A stretch of 64,000 nucleotides of DNA from Hemiscyllium ocellatum (GCF_020745735.1 NC_083408.1:8073131-8137130); one strand, 5' to 3'. Shown: positions 1 to 64,000, counted from the first letter of the stretch. Notes: generated by a model from the letters alone, not told the origin. Numbers and translations are program-made.

Positions 1-670
1 TAATTCAATAAATCTTGTCTCATACGCGCAGCAGGTGAATGCTCTCTGGCCAATGTGAATTCGCTGATGTTTCAGATGGTGAGAGGCCTCAGAACAGATG
101 AAAGGCCATTCTCCAGCGTGAAGTCGTTGCTGATCGGTTGGGAAATTGTACGAATCTTTTACCACATTCAGAGCAGGTGAGCCGTCACCACACCCTGAAA
201 ACTGGCCAGTGTTTTGGAAGACGGATCGGTTTTTGTATTTGGAGCAGATGAATAATGTGTTGTCAGTATGTACCCGGTAACGTTTCAGCAGTATCATTGT
301 TTGAGTGTCTTGCCTTGCAAAGAACACATAACTGTCTTGTCCCTTGTCTGAACTCGCTGCTGAACTGCAAATTGGATTGATCACGTGTACTGAGTTCAAC
401 ACAAGGAAAACCTGAACATCCTCTGGTCAGTCTGAACACATTGCCGAGACATCAGATCCCTTGAATGTTTATAGAATATCCCACAGTCTGTACATTTAAA
501 AGTTTTATGATCATGTGAAAACTTTGATGGCATATCAGGTTCCTGGAACTTTTGAACGACTTTCCGTTATTATGACGTTTAGAAGGTTTCTTCACAATGA
601 GATTGCACGGATATTCCAGGTCATGAACGACCGAGCAAATCTCTTCCCACACTGAGAGTAGCTGCATGTG
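1..670 (-). pseudogene. Decayed tandem C2H2 (Kruppel-type) zinc-finger gene, running off the window start
   Basis: Manual minus-strand translation gives successive finger remnants: [144 protein letters not shown]-like linkers are present, with stops, frameshifts and lost Cys/His. Confidence 0.85.
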
Positions 671-904
671 CTGTACAATGTGTAACAACACTGATGCCAA
701 TCTAGGACAAGTGGACATTTGAATTTCAGTTACAAGATTGCCAGCAAGAGAATTATGAGTAAGATGCGGAAGAAGTTATTTATTTAGAAAGATGTTAAGA
801 TTGAAATGCCCTGCCTGGGGGAGAGCGGTGTCGTTGGCTATCATCGGAGGTTTCCAAAGAATGCTGCATCTCAATTTAGAAGTGGTAAATTTACAGGTAA
901 ATTT

Positions 905-3900
905 ACACTCTCACCCTGACTCCCTCACACTCACTCCATCACCATCACTCTGAATACCTCGCATTTCAGTCTGTGTCAACCTCACCATCTCATTCTGAAT
1001 CCATCAATGTCACTTGACCCCCTCATATTCACTCCTTTCCTCTCACTGTGACACCCTCAATCTCACACTCAATTTGACACTGAATCCCTAACACACTCTA
1101 TCACCATAATCCTGACCCCCTCACAATTCCTCCCTCATCATCGGCCAGACCCCCTCACACCTCTCCACCACCGTCACGCTGACCCCACCACGTATCAGTT
1201 TGTCACTGTCACCCTAACCCTTCATACTCACTCCATAAGTGTCATCTTGAACCCCTCATGCACACTCTGTTACTGTCAAAATGAACACTCACTCTTCAGT
1301 CACTCTGCCACTGCCACCCTGACCGCTTCACACTCACTCATTCACCGTCAGTATGAACACTTCACACTCACTCCAACATCGTTAATGTGAAATACTCATG
1401 CTCACTCCATCACCTTCACCCCAAACAACTCACACTCATTCCGTCAACTTCACCCAAGCACCACACACTCAGTTCATCTCCATCTGCTTAACCCGCTCAC
1501 CACACTGACGAACTCACATTCACACCCTGACTGTCACCCTGACCTTCTCAGAGTCACTCTATCACCATCACCCCGACACCCCTTGCACTCGCACTGTCAT
1601 GGTCACCCTGTTTCACTCACAAAAATGCACCACTATCACACTCACTCACTCCGCCACAGTCACTCCGACCCCCTCACACTCACGCAAACACCATTAGTCT
1701 AACCCACTCACACTCGCTCGCTCACCATTACCTTGACTACATTACACTAACTCTGTCAACTTCACCCTGACACACTTACATTCACTCCATCACTGTCACC
1801 TTTATCGCTTCACACTCACTCCATCACCATCACTATGATCCTCTCATACTTACACTATCACCATCATTCAGTCCATCGGCATCACCCTTCCCCTCACACT
1901 CACTCGGCACTGTCACACTGACCCCCTTGTTCACAGTCCGTCACTGTCATCTTGGACCCTCAATCTCACACTCATGTGTTCACCCTGACACTCTCATGAT
2001 CACTCCATCGCAGTCACTATTCCACTCTCACACTCATTCCACCACAATCACTCTGAAAACCGCACATTCACACCATCACTGTCACACTGTCCCCCACACA
2101 CTTTCTCTATCACCGTCACCCTGCCCCCCTCACACACACTCCTTCATTGTCACCATTATCGCTAAACACACCAGACTGTCACTGTCACCCTAAGCGTTTC
2201 ACACTCACTCCATCACTCTCATGTTGACCCCCTCATACTCACTCCGTTACTGTAACTTTCACATCCTCAATCTCACACTCAGTCCGTCACTGTCACCCTG
2301 ACCAGATCCATCCCCATCAACATGACGCCCTCCCACTGTCTCCGTGACAGTCACTATGACCCCCGCACACTCACACTGTCACCATTTCCCTGACCATCTC
2401 ACACTCACTGCGTCACAATTGCACTGACACCTTACCCTCAATGCATCAATGTCACCCTTACCCCATCACACCCAGTCACCATCACCATGAAACCATCACA
2501 GGCACTCCGTCACCCACAACATGATCCCATCAAACTCTCTCTCTGCCATCCTGATCTAGTCCCACTCACACCCTCACCATGACCCTGATCTCCTCACACT
2601 CACGTCATCACCACCTCACTGACACTCCTCACGCTCACTCTTTTAGCATCACCCCGACGCGCTCACAAAAGTCTGCCACTGTCACCCTGGTACCCTCACA
2701 CTACTCCATAACCGTCACTCAGACCCACGCGCACTCATACCATGACCATCACCCTGACCCACTCACACTCATTCCCGACTGCAACCCTCACATCACACTC
2801 ACTCAATCACGGTCACGTTGAATCCATCACACTCACTCTTTCACCATCAGAATGACCCCCTCACACATTTTTGTCAGTTTCTCGCTGACCCCTCACACTC
2901 ATTCCATTACTGTCACCCTGATCCCCTTACACTTACTTCATCACGAGAAACCTTACACTCTTACACTCACTAGTCCCCATCACTCTGAATACCTCTCACT
3001 CTCTCCATCACCATCACTCTGACCTGTTCACTCTCCATCACCTCATACTCGATCATGAGCACCCAAACTCCCTCTCACTCACGCCATCACCATCACCCTG
3101 ATGTTCTCACACTCCCGCCATCACTGTCACAACGATCTCCTCACATTCACTCCATCAGTGTCACACTGACGTCCACGCAGACACTCCGTCACCGAGTGAA
3201 TGAATGTGAGGAGGTCATTGTGACGGGGATGGAGGGAGTGTGAGGAGGCCAGTCTGATGGAAACAAGAGTGAGTATGAGGACGTGAGGTTGATGGTGACA
3301 GAGTGAGTGTGAGCACGTCAGTGTGACAGTGATGGAGGAGTGTGATTGGTCAGCTCGACCGTCGGGAAATGAGAGTGACGTTGAGAGTTTTAGTATGCGT
3401 GTATGAGGTTAACGGTGAGGGAGTGAATGTGAGGAGGTGATGAAGAAATTGCTGGAGAATGAGGAGGTCAGTGTATTGGTGACGCAGTAAGTCTGAGGGA
3501 GTCATGGTGACGTTGACAGATTCAGTCTGAGAGGGAGAAAGTGACGGTGATGGAGTAAGTGTAAGTAGGTCGGGATCAAAGTGATAGAGTGAATGTGAGG
3601 AGTTCGGTTAATGGTGAAGGAGTGTATGTGAGAGTGTCAGAGGCAGTGACGAATACAGTATGAGACTCTCAGTTTAATGGTGATGGAGAGATTTTGAGCG
3701 TAATCGTTTCAGTGGTATTGTGACTGTGAAGGGGTCAGGCTAATGTCGACAGATTGAGTTTGAGGACTTGAGTCCCGATGGTGATAGAGTGAGTGAGAGG
3801 AGGTCAGTGTGGTGGTAATGTGTGATAATGGAGAAACAATGAGCGGGTCAGTGTGATGGTAATGGAGTGAGTGTGATTTGTTCAGAGTGATGATGAGTGT

Positions 3901-6900
3901 GAGAGTGTCACATTGATGAAGAAAGTGTGAGGGGAACAGGGTGACAGTGATGGAATGAGTGTGATGGGGCCAAGGTGCGGGTGACAAAAATGCATGAACG
4001 TGTAAGTTTGATGGTGAATCAGTGAGCGTGATGGAGTCAGCATGACCATGATAAAAGTGATGGAGTGAATGTGATGGGTCAGGTTAATGGTGATGGAGTG
4101 AGTGCGAGGATGTCAGGGTGACAGTGACGAAGGGAGTGTGAAACGGTTAGTGTGATGGTGATGGAAAGAGTTTGAGACGGTCATGGTTACAGTGGCTTAC
4201 TGTCTGTGAAGGGATCTGGCTGATGGTGGCAGAGGAGTGTGAGAGTGTCAGGGTGACAGTGATGGAATGTGTGAGAGGCATTCAGAATAAATATTACGGA
4301 GTGAGTGTGGCGAAGTCATGTCACGTTTATGGGGTGAGTGTGAGAGCGTCAGAGTAAAGGTGACGGATTGAGGGTGACGGGGTTTAGAGATATGGTGACA
4401 GATAAGTGTGAGGGTGTCAGTGATGGAGTGGGTTAGAGGCGTTTAAGATGAATGTGATGGAGTAACTGTGGGGATTTCTGCCTCACTGTGATGAAGTGAG
4501 TGTGAGAGGATCATGGTGATGGTGATGGTGTGAGTCAGAGGGAGTTAGGGTGACCATGACCGAGTGAGGAATACAGTGTGAGATCAACAGATTTACAGTG
4601 ATGGAGAGAGTTTGACAGGGTCACGGATTCCGTGGAGTAGTGACTGTGAAGGGGTCAGGCTGATGGTGAGAGAGTGAATGTGACGACGTGAAGCTAATTG
4701 TGACGTTTGAGTGTGAGGAGGTCAGTGTGGTGGTGATGGGGGAGTGTGAGGAGGTCACTGTAATGGTGTCAGAGTGACTGTGTGGACGTCAGTGTGCCAA
4801 AAATGGACTGAATGTGAGGAGGTCAATGTGACGATGATGGGGGGAGTGTAAAAGCATCAGGATAATGGTAATGGAGCGACTGAGAGGAAGATAGGTTGAC
4901 CATGTCCAAGTGAGTGTGACGTGGGCAGAGTGATGTTGACTGCGGAAATGTGGGGGAGTCAGGATGACATTTATGTAATGGGTGAGAGACGCAAAGGATA
5001 AATGTGATGGAGTGAGAGTGGGGAGGTCTGCGTCACGGTGATGGTGTGTGAATGAGAACGTTAAGGTGATGGTGATAATGTGAGTGACAGGCAGTTCGGG
5101 TAGCCGTGACCGAGTAAGTGTGAGGGGGTGAGGTTGACAGTGATGGAGTGAGTGTACTGGGTTAGAGTAACAGTCACGGAGTGAGTGTGAGGGTGTCCGC
5201 GTGATTGTGATGGAGGGAATGTAAGTGAGCCAGGGTGATGATGATGGAGTGAGAGTGAGCGGATCGGAGTTATGGTGACTGAGTAAGTGTGAGAGTGTAA
5301 CGTTGACCGTGAGGGAGTAAGTGTGAGGATTTCAGGGTAACAGTGATGGAATGAGTGTGAGGACGCTAGGGTGAAAGTGATGGATTTTTGTGAGTGGGCT
5401 GATGTCATGCTGAGAGAGTGAGTGTGAGGAGTACCAGGATTATGGTGATGGCGTGAGTGTGAAGAGGTCAAGGTCTTGGTGAGTATGTGAGTCGGAGTCG
5501 GGCAGGGTGACAGCGAGAGAGTTTGAGGGAATCAAATTATGGGCGACGGAGTGAGTGTCATGGGTTCATGGTGATGGTGACTGCGTGTGAGGGAGAAATG
5601 GTGACATTGATGCATTGAGTGCAAGGGGTCAGTTTAATGAGTGTCAGGTGGTTAGGTAGACGGTGATGACGTTCGTCATAGTGACAGTGACGGAATTAGT
5701 GTGAGTTGTTCAGGTCAGGGCGCAAATGAAGGAGTGAGTGTGAGGGTGTCAGGCTGGCAATGACGAATGGAGTGTGAGACGGTCAGTTTGACAATGGCGG
5801 AGAGAGTTTGAGAGGGTCATGATTACAGTGGTGTCCGACTGTGAAGGGGTCAGGCTGATGGTGACAGAGTGAGTGTGAGGACATGAGGCTAATTGTGACA
5901 GAGTGAGTGTGAGGAGGTCAGTGGGGTGGTGATAAGGGAGTGTAACGGGGTCACTGTAACGGTGAAAGAGTGACTGTGTGGATGTCAACTCTCCATCGCT
6001 CTCATCCTGACACCCTCACATTCCCTCTCTCAGCACCACTCTGACACCCTCACTCTCACTCCATCACCGTCACCCTGGCGCACTTACATTCACTCCTTCG
6101 CAATCCCCACACTCACTCCGTCAAATAAGCCTAGACGCCTCTCACACACTCCATCACTGTCACCCTGTAACACTGACACTCCCCTGTCACAATCAGCCTG
6201 ACCCCTTCACAGTCGCTAAACCGTTTGCAATCATGATTATCTCAAGCTCTTTCCATCACCATCACATAGGTTGTTTCACACTCTCTTCGTCACTGTCACC
6301 CTGACATTCTCATGCTCGTATTCTCACCATTAACCTGACCACTCACGCTCACTCGATCATTTTCACCCTGACGGACTTGCACTTATTCCATCACCGTCAC
6401 TCTGTCCCCCTTAGACTGACTCTGTCAACGTCACCCTGATCCCTTCATATTAACTATGTCACCATGACATTGAACTCCTCATGCTCACTCCAGTAATATC
6501 TTCATCACTTCCTCACACTCACACTGTCAACCGCAACCCCTCATACCATTACTATCACCGTCACCCTGACACCCTTATACTCAGTCAGTGATTATCATGC
6601 TGATCCCCTCACACGCTCCCATCACCATCACACTGATCTCCTCATACTCCCTCCATCACCATCACATGACCTCCTCATACTCCCTCCATCACTGTGAACC
6701 TGACCCCTCACACCCCCTCCATCACCACCACACTGAGCTCCTCACACTCAGTCTGTCACCATCCGCCTCACGTCCTCACACTCACTCTGTCACCATCAGC
6801 CTGACCCCTTCACAGTCACTGTAAACATGGCCCTCTCAAACTCTGTCCATCACCGTCAAACTGACCACCTCACAGACATTATACTGATCCCTTACACTCA

Positions 6901-7860
6901 ATCCATCAATAACACCCTTATCCCATCACACGCAGTCACCATCACCATGAATCCATCACACTCACTCCGACCCCCACAACTTCAACCCCGCATCACTGTC
7001 ACCATGCCGAACTCATATTCTCATCCTCACCATGACACTAACCTTCTCACACACACGCCACCATCATTACTCTGACAGTGCTCACAATCCCTCTCTCTGC
7101 ATCACCCAAACACGCTCAGAAAAATCCGCCACTGTCACCCAGGCACCCTTGCACTACTCCATGACCGTCACACAGACACCCTCACTCTCCCGCCTAAACA
7201 GTTACCCTGACCCACTCATCATCACTCCATCACCATCACCCTGACGCTGTCACACTCAGTACATCACCATGACATTGACTTCCCCACACTCACTCCATCA
7301 CGTAAATTGTGAACGCCTCTCACCCACTCCATCACTGCCGCCCTCACTTTCCCTCTGTCACCACCACACTGACCCCCTCACTCTCATTACACCATCTGCT
7401 CTCTGGTACACTTACATTTACTCCTTCACAATCATGCTGTCGACCTCACACTCACTGCATCACCCTGATGCTGGCCTCCACGCACTCACTCCGACACATT
7501 ACCCTGAACGCCTCTCACACACTTCATCACTGTCACCCTGACACCCTCACACTCCTCTCTCACCATCAGCCCGACTACTTCACATTCACCGTCACAGTGA
7601 CCTCCTCACACTCACTCCATCACTATCACCCTCACATCCTCACAATCACTCTGTCACCGTCGCACTGACATACTTACACTCACGTCATCAATGGCATCTG
7701 GACACCTTCGCTCCATCCCCATCACCCTGACCCCCTCACATTCATGTCATCACTGCCAATTTGACCCTGTCACACACATACTTTCGCTCCTACCGCGTCA
7801 CACTTACTCGGTCAACGTCTCCTTGACTCTATTACACTCACTGCCTCACTGTCACCCTTC
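905..7860. repeat. Satellite A: diverged tandem repeat, 34-bp unit (consensus about CCCTCACACTCACTCCATCACTGTCACCCTGACC), with higher-order repeats
   Basis: Anchors recur at 34-nt spacing (TGA at 917/951; 6008/6042/6076). C/A-rich and G-poor on the + strand. Confidence 0.9.
3194..5987 (-). repeat. Inverted block of satellite A (G/T-rich on the + strand)
   Basis: Abrupt switch from ...ACACTCCGTCACC to GAGTGAATGAATGTGAG at about 3194, and back at about 5987 (...GTGTGGATGTCA|ACTCTCCATC). The block is the reverse complement of the flanking unit. Confidence 0.9.
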
Positions 7861-9682
7861 CCCGCCATCATGCTCGCTTTCCCACACTCGCTCCCACCAT
7901 CCCGTTCACGATCGTTCACGTTCACCCACCCACATGCTCACTCCTGACGCACTTGCCCACGATCATGTTCACTGCATGCACTGTCCCCAATGCACTCACT
8001 CACGACTGCACACCCTACCGCACCATCATACTTACTCCGCCGCGCACTCCTGAACCAACTTGCTCAGAACACCACACGGTGCCCCACCATCATGTTCACT
8101 GTCCCGAACACTCCCCCATCATCATACACACTCCCATGCACAATCCACCAACGTAATACTTCACTCTCAACATCGTCTCATTCATTTCCGCTGTGCACAC
8201 CCACATGGCGACACACTTCTCTTCCGTCACACGCACTCCAGAACACATCCCCACCATCATAGTCTCTACCAACATACACACCACCATGGTCACATTCACT
8301 CCGGCACCCAGTTCACTCCGAACACGCAAATTCCCCGACATTCTCACACCGTCGTGCTCACTTCAACACAAACATACTTACCATCACACTTACTCCCCCC
8401 ACAATCTCCCAGAGTCAAGCTCTTTGACCCGGTCACTCCCACACTGTCATACACAATACCCCATATTCTCTCTTACCATCACGCTCAATTCCCTGCACAG
8501 TGATCCACCTTCACTCAAACTCCCAGACACTCCCACACCGTTACACTCACGCACAGCACACTGACACACCATTGCATTACTCCCCCTACACTTCCATACC
8601 GTCAACATCACTCCCCCAACGTTATGCATACTCCCCCACAATCTCACATATTCCTCAAGACACTCCTTCACCATCGCACTCGCCCCGCACTCTTCCCTTT
8701 TGTCATGCTCACTCAAACGTACACTCCACCACCATTGTGTTCAGTCCCTAGCACACTCCTCCACAGTCCACGCTCGCACACACCCTCACTGCCATGCTCA
8801 ATTTTCTCCACACTCCCCAATCGTCACGCTTACCCCAGCACAGTTCACCACCATCATGCCTTCCACCCATCCCCTCCGGACACACGCCTTCACTGTCACG
8901 CTTACTCCTCACAGAATCCATCACCATCAGACTTACTCCACCATACCCTCCGCCACGGTCAGGTCCCCGCTCCAGTACACAACGTCACCATCTTGCTCAC
9001 CTCTGCACACCAGTGCACGGCCATGCTCGTTGCCCCACATGCATCCCTGTTGTATTGCTCATGCATCTGCACACAAGCGCACCATCACACTCACTCCACG
9101 CACGACACCTCATCATAATACTCACTACCCACACACTCCCCCAGGATCATGCTCTCAGAACGGCACATTCTACTGCACTCACATCCTATCAATTCACCCA
9201 GTGCACTCTCACACGCTTGCACACTCCACTACCGCCACTCTCACTCCCCGCACACTCCCCTTCTCTCGCACTCACTCCCCGCACACTCCCCTTCTGTCGC
9301 ACTCACTGCCTGCACACACGTACAGCGCATGGTCACTCCGCTGCTCACGCACCAGTCACACTCACTCCCAGCAGAATCCCCCACCATCCTGCTCTCTCCC
9401 CGCACACTCCCCTGCAGTCACACCCTGTCTCCTACACACTCACCCACTGTCAGTCATTCTCCCGCACACTACCTCACAATCACTCTCAATCCCTCACCGT
9501 CATGCTCACTTCCCGCATTATCACCCACTGTCAGTAACTCCCACACACACACCACTTCCATCACAGACACTCATCCGCATACACCTGCAGTGTAACACTC
9601 GATTTCCCGGACACATCACCTCGTCGGTCACTCATCCCCCACATCACACCGTCACCCTCACCCAACACCTTCCCCCATCATT

Positions 9683-9936
9683 CGACATGGTGGCTCATTG
9701 AGTAGCTTTGCAGCCGCACAGCACCTGCGACCTGCGATTCCAGCCTTGAGTCATTGTCTGTGTGGGTTTCCTCCAAACACGTGCAGGCCAGGTGAATTGG
9801 CCATTCTAAATTGCCAATAGTGTTAGTTGCATTCGTCAGAGGGAAATTGGTCTGGGTGGGTTACTCTTCGAAGGGACTGTGTGCACTTGTTGGATAAAGG
9901 GTTCTGTTTCCACACTGCATGGGGTCTAATCTAATC
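9683..9936 (+). mobile_element. HE1-type tRNA-derived SINE (internally deleted) inserted in satellite B
   Basis: tRNA-like head (GGTGGCTCATTG...CGATTCC), core GTGCAGGCCAGGTGAATTGGCCATTCTAAATTGCC, CR1-like tail CTGTTTCCACACTG followed by CTAATCTAATC. Confidence 0.85.
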
Positions 9937-12900
9937 ATAGTCACTCACCCAGTCAGGACCCCATCATCATGCACCCTTCCCCTGCAAGTCGTCAAACATC
10001 GCGCTCACTTCACTGCACTCTCCATGATGGCCATGTTGACTCGAACTCACATTGCCACACCATCGCACTCACTCTCCAGCACAGACCAACACCACTGCAC
10101 ACACTCCACAAAAACACCCTCATTTCCTGCACACATCTCAGCACATTCTTTCACATTTAACTCACTGTCACCCACACTCCACCACCATCACGCTTGCTGC
10201 ATCACAAAGGCCCACACCGGCTCTCTCGCCTACACACTACACCAATGTCACATCAACTATTCGCACACTCCTTCACGTTTACGCTTACTTCCCCGCACTC
10301 TCCCGACTACCACAATAAATCCCTCACACAATACCGCATTGTCGCGCTCTGTCGCTTGCAAACTCCATCACTGTCAAGCTCACTCACCAGCACACTCCAC
10401 GACCATTACACTCATTGTACAGCATAGTGTCTAAACGTTTCACTTACTCTCTTGCACATATTTCCACCATCATGCTTACTCCCCAACACAGCAATCCACT
10501 GTCACACCCACCTTGCACGCTCCCCCACCATAATGCTCACTCACCCAAATACTCCTCCATCAGCACTCTTGCTCCTCAGCACATTCCTCAACTGTCCCAC
10601 TTACACTCCCCGCACGCTCTACCACTGACACGCTCTCTGCCGGAACACACCTCCACACGCTTTACACACACACTTGAGTGCCCCACATACTCATCTGCAC
10701 ACATTCCTACCGTCACCCTCACACCGTCACATACTTCTCCACCGTCACTTACCCTTCTGGACACTTCCACAGCATAGTGGTCCAAACCAAGCACACACAC
10801 ATACCGTCATACTCACTCCCCAGCATGCACCCCTACTGTCCTATTCGTTATCACATACATTTCCCACTGTCATGTTCACTCCACTGTGCACTCGTCCACT
10901 ATCACGCTCACTCCCCAACACACTCAAATTACGTTGCAATCATTTTGCTGCATGAACCACTATCATTTTACTTAGTTTCAGAATCTGCCTCACCTTCATT
11001 CTCACTCCACTCACATACTTTCCTCATGTCAAGTCACTGCCCTACACACGTCCCCACGATCATGCACATTACCAGACGCTCACCAACGATCACCCTCAAT
11101 AACCCACAAACTGCCCAGCACGATCCCACGCGTCGCAGTCACTCCCTGCACATTCTCCGACCATCACATTGACTCCCTTCACGTAACACGACCACCACGG
11201 TCACTCCTCTGCATAATCTCACTGTCACACTCACTCACTCGCACACTCCCCATCTTCAGTCTCAGTTGCCCCCACACCCCTGCAGCGTCATGCTCACTCA
11301 ATAGAAATCACAATCACTCTGCCGCAAACTCCCCCAACTTCACCATCATTCCTCTACCATCAAGCTCACCCCCACCACTCAACCATAATCATACTTACTT
11401 CGCTGTATTAACCACTTGCATCATGATCATTACCCCGCACATCCCCATACCATTACGCAAGCTACCCACGCAGCGTGCACCATCACAGTCAATTCTCTGC
11501 ACACTTCTCCACCATTGCACTCCCTCTCTTGCACACGTTCCTACCATCATATTCATGTCCCTACCTTCAGTCTCCTAACATCATGTTCACTCCCCTCCCA
11601 TTCCACACCGTTACACGAACTTACTTGAATTTTCTTTCACCATCACAATCATATCCCGCACACCTAACATCATCATGCACACTCAGCCGCACAGCACACC
11701 ATCACGTCCATTCCCTGATACACTCTCACACCGTCATGCTCACTCCCTGCCAACTCCCCCACTCGTACACTAACTGCCCTGCATTATCCCCAATCGCCAC
11801 ACTCACTCCACCGCACATTCCCCAACCATCATGCTCTCTCCTCGACACAGTGGCCCACCACCAACTTCAGTCCTTCACATCATGCTCACTCCTCCGCTCA
11901 GTCCCCCATTGTTACGCTAAACCTCTGCATTATAACACACCATCACGCTCACTCCCCCTCACACTGCCCCACCGTCATGCTCACTAACCTGCACAATTCA
12001 CTACAATTGCTGTCAGTCCTCCACTGTCAGCTTCACTCGCCCGCCCAGTCCCCCAATCCCCTGATTTATCCCCCACCGTCACGTTCAATCCCCTGATTTG
12101 CCAGATCATATCATGCACACTGCTCCACACCCCATCACCGCCACGCTGACTCAACTACACAGACCCCACTATCACACTTACCCTCCCCCGCACACTTGCC
12201 CACTGTCAAATGCAATCTCGGAACAATAATACAATCTCGCCCACAATCTAACACTTTCCACTTTACATTCTACAGGGTCATGCTCTCTCATCCGCACATT
12301 CCCCGATTGTTTCACTCACTTCTGCGCATAAGCCCACACCAGGATGCTCACTCTCTCGCACATGCCTCCACAGTCAAGCTCACTGTGCCACAAACACAAC
12401 AGTGCCATGCATAATGGCCTGCACTCTCCCACACCATTGCGCTGCCTCTCCTGCGCACTCCTCCACCATCATACTCAAAAACCCACACTCTCCCACCATC
12501 ACACTCGGTCCGCCACACGCTATACCACTGTCACGTTCAGTCCCCAACACCCTCCCAAAACATCGCACTTACTAGGTCACATGAACCATTACCATTTTAC
12601 TTACTTTTGGACACTGCCTCACCTGCACACTCACTCCATCACACACAATACTCCTCTCACATGCACTCCCCCGAACACTTCCCTTATCATCGCTCACACG
12701 ACTGGAGACTCCCCCATCATTAGACTCTCTCCCCGACACATGCCCTGACCGTCGTACTCACACTCTGCACACTCTCCGACCATCACACTAATTCCCTGCA
12801 CAAAATCCAATCATCACATTCATTCCCCTCGACACTTCCCACTGTCACCTCACTCCCCTCAACGCAACCCCCCACCATAATGCATACTCAGCCATAATCT

Positions 12901-15900
12901 TACTCAATCTGTCGTACACTCCCTCACTGTCACACGTTCTCACCCACACATTCCCCAATGGTAACGCTCACTCCTGCACACACTGCACCGACCCTGAACC
13001 GTCATGATATCTCTCTATCACACTCCTCCACCGTCAAGCTCACTGTGCCCACTTTCACACACCGTTTCACTCACTCTCTCGTCCGCTCCCCTACTGTAAA
13101 GCTAAATCCTCTGCATTATCCACCACTATTATGATCATTTCCCCAGCCAATCCCAATCCAAAAGGCACACTCCGCTGCCCAACCTCCACTGTCATTATCA
13201 CTACCCTGCACACTCCCTTACAGTCCTGCACACGACCTCAACATTGCATTGCTACCCACTGAATCAGGTGACATCACTAACAAGCCCAGGCTCACTATCT
13301 CAAGCGTAACATTCCAAGGAGCAATAGAATGGGGAAGAAGGTTTTAGCAGCTGACAGCTGCTTTACGATTAGAGCTGCATGCTTTCAAGCAATCTAAATC
13401 AGAAGGAGAGATATTTTATTTAATCTGTGCTCTTTCTGTAAACTTCACCATCATAAAATCCACTCCCCCACTTGAAACGCAATCTTGTCCACAATCTAAC
13501 TAACTCTGCTGTATATTCCCTCACTTTCACATTCTCTCCCAACCACTCCACGATAGTCATGCTCACTCCTGCACACACTCCCCCACTGTCATGGTCTCCC
13601 ACTAGTACACTTCTCTACACTCAAGCTCACTATGCCACAAACACTCCACCATCGTGCTTACTCTCCCACATATTCTCCCACCATTACCCTCACCAACTCA
13701 CACTCCCGCACTGTTGCGCTCACTCCTCTGCACATTCCCATAATACCACACTCATTTGGCCACATGATCCAATGCCATTTTGCGTCCTCACCAACATTGC
13801 CTCACCTTCACGGTCACTCCCCCACACCCTCTACCACGGTCACGCACAATTCCCCGCACTCTCCCCTAACATCACGTGCACTACTGGACACCCCCTACCA
13901 TTGCACGCAATCCCCAGCACGATCCACACCGTCCAACCCACACCCTGCACACTCTCAGACATCATACACATTCCCTGCACACTCTACTACCGTCATGCTC
14001 ATCCCCTGCACAATCTACGACCATCACACTCACACCCTGCACACCACACTGCATCACTCCCCTGAACAGTAACCCATTCTCAACCTCACACCTCAATGTA
14101 GCACTCTCTCCTCGATGGTCATGCTCACTGCCCCGCACACATCTCGTCTGTGCTGCTCACCATAGCAAATTCCTCAAGAGTGACCCTCAGTGTGCTGCAA
14201 GCACCCCAACGTCATGCTTACTTGCCCGTGCACTACACGACCGCTACATTCAGACTCCTGCATACTCCCCAACTTTCACAATCACCAATGCACACTCTCC
14301 CACCATCATTCTCACTCGTGCACACTCCCTCGTCTTCATGTGCACTCTCTCACAAACTTCTCCAGCGTCAGGCTTCATCAGCTGCACAATTTCCAACCGT
14401 CTCTCTCACTCTCCAGTGCACATCGTTCCCGACATGCTCACCCCCGAGCACAACAGTGCACTGTCATTCTCATTGCCCCATATACATGCCCACTTCCATG
14501 ATAATGCGTCCACACCCCAGCCCACCATCACACTCACTCCCCACACAATTCTCCACCATAATCATTACTCTCCAACACACTCACCCACTATTATGTCACT
14601 TCCTTGCTCCTCCGTTCCCCGTCAAGCTCAGTTGCCCGTATATACCACGCCATTGTGCTTACTCTCCAGCACACTCCCCCACCAAGGCACTGACTGTCCC
14701 GCACTTGACCCAAATATCACTCTCATTCACCCGGACACATCTATAGCATCACATTCACGCCCCCGCACAACAGCTTACCATCACGCTCACTAACTGCGCA
14801 GTCTCCCACCATAATGCTCCCTCACACACAGACCTCTACCATCAAGCTCATCTCCTGCACATTCTCCAGCTGTCGCACTCCCGCTCCCTGCATACTCACC
14901 CAACACCCCCACTTTCACCTCAGACTCCCGCATACAAAACTACCAATATACACAGTCCCCCACACCTTATCCTAACGACCCACTCATTCCTGGACAGTTT
15001 TCACCGTCGCGCTCAGTCCAGAGAGTACCTGCCGACCGGCATGCTCACGCTCAATCTCCCAACACACTCCCAACCGTATCGCTCACTCCCTCACACACTT
15101 CCCACAGTTATGCACACTAATGTGCAATCCACCACCGTCACACTCACTCAACCATGGACACGGAGTCACTCCCCTGCGCACTACCCCACCATCAAGCAAC
15201 ACCCCCCACAATTTCCCACTGTCATGCTCACTTCCACACATACTCGACCACCGCCACATTCACCCCTTACACACTACACCACCGTCAGACTCATTCACCC
15301 ACTCACGCCACGAACATAATGCTCAATCTCGCAGATACGCCACCAACGTCATGCTCACTCCCACTTACACTCCAACTTCATCACACTCACTATTCTGAAC
15401 TTTCACCCACCGTCAGGCTCATTCTTCTTCACGCTCCCTACCATCACAATCAATCCCCCTGCACACTCCCCTACCGTCACACGTACTCCCGCACACACTC
15501 CCATACATTGTGTTCAACCCGCGCACCCACTTCCCAGCAGCTATGCTCTCTGTGCATTCTTCCCGACCATCACCCTCACTCCAAAGTGCACCATCCCACA
15601 GTCATGCAACAATCGTGCACACTCTAACCCAATCACCGTCATTGCACTGCCCTCTCCACCTCAATCATCCTTCCCCACACACTCACCAACTGTCGCGAAT
15701 ACTCCCCCCACACTCCACACTGTCACATTCATGCCCCTCACACACCCCTACTATCACACTCCCTGCCCCAAACACAATCCCACCGTCAAGCTCTCTTTCC
15801 TGCACACACGTCCAATGTCAGGCACAATTCCCTGCGCCTGGTACCTACAGCACTATCACTCCCCATTCGGTACATCATCGTCATACAAACTCCACCACAC

Positions 15901-18900
15901 GCATCCCCGTCTTCATTCTGACTCCAACCCACATTGCCCAATTGTCATGTTCACGTCTGTGCACATTCCCCCACTGTCACCCACACTCCCTTGCACGTTA
16001 CCCGACGGCTCAATCCCCTAACACAAGTCCCAGCCATGGTGCCACTCATCTTCATTCTCGATCAGTGTCATGCTGACTCCCCAGTGCACTTCCTATGCAT
16101 AACAATTTCTCCCGCTCACAATTCCTCTTTGTCACCCTCACTCCCTTTCACAGTCTCCCACCATCATGCACAATCCCTCGCACACTTCCCACAGTCATGC
16201 AAATATTCTGAAGCAGTACGCACGGTCACGGTCACTCTCTTACACACTCCCCACTCTCATGCTGACACCACAGTACATTCCACCATCATCATGCTCACAC
16301 CCATTGGGAGATTTGTAGTAAGCAGAAATCTTATCACATTTTAAAACATGGAATCCAGTTTAGTTTTCGTAGTAGTGTCTGCTTTTACGTTCCCAGGCTC
16401 AGTGAGCTGGCCAAACTTGGAGATGCACTCGCACCTTTTCAGGAATAACTTCCCAGCATGAAAATATTCTTGTTTGAAAAGAATGTATTGTAATACTGAC
16501 ATGACTGACAACAATCAACGAGCACTGTTCAGACAGCTACGTGACTGGGGAAAGTGACCATTCCAAGTGCCACTATACTCCAACTTTTAAATGATTGCAA
16601 ACTATACATCCACTCAAATCTGTGTAATTCTTCAGAGTGACTTTTGACCATCTTTGTCGACTTGCCTCTCCCCATGAACTCATGAATGAACAATCAATAA
16701 CTCAAGGTTTGCGTGGAGCTTTTACGAGTGAGTCGCTCACAGCATAATTTAATGAATCCCCAACAATCTCGTGCACGCTGTCACATCGTCACACTCCCTC
16801 CCTGAGACAAACCCTCACCGTCATATGCACTGCCTGTCACACTCCCCCACTGTCACGTTTACTCCCTCGCACACGCCACCACAGTCATGCTCACTCATCA
16901 TAACTCAACACCACTGTAGTCACCAGCCCCCACACATTTCCCCAACATCACGCTCACTTCCTGCCAAACTCGACCGGCCAGGCTCACTCCCCCACACACT
17001 CGTCTAATACAACGCTAACACCCACAGATGCTCTCCCAGCGACACGCTGACTCTCCCACCTACTCCCTGATCAACATGGTCATTCTCCCAAAGACTCCTT
17101 CAATGTCACACTCGCCCCCACGCTCACTCCATTACCATCACACTAACTCTTCCACATACATCCCCATTGTCACACTCACTCCACAGCGCAAAATCCCATT
17201 GTCATACAGACTCTCCCACATCATGCTCACCCCTGCACTCCCGCCTACCATCACGCTCACAACGATATACACTCCATCACACTCACGCTCACACCCCTGC
17301 ACACTGGACCACCATTGCAATCACACTCCCACCCAAACACACACTCTCCAAACGTCATTCTCACTCACCAGCGAACAGGACAAAATCCCGCTCTCTACCC
17401 CGGTACACTGTCACGGTTATGCTCACTCCACCCATATGCCCTCACATCATGTATACTTTGCCACACATTCCCACACCGCCTTGCTCACTATTCCATAGGC
17501 ACTCCCACCATCTTGCTCATTCACCCGCACACTCCACCACCAACACACACACTCCCCGGCACAAACCTGCTCTGTCACACACACTCCCCGGCACACTCCT
17601 CCAGCTTCCTGCATAATCCACTCCACACTGTCCCAACGTCACGCTCACGTCCCTGCGCACTCCGCCACTAAGGTGTTGACTCCCTTGCACAATGTTCCAC
17701 CATCAGACTCAACTCCCTACCGTCACTTTCAATCTGATGCACAGTCCCTCACCATCGCACATACTCCCCCAGAAACTCCACCATGGTCATGCTCATTCCA
17801 CTGCACACAACACCTTCATCATGCTCACACGCCCACACAATCCTACATCAACATGCGTGCTATTCCACGGACTTCCTAACTGTCATGCGCACTCTGATGG
17901 ATACTCTGCTACTGTCACACTCAATCTCCCACAGTCAACCCCACCATCACGATCAATCTCCTGCACTTTCCCCATATGTCGCCCACCTTCATGCCCATTC
18001 TCCCACACAAACACACACCATCTTGTTCAAACTCCTGCACATTCCCTCACCGTTATACAGACGTCTCCACACGTGCACATACTTTCTGATCACTCCCCAC
18101 ACAATCCCACAACGTCATGCACACTTCCCCACACGCGCACCCATGTTCAAATTATCTTCTCTACACTCACCCCGACCAGCATGCTGACACACCTGCGCAC
18201 ACCCCACTACAATTCTCACTCTACCGCACACCTGCGTGCACCCCACTATAATTCTCATTCTACCGGACCATTGCCACGGTCACTCTTCTGCACACTGTCC
18301 CACCAGCGCATTCACGCTCCAGCACACAACCTAACAATCACGCTCACTCTCCTGAAAACTCCCCCCATTATGCTCACTTGCCCACATGCGACTCCATCAT
18401 CACGCTAAGCCCCAGAGATGCACACGATGACATGCGATCATCTAAATCTATTCACCAACAGTTTTGCTCACTCCACTGCACACTCTAACACGCACACTCC
18501 CCCATCCTCCATCCCCATCACGATAACTCGCCTGCACACTGTACTGCAATCTTCATCACTCACCCACAAACCACCATCATCACACTCACTTAGCCGCCCA
18601 TTCCTCCACTGTAAGACACAGTGCCCACAAACGACCTCATTATCGCAATCTCTACCACGCAGTCGCTCATTTTCACGCTCACTCCCTACCATAGTCATAA
18701 TTGCACCTCCGTGCACACCCGCACCATTACACACACTGGCCCACACACTCCTCACCAAAATGCTCATTTGCCTGAACACTCCACACTATCATGGTCACTC
18801 ATCTACTCATTTCCCTACAGTCAGGATCACTTCCATTCAGGCACCCCCATCGTCACGCCCACTCCCCCATGCACACCTTCGCCATCACCAACTCTCTTGC

Positions 18901-20980
18901 GCTCATGCTACCAGCACCATTCTCACACCTCAGCACACTCCCTCATCGTCACGCTGATTCCCCCAAACATTCCTCCACTGTAATGCTTACACCACCGCAC
19001 ATTCCACCACCATCATGCTCACTACGCTACAGACTCCTCCAACAACACAATAACACCCACAGACACACTCTCAGCGACACACTGTCTCTTCTAAATACTC
19101 TCCCACAGCCTCCCTAAATGTCACACTCGCTCCCACACACACTCCACCACCATCACACTAATTCCTTCCACACTTCCCCCGTCACACTTTCACCCCCAAC
19201 AATTCCCCAACGATGGCACTCACACTTCCACACTCTTCCCTACTGTCAAAGCCCACATCACAATCCGGCAACGTCACACAGCATTCACACAACTTTCACA
19301 AACTCTCCCCGAATGTCATGCTCACCCCCTTCATAATCCAACACCATAACCCTCGCTGTCCTGTACACTGCTCCGCTATCACGATCAATTCCCCGCACAC
19401 GGGACAACCATCACACTCACACCCTAACCCTCATGTACTCTCTCCGACCATCATGTTCACTCCCCCACGCTCATCACGGAATCACGCTCGCTCCCCAGTT
19501 ACACTGCCACTGATAAGCTCACTCCCCCAGACATTCCCCCACATCATATTCACTACACCATACACTTCCTCACTTTCTCGCTCACTTCCATACACACACC
19601 CTCACCATTACACACGTACACTTGCATACTGCACAACCTTCACGCTCACTCCACAGCACAGACCAGTACTGCCACGCCCATACCCCTGCATTCTCCCCCA
19701 GCATCTCACGACATCATGCTCACTCCCCGGCAAATCTCCCACTGTTATGCTCTCTCCTTTGCACAGTGGTCCACTATTGTATTAACTCGCCTGCCCTCAC
19801 ACTCAGTGCAACACACAGACCCTCACCACCACACACACTCCTCCGCACACTCTGACACTGTCATGCTCATTCCGCTGTATAACTCCCCTTTCATCATAGT
19901 CCCTCCGCACAAAATCCTCCATCGTCAAGGGCACTGTTACACACTGCCCACTCGCTTTATGACCATACTCCCACATGTACCTCCAACATCTAGATCACTC
20001 TCCCTTGAAGTAATCTTCACGCCGATTTCCCCCCGACACACACACTCAAATGTTCACTCTCCCGAACAACCCTATCACCATATCCACTCATCCAATCATT
20101 CCCCTACCGTCATGTTCAATTTCCTGCACACACCGTGATCATCACATTCACACATATCCCACATACAACCCATTTCCAGATTCTCTCCAGCACACAAACA
20201 CACATGCACACCAGCCAAATCGCCCACACGCCCGCAAACATACCCCCATCATCACTCTCACTCCTCGGCAAATTTTCTCACTGTCGCTGTCACACTTTGG
20301 CACACTCCAATACTGTCACGTTTCCTCGGCAGCTCACACCCTACGAACACACTCAGTCCCCAATCGTCATGCACACGTGTCCATCATTACACGCATTCCT
20401 CTATACACTTTCCCACCATCATGCTCACTGCCCGTCATACCCCACAATCATCACGCTCGCTCCCCTGTCCACTCTTTATTGTTACACTAACTCCATCCCT
20501 CACTGGACTACAGTTACACTCACACCACTCCACTGTCACACACACTCCACCACCATCATTCTCACTTAGCTGCACAATCCTTCACCGTTATGCTCACTTC
20601 CCACAAACTCCCACACCGTCATAATCACTCTCCCAGACAATCTCCCATCGCTACCCTTACACTCCCGCAGTCTCCCCCACCATCATCCTTACACCCTGAC
20701 AGAATCCCTTTCTATCGTGCTGTCTTCCCCGCTCTCTCCTAAAATATCTTGTTCACTACCCTGCACATTCCCAACAATCACGTTCGGTCCCCTGCACTCT
20801 TCCCCACAGTTACCCTCATTCCCTCGTACATTCCGCCACCAACACGCTTACTCCCTGCAAAAACCACCATCCTAACGCTCCTTCCCGTGCAAAATGGACA
20901 ACCATCACAGTCACTCTCCCAATTTCACGCTCACTTCGCTGCACGCACTCGCATCAACATGCTGACTCCCTTACACTATT

Positions 20981-21102
20981 GGCTAAACAATAATGACTGC
21001 AGATGCTGGCAACCAGATACTGGATTAGTGGTACGTCAATGTTACTGCTCTTCGGATGCTGCCTGAACTGTTGTGCTTTTCCAGCTCCACGAATCCAGAA
21101 TC
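20981..21102. mobile_element. Internally deleted Penelope-derived hairpin mini-element
   Basis: AATGACTGCAGATGCTGGCAACCAGATACTGGATTAGTGG...CCACGAATCCAGAATCT forms inverted ends. Same terminus as 54901-55030. CACTATT occurs on both flanks. Confidence 0.7.
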
Positions 21103-22828
21103 TCCTTCACTATTCCCCACCGTCACTCTGACTCCCCAGCACACTTATCCCGACATACTCACTGCACACCTCACTCCCCTGCCGTTACTCATACTGGCCA
21201 TGCAATTCATCAATGTCGCGCTCACTCCTCCACATATTCCACGACTGACACATTCAACTTCTGCACACTCCCCCACCGTCATTCTAACTTCCCTGCTCTC
21301 ACTCCACCATCACACACATTCCCCCACATATACCTCCACCGGCATACTCACTCCAAAGCACACACAGCCACCATCAATCTTCCTCGTCCACACACTACCC
21401 CTCCATCATGCTCTTTCCCCACTACAGTCCTACATTGTCACCTTCTCTCGCCCACACACACCCCCAATACTACGTTCACTCCAATGCAGAATTGTCCAAT
21501 GATACAAACACTCCCCCACTGTCTCATGCACTCCCCCGCACACAACCATCACACTCACACCCCCACATGCTACCTCACCATCATGCTCAATTCCCCGCAG
21601 ACTACTACAATGTAATGCTCATTCTCCTGCAAGCACACCTCTCGTCATTCTCATTCCTCCGCAGAATTCTGCAACAACCCATAGTCTCCGTCACACATTC
21701 CCCACCGTCACCCTCACTACCCCACACACTGAACCATTGTCATTCTCACTCCTCCAGAATATCCCACCGTCGCACTCATTCCCATAACAAAGCACCACGG
21801 TCACACTCACTCCTCCCCAAAATCTCCACTGCCATGTTCTCTTCCCAGACAATACCTCGCTGTCATGCTCATTCCCCCACACATTCACAGAACGTCATGC
21901 TCAGTCCCTGCAATCAAGACTACAATCACTCTCACTGCCATGCACACACACTAGACCATCACCAGGCTCACTGCCCCACCAATTCCTCGAGCTTCAACCT
22001 CCTCCCCTGTTCAATACTCGAACGTTATGGTTGCTCTCCAGCACACAGTCCCACAATCACAATCACCACTCCATACCGTCACGCTCACTCCACTGTATTC
22101 TCTGCACCGTCAGGCTAACTGGCCCATAAATTCATCGGTTGTTATGCTCACTCCCCTGCGTACTCTTCCCTGTCAATTCCTTTCTTCACACAATCCTCGA
22201 AAGTCACACTCGCCCCCCGCTCACTGCTCACTGTAAGACGTCCCTGCAAATTCACCTTCCATCACTCTCACTCCTCGACAGAGACAGCCACCACCACGCA
22301 TACTCTGTCGCATATTCCCCACCATCAGGCTCCCTCTCTCACACATCACAGTACTGTCACGCTCACTCTCCTCAAATACCCCCAGTATCACACTCACTTA
22401 CCGAATACTCGCTCACCATCACATCCTCTCCTGCAAACGACCTCAGCATCGCACTCACTCCCACATACACTCCTCCACCATTAGTTTCCCTTCCCGAAAC
22501 AATCGTTCAAAGTCTTAATAACTCCCCAGCATACTACTCTCCGTCACACTCACTCATCCATACTTTACCCAACGTCAAACTCAGTCCCTCCAGTCAGTGC
22601 ACCACTATACTTTCACTCTCTCTCTCCCAGGCACTATCTCGCCATTATTCTCATCCACACTTTCTCTCCCACCATCGCTCCCACTCCCCGTACACTCACA
22701 AAAGTCACTCTCATTCTCACGCACACACGCCACCAACACACTTGCATCCAAACCAACTGTCGAACCATCATGATCACTCGCCGCACACTCCCCACCCCAA
22801 CATGCACTCACCACTACACACTCCAGAA

Positions 22829-22900
22829 GCATTACTGGTCTGGAGGGATAGTCTTATGAGGAACAGCTGAGAGACCTCTGCCTGTTCTCATTGGAAAGAA
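22829..22900 (+). mobile_element. Short CR1 LINE ORF2 3' fragment inside the satellite
   Basis: GGTCTGGAGGGATAGTCTTATGAGGAACAGCTGAGAGACCTCTGCCTGTTCTCATTGGAAAG resembles the CR1 GL..SYEERL..LGLFSLE segment also seen at 40330-40410. Confidence 0.75.
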
Positions 22901-23414
22901 ACTGAACAACGATCATGCTCACTCCACCGTACACTTCCCCACAGTCAGACACACTCCCCCACCGTCAATATCAGCGCCCCACTCAAACCCTACAATCATG
23001 GCCACTCCCGTGAATAAACCCCACTGTCACTTTCACCCTCCCATTCACTCCATCACTGTCACTCTCACTATCCTCCACACTTTCCAAATGTCACGCTCAT
23101 GCCCCGGCATTCTCCCCACATTCACTCTCACTGCCGTCACATTATACCACTGTGCCACACTGTCACACATAGTCACCCACACACTCTGACACCATCACGT
23201 TCACTTCCCCGCACAACCTTGACTGGGGAAATCCAGAGGTGAAAGCAATGACAGAAGGTATTTATCCCGACTCCTGACCTCTGGGCCCGTTTCCGAGCCC
23301 TTTCTTGAAATCCAGGATTTGAGGCTGGGTCAGTCTCTCCAGCTCATCTCCTTCAACACAAAGACAAAAAACGATATCGTTCACTCTGCTGTGTGTAACT
23401 TTTTAATGAACATT

Positions 23415-23420
23415 TTTATT
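23415..23420 (-). promoter_or_regulatory. Candidate polyadenylation signal (AATAAA) of the GPCR gene
   Basis: TTTATT on + at 23415-23420, about 210 nt downstream of the GPCR stop codon and just before the satellite. Position only; no transcript evidence. Confidence 0.4.
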
Positions 23421-23627
23421 TTTAACAATTTGAAGATATTGATACAGTGAATGGAATAGTGCCCTTTGTTACTTTCCCCTGAGTTGTGACATACATTGAA
23501 ATGTGTCCCTATAACACTTCAATGGGATAAGGTTGGACAAACAAACGCTATCTTCAGTCCGTTGCCATAGCGACTGACTGCTTCATCGCTGAAACATTGA
23601 ACTGAAATGAGAAAGTTCTGGGTGGAT

Positions 23628-24541
23628 TTATTGATGAGTGTATCTTATTAATTGATGAATTTGGCTAAAGGGATATTTCAGCACATTCACCAGTTGCAGT
23701 CTGAACTTTGTCTGGGTCACCACATAAATAATGCTGTTTGTGCAGCAACTGAGGAGCTGCAGCATGAAGCCCAGTTCGCGCACAGAATAATCTAGATACA
23801 CAGACCCATGCCCAATGTCCCACATCCGTTTCGATATAGAAAACACAGTTAACGTTGACCATAACAGGATGAAATTGGCCGAGATCGCAAACAGTAAAAT
23901 GATGGACTTTTTTCGGTTTCTCATTTCTGTGTCAGATTGAGCGTCCCCACTGATGTGAACTCGGAGTCTCCTGCGGACCCTGCTGGTCACTAAAATGTGT
24001 CTGACAGTGAAAACGTTGAGTAGAAAAATCAGGACAAATGGGAGAGTCGGAGTCAGAATGTGATGGAGGAACTCGATTGCGCCCCAGACACGGGAGGATC
24101 GAACAACGTACATGATATCACAAAAATTGGGGGTGTTCCCCAGCACATATCGACTTGTGAGCATAAAATACCAGAAAATATTCTTTAAACAGCTCAGCAC
24201 AGTCACGGTTCCCAGAACGACAGCCGCTGTTTTCTCATTGCAATATTTACTTTTCAGCTTCTGCCAACAAATGGCCACAAACCGATCAAAGGTGAAAGTG
24301 ACGGTGAACCAGACAGAGCAGTCAGTGGCTGCATAAAGCAGGACAGCGTGGATATTACACACGTGCATGGAGCGCCTCACAAAATAAAACTCTTCCCTAT
24401 AAACAATGGGAATGTGTCTCAGTATCAGGTCGAGGATAATGACCAGTAGATCCGCCACTGCCATGGCCCCCAGGTAACGTCTAACACATGGCGTCAATCC
24501 ACAATCTTTATAAAGCAGGACGTAGATGGTCACTACGTTAA
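23628..24541 (-). CDS. Probable G-protein coupled receptor 139-like (GPR139/GPR142-related class A orphan GPCR), coding exon 2
   Basis: Open frame with rhodopsin-family hallmarks: TM1 Asn (V-N-VVTI), TM2 YLGAMAVADLLVII, extracellular Cys (VCN), TM3 DCSVWFTVTFTFDRFVAIC (DRF), TM5 PFVLIFLLN, TM6 KSIILLFAISANFILLW, TM7 LQLLSCCTNSIIY, helix 8 TQTKFR. Acceptor TCCTTTTCCTTCCTCACAG|TTAAC, phase 1. Confidence 0.93.
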
Positions 24542-25209
24542 CTGTGAGGAAGGAAAAGGAACATTGTACGCTTCAACCTTGAGGTAAATTTACCAGTTTG
24601 ATTGGGGACCCAGTGAGATTTTCAAGTATGTCATTGTATTCAGAGATTTAATAAAATAATTGGAGTTCAAGTAACAAATGGGAATGTCTGAATTACTGAA
24701 AAAAGTGTCATAACACACTAGAAACCGTTCCTCTCCAAACACAGAGAAACACATCTATATGAACAGATGGTTTTCAGTACATTGCCACACACTCGATCAT
24801 TCGAGAGCAGACACAGGCCACTTCTTTCCATTTCCTAATATAGAGCCTGAAAAGTTACCCTCCTGAAGGATATTCTCCCAGTTCCTTGAAGACAAACAAT
24901 GTTTGGAAATTTCTAGATTTTTTACGTATTTGTGGTCGGTCCTGTTTCGTGAAAAAAATGTAAATTCAGGGAAAATGCATTCATCTCTTTAACTACCTGA
25001 GTGGACTTCGGAACAGTGGCACACCTTCAGCGAACGGGATCTATTTCTTCGGGATCTAATTGCTTATTCAAATCACTTACGCCCGGCCGTTCACAAGTAT
25101 TGTCTGGGATATAACTTTCTGGGGAATATCGTGAAATGAATGTTGGGTACAGAATGTTTCGGGGAATCTCAGCTATAGAATGTTGGGTACAAAATGTTTT
25201 GGGGAATCT

Positions 25210-26872
25210 TCCGTGGCTGTACCGGCATTATTCCCCACCTTTTCTTTCACTACATCGATGACTGGAAAGGCCCCACGTAATGTAAGGTGGTTGAACAGTT
25301 CATCAACTTCACAATCGCATTCACTCGACCTCAGGTTCGCCTGGATCATCGCAGACGCCTCCCTCCCCTCGTGGACTATCTCCGACGCCTCCTTCCCTTT
25401 CACAGACGAGTTTAGACACCACACTACCCTCCACTGATCATCCCCAAGATCTCCCAACCTTCCTGGACAATCTTTAACACCTCCTTCTCCTTTCAAGACC
25501 ATCTGGGACATCACCTTCCACTTCTCAGACCATTTTGGACATCTGATTCCCCTTCCCGGGCAATATTGGACACATCGCTTTCCTTGCTGGACCAACTCAG
25601 ACAGGTCACCGCCCTTTTTGGACAATTCTGGACACCTTCCTCCGCTTTCACGACCTTTCCAACTCCATCTCAATCTCCAGCCACTGATTAACCACGGGCA
25701 CCCAGAACAAGCCCACTGACTCCACAGCTATCTGGACTGCACCATCTCCCATTCTAACGCATCTGAAAATGCCATCTCTTTTATTTCCGAATTCCTCCAC
25801 CTCCAAAGCATTTGTTCCCAGGATTATCATTTCTGGCATAGAATATCCTAGATGAACTCCTTTATCAGGGATTGCAAGTTCTAACCGCACGTGGTTTATG
25901 ATTTCCTCCAGTGCATCCTCTCCACTTACCGCACCTCTGCCCTCGAATGCCACCCTTGCAAACGCAGCAAGGATAGACTCCCCTCATCCTCAAGTTCCAT
26001 TCCACTTATCACTGTATACTTCACATTATGTACTGCCAATTCAATCAACTACAAACAGACACAAAACGAGAGTATTCTGTTCCGTCACAACCCCTAACAG
26101 TGTTCCAGAGACACCATTCCATCTGCAACTCCCATGTCAATTGCACGCACCCACCAGAATTCACCCCACTCTTGGCACCTTCCACTCACACAGCAGAAGG
26201 TACAAAGTCTGCGCCAACACCTGACAGTCAGCTCCGTGCAATGCCCCAAACTATCCTTCCACGTCCAACAGAAATACACCTCTACCTCCACAAATGTAAT
26301 CTACTGTATCGATTACACCCAATGTGGTCTCCTGTACATCGGAAACACAGGATGCCAACATGCGGATCATTTCAGAGAACACATGTACCAACCAACGCCA
26401 CTGACGCTTGGCTGAACAGTTGTACGCCCCCTTCCAATCCACCGAGACCATTCAGGTCTTGATCCTCCAACATAACCACACTCTTACCAACCAACGCCTG
26501 GAGAAATAATGCCTCAACTTCCCCCTTGGGACCCTGCCATTACACTGGATTAATAGGGATGTCACTAGTTTCCTCACTTGCACTGCACATCCTGGACCCA
26601 TGACCAAGCCTCTAACTTGCAGCCACCCATCTTGTCCTGTCCATCGATTGCTCACTTATCAGGTCAGCCCTCCACTCCAACCAATCACTTATCCCCTTCC
26701 TCATCTACCTTCGCATTATCAGCTACCTTCCCCAGTTCCATATCCATCCATTTTTCTTTCAGCACCCCGCCCACAAGTTTCATTCCTGACAGAGGGCATA
26801 TGCTTGAAAGGTCGATTCTCCTGCTCCTCGGATGCTGCCGGAACTGCCTTTCTTCTCCAGCACCACACTCCT
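25210..26872 (+). mobile_element. Old, 5'-truncated Penelope-like element (RT C-terminal half, GIY-YIG, 3' end)
   Basis: GIIPHLFFHYIDD at about 25224-25262; STNVIYCIDYTQCGLLYIGNTG (GIY-YIG) in ORF 26134-26415; terminal region with degenerate hammerhead CCTGACAGAGGGCATATGCTTGAAAGGTCGATTCTCCTGCTCC. Homologous to 34912-36456. Confidence 0.85.
25341..25660 (+). repeat. Minisatellite (about 10-11 copies of 30-31 bp) amplified from Penelope RT coding sequence
   Basis: GGACCA-like anchors at 25343, 25373, 25404, 25435, 25465, 25496, 25527, 25558, 25589, 25620, 25651. The unit matches the single-copy TGGACCGTTTCAGACTTTTCCCTCCCCTTTC at 35161. Confidence 0.8.
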
Positions 26873-27489
26873 GGTCAGGAAACGTTGTGAGAGTTCCATA
26901 CACACACAATTAGATCTGATGGATGAGGTTACTTGAAAACTCAACACCATCCTTGTGTACATCTTGTCACATCAAAAGGACAGGCTCACCACGGTGGGGT
27001 CACTGGGGGATACGATCAAGGAAGGTGTTACCCTGCATCCCCAAAAATGCTTCCATAACCTGGGAAATCTCACGGTTACAGTTCAACGACTGTTAAGTAA
27101 ATCACGTGATCATGGACATTTCCTGCCCCCTACATCAATCCTTCGTATTAACTCAGATCCCCTCGATGTTGGAAATGAATCGAAGTCAGCTTTGAGAGTG
27201 ACAAGGACACAAACCGCTCTCTGGATGTGGGATTTCAAGGGTGTCTCCACTGACTCAGCAGTGAGAGCCTCTAATACACAGCAGCCAGACTGTGCGAAGT
27301 AAAGGAGGAACCTTCTCACCAAACTACTTGTCACAGCTAGATCTGTCTCTAATATTATCTGCAGGAGCAGCCAACACACAGTCCTGGCAGAGGGAAGTCT
27401 CATCCTCATATTTAAAGTACTGCCCACTATATTATATGTTACTCGCACCCGTGAATCAAGGCATACCTCTGAAGGACAGATCAAATGCA

Positions 27490-27605
27490 ATGTGGGCGTT
27501 CCATGAGGAACTGTGGGCCGTGTGAAGCTGCGGAATCAATGGCCTTCCTTCCATCATAAAGTCAGTATTCGGCTGTTCACTGATGATTCCAAAATGTTCA
27601 GCACC
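27490..27605 (+). mobile_element. Degenerate LINE reverse-transcriptase fragment (CR1/L2 group)
   Basis: GGCGTTCCATGAGGAACTGTG...ATCAATGGCCTTCCTTCCATCATAAAGTCAG...TTCACTGATGATTCC resembles GVPQG...INDLPSII.S...FADD. Confidence 0.55.
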
Positions 27606-28189
27606 AGTCACAACTAAATCTATACTGAAGAAGTTTATTCCACCTATCAATTTTAAACAGGTAAACAATGTGGCCTTTCAACCATTAAGGACTGTTACTC
27701 AGCAATTGGTGCAGATCTTTCAATCTCTCATGTCTGTTCCATAGGAAAGTGTTGGGCTCTTTCAGCCTTTCTAATCTGCAACGTAGGAATACGTGGAGGA
27801 TTGGTTCCTGAGGCTGGAGCAGGGGTAAATTAAGGAGGCATTTATCAATTTAACACAAAATGTCGAATGCAGTGAGGCAGTGAGCAACGTTGGAGCACAG
27901 CTACTTGCAACTTATACCAACGTTTTAGGTAAATGGAAAAATGTTTTCTCACTATGTTAGGCAGTAAACTAAGTAAGCAAGAGGTAGATAATCGCTAATA
28001 AGATAAGCAACAAACAAAATGCTGGCAGCAGCAATATAACGTGCGTATCCATGAAACTTTGATTTTTTTTTCAGAAATCTAAAAAGGCTGTATATTACAG
28101 AAATGGAGAGAGATTTTGATGTGGTTATTTGGCGCTGGGAGTGGTAAAGTGTTTTTTAGTCGCGTTTCAATGGCATGGCCTTTATCCGA

Positions 28190-28409
28190 GAGAGCTGAAA
28201 ATGTGTTGCTGGTTAAAGCACAGCAGGTCAGGCAGCATCCAAGGAACAGGAAATTCGATGTTTCGGGCCAGAGTTCTTCATCAGAAGGAAGGGCTCTGGC
28301 CCGAAACATCGAATTTCCTGTTCCTTGAATGCTGCCTGACCTGCTGTGCTTCAACCAGCAACACATTTTCAGCTCTGATCCTCAGCATCTGTAGACCTCA
28401 CTTTTTACT
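28190..28409. mobile_element. Penelope-derived hairpin mini-element with hammerhead motif and 16-bp target-site duplication
   Basis: About 90-bp near-perfect inverted arms (28191-28279 vs 28288-28376). Flanked by CTTTATCCGAGAGAGC (28180-28195) and CTTTATCCGCGAGAGC (28410-28425). Minus strand reads CTGATGA-AGAACTCTGGCCC-GAAACATC. Confidence 0.88.
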
Positions 28410-28689
28410 CTTTATCCGCGAGAGCATCATTTCCTTCCAGGTATCGACCCGAAGACGATCTGAATGAAGAGGCTGCGGCTGCTGCCGGGACAGTTAGTAT
28501 TCACCAATATGATGTACTGTGCATGGCTACACTGTCACATTAATGCAGTGAGAAAAAAGAGGGTCCAATCACAAGAATGAGAAAAAAACACATTGCTGGA
28601 TCAGCTGATATGGTAAACAAGATCACACTCTCAATCCAGCACAGAGAACCATTAACCCAGAGGAGATATCTTTCAGCTCAGAAACTGTG

Positions 28690-29411
28690 TGAATCAAGCT
28701 CTTCGGGATGCAAACCGGAAATCTGCCGGGTGTAGAAAACTGTGCAGACCACAGCAGTGCGTTAATCTGCAAACCCAGACAAGACAAATGTCCAACACGG
28801 GTACCTGTGCAGATCACAGCAGTGCATTCGTCAAGAACACGAACTCGGTATCTGTCTAGCAGCGGGAGCTATGCTTACCACAGCAATGTATTGATCTATA
28901 CATCCGAACTAGATAACTGTCCACCACCAGGAGCAATGCAGACCACAGCAATGCATTCAGCTACAAACGCGGACTAGATATCTTTCTAGCGCTGGGAGAT
29001 ATGGAGTCCACAGCAGTTCATTGATCCATAAAGCTGGATTAGGTGTCGGTCCAGCACCAGGACCTATGCAGAACACAACAGTGCATTGTTCTGTAAACAC
29101 GGACGAGATATCTATCCAACACCATAAGGTGTACAGACCTCAGTAGGGCTTGCATCTGTAAACCTGAACTCGATATCTGGCTCGCATGGGGAGCTATGCA
29201 GACCACAGCAGGGAATTTATCTGTAACTCGGACTTAGGTATCTGTCCAGCACCGGGATCTATTCAGACCACAGCAGTGCATTGACCTATAAAAGCTGACC
29301 AGATATCTGTTCAACAGTGGGAAGAGTGTAGACCACAGCAGTGCATTGAACTATAAACTCGGTTTAGATATCCGTCCAACACTGGGAGCTATGGAGGCCC
29401 CAGCAGTGCAA
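28690..29411 (+). repeat. 65-bp minisatellite, about 11 copies
   Basis: CAGACC-like anchors at 28745, 28810, 28874, 28939, 29004, 29069, 29134, 29199, 29264, 29329, 29394. Consensus CAGACCACAGCAGTGCATTGATCTATAAACCCGGACTAGATATCTGTCCAGCACCGGGAGCTATG. Confidence 0.92.
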
Positions 29412-29804
29412 CTATACCTAGGCCACTATGAATGAAGCACCCTGCAAGAGGTACATATGAATTTTATTTCATTTTCCTTAACTTTGAATGATTTGGATGC
29501 ATGCTCCAAATTACAGTGAGAATGGATTGAACAATGCTGAATGAAACGCAATGGCAGCAATGGGGTCAGCAACAGCCATGTTCATCTCCTTCTAATCATA
29601 ACTGAGGGATAGCAGTTATTCGAAGAAAAAAAAGCCATGAAATGTCTTAATGATTTTTGCAGAGTCATAATGTTCAAGCTGAAACTTCTCTTCTCTGCCC
29701 ACACTTTGTTTGTCTGATTTGCATTCTGTTTTCTGTTTGCAAACTTTTAACATTTTAATGCAGGAGCTAAGTCTCAGACCGAAGGCAAGGCCTCGAGATT
29801 TAAA

Positions 29805-30505
29805 GCACAGTGCAGGCTGGAGATGAGGCCGGGCGTGGTCTGTTGATTGGGCCCAATTTGGTCTGGAGACAGAGACCAGACATGTCTGGAAACTGGGTTT
29901 GGTCTGATCTGGACATTGGGTTCGGCATGACCTTGAGACTGGATCCAGCTTGGCTTGGAGACTGGGCCTGGTGCAGTATGAAGACTGAGCTGGCAACACA
30001 CTGGACACTAGGCCCAGTACGGTCTGGAGGTATTGCCTGGCATGCAGTGTAGTTTGGGCCTAGCACAGTCTGCAGACTGGGACTGGTGCAACCTGGAGAC
30101 TAGGTCCAGCACGGTGTGAAGATAGGGCCTAACATGGCCTGCAGATTGGGCCTAGCACGGTCCAGAGATTAAGCTCGACATGGACAGAAGGCTGAGTCTG
30201 TTGTGGCCTGACATCTGTGCCCAGCGCGGCCTGTCGACTCGGCCCGACATGTTCGGGAGACTGGGCCCAGTGCAGACAGAGGACGGGGCCGGTACAATCT
30301 GGATCTGGGTCTTGTGCAGTCGGGGGTTAGGCTCACCATGGTCACGAGACTGGGCCCGGAGCGACCTGGAGATTGGTCCCAGTACAGCCTGGAGATTGGA
30401 TCTGGCTTGGCTTGGAGACTGGCCCAGTGCAGTCTGGAGACTGGCCCTGTCCTGATCTGGAGACTTGGCCTGGTGTTGTCCAGAAATTCGGTGCTGCCCC
30501 AGACT
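29805..30505 (+). repeat. 23-bp GC-rich minisatellite, about 30 diverged copies
   Basis: TGGAGAC-like anchors at 30071, 30094, 30117, 30140. Consensus about GGTCTGGAGACTGGGCCCAGCGC. Confidence 0.88.
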
Positions 30506-30519
30506 GAGGTCGAAGGGCT

Positions 30520-30700
30520 GTATTTCGAGTTCGTTCTTTTTTTACCTGGTTATTCTTCTGCTGGACTTAAATCTGTGTTTCTTTCAATTTTGCACACAAT
30601 ACTATACTATCTGTACCAAGATTTCTTGCACCTGACCTGGCGCCATAAACAAAAAATATTGCAGTCTTTTCACTGCACACATTAGAATTCACGTGACAAT
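30520..30700 (+). mobile_element. Retroposon-like 3' tail adjoining the 23-bp array
   Basis: TTTTCACTGCACACATTAGAATTCACGTGACAAT resembles a LINE/SINE 3' stem-loop end. A related end lies in reverse at about 31575-31640 (TTTATTGTCACATGTATTC). Confidence 0.45.
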
Positions 30701-30919
30701 GAAGACTGTTTTTGATGTATTTTCCAAACAATGCTGCAGTGCCATGGTCGTCCAGGACAGGATGGAATTACGTCAATTTAAAAGCCAGATGGAATTTATC
30801 AACAAAGACAGTTTTCGGGAGCGAGGAGGGACATTTTGATTGCCCACTTCAATGGATTAACTCTCAAAACAACAGAATCACAAGGTTCAGAGAAGCAAAC
30901 ATAATGCAGTAATACATTA

Positions 30920-30939
30920 ACACACACACACACACACAC
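30920..30939. repeat. (AC)n microsatellite
   Basis: About 10 perfect AC units. Confidence 0.9.
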
Positions 30940-31019
30940 CAATAAACATACAGGCATTTGGCGACATTTGGCCCCTCAAGCCTGCATTTACAATCAATAA
31001 GACTATGACTGACGTGCTC

Positions 31020-31550
31020 TAGGCTGCAAGGTTAGTTGCTCTTGGGAGATAGGGCAGGGCAAGGGACTGGGCTGTTGCAGTGTGGTCACATTCGGACAAG
31101 TGACCGTAATTGTATTCGTTCTGGAAACGAATAATCCTGGTCCACAAATTAAACGTTATGAATTGGGGTTAGATTCATTGTGATGCTACTAGGCAGGAAC
31201 TTGAAAAACATGATTGGAAGAAGCTGGTAGCAAGTAAAAAAGACGTCAAGCAAATGGGAGTCTTTCAAAAGCGAGATAATCAGAGTTCAGGAAGAGCATG
31301 TCCCTACCAGTGTGAAAAGTAATGCTAGCACGGACAGAGGCAGCTTGAATCAAGTGAAACCCTTGAACATTCAGTGCGTAGGAGTACACATACCAGGGAA
31401 ATGATGAGGGGAAAACAGGGAGCATGAGATAGCTTTGGCAGATAAGGTTATGGAAAATGGAAAGATATTTTAGAAGTATGTTAAGGTCAAAAAATAAATT
31501 AGTTTCAATATATGACGCCTTAGAAATCAGTCATTTCTGTGTGGTTCCAC
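31020..31550 (+). mobile_element. Degenerate CR1 LINE ORF2 fragment (end of endonuclease and linker)
   Basis: TTCGGACAAGTGACCGTAAT (SDH-like motif), followed by W..L and KWESFKSEIIRVQ-like segments. Confidence 0.65.
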
Positions 31551-31814
31551 AATGGACGGATTCCATTTATTAGGTTTATTGTCACATGTATTCACAAGAA
31601 GACAAGTCTCCACATGTGATGCAATCTTATGTACCAAGTTCCACTCCCACTTCACTCCCCCGGCAACATACAGAATCTTGATAGAAAGCTGGAAAAATAC
31701 AAGAACACTGTTGCCAGATCAACAACATTTCATAAGCAACTGGCCAAAGTCGACAGAAGGACTCGGCCTCCCCAACTCCGCTTCCTTACAGCCTGTTCCT
31801 GCTCGATGGGTGAG

Positions 31815-32615
31815 ATCCCACTCTGAGAAAATAAACGCTTCTAGCTATTCACTTTGTTTATACCTCTCATGATTGCGAAGATCTCAATCAGGTCCCTCCA
31901 ACCTCAATCTTTCTAATGAGAATAATCTTAATCTACTGAACCTCTCTTCATAGCTAGCGCCCTACTCTCCAAGCAACGTCTGCACCCTTTTGAAAGCATC
32001 CACTTCCTTCAGGTGACCCGAACTATACGCAGTATTCCAAGTCCGGCCGAACCAAAATCCCACTCAACTGGAACAACATCTGTCAACTCTTATACTCAAT
32101 GCTCTATTCAGTGTAGGAAAATTTGCTGGATGCCTTCTTGACCACTTTGCCGACCTGCGTTGCCACCTTCAGAGAACAATAGACTTGAACACCCATGTCT
32201 CTATGTACGTTAATTTTCACCAGGACTTTTCCATTTACTGTATAGTTTTCTCCTGAACTGGATCTCCCAAAATGCATCAACTCGCATTTGCCCTGATTGG
32301 ACTCCATCTGTTTTTACTCTGCCCATCTGCTGTATTCTGCTGCATTCACTGATAATCCTCTTCACTACCTGCTACTCTACCAATCTAAGTGCTATCTGCA
32401 AATTTGCGTTATAGTGGTCCCACCACGGATCCCTGTGCAACACAACTGGTGATAGATTTCCATTTTGAGAAGCACATTTCTACTTCTACTCTGTTTCCTG
32501 TTGCCCAAAATGTTATTTATCCCAATTGCTTGAACATTCTAGATCCCATGCAATTTTCACTTTCTCCATCTGACAACCGTGGATAAATTTATCAAATGCC
32601 TTACTAATGTCCATC
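31815..32615 (-). mobile_element. CR1 LINE ORF2 RT fragment, deleted and decayed
   Basis: ORF 32104-32307 reads KCELMHFGRS...RDMGVQVYCSLKVATQVGKVVKKA. KFADST and GSVVGP remnants at 32390-32435. Confidence 0.85.
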
Positions 32616-33375
32616 TGAAGCCCTATCGCCACCATTCAACACTGTCACCTCCTCAAATAATTCCATTGAGTCTTACAGAAGCTTACCACAGTGTAAGAAA
32701 GAAATCCTTGAAATGGACAAAAGGTGAAAGCTCCAGTGATTTTATTGTTGTAACTTGGACCTCACAATATCAGTGTTGGTGGTTTAGGAAAAAGGCAGAT
32801 GGAGCACAGTTAAGATACTTGAATTTTAACCAATTTGCTCTGACCCTCTTACCTGATCAAAGCACTCTCAAACAAAGGAATTTCCGCTTTCTGGTTTGTA
32901 TCCTTTGATCTCTTCTGCTTCAACTTGTGCCTCTGTGAAATCGTGAAGGCACAATCTGGGAAGATTTCCCAATAAGACTCCTGCAATGCTTCCGTAGCCT
33001 GACTCTGTACTGGCATTTTAAATAGAGTAGGGAGCATGCCATCATTTGCAATGACAAAGTGTATCGCTGGATCTGAGAGTTTGCCCAGTACTCGAACCTC
33101 AAATTCTCCCCTCTTCTCTGGACATTTAGCCTCACTGAGCAATTTCCCTACCATGATTTTTTGTTGCCAGTTCCTTTTCGGGCTATATTCCCTCAGGAGT
33201 AAAGATCTCCTCATCCTTCTACATCACAGACTGAGAGGATCCATTGTCTCTTAATATTGTAATCTCTGTATCTGCTATTATTGGCTTATTTGAATAAACT
33301 TGACAGACCTTGCACTTCGACCTCAATCAACGTCTGACTCAGCTTTCTGGCTTCGATTGGGCTGTCTGTTATTTT

Positions 33376-34893
33376 GAACTGAAAAATGTGTTGTTGGAAA
33401 AGCGCAGCAGGTCAGGCATCATCTAAGGAGCAGGAGAATCGACGTTTCGGGCATAAGCTCTACTTCAGGAATGGGGAGGGTGCGCCAAGCAGGCTATGAT
33501 AAAAGATAGGCAGAGCGACTTGAGGGAGGGGCGTTGGAATGCGATAGGTGTAAGGAAGTTGAGGTGAGGGTGATATGCTGAAGAGGCGGTGGGGGCGGAG
33601 ATGTCGGGAAGAAGTTTGCAGGTCAAGAAGGTGGTGCTGAGTCCAAGGGTTGGGACTGAGATAAGGTGGGCGGAGGGGAAATGAGAAAGCTGGAGAAATC
33701 TGCATTCATCCCTTGTGGCTGGAGGTTTCCTAGGCGGAAGATAAGGCCCTCTTTTTCCAGGCGTCGTGTTGCTATGTTCTGGCGATGGAAGAGGCCAAGG
33801 ACCTGCATGTCCTTGGTGGAATGGGAGGGGGTGTTGAAGTGTTCAGCTACGGGGCGGTTGGGTTGGTTGGTGCGGGTGTCCCAGAGATGTTCTCTGAAAA
33901 TTTCCATAAGTAGGTGGCCTGTCTCCCCAATGTATAGGAGGCCACGTCGGGTGCAGTAGAAACAATAAATGATCAGCGTGGAGGGACAGGTGAATTTGTG
34001 ATGGATATGGACGGATCCCTTGGGGCCTTGGAGTGAAGTGAGGGGGTGGTGTGGGCTCACGTTTTGCATTTCTTGCGGTTGCAGGGGAAGGTGCTGGGAG
34101 TAGAGGTTGGGATGGTGGGTGGTGTGGACCTGAAGACGGAGTCACGAAGCGAGTGGTCTTTCTGGAACGCTAATAGGGGAGGGGAGGGAAATATATCCTT
34201 GGTGGTGGGGTCCGTTTGGAGGTGGCGGAAATGACGAAAGATGATCCGATGTACCTGGAGGTTGGTGGGGTGGTAGGTGAGGACGAATTGTGTTCTGTAC
34301 TGTTGGCGATTGGAGGGGCGGGTTTGAAAGGCAGAGGAGCCGCAAGTGGAGGAGATGCGGTGGACAGCATCGTCAACCACGTATGCGGGGAAATTGCGGT
34401 CTTTGAAGAAGGAAGCCATCTGGGTTGTTCGGTATTGGCATTGGTCCTCCTGGGAGCAGATGCGGCGGAGGCGAAGGAATTGGGAAAATGGGATGTCGTT
34501 TTTACACGGGGAAGGGTGGGAGGAAATGCAATCGAGGTAGCTGTGGGAATCAGTCAGTTTATACGGAATGTCTATGTTGAGTCGGTCTCCGGAGATAGAA
34601 ATGGAGTGTTTTAGTAAGCGGAGGGAAGAGACTGAGATGGTCCAGGTAAATTTGAGGTCGGGGTGAAAGGTGTTAGTAAAGTGGATGAACTGTAAAACCT
34701 CCTCGTGGAAGCACGAGGTAGCGCTGATACCGTCATCGAAGTAGTGGAGGAAAAGGTGTGGGGTGGTGCCAGTGTAGCAGCGGAAGATGGACTGTTCCAC
34801 ATATCTGACGAAGAGGCAGGCATAGCAGGGACCCATGCGGGTGCCCATGGCTACTCCTTTGGTTTGGAGCAAGTGGGAGGATTGGAAAGAGAA
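33376..34893 (-). mobile_element. Penelope-like element, left arm of a 3-kb palindrome (RT half, GIY-YIG, hammerhead 3' end)
   Basis: ORF 34057-34932: GVAMGTRMGP...HYFDD...DSHSYL...FLRLRRICS. ORF 33623-34069: IIYCFYCTRRGLLYIGETG...VAEHFN. Confidence 0.93.
33437..33472 (-). ncRNA. Hammerhead motif with mutated core (CUGAAGU)
   Basis: Minus strand: ATTC-CTGAAGT-AGAGCTTATGCCC-GAAACGTCGATT. Counterpart of 36326-36361; probably inactive. Confidence 0.55.
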
Positions 34894-34911
34894 TTCTCTT
34901 TCCAAGACAAC

Positions 34912-36456
34912 TTCTCTTTCCAATCTTCCCACTTACTCCAAACCAAAGGAGTAGCCATGGGCACCCGCATGGGCCCCTGCTATGCCTGCCTCTTCGTCAG
35001 ATATGTGGAACAGTCCATCTTCCGCTGCTACACTGGCATCACACCACACCTTTTCCTCCACTACATCGATGACTGTGTCAGCGCTACTTCGTGCTCCCAC
35101 GAGGAGGTTGAACAGTTCATCCACTTTTCTAACACCTTCCACCCCGAACTCAAATTTACTTGGACCGTTTCAGACTTTTCCCTCCCCTTTCTAGACCTCT
35201 CCATTTCTATCTTGGGCGAACGACTCAACACGGACATTCACTATAAATCGACCGACTCCCACAGCTACCTAGATTACATCCCCTCCCACCCTGCCCCCTG
35301 TAAAAACGCCATCCCATATTTCCAATTCGTTCGCCTCCGCCGCATCTGTTCCCAGGAGGACCAATTCCAATACCGGACAACCCAGATGGCCTCCTTCATC
35401 AAAGACTGCAATTTTTCCTCAGACGTGGTTGACGATGCTCTCCACTGCATCTCCTCCGCTTGCCGCTCCTCCGCCCTTGAACCCCGCCCCTCCAATTGCC
35501 ACCAGGACAGAACCCCATTGACCCTCACCTACCACCCCGTCAACATCCAGATACATCGTATCATCTTTTGTCATTTCCACCACTTTTCAAAGAGACCCAC
35601 CACCAAAGATATATATCCCTCCCCTGTTAGCATTTCAGAAAGACCACTAACTCCGCAACTCCCTCGTCAGCTCCACACCCCCCATCAACTCAACCTCCAC
35701 TCCCGTCACCTTCCCCTGCAACTGCAAGAAGTGCAAAACGTGCGCCCACACCTTCCCCTCACTTCTCTCCAAGGCCCCAAGGGATCCTTCCATATCCATC
35801 ACAAATTCACCTGCAACTCCACACACATCATTTACTGCATCCGCTGCACCTGATGTGGCTTCCTCTTCATTGGGGAGAGAAGCCGCCCTACTTGTGGATT
35901 GTTTCAGAGAACACCTCTTGGAAACCCGCACCAACCCACCCAACCGCCCCTTGGCTGAAGACTCTAACTCGCCCTCCCACTCCGTCAAGGACATGCAGGT
36001 CCTTGGCCTGCTCCATCGCCAGAACATGGCAACATGACGTCTGGAGGAAGAGTGACTCATCTTCCACCGAGGAACCCTCCAACCACAAGGGATGTATTCA
36101 GATTTCTCCAGCTTTCTCATTTCCCCTCTGCCCACCTTATCTCAGTCCCAACCTTCAGACTCAGCACCGCCTTCTGGTCAATCTTCTTCCCGACCTCCCC
36201 GTCCCCCACCCCCTCTCCGGCCTACCACCCTCACCTTAACCTCCTTCCACCTATCGCATTTCAACGCCCATCCCACAAGTCCCTCCTCCCTACCTTTTAT
36301 CTTATCCTGCTTGGCTACCTTCCTCATTCCTGAAGAAGGGCTTATGCCCGAAACGTCGATTCTCCTGCACATTGGATGCTGTCTAACCAGCTGCGCCTTT
36401 CTAGCAAACATTTTTTTGCTCTGATTTCCAGCATCTGCAGTCCTCAACTTTTCCTT
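34912..36456 (+). mobile_element. Penelope-like element, right arm of the 3-kb palindrome
   Basis: ORF 34705-35853: GVAMGTRMGP...HYIDD...LPFLD...IIYCIRCT, then stop/frameshift in GIY-YIG. The whole palindrome is flanked by TCTGTTATTTT (33365-33375) and TCGGTTATTTT (36457-36467). Confidence 0.93.
36326..36361 (+). ncRNA. Minimal hammerhead ribozyme motif in Penelope 3' repeat
   Basis: ATTC-CTGAAGA-A GGGC TTAT GCCC-GAAA-CGTC-GATT: intact CUGANGA/GAAA core, 4-bp helix II, palindromic ACGT helix III, GUC cleavage triplet. Helix I is weak. Confidence 0.75.
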
Positions 36457-38219
36457 TCGGTTATTTTCCCAACAAAACTTCCAGACTTGTTCAATTTTCC
36501 TCCATCTGACTTTCTCCTATCCCACCGAAACTCTGGTTCTTTGTGGTCCACTTTATTACAATTAAATCACCAGAGCGTTTGATCTACTTTGTCCACTTTA
36601 AGGATTTATTTTTGACGTGGTGGTAAGTTCTCCTTCTGATCTTCACTGAGGCCTACCTTTCCCTTTCCAAATGCGGGTTTCTCTTTGCCCCAATTTCGAT
36701 CCCTCATGAACAGAAATTTATTTTGGGGAAGCCAAACGATGTTTTTTGGAGCAGCTCATAATCATCTGCCACTGCAGCTGATAACCTTGTTGTTTTAACC
36801 CTCTGCTCTTCCACATGAGGTTGTACTACATCTTCACTGAGGTTACCTTCAGCCTTTGCCTCCAGCCTTTTAAGCTGACTTCCCTTTTCAGTGTCAATTT
36901 CTGACGTTCAAACACTCTCTATATTTCTCTCACTTCTGCTGCTCTCTCTTTTTCTCTCTCTTCTGCTGCTCTCTTTATACCCTTTCTTCTGCTTTTCATC
37001 GTAAAGCAAACCGTTTCAATTCTGTTGCACTTTCCTTATCTCTAACCTCTAAATCAAACTGCAATTGACTTTTTGCCATCTCTCGGGATCATGATGGTGT
37101 TTCCAGCAAATTTAAATGCTGAATACTCCTGTATTTATCTCCCGTTTCCTCATAGAAGTAGACTCCTCCAACTCCAATTGTCTGATGATTCCTGCAGCTT
37201 CGTCTTATTCACTTTGTGTAAACTTCCAAAGCTACTGCATCCACATCCAGAAAACTCCCGCCGACTGAAAAAGCCATTGCTATCCCAAGAGTTATCTAAT
37301 CAACGAAACCAACACCTGAAAAAAAGACATTGTCACCTACCATTCGCTGTTTGAAATGCCTCAACCAATTGCCAAACCATTATTGATCAGACCGACCATT
37401 CAAAACATCCTTAATCAGCATTTCAGATGGTAGATTTGCTGTTTGTTTCGGTAAGTTGACAGTGAACATTACCCGGAGAAAGCTAGCTAGGTTCACTAGC
37501 AATGTGTAAGACAAAATAAAATCACAAAACTACGCAATGAAGCACAAAGAAAAGAATAAAGAACATCTACAGAACTCAATCTAGCCATGCTATATTGTAT
37601 CACGTGCTGAATATGCACAACAATCCCAATAATGAAACAAGAAATAAACAGAGCAAAAAAAGGAATGAAACAACAGTTTAAAGGTCGAGGTTAGAAGGGC
37701 TGAAGGAGAATAAGTTTAACGTCTGTTTCCACACCGCCTTGTGTGGAACTGATTCCTTCAAGATTTCACTTTCTGGGACGGGCCATTCCCTTTCATCACA
37801 CAGTCACTTCCAGGACATAAGCTTTGGCTTAAACTCTGATCTGTTTACATATAAATAAAAGTACACTTGATCTCTGTCCAAAACTAGGTAATGTGGAACC
37901 TGAATGATTTACAACTCTTCTGAAAAACAAAACACGTGGACGCAGTACCTCAGCGAAAGGGAACAATATCTCGAGACAAGAGCGAGTTTCACGACACGTC
38001 GGAAAGGATAAAGCCGGATGGAACAATTTAGACCCTCCTTGGTATCGGAAGCGGGAACGGAAAACACTATCACGTCGACCATGCAGAGGACTCCTCCCAG
38101 ACATCTGAGAGTTTGTGAACGCATTTACAGAGCTTTAACGCAGACTGCACAGAAACATAGGGAAAAGAGTAGAGTAGAGGATTGAAGACATGGAGCCTTC
38201 CTCATTCTATTTCATGGTC

Positions 38220-38423
38220 GACAGTGTCATGCTGGAAAAACCCGGCAGATCAGGCAGAATCGGAGGAGCAGGAGAACCGAGGATTGGGGCATGATCATGA
38301 TGAAGAGCTCCCGACCGAAATGTCGATTCTCCTGCTCGTCAGGCTCTGCCTGAAGTTTTATGCATTTCCGGCATCACACTCACGATTCTGACCTCCAGCA
38401 TCAGCAATCCTCACTTGCGCCCG
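38220..38423. mobile_element. Older Penelope-derived hairpin mini-element with 15-bp target-site duplication
   Basis: Diverged inverted arms around ATGATGAAGAGCTCCCGACCGAAATGTCG. Flanked by TTCTATTTCATGGTC (38205-38219) and TTCTACTTCATGGTC (38424-38438). Confidence 0.8.
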
Positions 38424-38619
38424 TTCTACTTCATGGTCAAATATATACCAAATATATTTTACCCACACAATGTACACATCACTTAATGTGATTGACCATC
38501 ATAAAAAGTATCAAATGGGAATTGCACAAGTTCCTTTTTTGCGCATTGGGTTTTCTAACCGAATCCAGAAATGGTGGCTGATGCATTATTTCCAAACCAT
38601 ACTCCTGTTCTTCCCCCAT

Positions 38620-39900
38620 TACTCAAGTGCCAAAAATCGTTATTTGTATTCAGTACCTTGATTTCCACAGCTTTATGTTGATGGGAATTCCCCAGGTTTA
38701 CCAGTCTCTGACTGACGCCTTTTGTTCTCATCTCAATGCAGTGCACCGTGCCTCTATTTCATATAGTGGCCCTTGTTTTAGAGGACCCAGCCAGGGGAAT
38801 TATCATCACTGATCCAACCTGTCTCACTCTGTCAGAGTTTCATACAGTTTAACCACATTTTCCTCAACCACATTTAAAATAGCCTCAATCATCGCAAATC
38901 GCGCAACCAGAGATCATTCTGGTCAAACTTCGCTTCTCTCCCTCAATGTCAGGTTTGTCATTTATTAGGTAAGGAACCCAAACCTGCATACAGTACTTCA
39001 CAATATTCGGGATTGGGTCTCATCAAGACACTGTAGAGCTACAGTAAGACACCCTTACTCCTGTATTCAAATCCCTTTAAAAAGACGGCCAACACACCAC
39101 ATTTATCTTCATAACTGTTTTCTGTTCCAGTCGTATTGATTTCAGTGATTGCTGTGCAAGGAGATCCAAATCATTTTCAATGCTTTAGCTACCCACTTGG
39201 TTGGTCTATTTGGATTGGTATGTGTGCCCATGCCATTTCTAGTATTGGATTCTTGCTTCAGAATTCACCAAGTTGTGTGGACCTCTGAGGTCTGCGCAGA
39301 AGAATTCAAAAAAGAAGCATTAGTCCCTTTGCACATCAACATGTTAGGATTTTATTTTATTGTTCACACCAACCCACACGACGTCAGATCTACCACAGTT
39401 GCCCTCCGCCTGCCATGTATTTGCCAATTCACTTCCACTTCGTTCCTACGAAGATTTCCATGCGAGACCCCAACATCTTTTGGGTGGAAAACAATCCTCA
39501 AATCTGTTCTGAATCACGAACACCTCACTTTAAAAGTGTGTACACCTCTTCTAGATCATTTTGCTAAAAGGACAAGCTGCTGTCTACCGCTCTCTCCATG
39601 CCCCTCACAATCTTATCCATCTGAAGCTCCTTCCCCTCAGCCTTCTCTGCTCCAAAGAAAATATCCTGAGTTTATCCAACCTGTCTATATCGCTGATATG
39701 CTCAATCCAAGGGAGCATCCTGTTCAATCTCCACTACATCTCTCCAGTGCAATAGCACCTTTTCTGTAATTAGACGATTGGCGCTGCACACAGTATTCCA
39801 TCTGTGGCCTATTCAAAATCCTGTCTCGCTTTAAAGTCTATGGTTCATTGAATAGAGGCAATCTCGACAGTCCACTCTGCCTTCTCAACTAGCCCATTAC
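38620..39900 (-). mobile_element. Two or more decayed CR1 LINE 3' fragments
   Basis: Reverse-complement CR1 ORF2 3' motifs (e.g. CTGCACACAGTATTCCATCTGTGGCCT = RPQMEYCVQ; QRLVNLGNS in ORF 38555-38746). Confidence 0.65.
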
Positions 39901-39914
39901 ACTGTCGAGTCACA

Positions 39915-40752
39915 TTCATGGATATTTTTATGAATGACTTGGAAGAGGGCATCGACAGGTGGATCAGGAAATTTGCAGATGATAGTAAGATTGTGGAGTT
40001 GTGGATAGTGAGGAGGGCTGTTGTCAGCTGCAAAGGGACTTAGATATGATGCAGAGCTGGGCTGACGAGTTGGCTCTTAGTAAGGGAGAAGAGCAGAGGG
40101 ATCTTGGAGTCTATGTTCATAGCTCTTTGAAAGTTCCCACTCAGATTGATAGAGCTTGTAAGAAGGCCTATGAAGTATTAGCGTTCATTAGCAGAGGGAT
40201 TGAATTCAAGAGTCGAGAGGTGATGTTGTAGCTGTACAGGACCTTGGTAAGGCCACATTTGGAGTACTGTGTGCAGTTCCGGTCGCCTCAATTAGGTAAC
40301 ATGTGGAAGCTTTTGAGAGGGTGCAGACGAGATTTAGCAGGATGTTGCCTGGAATTGAGAATAGGTCGGACGAGGATAGATTGAGAGTGCTAGGCCTTTT
40401 CTCATTGGAACGGCGAAGGATGAAGGGTGAATTGATAGAGGTTTATAAGATAATCATGGGAATAGATAGAATAGACAGTCAGAGACTTTTTCCCCCGCGT
40501 ACAAAGCGTGTTACAAGGGGACATAAAGTTAAGGTGATCGGTGGAAGGTATAGAGGGGATGTCAGTGGTAGGGGGCATGGAATGCGCTGCCTGTGGGAGT
40601 GGCAGAGTCAAAATCATTGGTGACCTTTAAGCGGAAACCTGATAGGTACATGGATAGGTGCCTAATCTAGGAGAAATGTTCGGCACACCATCGTGGATCG
40701 AAGGGCCTGTTCTGTGCTGTATTGATCTATGTTCTATGTTCTGTGTTCTATT
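39915..40752 (+). mobile_element. CR1/HER1-type LINE, 3' portion with terminal repeat tail
   Basis: KFADDSKI, QRDLGVYVHSSLKV, RPHLEYCVQF, LGLFSLERRRMKGELIEVYKI; 3' end CGAAGGGCCTGTTCTGTGCTGTA followed by (TATGTTC)n. Confidence 0.92.
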
Positions 40753-42300
40753 CAGGGATGTGTAAAATAACAATCTTTGAGTTTCCTGGTGTGCTGCCAT
40801 TCATTGAGTACTCCCTTGTCTGGTTCCTTCTACCAAGTACATGACATCATATATATGACCGTTACGTTCCATCAGCTAATGATCTGCCTATCTCTCTATT
40901 CCATCTCTATCGTCCTGTAACATTAAAAAAAACCTTCTCCTCACTGGCAAAGATGCACTTTCTTGTCATACCCCCACACGTCCTTCCACACTCACATTGA
41001 GTCATAAAGTCATAGAGATGCACATCACGGAAACAGACCCGTCGGCCCAACTCGTCCATGCCGACCAGATATCCCAACTCAGTCTCGTCCGACCTGCTAG
41101 CACCTTTCCCAAAAACCTCCAAACCATTTAGATTCATATACACATCCAGATGCCTTTTAATTGTTGCAATTGATAGAATCTATAAAAATGTAGAGTACGG
41201 AAATAGACCCTTTGGTCCAACTTATCCCTTCCGACCAAATACCACAATCCAATCTACCTACATTAATTATGAATGCCACAATACACCAGGCCACCCTATT
41301 ATCCTGTCACAGAAACAGGCTTCCACCACAGCTCTTTGTCGATTGCCACTCAAGCAATTTTGAAAGTAAATCGATAAGATACATTTGATACCATGAAATT
41401 TTACTTTCAGTTTCCCATGTCGGGCTTTGTCAAAAGCCTGCTGAGATACCATACAAATGAACTCCGTGATGAATTTCAATACAATTCATTAGGCATGGCT
41501 TCACTCTAAGAAAGCCATGCTGACTATCCCTTAACAAACATTGACTGTCGAAATGGAGATCAATTTTATCTTTCCTCATTTCCTCCAATAGTTACCTTAA
41601 CAAAGAACTGACACTTAAAGATGTTCCATCGTTTTTTGTGTAAAGTGCAACCGCATCGCACCTTTTCCATCTTTCCTGTGGTTATATTCTGCACAAATGT
41701 TTTGTCAGGGCCTGCACAAATGTGTTGTCTCCAACAACAGCCTGGGATAACAGGTATTAAGCTATTTGCCCAATTTTATACCAGCTAAAACCATCAATCC
41801 CTAATTCATTCTTAATCAATCGGCTGAAGAGTTTCCCACTCAATCTTCTCGAATTCTGCACCTGCCTTCTCCATTTCCCAAGTAAAACAGGTGTGAATCT
41901 CGCATATAACAATCTACCAGTGTTCTCGCGCTTCACATACTGATTGTCCCCTTGGTTTCTAATTTGATTGATCGCTGATAATATTATTCTAATTGATATC
42001 CTTTTGGAATATTCTGAGATTCTCCCTGTTCTCATTGCCCCATGTCCATGTGTTAGTTAGTCCCCTCTGTGTGAATTTTCTCAGTTTTGTTTCGGATAAT
42101 TTTCATTCGTTGAAATTCCAGGGAACACAAAACAATTTCTCTCATCAGACAATCTGGCAATATGAGGGATTAATCTGGAGAATGTACATTGAATATATGT
42201 GGTCAGTATATTCTTCATTAGGTCAGATCACCAAAACTGTCCACTATACTCCAAGTACCATCTTACTAACATTGGTGATTGTGGTGAAGGACAGATTGAC
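40753..42300 (-). mobile_element. Nested minus-strand CR1 fragments, including 3' ends at about 41000-41170 and 41175-41270
   Basis: GAGTCATAAAGTCATAGAGATG...GAAACAGACCCGTCGGCCCAAC is a reversed CR1 tail. ORF 41267-41479 reads QQAFDKARHGKL...QRAVVEACF. Confidence 0.75.
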
Positions 42301-42610
42301 TTTTCGAAGAAGTAGATTATTGCAGTACAACCCATGCTGGAAATCTGACAACATCCACTGAGAGAGAGAGCAAGCTAACGCTTCTAATCTGGATGATTTT
42401 CGCCATCTACATTCCGATTCCCTTTAAAGAGGAAACACCTGCCTTTTATCTTCCTATTTGCACATGTTCCTCCCAATACATATTGCATTTTTTCCAAATA
42501 CCTTACTGTCTGAATTCTTAAGAAAAAGAGCTACTGTTTGTCCAACTGTTTTCCATTCATTTGTTCTCCATTGTTTATGCCGACTAGAGATATCTTCAAG
42601 CAATACGTTT

Positions 42611-42990
42611 GTTACGAGTTTTGGGAACATTTGTAACTCAGGTTGAGCTTTAGAATGTGGATTTGCTCGTTGAGTCGAAAGGCATAATCCAAAGAAAGAC
42701 ATGCACGAAAATTCCCAGAAGCATGACATTCCAACCAGAACTCTACTCACAAACACATCGAGTTAGACCTCATATGCCACCCCTGAGACAAGGAACAGGA
42801 TGTGACTTCACCACAGGACATAACATCAACAAAGGAAATGACGTCACCAAACCAAGATACCCGAACATGTAAATAGAAAGCAGTACGTTTCAACATTTCT
42901 TCACGTGAGGTCTACTGAAGATGTTACCTGGTATGGTAATTAAACCTTTGGAAATGTATCTTTCAGCTCAGCGAGCAAACCTATATCCGA
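42611..42990 (+). mobile_element. Short Penelope fragment (GIY-YIG C-terminus and 3' repeat) with inverted terminal piece
   Basis: RHARKFPEA*HSNQNSTHKHIELDLI resembles 59100-59180. Degenerate hammerhead CTGAAGATGTTACCTGGTATGGTAATTAAAC (about 42914-42945). 42611-42670 is a reversed 3' terminus related to 61525-61592. Confidence 0.72.
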
Positions 42991-44704
42991 TAAGGTTGTA
43001 AATTATAACATCCGTTTCATAAATGCAGAATCATTCTATTGAAGTATCTTTTATTACTTTCTTGATGAAAAATATCATATTCGTTATAATAGATTTCAAC
43101 GTTTTCCCTGATTTGGATGACGAGTTAGCTGGTCTGTTGTTCTCCATTCTCCCTCTTCTTCCTAGTTTGCATCGTTGGAATACATTTTTAAAGCTCCAAA
43201 TTGATTATGGACAAATACAATGCTCCTCAGTTCAATTAATATTTGCATTGCTGCTTTCTCTGAAATCTCAGTTTGAAGTATATCTGGTCTGTCAGAATAA
43301 TCAATCCTCAACTCGGTTCATGTTTTCAAACACTAGCTCGTCACTAATATGAATAGCTTTATTCTTTAGTAACACCAATCCCTTCGTCACTTTACATTTC
43401 TGGGGGATGTTCTGTACCTTGCTCCATGAAGGCAGTTAGAATGTAACTGATTAGTTCCATTTCATTTCTCTGCTCTCAACAATAATTTAGGCTTTCCACA
43501 CATTCATTGATCTACATTTGACCTTGCTTTCATTTTTCTTTCAAATATTAATAAAATGTCTTCCTCAGTCTTTATGTTTCTTGTTAGTTTGCATTCTTGA
43601 TCTCACTTTAATTTCCTTACCAGTTTCTTAGCCCTCCTTTGGTCCAATGAATCCACAATATTTTGTATTTTCTCTGAGCCATATTCCTTGATCTAATACA
43701 ATTTCTATCTTCTTTTAACCATGGTGGAGCCAACTTAACCTTTTGCTGTGTGCACAATCGAGGATGTACGTATAATCTACATCTTCAAATATTGCCTGTC
43801 TTCCTTTAAATCATGTCCACGTACTTTCCAAATTCATTGAAATCACCTTGCTCTTCATACTTTCAATGCTTCCATGACTCTGATATATACTAAACATGAA
43901 GGAAAATACTGATTTATTAATGGCATCATGTAAAAATCAATAAATTAAGATCAGTACTCACAAAAGCTCATTTATCACAAGGTTTTCAATGCCATCTTCA
44001 GATCAGACAACACCAGTTCAAAAAGTGCCTGATCTGTAGCTCGTTGCTCACGTATGGTTAAAGGAAATCAGCTCATACACACTCGTGAAATAATTTTCCC
44101 AGCATTAATCTTCATTGGTGTCATCACAGTTTGCATGCAATTTCAATTTCTCCATCATTACTGCCGTACTCACAATCTTTACTTTCTAATTTCCTGTTTT
44201 GTAACATCCCCAACATTTGAAGAAGCTTTGTGTTTGAAATTTCACTCCCAACAATGTTTGCTTCTCCTTGTTGTTTCTCAACTCCCCCTTAACAGGTTCT
44301 CTGGAATCTGAGCAAGTGGGCTCGGAGGAGATTAAGGCTAGAATCAGCTGAGATGCTTGGCGAGGCATATCTCAAAGTTAATTTTATCTCGCCCCAACTT
44401 ACCCGTTTTTCTCCAGTATCGTTAAAACATTTTCAAATGATCTCCCATTGTGCTCACAGATAGAGAAGGACAATGATATTTCAACAATGAAGTGCATTCC
44501 CCCAGACAGCTGAGACTTTTGTAACCAGGGTTCGAATCTTAAAGCAGCTGGTAATGTGTTGCTGTTGCTATACAGGACCTTTGTGAAATCACATCTGGAC
44601 TAATGCGTTTAAATATAATCTCTGCCCGTGAAGACAGGATTTTCGAACTAACTTGGTGTTAGTTCCTTCAACTGATTTATGCAACGAAGGTGTTACTCAT
44701 GGTT

Positions 44705-45042
44705 ACTCTACAGTGTGGAAGTAGGCCATTTGACCCATGAACATCACACTGATCAGTCAAAGATCATCAAAAGCTTACCCAAACCCGATCCAATCGCTGT
44801 AACCCTGAATTTTTCACGATTACTGCATTAACCTGAACATCACCGTACATTATGGCTAATTTAGCATAGCTAATCAAATTATCCTGCAAATTTTGAGACT
44901 TTTGGCAGAAACTGGATACCCGATAGACATCCATGCCCACTAGAGGAGAATGTGCAAATTCCACACAGACAGTCACTTGAGGCGAGAATTGAACCCTAAT
45001 CGCTGGTACTGTGAGGCAGCAGTGCTTACCATTGAGCTAACC
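44705..45042 (-). mobile_element. HE1-type SINE
   Basis: Reverse complement shows the tRNA head (GCTCAATGGTAAGCACTGCTGCCTCACAG...GGGTTCAATTC), TGTCTGTGTGGAATTTGCACATTCTCC core and CR1-like tail. Confidence 0.88.
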
Positions 45043-46184
45043 AGTGTAAGTACGGAAGCTCCCCTTCCGAATGAAGCAGCAGCACCACCTTGTTTCTGCC
45101 CACGGACCTTTCACATAGGAGGTGAAATGTGATAACTACAATACTGCAGAAACACAGTGTGACCGCTGACTCTCTGAACATCCTGTGCTGTCCCTAATCA
45201 TAGATCACTTCGCAAGAAACAGATCACATTTTGACGTGTTCAATTCAGACAGAAGTCACTCAGACCAAAATTCAGGATAACACCTATCAGCGCAACTGGC
45301 AGTCGTGGAATTCAAATCCACACATCAATTCATACTGAAGCTTAGATCCAGCACCGTTGCAGGCTCAGCCACCTGCCACACTGAACTAAACACATGAGCA
45401 GGATTTGAATCCAGCTCTCGAGGACATCACTGCATCACTAGCTGCGAAGGGAAATGATAATACCAGAGCGGCATTATCTTAACTGAATTCAACATTCTCT
45501 GAAAGGAGGCTAACTCAGGCAACAGGATTGTAGGCAATGTTTCCTTTGAACACGAGACTCAAGTTCAACCAATCACGTTTTGCCTCCTTCCGCAGCACCA
45601 GATTGGATCAATAACCCAATGGAAGAGCTACACGCCATTTCAGAGAAATTTAAACAAGGAATGGTTAACGTGAGGTTTAGGAACTTGTCGGGTTTGAGCC
45701 GCAGATCGATATGCATACAAAGCAGGCATTTTACCCCCAACTAAACAAGACCGTCACATTAACTTATGGGGGAAGGATGAGCAGGTTGATTCAATGCATA
45801 TTAAAGTTTACAGGAATGGCAGACGACCTTGTTATGAGGCTCAATTTGTTTTCTTTGCCCCTTTGCAGCAGACGAGGAAGAGGCTGTTTATTTTCTGAAT
45901 CCTGATACACAGATTCAGGAAGAGGCCATTCAACCCCTACACACTACAACAAAGGACTCACAAAAGACCATGGCGTATTCTGTTGCACAATATCTTCATG
46001 AGGCCAGTCAACCTTCACAATGCTGCAATGTCAGAAGTGGAAGAGGCCAAAAATGACTGGAAATTGTCACACTAGGATAATACCATTCAGCCCATTGAGT
46101 CTGTTGCTCAAGAACGGAAGGGTACAAAACCGTTTGAATGCTTTATTAGATCATAAGGTGGTAATTCCGTTTCGTCTCTGTTCT

Positions 46185-46885
46185 ATGGGAACAGCAGAAC
46201 ATGGAATACAGAACATTACAGCGCAGTACAGGTCGTTCAGCTCTTGATGTTCCGCCGACCTGTTGAACCAATCTGGAGCCTACCTTTCCTACACTGTTAC
46301 ATTTTCGTGCATATATTTGACGATTTTGGTGTCCTGAAAGTTGCCGAATCTGCTATTGTTGCTTGCCGTTTATTCCACGCCCCTACTAACCTCTGAGTAA
46401 AGAAACTACCTCTGACATCTGCCCTATACCTGTCACACTTCAAAGTAAGGTTATGTTTCCTCGTGCTAACCACCACCATCCGAGAAAAATGGCATTCAAT
46501 ATCCAACCTATGCAACACTCTGGTTACCTTATAGGTGTCAATTAAGTCACCTCTCAATCTTTTTCTCTCCAACGAAAACATCCTCAAGTTCTTCAGACTT
46601 TTCCCTTAAGTTCTTCCCTACACTCCAGGCAAAATCCTCGAAAATCTCCGCTGAACACTTTCCAAGTATTCATCCTTCATCTCATGCATTGACCAGAATT
46701 GTACACAAAATTGCAAGTGCGGCCACACTGGAGTTTTGTACAGCTGCAGCATGACTTTATTGCTCCGAATTTCAATCCCTCAACGACCAAAAGCTAACTC
46801 TACGTTTGCCTGCTTAACGACCTTACCAACCTGCGTGCCAGCTCTCAGCGGTCTCCATACATGGACAGAGAGATCTCTCTGCATG
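46185..46885 (-). mobile_element. CR1 LINE 3' portion
   Basis: ORF 46297-46587 reads MFSLERKRLRGDLIDTYKV...FFTQRLVGAWN. Reversed tail at 46190-46260. Confidence 0.9.
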
Positions 46886-48718
46886 TTCCAGATGAGGGTT
46901 CGTGGCGATAGAAAAGAAATACTTACTTGGAAAGAGCATTCACAAACCAATAATAGCCAGGATGTGGAGGTACCGGTAATGAACAGCAGTGGTCAAGATG
47001 AAAAATCACACAAACCAGATTACATTCAAGCACACTTATTTGAAAACACCAGCTTTCAGAGCACAGCTATTTTTCCAAGTGTTAAAGAGAGGAAGGAAGA
47101 ACGTTAACACAGAACTTATAAAGAAACCTTCAGAGGATCGTACAAATTATGTGCATGAATTGTCCGCAAGTAAGCTGGCTTTTAAATCTTGAATCAGTTA
47201 GAATGGAGTGGCAGATTTTGAGTGATTAGTATGGAAATCCGACAGAGTCTTACAAGCCACTCTGGGAGATAAATGAAAAGGAGATGAACCTCTGGTCAGA
47301 CAATGTATTTTAAGCGTGAGACCTTGCTTGGAGTCTCTATGCGTCTTTGCCTCGAGCCGAAAACCAAGGCCACGAAAAGATATGTAAGGAGATTGACATG
47401 TAAGATAGAAACAGATAATGAAACAACTGGGAACGTAGTGTGGAAACTTGGGCGAAAAGAAAAGGCAGGGAGTGGGAAGAATTTAGGAGTTAGACTTGAT
47501 GGGTCCAACCACAAGAATGAAAACATAAAAAAAAACATTGCTATATGCATTGAAATCGTTTGATTATACAATTCTGGTCCTCCCCCACAGAATCAGCCCA
47601 GACACCATAAACTGGGACACGATAACTGCCCATCATGAAGAGCTTTGCAGACTATGCTGGTATATTGTCCAGTGAACTGGACTACCTGCCCTGCATGGAA
47701 AGTACTGCTAAGCTTTGCCAGTACATTGTTGCTTCACTTGCCTTGGATTTCTGCTGAGCATGCGAAAATATGTATCTCATACTACAAGTGACAGTATATG
47801 GGACTCCCACAAATTTATGGCTCTGTAACTCCATCCATCAGTTCAAGGCATAAGATTTTATGTCTGCGTATGTGTGTGGATCTGGGAAAGTGATAGATGT
47901 GAATATAATTGTCTGACAGAGAATATACATGGAAAAAAATCAGGTTACGTGCGAACAATGGCAGGAATTGGGAGAATGGATACAGAAAGATAGAGGAATA
48001 GACGATGGACAGATGTGAGATGTGCTTGAGTATGTTATAATAAAGGCAACGCCAGGCACAATATCTATATAAGTCAATCCGCTCAGGAATAATACATGGC
48101 TGGTATTTTATGTGAGTATGGATTCCAGCCATGGGCTGTCGACTCAGAATTCCTTCTGCAAGTTTGAGACTGGGAAACAGATTATTTCCCAGTCATTAAG
48201 GCTGTACTGCGTAGCTCAAGTATTAAATAACAGATGAGATGAAACAGAGAAATTTGTTCAGAAGATGCCAGCTGAAAGTCAAAATGGTCGAGGTATGATG
48301 TCAGGAATCAGCTCATTGCCAAAGGGATCACCAAACTTGTGATTCGTCTGTTTCAGATTCAGATATTGACCAGGGATGGGATTGAGTGAGACGCAGTAAA
48401 TTGAGTTTATAATCTGAAAATATGATAGTGACCTGTTAACACTGAGATAATAAGGGTAGTGCAACCATGAAACATGGTTTCCAGCTGAAAATGCGTAGGT
48501 CAACATAAAGATCTACGAGGGATTCTGCCAGAAGGAGAAAGTGGGAAAGTGAATAAAGAAGTTCCCTGATGCAGTTAGTAGTGGTCTCTGGATTTAATAT
48601 CTGGATTTAGGAACTCAGCAGGACCAATAACAGCTGTAAGAATTGTAGGGTCAATGGAAAGAACAGTATTACAGTGAAACACGGTTTATAGAATCAATGG
48701 CTAAGAAGTAGGACTTAC

Positions 48719-48857
48719 CAGGGACACCAGCAATAGCCAGGAATGGATAGTAAAAATATTGAATAATGTTAATTGCATATATGATCCGAAGTGACAATGA
48801 CCATCGATCATAAAATGTCGAAAAAAGCCAAATATCCCATTGTAATTTCCTGTCCAT
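48719..48857 (-). CDS. GPR139-like GPCR, coding exon 1 (N-terminus and first half of TM1)
   Basis: ATG at 48857; MDRKLQWDIWLFSTFYDRWSLSLRIIYAINIIQYFYYPFLAIAGVP ends at canonical donor CCTG|GTAAGT. The 139 nt give phase 1, matching exon 2 and producing YYPFLAIAGVP-VN-VVTI. Spliced CDS is 1053 nt = 350 aa + stop. Confidence 0.85.
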
Positions 48858-49424
48858 TCTTGGAGCTTTACAGTCGAAGGTGCTGAGATTCTGATCACTC
48901 CGTCTCTCTCACTGAAGCTGCTGATCCCTTTTAGCTCTGTCGTTGATGGTTCCACTCAGACTATGGGATAACATATCGAATGGAGCGACATTATCATTAT
49001 AGATGGAAACTTTCTACTGGGATAATGCAAATTCCATGGAGACTGACATCAATGCAAGTCACCGAACAAACAAGTTCAGTTAACCCGTTCCTTAGCACTT
49101 TTCATATCACAATAAAGGGGAATTTTTACTCGGTCTGGGTAGAATGGATGAGTGAGGCTTAGGGAAGGACGACAAAACTTTCAATCTTTTCAAAAATATT
49201 TCTTCTCAGTATGTGAGAATAGTGCCAGAACACTGCACAGTTGCATATGTTGCACCATGTTCGTACAGGTAGACAGGGATAATTTAACTGACCAACTGTC
49301 TAAGATGATGATGGGAAATTTCCAGAGACCATATCAGAGCTAAAATATTTCTTGCCCATTGACTTTGTGTAGTGCTCCTACTAGTTTAAATTCAAAATTG
49401 TGAAATTCTTTCGTGACATGAAGA

Positions 49425-49960
49425 CATCATTCAGAGCATCAAGACTGCTGCTCAGGAACAGGAGGAAGGACTTTTTGTCGCCACAATGCTTGAAACAGAG
49501 GAATATGTGGAAGCCATTTAGCCTCTCGAGTCTGTTATAGAGGGGCAGAAGGAAGCCTTTCAATCTCTCGACCCTGTGACAGAGAGAAAGGTGGAGGGCA
49601 TTAGTCTTATTGTGCATGTTCAATGGGAACGGATGAGGCCATTTATCCTGCTGAGCCTGTTACAGAATGACAGGAGGAGACAGTTTACCCTCTCAATCCT
49701 GCTGCAGAGGAACAGAAGGAAAACATTCAGCTTTCTATCCTGTTACAGATGGACAGAGGGACCACTCGGTTTTTGGATCCATTTACAGAGGGACATGATG
49801 AGACCATTCAGCCCCATCATGCTTGTTACAGAGGGACAGGAGGGGATCATTCAGCCCCATGGTGCCAGTTACAGATTGATAGGAGGACACTATTCAGCCG
49901 TATCATGCCTGTTACACGGAGACAAAGGAACGTCATTATGCTTCTTGAGACTGATGCAGT
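49425..49960 (+). repeat. About 42-bp minisatellite (about 12 copies) derived from a reversed CR1/SINE 3' tail, upstream of GPCR exon 1
   Basis: GCCATT-like anchors at 49513, 49555, 49597, 49638, 49680, 49722, 49761, 49803, 49846, 49889, 49932. Unit about GGAGGCCATTCAGCCCCTCGAGCCTGTTACAGAGGGACAGGA. Confidence 0.82.
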
Positions 49961-50084
49961 GACTATTAGTTTTAATATAATCATGGAGAAGAATATTCCT
50001 CATGTATAGCCTAAAGTTCTAAATTGAATAAGGCCAATTTTGAACATTTGAGGCAACCACTTTGAAAAGGTATTTGGTAGAAGC

Positions 50085-50650
50085 TGGTTGACAGCTAGGA
50101 GGTTGGAAGAACACAGCAAGCGAGGCACTGTCGGGAAGCTGGAATATCGCAGCAAGCCAGACAACTTCAAAAGTTGGAGAAGTCGATATTTTGGGTCTAA
50201 CCCCTTTATTGAACTCGAGGTGAGTGTAGGGGAAGGCAGAGGCAAGGTGGTGATATGGTGATAGGTGGAGACAAGGAGAGGGCACGACCTGTTTGGTCAA
50301 TGGGAGGATTGAATCCGGTTGGTTACAGGATGCAGCGGAAAGGAGAGCGACGGGCTGAGTTCTGAGGAGGCAGACAACATCTTCAAAGTGCGCATCCTTT
50401 TCAGAAACTTTGCAGTGGGATGAACTCGGTTAGGAAGAAAATAAAGTGTCTCTCTTGGCCTCTCCCAACTACACCACATTGCTAATTTATCTCCTTTACC
50501 TGCAGCTCCCCCCGACCCGCCGCCTTCCCACAGTCCTGAAAAAGGATCAAACCCGAAATTTTGACTTGTCCAACACATGAAACTGTCACGCTTGCTGTGT
50601 TCTTCCAGCCTCTTGCCTGTCTATTTTGGATTCCATCATCTGCAGTTTAT
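50085..50650. mobile_element. Decayed Penelope-derived inverted-repeat element
   Basis: GGTTGGAAGAACACAGCAAGCG (about 50100) versus CGCTTGCTGTGTTCTTCCAGCC (about 50590). Degenerate hammerhead CCTGAAAAAGGATCAAACCCGAAATT. Confidence 0.65.
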
Positions 50651-50654
50651 CATG

Positions 50655-52025
50655 TCTCTGGGCGAAGCCAGTGGCAGAAAGTGGGGCACCTTCACAAATG
50701 ATATTTCAGTGTCTAGAGGCAGCATGTTCCTGTTCATGAGGAGGTCAGGGCTGATGGGCGTGAGGAATGCTGGTTGCCGAGCCAAACTGCGGTTCTGCTC
50801 AAGAAAAGTAAGGAGTAGCTATAGAAAGCAGGAATCAACTGAATCAAGGGCAATGGATTAATATTCAAGAGAGAAATCAGGATAGCAAAATGCAGGCATT
50901 CCTAATCTTCAGCAAACAGGGTAAGGGAGAATTCAGTGTGGTTCTGAAAACATATGAACGTCAAAAGAGTAACTATGGAGAGAATAGAGTTTTGAAGATC
51001 AGCAAGGCCACCTATTTGTGGAAATACAGGACGTGGGTGAGATGCTAAGTGAATATTTCACACCTGTATTTAATACAAAGAAGGATCTGGGAAGTACTGA
51101 ACTTCTGGAAATAAACAACGATGTCTTGAAAGGTGTCCATATTATAGAAGGGAAGAAACTGGAAGTCTTAAAATTCATAAAGGTAGATAATTCTCTGTGA
51201 AGTGATCACGTGTACCTGGAATGCTGTGAGGAGCTGGGGAAAGTGACTGTTAGATACATTGATGAGGTATTTACAACACGCATTGTCCAGGTCAATTGCT
51301 GGAAGACAGAAGAGTGGCGAATGATGTGCCTTCAGATAAGAAAGGTGGGAAGCAAAAGTTAGTAAATTATAAAAAGGTTAATCCCGACGCCAGTCATTAG
51401 TAATTTGTTGTGGGGGAAGGTTTCTCAAGGAGAGGATATACTGTATTTGGATAAGCAAGGACTGATTAGAGATCGTCAACCTTGCTTTGAACATGGGAAA
51501 TCATTTCTCACCAACGTGATTGCTTGTTTTGAAGAAGTGATGAAGAAAATTGATGGAGGTACAGCAGTAGAGAGTGACGACATGACTTCAGTAAGGCACT
51601 CGAACAGGTTCCTTATAGTTAACAGGTTAGCAAGGTTAGATCATCTGTCTTCCAGCGAGATCTGGGCGGGTGGGGCAGTAATTGGCTCTCAGGAAAAAGA
51701 CGGTGTTAATGGTGGAGGTATGTATTTTTATTGCAGGCCTTTTCCCAATAGTGTGCACAAGGATCCAGTTGACTTTGCCGGTTATATAAATCATTTCAAT
51801 GTGAATATGGTTCGAATTGCTGGAGAGTTTGCAGATAAAACCAAATTGTTGGCATAGTGGTCAGTGAAACAGGTTAATGCAGAGTAGAGCGGGACTGTGA
51901 TCAAATAGGCTGAAGGGCCAAGGAGTGACAGATGGATTTTGTTTTAGTCAAACGGGAAGTGTAGCGTTTTTGTAAGTCAAATCAGGGCAGCACGTTTTGG
52001 TAGAATCCAGGGAAGTGGTGCCAAA
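50655..52025 (+). mobile_element. Old CR1 LINE ORF2 fragment
   Basis: EMLSEYFTPVF (51018-51200); KQGLIRDRQPCFEHGKSFLTN...FADKTKL (51405-51857). Confidence 0.85.
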
Positions 52026-52044
52026 GACAGTCCCGTCAATAGAA

Positions 52045-52389
52045 GTTCTGCAATGAAGAAACTGTTCATTCAGCCCATCTATTGCACACTGACTCTCCAA
52101 ATAGCATACCACAAGGGACAACCTTACTTTACCCTCGTAACTCTGTCTTGACCACACATAATCCCACTAACCTGCACATTCCTGAATAATGCGGGTCAAT
52201 TTAGAAAGGCCACTGCACCTAACCTACGCATTGTCGTACAGTGGGAAGAAAACCAACCAACGGGAAGTAACCCACGCAGACACGGGAAGAGTTGGCAAGA
52301 CCCACACAGCCAGTCACCGAAGGATGGGATCTAAACTGCGACATTGTTACTGTAACCCAGCAGTGTTAATGATGGAGCCACAGTGCCAC
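52045..52389 (-). mobile_element. HE1-type SINE, diverged
   Basis: Reverse complement begins GTGGCACTGTGGCTCC..., contains CCCGTGTCTGCGTGGGTT and ends in a CR1-like tail. Confidence 0.8.
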
Positions 52390-52659
52390 TCCAGTGATTA
52401 GCTCAGAGTGACTGCATTATCCCACTTTCTTGGGAATCCTCACATGTCTTTAGATGATGTCGAATCCCAGTGAAGCACCTACGGCATGCCCTCCTCTTCC
52501 CTCACACCAGGTTTCATACCGCCCTTCAAAAGATCTGGTGGGCAGTACCTTAGTCTGTAACTGACTCATTGCCTGAACTTCTGACCTCAACTCTCCCCCT
52601 TCTGCCCAGATCAAGTAATTAATTAATTGCTTGTTAAAAATAAAACAAAGAACTTCACT

Positions 52660-54088
52660 GAAGGTTGGCAAACATGATGCCACTGTTTAAGAAAGGTAGT
52701 AGGACAAGCCAGAGAAGTATAGACCAGTGAGCCTGTCCACGGTGGTGGGCAAGTTGTTGGAGGAAATCCTGAGGGACAGGATGTACATGCATTTGGAGAG
52801 GCAAGGACTGATTCGGGATAGTCAACATGGCTTTGTGCGTGGGAAATCAAGTCTCACAAACTTGAATGAGTTTTTTGATGAAGTAATAAGTAAGGCTGAT
52901 GAGGGCAGAGCAGTAGATGTGATCTCTCTGTCCTTCAGTAAGGCGTTCGACAAGGTTCCCCATGGGAGATTGATTAGCAAGGTTACGTCTCATGGAATAC
53001 AGGGAGAACTAGCCATTTGGATACAAAACTGGCTCAAATATAGAAGACAGAGGGTTGGTGAAGGGTTGTTTTTCAGACTGGAGGCCTGTGACCAATGGAC
53101 TGCCACAAGGATCGATGCTGGGCTCTGTCCTTTTTGTCATTCACATAAATGATTTGGATGTGAGCATGAGAGGAACAGTTAGTAAGTTTGCAGATGACAC
53201 GAAATTGGAGGTGTAGTGAACAGCGAAGAGGGTTACCTCAGAATACCTCAGGATCTTGACCAGATGGGGCAATGGGCTGAGCAGCGACAGATGAAGTTTA
53301 ATTCAGATAAATGCGAGGTGCTGAATTTTGGGAAAGCAAATCTTTGCAGTACTTATACACTTAATGGTAAGGTCTAAGGGAGTGTTGCTGAACAAAAAGA
53401 CCTTGATGTGCAGGTTCATAGCACCTTGAAAGTGGTGTTGCAGGTAGATAGGATAGAGAAGAAGGCGTTTGGTATGCTTTCCTTTATTGGTCAGAGTATT
53501 GAGTGCAGGTGTTGGGAGGGCATGTTGTGACTGGACAGGACACTGGTTAGGCCACTGTTGGAATATTGCGTGCAATTCTGGTCTCCTTCCTATCGGAAAG
53601 ATGTTGTGAAGCTTGAAAGGGTTCAGAAAATATTTACAAGTTTGTTGTCAGGGTTTGAGGATCTGAGCTACAGGGAGAGGCTTAACACGCTGAGGCTGTT
53701 TCCCCTGGAGCGTCGAAGGTAGAGGGGTGACCTTATAGAGGATTACAAAATTATGAAGTGCATGGATAGGATAAATAGGCAAAGTCTTTTCCCTGGGGTC
53801 GGGAAGTCCAGAACTGGAGGGCATAGGTTTATGTTGAGAGGGGAAAGATACAAAAGAGACCCAAGGGACAAATGTTTCACACAGAGGGTGGTACGTGTAT
53901 GGAATGACCTGTCAAAAGATGTGGTGGTGGCTGGTACAATTGCAACATTTAAGTGGCATTTGAATGGGTATATGAATAGGAAGGGTTTGGAGGGATATGG
54001 GCCGGGTACTGGCAGGTGTGTCTAGATTGGGATGTGATAACTGGTTGGCATGGGCGGGTTGGACCGAAGGGTCTGTTTCCCACAGAGT
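52660..54088 (+). mobile_element. CR1/HER1-type LINE, RT domain to 3' end (relatively young, but frameshifted)
   Basis: [60 protein letters not shown]; tail GGACCGAAGGGTCTGTTTCC. Confidence 0.95.
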
Positions 54089-54727
54089 GAGTCAAATGAC
54101 GACATGCTATCAACGGAGCAACGAAAACACTGAAAAACACCAGATTGCATGAAGTATTGACACAACATTGAGCAAGAGAAATCCTGATAGAGTCCGCTTG
54201 TCTCTCATCATCAGGGTATTGATATTATGAAGTTGAAGGCACGTTCTGTCCCATTAAGAGACAGTGAATGCTGCTTTGAACTGAGTGTTAACAAACTCCT
54301 TTGTAAACGACAAGATGGCAGTTCCAGAATGCACTATAAAATTGAAAAAAGTAAAATTTGGCTGTAACTTAAATACCTGAGTTTCCTTCTGTTCGAACAA
54401 CAATTTGAATTTAACTAATCAGTTTAAATTATGCCCCCACGACTTGAGAAAGAAATCGTGTTTCAATGTCCTGTTCGTCCAGCATCAAACCAATGAGACG
54501 GTCGGATGTTGGGGATATAAAAAATGGGGAAGTTTTGAAAATTTCAGACAGAAAAAATGCCATCAACACAGATCCAAGAAATTAGTAATCACTCTCTATC
54601 CAAGGCACTTTTCAAATGAAAGAGATTCGCAGTAAAAATAAATAAAATGACCAAGGGACATCTTCAGCCGGAAGAAATCACCAATAACGAAAGTTACAGT
54701 GTGGTTTTGAAATTATGAATGCCTTTA

Positions 54728-55130
54728 GGGCGGCACGGTGGCTCAGTCGTTACCACTGCTACATCCCAGCGCCACTGACCATGGTTCGATTCCAATCTCG
54801 GGCCACTGTCGGTGTGCAGTTAGCCTGTTCTCCCCGCGTGTGCTTTCTCCAGGTGTTCTAGTTTCCTCTCACTGTCCAAAGATATACAAATTTCCCGTAT
54901 AGGTAAAAACAATGACTGCAGATGCTGGAAACCAGATTCTGGATCAGTTTTGCTGGAAGAGCACAACTGTTCAGGCAGCATCCAACGAGCAGCGAAATCG
55001 ACGTTTCGGGCAAAAGCCCTTCATCAGGAAATTTTAGGTCGAGTGCGTCTATTTGGGTTAATCGTAGCAGGGTCGCTTTAGACTAGTTGGGCTGACGAGC
55101 CTGTTTCCACAATGTAGGAAAGCTGATCAA
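54728..55130 (+). mobile_element. HE1-type SINE carrying a Penelope 3'-end insert
   Basis: GGGCGGCACGGTGGCTCAG (A box), GGTTCGATTCC (B box), tail GCCTGTTTCCACAATGTAGG. Interrupted at 54901-55030. Confidence 0.88.
54996..55031 (-). ncRNA. Minimal hammerhead ribozyme motif within a 130-bp Penelope terminal fragment (54901-55030)
   Basis: Minus strand: TTC-CTGATGA-A GGGC TTTT GCCC-GAAA-CGTC-GA. Canonical core, helix II and GUC triplet. Confidence 0.75.
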
Positions 55131-55799
55131 ACGCGCAGCTACTTTTAATATGTGTCTTCTTGGATCAGGATATTGATATCGAATTGGAGGCAAGTAACAA
55201 ACGTTTCAAAGAAAGGAGGCTCAGTGTTGTGAGTAGTTGTTATTTAAGCTTCAAAAACATAAACTGATGATTCATTTAAACAGTGGAATTTGGGAGCTAT
55301 CTGTTACCCATATTTTAGCAGTTTAAAAGGTAGCTAGATCTGTTCTGGGCATTTAGCTTCAATGAGCAGAAAAGTTCAACGCTGTGTCCGAACAATTGCT
55401 GTGTGTGTATCTGTATCACTCTCTGCTGACCTCCCAGGCCACTGCATATGCATTGCAGAGGGTGAAAACCAACAATGATTCCTTCAGGGAGGAAGAGGGA
55501 AAAGGCAGGTGCTCACAGCGTCACCCAGACTGATTCCTTACCGATGCATTGATTGAAAATACTTTCAACTCTTGTGACGGTGCCTGCTTTCACAATTTGC
55601 TCGGCAAGTTCATTCCACACACAAGCCATCTTCTGTCGAAAATAATTACCCCATATGAATTATGTTGACCTTAGTTTTCTCCCCCAGGTACAAAGCTCTA
55701 GGTACAAACCTAACGGAAGTGTTTCATAATACGTGCGAACAAAATGATTTAAATTGTGTTAGATTTGTGACCCGAAGGAGAAGGAAGAGGTGCAAGTAT

Positions 55800-57797
55800 T
55801 GAATTTCAGAATTTATGCCAGGGATGACTGCAGGTTATGCTTCTTATAATCATTTAACGTGTTCTGCCAATTGTAATATGTTACCTTTCAATCACTCGCA
55901 AAAGATCACTGCATCATGCAAATACATTGCCTAATTTGTTCATGTGAACACGATTCTGTTCATGAGTCTTTGGAATGTGGCTGGTGCATTATTCATTGCA
56001 AAGGTCATCACTTTGAATTGATAAACTCATGTGGGTAACAAATGCATAAACTTTTTTTCCCTTTCTCTGATTATGGTATCTGCCAATAACCATGCTGTAA
56101 GTCCAACTCTGTAACACGTGGGGCTTGTCAAACTATATGTATGCCTTCCTCCAAACTTAGTGTTGGATAGCAATCCTATTTTCTCGCAGCAATGACTTTC
56201 CAATCGTCCACACAAATTGTTGAATCATGTCAGGTTTGGGAAATATCAGAGTCAGTGAACTTCACTCTCTCTAATTCAGTTCAATGATATCTTCATTGAG
56301 AATCACATCCACTTCCTCCTGCATCTGTGTGGCTTTGAAAGGATTACACTTGTGTCGTTGTTGTTTTATCACATCAGTATTCGTTAATTCCACCTCATGC
56401 ATAATAGTATAATTTCACCCATTCTTTTTCTGGATGTGTCTTTACATTGATGCAACTAAGAATCGTATTCTTTTCTTCTGTAACGATTAGCTCACTATCC
56501 TTTCCCACACCTCAATGCATTACTTGTTATTTAAAGTATTTTGAGGCACATCGAACTTCATGACATCTGGATTTGCTTCCTGACTCTGCAGGGATGAACA
56601 GCTGTTTCACCATTTTCCTGTCTCTACTCTAGTAAGCTTTCAACATATGCACATGAGATACTCGATAAACTTTTTTAAAAATCCGCTATCTTTATCAGAT
56701 AGATTAACTGAGACAATTTCTATTTTTTTTTAATTTGGAAGGGACACTAAACCTGGTTTTGAAGAGATTTGCTACCAATGTTGGCAATACTAATACGTCA
56801 CCCCAACGCATATACGGCAAAGTTTCATCGTTTTGATTTGCCACCTGCTTCATTGTATGTTATGCCATCTTCAGGTGCTGTTTTCCTAACTCACCTAAAC
56901 GATCTAATCTCTCCCTGACCTCACAAACAAAATACAAGTGTGAGATCTTTGACTTCGGTCCTGTCAATTTCTGTTTAATTAATTTCAAAGGGTCTTCACT
57001 TCATATCTCAATATTAACTAAAACGGGAGAATGAGGAGGCATCTCTAATGACCGATAATACAAATGTAATACATTTATCCCAATCATTCGGACTTTCTTG
57101 ACAGTATGTTGTTAACATGGTCTTCAGGGTCTGATGCCAACTTTCAAAGGCTCTCTGGAAATCAAGATGGAAGGAACTTGATGTAAAATGCTCAGTATTA
57201 ATCTATTAATAATTCCCTTAAATTCATACTCTTTGTCCGACTGAATCTCTCAGGTCAGCCAATGCCATAAGAAGAAAGCTACCACTCGTGTGCCAACCAT
57301 TTTGCCTTAACACTGCCCATTGTTTTCTCCTGGAAATCTGGTAGACACGCCCATATTGGTTAACAAACACGGGTTCCCAATTTTAGTTGAGAAAGGGGAC
57401 CTATACAATGAATCATAACCGCCGTGAAATGTTCTTTGACTTCAGGAAGTAGCAACAAAGATGCTAGTTTTTACTACTGCCTGTGGCTTACCTAATATTT
57501 GGAATGTATGACATGCATGACAAAAACTAACCACATCCTTGTGCATTCCAGGTCATTAAAAATGCGTTTGTACTTTAGCAGGCGTCTTCCATACACGTAG
57601 GTGACATCCTACAGGGATTCAAGAGCTATCTGTAACACTTCCTGGAAGCATGCTACCGGCAATACAATCTAGTGTGATTCTGCTCATTTCTCCTCTGCGC
57701 TAACCTGCCGGGGTCAACTTTTTCATTGTAGGCTTATATCATTCAGTTAATACTGCTAGAAAATGCACTCTGATTCCTTTTCTGCCCCCCCCCCCCG

Positions 57798-57844
<47 letters not shown>

Positions 57845-58960
57845 TGTGTGTGTTGGGGGGGGGTGTTTGTGTGTGTAAAGCATATTTGCCTGCTATCTCT
57901 GCTACTCATTCACTTCTGAGCCTTCTGTTTATTCACACGAATTCTTATCATCTCTGGAAGTTATTCTTTTCAAATACCTTCAGCTGAATAACTTCTCTTG
58001 CACTCTCAAAAATCTGTCTATTTTTAAGTCATGCGCCCATCTATCACATTACTATGCTTCACTCTTTGGAACTCAACATGAGCCCGACTTGCTTCCATCT
58101 TTATGTTTTTGAACCTCTGTCTCTGCTCCTGCTACCAATGCATAAGCACTGAAGATATTCTGTTTGACCTCTTCACATTGTATTGATTCCTAAACTGACA
58201 GCGCTGCACATACTCCACTTGACCTGCCCACCGACTTACTCTGAACCAATATTACCCACTAGCTCTCTGACAACTCCATTGTGTTAGCCGCTTTTTCAAA
58301 TGAAATGAAGAAGGCTTCGACTTTTTTCTCATTGAAATATGCAAATGTTCTAATACCCTTCTATGTATCCTTACCTTCTCTTTAGATCTCCATCCTGTTA
58401 ACTTGACATTACTGACTAAAGTTGAACTTTTCCTTCTATTTCTTTGTCCTCTCTCTCTTTCTGTTTCTTTGCTTTCTTTCCATCGCTCTTCTTTGTCTTA
58501 TAATTCTAGTTGCCGCATTTGCAATTTAAGTTTTTCTAACTCTGCAGTATATGAATCATTCTCTGTTACACCGAAGTGCCTGAACAAGTCCATTAAAATT
58601 TTAACCTTCCTTTTGTCGCTGTTTAAACCCAATTCTTATGTTATGCATTAATTCTAACAGTGTGCTTTTCCTCTGCTTTTCTAAACTTTCTTGGCAAATT
58701 TGGGAAGCATCTTCAAACCCCAGGACTTCCTAAGCAAGGTGCAAAGGCATTTCTCTCACTTTTAATTTAACCAACCGGAAGTAATTCAAACTAAACAGTG
58801 TTTTTCAACTAAGGTTTATTTAATTATTTAAGACACTAACAGCCGAGTGTTGGAATGTGCTGGGACCTTTCCTACCACAAATCTGTTCTAATTTGCTCCA
58901 ATACTGATTCGCATATCAAATAAAACTTGTTACGACGCTGATGTCGAACACCTCTGTTAA
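55800..58960 (-). mobile_element. Decayed Gmr1-like Gypsy LTR retrotransposon: gag, [deletion], integrase, RT
   Basis: Minus strand: gag FNEKKVEAFFISFEKAA...VILVQSKSVGR (58200-58340); integrase zinc finger PGMHKDVVSFCHACHT (57505-57555); core AFESWHQTLKTMLTTYC...DWDK (57070-57155); then RT YPTLSLEE...ELDLQHGYWQIP (56070-56170). Integrase lies upstream of RT. Confidence 0.85.
57785..57876. repeat. Compound microsatellite: poly-C, (TG)n, poly-G, (TG)n
   Basis: Directly visible. Lies at the gag/integrase junction of the Gypsy remnant. Confidence 0.95.
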
Positions 58961-58995
58961 CGTTTCATCCCCTTTCCAGGTGACATCTTCAGTGC
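58959..58995 (-). ncRNA. Second copy of the hammerhead motif, ending at the predicted cleavage site
   Basis: Minus strand: GCA-CTGAAGA-TGTCACCTGGAAAGGGGAT-GAAA-CGTT, then flanking DNA. Confidence 0.65.
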
Positions 58996-61592
58996 TTGCG
59001 AGCCTACTGTGAGGCGCTTCTGTGCTGATTCCTCCGGGATTTGTATTGGTTTGAATCTGCCGGTTCCGGTTGTCAGTTGCTGTCCGCTGCAGTGGCTGGT
59101 ATATAGGGTCTAGGTCGATGTGTCTGTTGATAGAATTTGTGGACGAGTGCCATGCCTCTTGGAATTCCATGGCTGTTCTCTGTTTGGCCTGACCTATAAT
59201 AGTGGTATTGTCCCAATCGAATTCGTGTTGTTTGTCATCTGAGTGTGTGGCTACTAGTGATAGCTGGTCGTGTCGTTTCGTAGCTAGTTGCTGTTCATGG
59301 ATGCGGGTTGTTAGCTGTCTTCCTGTTTGTCCTATGTAGTGTTTTGTGCAGTCCTTGCATGGGATTTTGTACACTACGTCGGTTTTGCTCATGTTGGGTA
59401 TCGGGTCCTTTGTCCTGATGAGTTGTTTTCTGAGAGTGGCTGTTGGTTTGTGTGCTGTTATGAGTTCTAGTGGTCGCAGCAGTCTGGCTGTCAGTTCAGA
59501 AATGCTCCTGATTTACGGGTGTGGCCAGGCCTTTGGGATGTGGCATGTCCTCATTTCGTTGTCTTTCCCTAAGGCATCTGTTGATGAAATTGCGCGGGTA
59601 TCCGTTTTTGGTGAATACATTGTATAGGTATTCGTCTTCTTACTTTTGTAGTTCAGGTGTGCTGCAGTGTGTTGTGGCCCTTTTGAATAATGTCCTGATG
59701 CAAGTTCGTTCGTGTGTGTTGGTGTGGTTGCTTTCATAGTTCAGGATTTGGTCTGTGCGTGTGGCTTTTCTGTATACCTTCGTGGTGAATTCTCCATTCG
59801 GTGTTCTTTGTACCATCACGTCTAGGAATGGGAGCTGGTTGTCCTTTTCTTCCTCTCTCGTGAATCGGATTCCTGTGAGTGTGGCGTTGATGATCCGGTG
59901 TGAGTTCTCTATTTCTGTGTTTTTAATGATTACAAAGGTGTCGTCCACGTATCTGACGCAGAGTTTGGGTTGTAATTGCGTTAAAACTGTTTTTTCTAAC
60001 CTTTGCATTACCGCTTTCTCTATGAGTCCAGAGATCAGTGAGCCCATGGGTGTTCTGTTGATTTGTTCGTATATCTGGTTGTTGAATGTGAAGTGTGTTG
60101 TGAGGCACAGATCCAGTAGTTTAAGAATGCTGTCTTTGTTAATAGGTTCAGCGTCCAGTTGTCTGTTGTGTACGTCCAGCAGGTTGCATATTGTTTCTCT
60201 GGCTAGGGTTTTGTCAATAGAAGTGAACAATGCCGTTACATCCAATGAGACCATCGTTCCTTCCTTGTCTATGTGTATATTTCTGATGATGTCCAATATT
60301 TCTTTTGTTTACTCTATAGAGTGTCTGGATCCGCTGATCAGGTGTTTCAGTTTCTGTTGTAGGTCTTTAGCCAGTTTGTGTGATGGTGTTCCAGGTAGTG
60401 ATACTATGGGTCTGAGTGGGATGTCTGGTTTGTGTACTTTAGGTAGTCCATAAAATCTGGGGGTGTTGTTGCTTTCCAGTTTCATTCATTGTAGGTCAGT
60501 CCTGGTTTTCTGTCCGTTTTTTTTTTGTAGATTCCTCAGTGTGTTGTTTATCCTATTGGTGAGCTGTGGAGTGGGGTCAAACTCGCTCGTTTGGTAGGTG
60601 TTGGTGTCTGCAAGTAGTTCTTCCGCTTTTTGAATTTAATCTGATTTGTCCAGGATCACATTCATTCTGCCTTTGTCTGCTGGTAGTATGATTATGGTCT
60701 TATCGTTTCTTAGTGATTTTACTGCTTCTTTCTCCTTGGGGTTGAGGTTGTGTGTTTGTCTTTTCCTTGTTATCATAGATACGATACTTTGTCTCACTGT
60801 TTGTTGTGTCTCTTCTGTCAATCCATTGTTCCTGAGTGTGTATTCTAGTGCTGCTAGGAAGTCTGCTGTCTTGGCGTCCCTGTGCTTGTAGTTAAGTCCC
60901 TTGGCCAGTATTGTTCTTTCCGTGTCTGTGAGCTGTCTGTGGGAGAGGTTTTTAACCCAGGTGTGTTTTGTGGTGTCCTGTTCGTTGTGTGTTAGTTTGG
61001 TCATTGTTTTCTTTCAGTGCCGTTTTTTGTGGTGTGTAGTCCTGTTCTGGACTATGGTGACAGCCTGTTCTATGGTCCAGGTCCATTCCTGATTGGTAGA
61101 TTTTAAAATTAACGATTTTTGGCGGGCAATTTGTTGTCTGTATTTGTGGAGTCTGTTGTAAGCATCTGTAATCATTACCTGTATTATCCTGAGTCCGTTC
61201 TGTCTGGCTGTGTCCCTGGCTTGTGGATTGTTGACTGGTGGTCTGTATCTGACACATTGTGGAAGGATTCGATTCTTTCGGAATTCGTGCAGGAATCGGA
61301 GTTGTTCGTTTGTGGCGCTTAGGCGGTTAGCACAGGATTCCCATTTCCTGACTTGTCTTAGCGTCTCTCGCCCGTAGGCGACTGCAGCGACAGCAACTGA
61401 CAACTGGAAGCGGCAGATTCAAACCAGTATAAATGCCGGAGGAATCAGCACAGAAGCGCTCCACAGGAGGCTCCCGAGCACTGAAGATGTCACCTAGAAA
61501 GGGGACGAAACGTTTGCAACAAAAACTCCCAGCTCGGGGAACAGAACCACAACAACGAGCACCCGAGCTACAAATCTTCTCACAAACTTTGA
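58961..61592 (-). mobile_element. Near full-length Penelope-like retroelement (RT and GIY-YIG endonuclease; frameshifted) with inverted terminal repeat and 11-bp TSD
   Basis: ORF pieces 61014-61380, 60636-61004 (WVKNLS...LAKGLNY...ILPADKGR), 59640-60296 (VSLDVTALFT...PMGS...RYVDD...LPFLD...VYRK), 58916-59392 (VVYKIPCKDC..YIGQTGR). 58961-59092 is inverted at 61381-61512. ACCTCTGTTAA at 58950-58960 and 61593-61603. Confidence 0.95.
61478..61517 (+). ncRNA. Hammerhead ribozyme motif in the Penelope terminal repeat
   Basis: GCA-CTGAAGA-T GTC A CCT AGAA AGG G GAC-GAAA-CGTT-TGC: intact core, helix II, palindromic AACGTT helix III, GUU triplet, GCA/TGC helix I. Confidence 0.8.
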
Positions 61593-61900
61593 ACCTCTGT
61601 TAAATTAAAACCACTCAACGAGAGAAACTCACCACACCTCATAATCTTTTGAAATACGAGTAACATAAGAACATCCAAATTCCATAATTCACGAAATAAC
61701 GACTTTTCACAAAATCAAGAATTATTTTTCTTAAATACTCATAATCTGACGCCAAATCTATAAAAATACATGCTGCTCCAATAACACACTAATTAATATT
61801 AACTTTCAACTAATCTCAACACCACGCAGTCTCTGTCTCCTCCCCTGTCTTCAACCTTCCAGCTGCTTTATTCCCTGGGTCCACATTCTTGTTTTTTAAC
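61593..61900 (-). mobile_element. Probable remainder of the Gypsy LTR split by the Penelope insertion
   Basis: Continues the TGTTACGAC... terminus at 58928 across the TSD. AT-rich; right boundary uncertain. Confidence 0.45.
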
Positions 61901-62919
61901 TGCAAGTACGTTTTCCATGTAAAGTTATCTTTGATAGAGATTGTTTTGTACTTACCTTGAGACCAAGACTTTTGATGATCAGATAGTTCACCGGCTTTAC
62001 AACACTTGCTCCGCAGATCGATGGCATTTGCTCTCCCTCTTATTTTCAAAATACACAATTTATATTCTCCCTATGACAGATTGAATTCTTATAACGTTAT
62101 TGATTCCAGGTGTGTAAATAATAAAATTTGACTTCCAATGGCTTCAGGTATCATGGATATGATTAAAATAAACAACCAAAACTCAGGTATCCATTTGGCA
62201 GCTATTTGTTACATGTGGAACAGCCTTACCGTATGCTAGCAGCTGTGGGTGTACTTTGAATTGAGCAAAACAGTCGACATTGTAACAGGTCAGCATGGAC
62301 ACGTTTGAGTACTTAAGACTTAATGACTCATTCATGTCTGCATATATTTTTGTTGACTCATGATCAAGGACATGCAGGCACTTTCGGACAATGGCATTTC
62401 CCAACCTCGCATAAAATAATCAATACAAAATGAGATCTCTGCTATTTGGTGATCACATCCAAATCATGTGTCCATATTGCAAATTGACCTGGACCAAACG
62501 CTGATATATGTGAAAACCCGAGAATAACGGTCTTCAGTCCAGTAACAGGCACTGCTCTCTGTATTGTGTCTGCTACCAAATTAACAATTCATGTTGTATA
62601 TCTCCTGTACACATGAACTTCCGGGCATCTCATTTAATGACGTCAAAACTATTTTGCAAATTCATTTACACTGCTCCTACTGGGTCTCATTTGTGAACGC
62701 CTCAGCAAGTACAAATTCCACAGTTTTCGCAATGGTGATTGCATTTCCTGAAGCTCAGCTGACTCTGCCAAGTCATGTCATGATTTTCCCCCCCGCCCCG
62801 TTTCAATTTGTCACATTCCAAACAACAGATTACAATATTTTCCTCAACACAGACACCAAGTTGTCCCGTATTTAAAGTTGATTTATTTTCCATCCCTGTC
62901 CAAAACTCATATATAAGCT

Positions 62920-64000
62920 ACTAGACTGGGTGGGATTGAGGTTCACAAGGAAGAGGTGTTAGAAATCCTGAAGAGTGTGAAATAGATAAATACCATGGGC
63001 AGGATTTGATTTTTCCTAGGATCCTCTGTGAAGCCATCGATGAGATTACCGAGCCTCTTGAAAGAACTCTAAATCGCCATTCTCTACAAGAATTGTGCCA
63101 GAAGACTGAAGAGTAGCAAATGTGGGTTCATTGTTCAAGAATGGGAGTCGAGATAACCCTGGTAATTTTCGACCAGTGAGCCTTACTTCAGTCGTTGGTA
63201 AAGTGTTGGAAAAGTTATAAGAGATAGGATGTAAAATAATCTAAAAAAAAGTATTTTGATTAGGTATAGTCAACGCGGTTTTGTAAACTGTAGGTCGTGC
63301 GTCAAAACCACATCAAATTCTTTGCGAAGGTGACCAAACATGTAGATGAGAGTAAATCGGTTGATGTGGCATACATAGATTTCAGCAAGGCGTTCGATAA
63401 GGATCCCTACAGTAGGCTGTTGTTCAAAATGCGGACGAATGGGATTGTGGGAGATATAGCAGATTTGATCAGTAATTGGCTTGCTGCAAGATGACAGAGT
63501 GTGGTGGTTGATGAGAAATGTTCATCCTAGAGTCCAGTCATTAGTAGTGTATCGCAAGGATCGGTGTTGGGTCCACTGCTGTTCGTCATTTTTGTGAACG
63601 ATATGGATGGGAGCGTAGAGGGGTGGGTAAATTTGCAGACGACACTAACGTTGGTGCAGTTGTGGATAGTGACGAAGGATGTTATAGGTTACAGAGAGAC
63701 ACAGATAAACTGCAGAGCTGGGCTGAGAGGTGGAAAATAGAGTTTCATAAGAACAAGTGTGAGGTGATTCACTTTGGTCTGATTAACTGCAATACAAAGT
63801 ACAGGGCTTTTGGTAAGTTTCTTTTGTGTAGATGAGCAGAGAGATTTCGTTGTCCATGTATACAGATCTTTGAAATTTGGCGCCCAGGTTGACAGTGTTG
63901 TGAAGAAGGCATACACTGTTTTAGCTTTTATTCATAGAGGGGTCATGTTCCGGAACCAAGAGGTTATGCTGCATCTGTAAAAAACTCTGGTGTGGCCGCA
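62920..64000 (+). mobile_element. CR1 LINE ORF2 RT region, decayed, running off the window end
   Basis: NFRPVSLTSVVGKVLE, YIDFSKAFDK, QGSVLGPLLF, KFADDT, KCEVIHFG, with in-frame stops. Confidence 0.93.

What the first reader, a model, noticed from the sequence alone, without database searches (positions are those of the whole stretch)
23628..48857. Intact, divergent GPR139-like receptor split by a 24-kb intron: candidate member of a shark-expanded orphan GPCR family
Seen: two exons 24 kb apart have canonical, phase-matched splice sites and join inside TM1 into an uninterrupted 350-aa 7TM protein. Everything around it is decayed, which suggests selection. Motifs are non-canonical (DRF for DRY, NSIIY for NPxxY, no CWxP proline in TM6). 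Knowledge: mammalian GPR139/GPR142 sense aromatic amino acids (Trp/Phe). My recollection, not verified here, is that shark annotations hold many 'probable GPR139' paralogues. Inference: this is not the 1:1 orthologue but one of a lineage-specific receptor repertoire of unknown ligand, possibly chemosensory or immune, in a ZNF/satellite-rich compartment.
Basis: partly seen in the sequence, partly recalled or inferred. Interest (0 to 1): 0.7.

Follow-up and report, generated by a model that had tools for sequence, protein, structure and literature searches.

The report
Intact shark-expanded orphan receptor gene
This is a real, intact two-exon gene for a cell-surface receptor, one member of a family that sharks have multiplied into thousands of copies whose outward-facing parts change fast; no paper I could find describes the family, and what it senses is unknown.

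Summary
On the minus strand, exon 1 (48857-48719) and exon 2 (24541-23628) join across a 24,177-base GT-AG intron in phase 1. The product is a 350-residue rhodopsin-type receptor.

An annotated zebra shark relative has the same splice sites. So does a single-copy Xenopus gene of the nearest outside group.

The gene has been kept by selection. Against its nearest copies the coding part is 12-13% diverged with no indels. The adjoining intron is 23-27% diverged with 6-7 indels. Only 4 of 114 family-conserved residues differ.

It is not GPR139: a family profile scores 43 bits against human GPR139. It belongs to a family with thousands of candidate copies in this genome.

Variation sits on the extracellular face: one side of the N-terminal helix that exon 1 encodes, and the three outer loops. 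In young copies pN/pS is about 3 at those sites and 0.15 in the core.

The nearest outside relative is a single-copy amphibian and sturgeon gene.

No RNA read came from this gene itself. Reads from relatives pile up in the sense direction and stop at the predicted poly(A) site. Ligand and tissue stay unknown.

The scan has noted this family before on other DNA of this genome (65 notes).

The parts
48858..49300 (-). Conserved 5' flank (putative promoter and 5'UTR). It includes a TATAAT-like element and a well-conserved block at about 48957-49003. An in-frame TGA lies 54 nt before the ATG.
   Evidence: the whole 480 nt aligns at 73-78% with dozens of paralogues; 26 distinct copies, including two zebra shark genes, align from about -450 to +450, and many columns are >=90% conserved. 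No transcription start was mapped; the promoter role is inferred.
48719..48857 (-). Exon 1 coding part: 46 codons plus 1 base. It encodes the N-terminal tail, a helix with one hypervariable face, and the outer half of TM1.
   Evidence: The family HMM scores E 6e-11. All 31 copies examined end in G|GTAAGT.
24542..48718 (-). Intron of 24,177 nt, GT...AG, phase 1.
   Evidence: Annotated zebra shark relatives have introns of 10.2 and about 23.3 kb at the same codon. The Xenopus sister gene has a 15-kb intron at the same codon and phase.
24542..25240 (-). Last ~700 nt of the intron, still alignable with paralogues. Used as the neutral control.
   Evidence: 23-27% diverged, with 6-7 indels per ~690 nt.
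23628..24541 (-). Exon 2 coding part: the rest of TM1 through TM7, helix 8, the tail and the TAA stop.
23395..23627 (-). Putative 3'UTR, with AATAAA at 23420-23415 and ATTAAA at 23407-23402.
   Evidence: paralogue homology ends about 300 nt after the stop; sense-oriented poly(A) RNA reads from relatives begin in the 23402-23452 bin and are absent below it.

Best explanation
The locus is a functional two-exon gene for a class A (rhodopsin-type) G-protein-coupled receptor. It belongs to a clade that cartilaginous fishes have amplified to thousands of copies.

Shown:
- The reading frame, splice sites and family-conserved core have been kept by purifying selection.
- The core retains the parts that transmit activation to a G protein: D2.50, DRF, the TM3-ECL2 cysteine pair, W6.48, and N7.49 and Y7.53.
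- Family variation is concentrated on the extracellular face. This is one side of the N-terminal helix encoded by exon 1, the top of TM1, and ECL1, ECL2 and ECL3. Young copies there show an excess of amino-acid changes.

Inferred:
- Each paralogue binds a different extracellular ligand at this outer surface and signals through a G protein, so the family is a ligand-recognition repertoire.
- The variable surface is loops and N-terminus rather than the deep TM3-TM6 pocket. The predicted fold has an ECL2 hairpin like peptide receptors. The ligands are therefore more likely peptides or other larger or polar molecules than small hydrophobic odorants.
- A chemosensory role is the likeliest use (about 0.4 by my estimate). 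An immune or other peptide-sensing role comes next.
For: Structure of the gene. The same donor, acceptor and phase occur in an NCBI-annotated zebra shark gene and in Xenopus.

Selection on this gene:
- Against the nearest paralogues the CDS is 12-13% diverged with 0 indels in 906 nt. The adjacent intron is 23-27% diverged with 6-7 indels, and the 3'UTR is 22-25% diverged.
- The simulated chance of keeping the frame open under substitutions alone at 10-15% divergence is 0.7-3.5%.
- On the gene's own branch I counted about 24 synonymous and 40 non-synonymous changes, a ratio of about 0.45.
- Only 4 of 114 columns that are >=95% conserved in the family deviate, and three of these are conservative changes.

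Family size: 12,344, 3,451 and 2,669 first-look candidates in the own genome. All 130 scored copies were open.

Diversification:
- 38 of the 40 most variable columns are extracellular.
- The variable N-terminal positions recur every 3.8-4 residues (permutation p 0.001).
- In 29 young copies pN/pS is 3.1 at sites that are hypervariable in other species and 0.15 at conserved sites. Amino-acid changes avoid conserved columns: 11% of them vary against 77% of the least conserved.

Fold: the AF2 model of a 79%-identical relative has pLDDT 90, a confident N-terminal helix and an ECL2 hairpin. The nearest solved folds are the mu-opioid receptor, GPR139, and nociceptin, neurotensin and chemokine receptors.

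RNA: poly(A) single-cell reads from relatives lie in the sense orientation and stop at the predicted poly(A) site.
Against: - No RNA read at >=99% identity to this gene was found, and no read crosses the 48719-24541 junction. Expression and splicing of this particular copy are therefore unproven.
- The gene sits on a long terminal branch and lacks the family's conserved ECL2 tryptophan (W185N, in the PWFC motif next to the disulfide cysteine).
- The two halves of the locus have different histories. The exon 1 half has copies at 93% and 88-90% identity elsewhere. Exon 2 has no relative closer than 86%.
- Ligand, G-protein coupling and tissue are all inferred.
- The 130-of-130 intact count is biased by score ranking.
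- Synonymous divergence is also raised at the hypervariable sites (0.08 against 0.03). Gene conversion may therefore contribute to that signal.
Confidence: 0.72

Rival explanations
1. The gene is real, but the family is not chemosensory. It would be an immune or internal peptide-sensing repertoire, expressed for example in leukocytes or epithelia and reading peptides or proteins from pathogens or from the animal itself.
For: Variation lies in the loops and N-terminus, while the outer half of TM3 is almost invariant. That is unlike odorant receptors. The nearest folds are peptide, chemokine and chemerin receptors. Another note of this scan (s1-193324) reports copies interleaved with T-cell-receptor V genes, but says nothing shows the two functions are linked. 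I did not check it.
Against: No tissue data exist either way. Thousands of copies with birth-and-death dynamics are typical of chemoreceptors. Sharks are reported to have very small canonical olfactory repertoires (PMC11979771), which leaves room for another family.
Confidence: 0.3
2. This copy is a silent relic. It would be an old exon 2 that happens to lie downstream of a more recently duplicated exon 1 block. It would not be transcribed or spliced as predicted, and would be intact only for now.
For: The two halves have different histories. The exon 1 block has copies at 93% identity (with a frameshifted exon 1) and at 88-90%. No block homologous to the surroundings of exon 2 exists elsewhere. 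The gene has a long branch and carries W185N. No gene-specific RNA read was found.
Against: The CDS has half the divergence of its own flanks and no indels. The own-branch dN/dS is about 0.45, and 110 of 114 conserved columns are kept. Both splice sites are perfect. Five of the six amino-acid differences between exon 1 and its 87%-identical copy fall at the family's hypervariable positions. The RNA sample was about 2% of one run, from an unknown tissue and possibly another species.
Confidence: 0.13
3. The copy number reflects passive amplification, by segmental duplication or by hitch-hiking with repeats, of a sequence that is open only because the copies are young.
For: The 29 nearest copies are 96.7% alike in the CDS and 96.3% alike in the flanking intron. 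Their overall dN/dS is 0.88.
Against: The same copies have pN/pS of 0.15 at conserved sites and 3.1 at hypervariable sites, and their changes avoid conserved columns. The window gene is old (dS about 0.23) and still open.
Confidence: 0.04
4. It is the shark orthologue of GPR139 or GPR142.
For: Automatic names in databases. Human GPR139 is the best solved-structure hit of the family profile.
Against: The profile score is only 42.6 bits at about 20% identity, and the single sequence has no PDB hit below 1e-5. There are thousands of paralogues. Two other vertebrate groups score much closer, at 139-148 bits. They form separate clades in the tree.
Confidence: 0.01

Closest known systems
Human GPR139 (PDB 7VUG; aromatic amino acid and peptide-activated orphan receptor)
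   Same: Class A fold. It is the best solved match of the family profile (E 4e-10) and rank 2 by fold. It shares the rare loss of Pro7.50: NFFLY in GPR139 against NSIIY here. Three residues needed for GPR139 activation have counterparts: F109 aligns with Y116, H187 with H206 (invariant in the 20-sequence family alignment), and W241 with W274 (PMC5430874).
   Different: About 20% identity. DRF replaces DRY, and there is no Pro6.50. The polar pocket residues N271 and R244 have no counterpart: they align with Phe and Leu. GPR139 is single-copy and brain-expressed, whereas this gene has thousands of paralogues with a hypervariable outer face.
Single-copy amphibian and sturgeon gene annotated 'probable GPR139' (for example Xenopus tropicalis P0400, Pleurodeles P0235)
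   Same: It is the sister group of the chondrichthyan family in the tree (support 95/87). It has the same two-exon structure, with a phase-1 intron in the codon after G-x-P of TM1 and a long intron. It also has FTFDR and NxxIY motifs.
   Different: 32-33% identity. It is single-copy and well conserved, at 66-74% identity across amphibians. It keeps DRY and W-x-P in TM6 and has a short N-terminus.
Vertebrate-wide orphan group (coelacanth P0242, catshark P0279, teleosts, amphibians, reptiles), probably among the 'GPR210' orphans listed beside GPR139/GPR142 in PMC6504862
   Same: It is the next clade out in the tree and also has an NxxxY motif without proline.
   Different: It has ERF instead of DRF and no W6.48. 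It is one gene per species, including sharks, at 66% identity between coelacanth and catshark. I could not map the paper's Ensembl identifiers to these proteins.
Vertebrate chemoreceptor multigene families (OR, TAAR, V1R/ORA, V2R)
   Same: Very large copy number, clusters and dispersed copies, birth-and-death with partial and broken copies, and excess amino-acid change at presumed ligand-contact sites.
   Different: A different clade of class A. The gene has two exons with a long intron. Variation is in the N-terminal helix and loops rather than in the TM3-TM6 pocket. Expression in sensory neurons has not been shown.
Peptide and protein-binding class A receptors (opioid, apelin, AT2, neurotensin, chemokine)
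   Same: Top fold matches with TM-score around 0.65-0.7, and a predicted ECL2 beta-hairpin.
   Different: 14-21% identity. This is a generic fold resemblance, not evidence of shared ligands.

Membership tests
Rhodopsin-like (class A) GPCR | Seven-transmembrane domain matching Pfam 7tm_1 | tested here: met
   E 2.8e-22, 79.9 bits against a cut-off of 30.5, covering profile positions 2-260 of 260. The model of a 79%-identical relative has seven helices plus helix 8.
Rhodopsin-like (class A) GPCR | Conserved microswitches: N1.50, D2.50, E/DRY, the C3.25-ECL2 cysteine pair, CWxP and NPxxY | tested here: inconclusive
   Present: N48, D77, D132-R133 (as DRF), C108 and C187, W274, N315 and Y319. Absent: Pro6.50 (Thr) and Pro7.50 (Ser). 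The same pattern holds across the family.
GPR139 orthologue | One-to-one orthology with high identity to vertebrate GPR139 | tested here: not met
   The profile scores 42.6 bits against human GPR139 at about 20% identity. There are thousands of paralogues. Closer single-copy groups exist.
GPR139 orthologue | Agonist pocket residues F109(3x33), H187(5x43), W241(6x48), N271(7x38) and R244(6x51), from PMC5430874 | tested here: not met
   From the alignment, Y116, H206 and W274 correspond to the first three. The positions of N271 and R244 hold Phe and Leu.
Wider GPR139/GPR142-related clade | GPR139 is the nearest characterised receptor, and the NxxxY motif lacks proline | tested here: met
   (best by profile, rank 2 by fold). 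(NFFLY in GPR139; N-x-x-x-Y in all four related groups). The margin over other class A receptors is small (42.6 against 35 bits). No tree with true GPR139 or GPR142 could be built.
Chondrichthyan-expanded 'probable GPR139' family | High identity to annotated members and retention of family-conserved columns | tested here: met
   75-82% identity to whale shark, zebra shark and bamboo shark proteins, and 65-70% to horn shark, catshark and sevengill. 110 of 114 conserved columns are kept. The gene lies inside the orectolobiform clade with 100/99 support.
Chondrichthyan-expanded 'probable GPR139' family | Two-exon structure with a phase-1 intron after G-V-P of TM1, and a conserved 5' flank | tested here: met
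   31 of 31 donors read G|GTAAGT, and 30 of 30 exon 2 copies are preceded by CACAG. Searches show the conserved 5' flank.
Chemosensory receptor repertoire | Large, fast-turning-over family with diversifying selection at ligand-contact sites | tested here: met
Chemosensory receptor repertoire | Expression in sensory cells, one or a few receptors per cell | not testable with these tools
   One search gave only family-level poly(A) reads from a coded single-cell run of unknown tissue. None came from this gene.

The most novel reading that the evidence does not exclude
The family would be the main, so far unrecognised, chemosensory receptor repertoire of cartilaginous fishes. It would explain how animals with a few dozen canonical olfactory receptors sense their chemical world. 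It would use an unusual recognition surface built from a hypervariable face of the N-terminal helix plus the outer loops. It would have arisen from a single ancestral jawed-vertebrate gene that survives as one copy in amphibians and sturgeon. This gene would be one working unit of that repertoire.
Probability: 0.25. Interest if true: 0.9.

Novelty: new variant of a known kind. Interest (0 to 1): 0.62.

Why it matters
Sharks are reported to use essentially one small olfactory receptor family, with about 35 V2R genes in catshark (PMC11979771). A class A receptor family with thousands of open copies and positive selection on its outer face is an obvious candidate for a missing sensory or recognition repertoire. 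No paper in the searchable library describes it; databases only label its members 'probable GPR139'.

This gene adds three testable points:
- An old, isolated member is still under constraint, so the family is not merely a recent burst.
- The exon 1-encoded N-terminal helix carries a large part of the variability.
- A single-copy amphibian (Xenopus) relative with the same gene structure offers a tractable entry point for finding the ancestral ligand class.

Tried and rejected
- RNA support for the junction. Two run searches found no RNA holder. Read laying on 23300-24800 with two single-cell RNA runs, one DNA run and one run of unknown type gave 253 reads in one RNA run, none >=99% alike, and none in the other. 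The contigs of unknown type cross the acceptor unspliced and may be DNA. This is neither support nor refutation for this gene.
- Fetching the exon 2 regions of the two loci that carry close copies of exon 1. Indirect searches found no close exon 2 or flank copy.
- A first structure model from a shallow alignment was unusable (pLDDT 47). I could not check whether the N-terminal helix touches ECL2.
- A tree including true GPR139 and GPR142. No tool returned their sequences in usable form, so their place rests on bit scores only.
- Other family copies, alternative exons or zinc-finger genes in the window: none found.
- Pfam scan of ten long ORFs in the window: only one reverse-transcriptase fragment.
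- Rfam and tRNA scans: nothing.
- Literature on GPR139 together with shark or cartilaginous fish: nothing relevant.
- A transposon origin of the copies was rejected on the site pattern of substitutions.
Full report
**What is in the sequence**

All features lie on the minus strand.
- An ATG at 48857 opens a 139-nt exon that ends CCTG|GTAAGT at 48719.
- 24,177 nt further on, a pyrimidine tract and CACAG| precede an exon that runs from 24541 to a TAA at 23630-23628.
- Joining the exons in phase 1 gives 350 codons without a stop.
- An in-frame TGA lies 54 nt upstream of the ATG with no ATG between, so 48857 is the start.
- Exon 2 alone matches Pfam 7tm_1 at E 2.8e-22. The match begins at profile position 2, the Asn of TM1, so the outer half of TM1 has to come from another exon.
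- Exon 1 provides it. Its end (IIQYFYYPFLAIAGVP) aligns residue for residue with the N-termini of annotated shark proteins.
- A family HMM run over all six frames finds only these two exons in the 64-kb window. My motif scan finds no zinc-finger motif.

The 'ZNF-rich, decayed' description of the surroundings is not.

**The gene model matches annotated relatives**

- The NCBI model of a zebra shark relative (P0006, 348 aa) has a 139-nt first exon ending CCCTG|GTAAGT. Its acceptor reads CCTCACAG|TTAACGTAGTG and its intron is 10.2 kb.
- A second zebra shark gene has an intron of about 23.3 kb holding a reverse-transcriptase ORF. A whale shark model spans 91 kb.
- In this genome, all 31 exon 1 copies I fetched end G|GTAAGT, and all 30 exon 2 copies are preceded by CACAG.
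- Paralogue homology around exon 2 runs from about 700 nt inside the intron to about 300 nt past the stop. AATAAA (23420) and ATTAAA (23407) lie there.

**Selection on this gene**

- The nearest exon 2 in the genome is only 82% identical in protein and 86% in DNA. The gene is therefore an old, isolated lineage with dS of about 0.23 to its nearest kin.
- Against four of those kin, the coding sequence is 12-13% diverged with no indel in 906 nt. The adjoining 690 nt of intron is 23-27% diverged with 6-7 indels. The 3'UTR is 22-25% diverged.
- Random substitution alone at 10-15% divergence leaves the frame open in 0.7-3.5% of simulations.
- I assigned changes to the gene's own branch using a zebra shark or whale shark gene plus an own-genome paralogue. 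This gives about 24 synonymous and 40 non-synonymous changes, a ratio of about 0.45. That is within the range of the other branches (0.23-0.56).
- Of 114 columns that are >=95% conserved in 74 annotated family members, the window protein deviates at four: S63T, T316S, A320V and W185N. Annotated members have a median of 2 and a maximum of 7. W185N removes the conserved tryptophan of the ECL2 motif PWFC and is the one worrying change.

**The family**

- The exon 2 protein finds 1,740 database proteins. The top hits are all named 'probable GPR139' and come from whale, zebra, bamboo, horn, cat, sevengill and white sharks.
- In the window's own 3.98-Gb genome, the first look gives 12,344 candidates with the protein, 3,451 with exon 2 DNA and 2,669 with exon 1 DNA. 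All 130 scored protein matches are open. Because only the best-scoring candidates are scored, that 130-of-130 count is biased toward intact copies.
- The 29 nearest copies form a young subfamily. They are 96.7% alike in the CDS and 96.3% in the flanking intron, with an overall dN/dS of 0.88. That looks neutral until the sites are partitioned.
- At codons that are hypervariable in other shark species, pN/pS among these copies is 3.1. At conserved codons it is 0.15.
- Only 11% of the most conserved columns vary. Of the 30 least conserved, 77% vary, with about three extra residue types each.
- Synonymous divergence is also higher at the hypervariable codons (0.08 against 0.03), so gene conversion may add to the signal.

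**Where the variation lies**

- Over 74 full-length family members, 38 of the 40 most variable columns are extracellular. They fall in the N-terminal tail, the top of TM1, ECL1, ECL2, ECL3 and the tops of TM5-7.
- TM2, TM3 (including its outer, pocket-lining half), TM4 and the inner halves of TM6 and TM7 are almost invariant.
- In the exon 1 product the variable positions come in pairs: 7-8, 10-11, 14-15, 17-19, 22-23, 26-27, 30-31 and 34-35. The period is 3.8-4 residues (permutation p 0.001). This is one face of a helix.
- An AlphaFold model of the zebra shark relative, built with a 68-sequence alignment, is confident (pLDDT 90, pTM 0.88). It shows a helix at residues 3-14, a long helix from residue 21 running into TM1, and a hairpin in ECL2.
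- Fold searches return peptide and protein receptors: mu-opioid, nociceptin, neurotensin, apelin, AT2 and chemokine receptors. GPR139 ranks 2 among solved structures. Scores are nearly equal throughout.
- Five of the six amino-acid differences between this exon 1 and its 87%-identical copy fall at hypervariable positions.

**Relationship to GPR139 and to other vertebrates**

- The single sequence has no PDB hit below 1e-5. A 20-sequence family profile hits human GPR139 best, at 4e-10 and 42.6 bits. The PAF receptor scores 35 bits and GPR15 34 bits.
- The family shares with GPR139 the rare absence of proline in NPxxY. It also has counterparts of F109, H187 and W241, three of the four residues needed for GPR139 activation. 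It has none for N271 or R244 (PMC5430874).
- An exhaustive profile search finds 2,020 cluster representatives. Outside cartilaginous fishes, two groups score far above GPR139.
- The first group is a gene found once per species in frogs, salamanders, caecilians and sturgeon (148 bits).
- The second is a gene found from sharks to reptiles (139 bits). It is probably among the 'GPR210' orphans listed beside GPR139/GPR142 in PMC6504862.
- In a maximum-likelihood tree the chondrichthyan family is sister to the amphibian and sturgeon gene (support 95/87), and the shark-to-reptile group branches next to that pair, its position unresolved.
- The Xenopus gene has the same structure. Exon 1 ends ...GMP with CCAG|GTAAGC, there is a 15-kb intron, and the acceptor is TTTAG|CA, in phase 1 at the same codon.
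The expansion does, but the clade has a single-copy bony-vertebrate sister.
- True GPR139 and GPR142 could not be put in the tree.

**History of the locus**

- Exon 1 and its surroundings have younger copies. One lies 2.7 Mb away on the same contig: 93% identical over window 47904-50673, with exon 1 frameshifted. Another is on a different contig: 88-90% identical over 47172-50647 with an intact exon 1, and 83-86% identical again over intron stretches 33708-34140 and 36358-39147.
- Nothing comparable exists for exon 2 or for the 2 kb on either side of it.
- The exon 1 half has therefore been duplicated without exon 2, or the copies lost it. This is typical birth-and-death debris. It also means the present pairing need not be the original one.

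**Expression**

- No run on record as RNA holds the gene.
- I laid about 2% of a poly(A) single-cell run from a coded, closely related or identical species at >=80% likeness. This gave 253 reads, none >=99% alike and 16 at 95-99%.
- The reads pile up over 23402-23707 in the orientation expected for minus-strand mRNA. They begin exactly at the predicted poly(A) site.
- Other reads in the opposite orientation run unspliced across the acceptor.
- This shows that relatives are transcribed and polyadenylated at the homologous site. It says nothing firm about this copy. The tissue is unknown.

**Conclusion**

The finding is a genuine, selectively maintained member of a very large receptor family that is expanded in cartilaginous fishes and described in no paper I could find. 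Its mechanism is inferred: ligand capture by a diversified N-terminal helix and loops, relayed through a conserved class A core. Ligand, coupling and tissue are open. The scan has already reported this family at other places in this genome.

Noticed in passing
window 3205-22900 (+ strand): A long CT/CA-rich low-complexity region with 31-34-bp and 93-100-bp tandem units (for example 6555-6820 and 7511-7687). It produces dozens of overlapping ORFs of 110-333 aa on the + strand. Five of the longest have no Pfam match, so they look like compositional artefacts, not genes.
   Followed up: partly
window 28743-29410: A tandem array of a 65-bp unit, about 10 copies at 67% match, inside the receptor gene's intron.
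   Followed up: no
window 59640-60296 (-): A reverse-transcriptase (RVT_1) fragment, E 3e-7, about 11 kb upstream of exon 1. It is a relic of a retroelement.
   Followed up: no
window 25620-26875: An interspersed repeat inside the intron, with about 10,000 first-look candidates genome-wide at 68-73% identity.
   Followed up: no
window 22835-22901: A 66-nt element found at 88-91% identity at dozens of places across many contigs. It is not a tRNA and matches no Rfam family. It is probably the conserved core of an interspersed repeat.
   Followed up: partly
L062 (own genome, contig C8, 10,857,445-10,858,346): A family exon 2 on the opposite strand with a frameshift near residue 261, 74% identical to the window's exon 2. 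It lies about 27 kb from the frameshifted copy of the window's exon 1, so two broken family pieces sit side by side.
   Followed up: partly
window 48858-48899 (-), just upstream of the ATG: The 14 codons before the start read DQNLSTFDCKAPR. This is homologous to the MDQNLRTIDWNV... N-terminal extension annotated in many paralogues. Here the upstream ATG is AGT, so this copy starts at the second methionine, as several annotated relatives do.
   Followed up: partly
L002-L030 (own genome): The intron upstream of exon 2 in the young subfamily contains internally repeated segments: coverage 2-3 times the number of loci. The homology among these dispersed copies spans the whole 3.9 kb fetched, which suggests large duplication units.
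   Followed up: no
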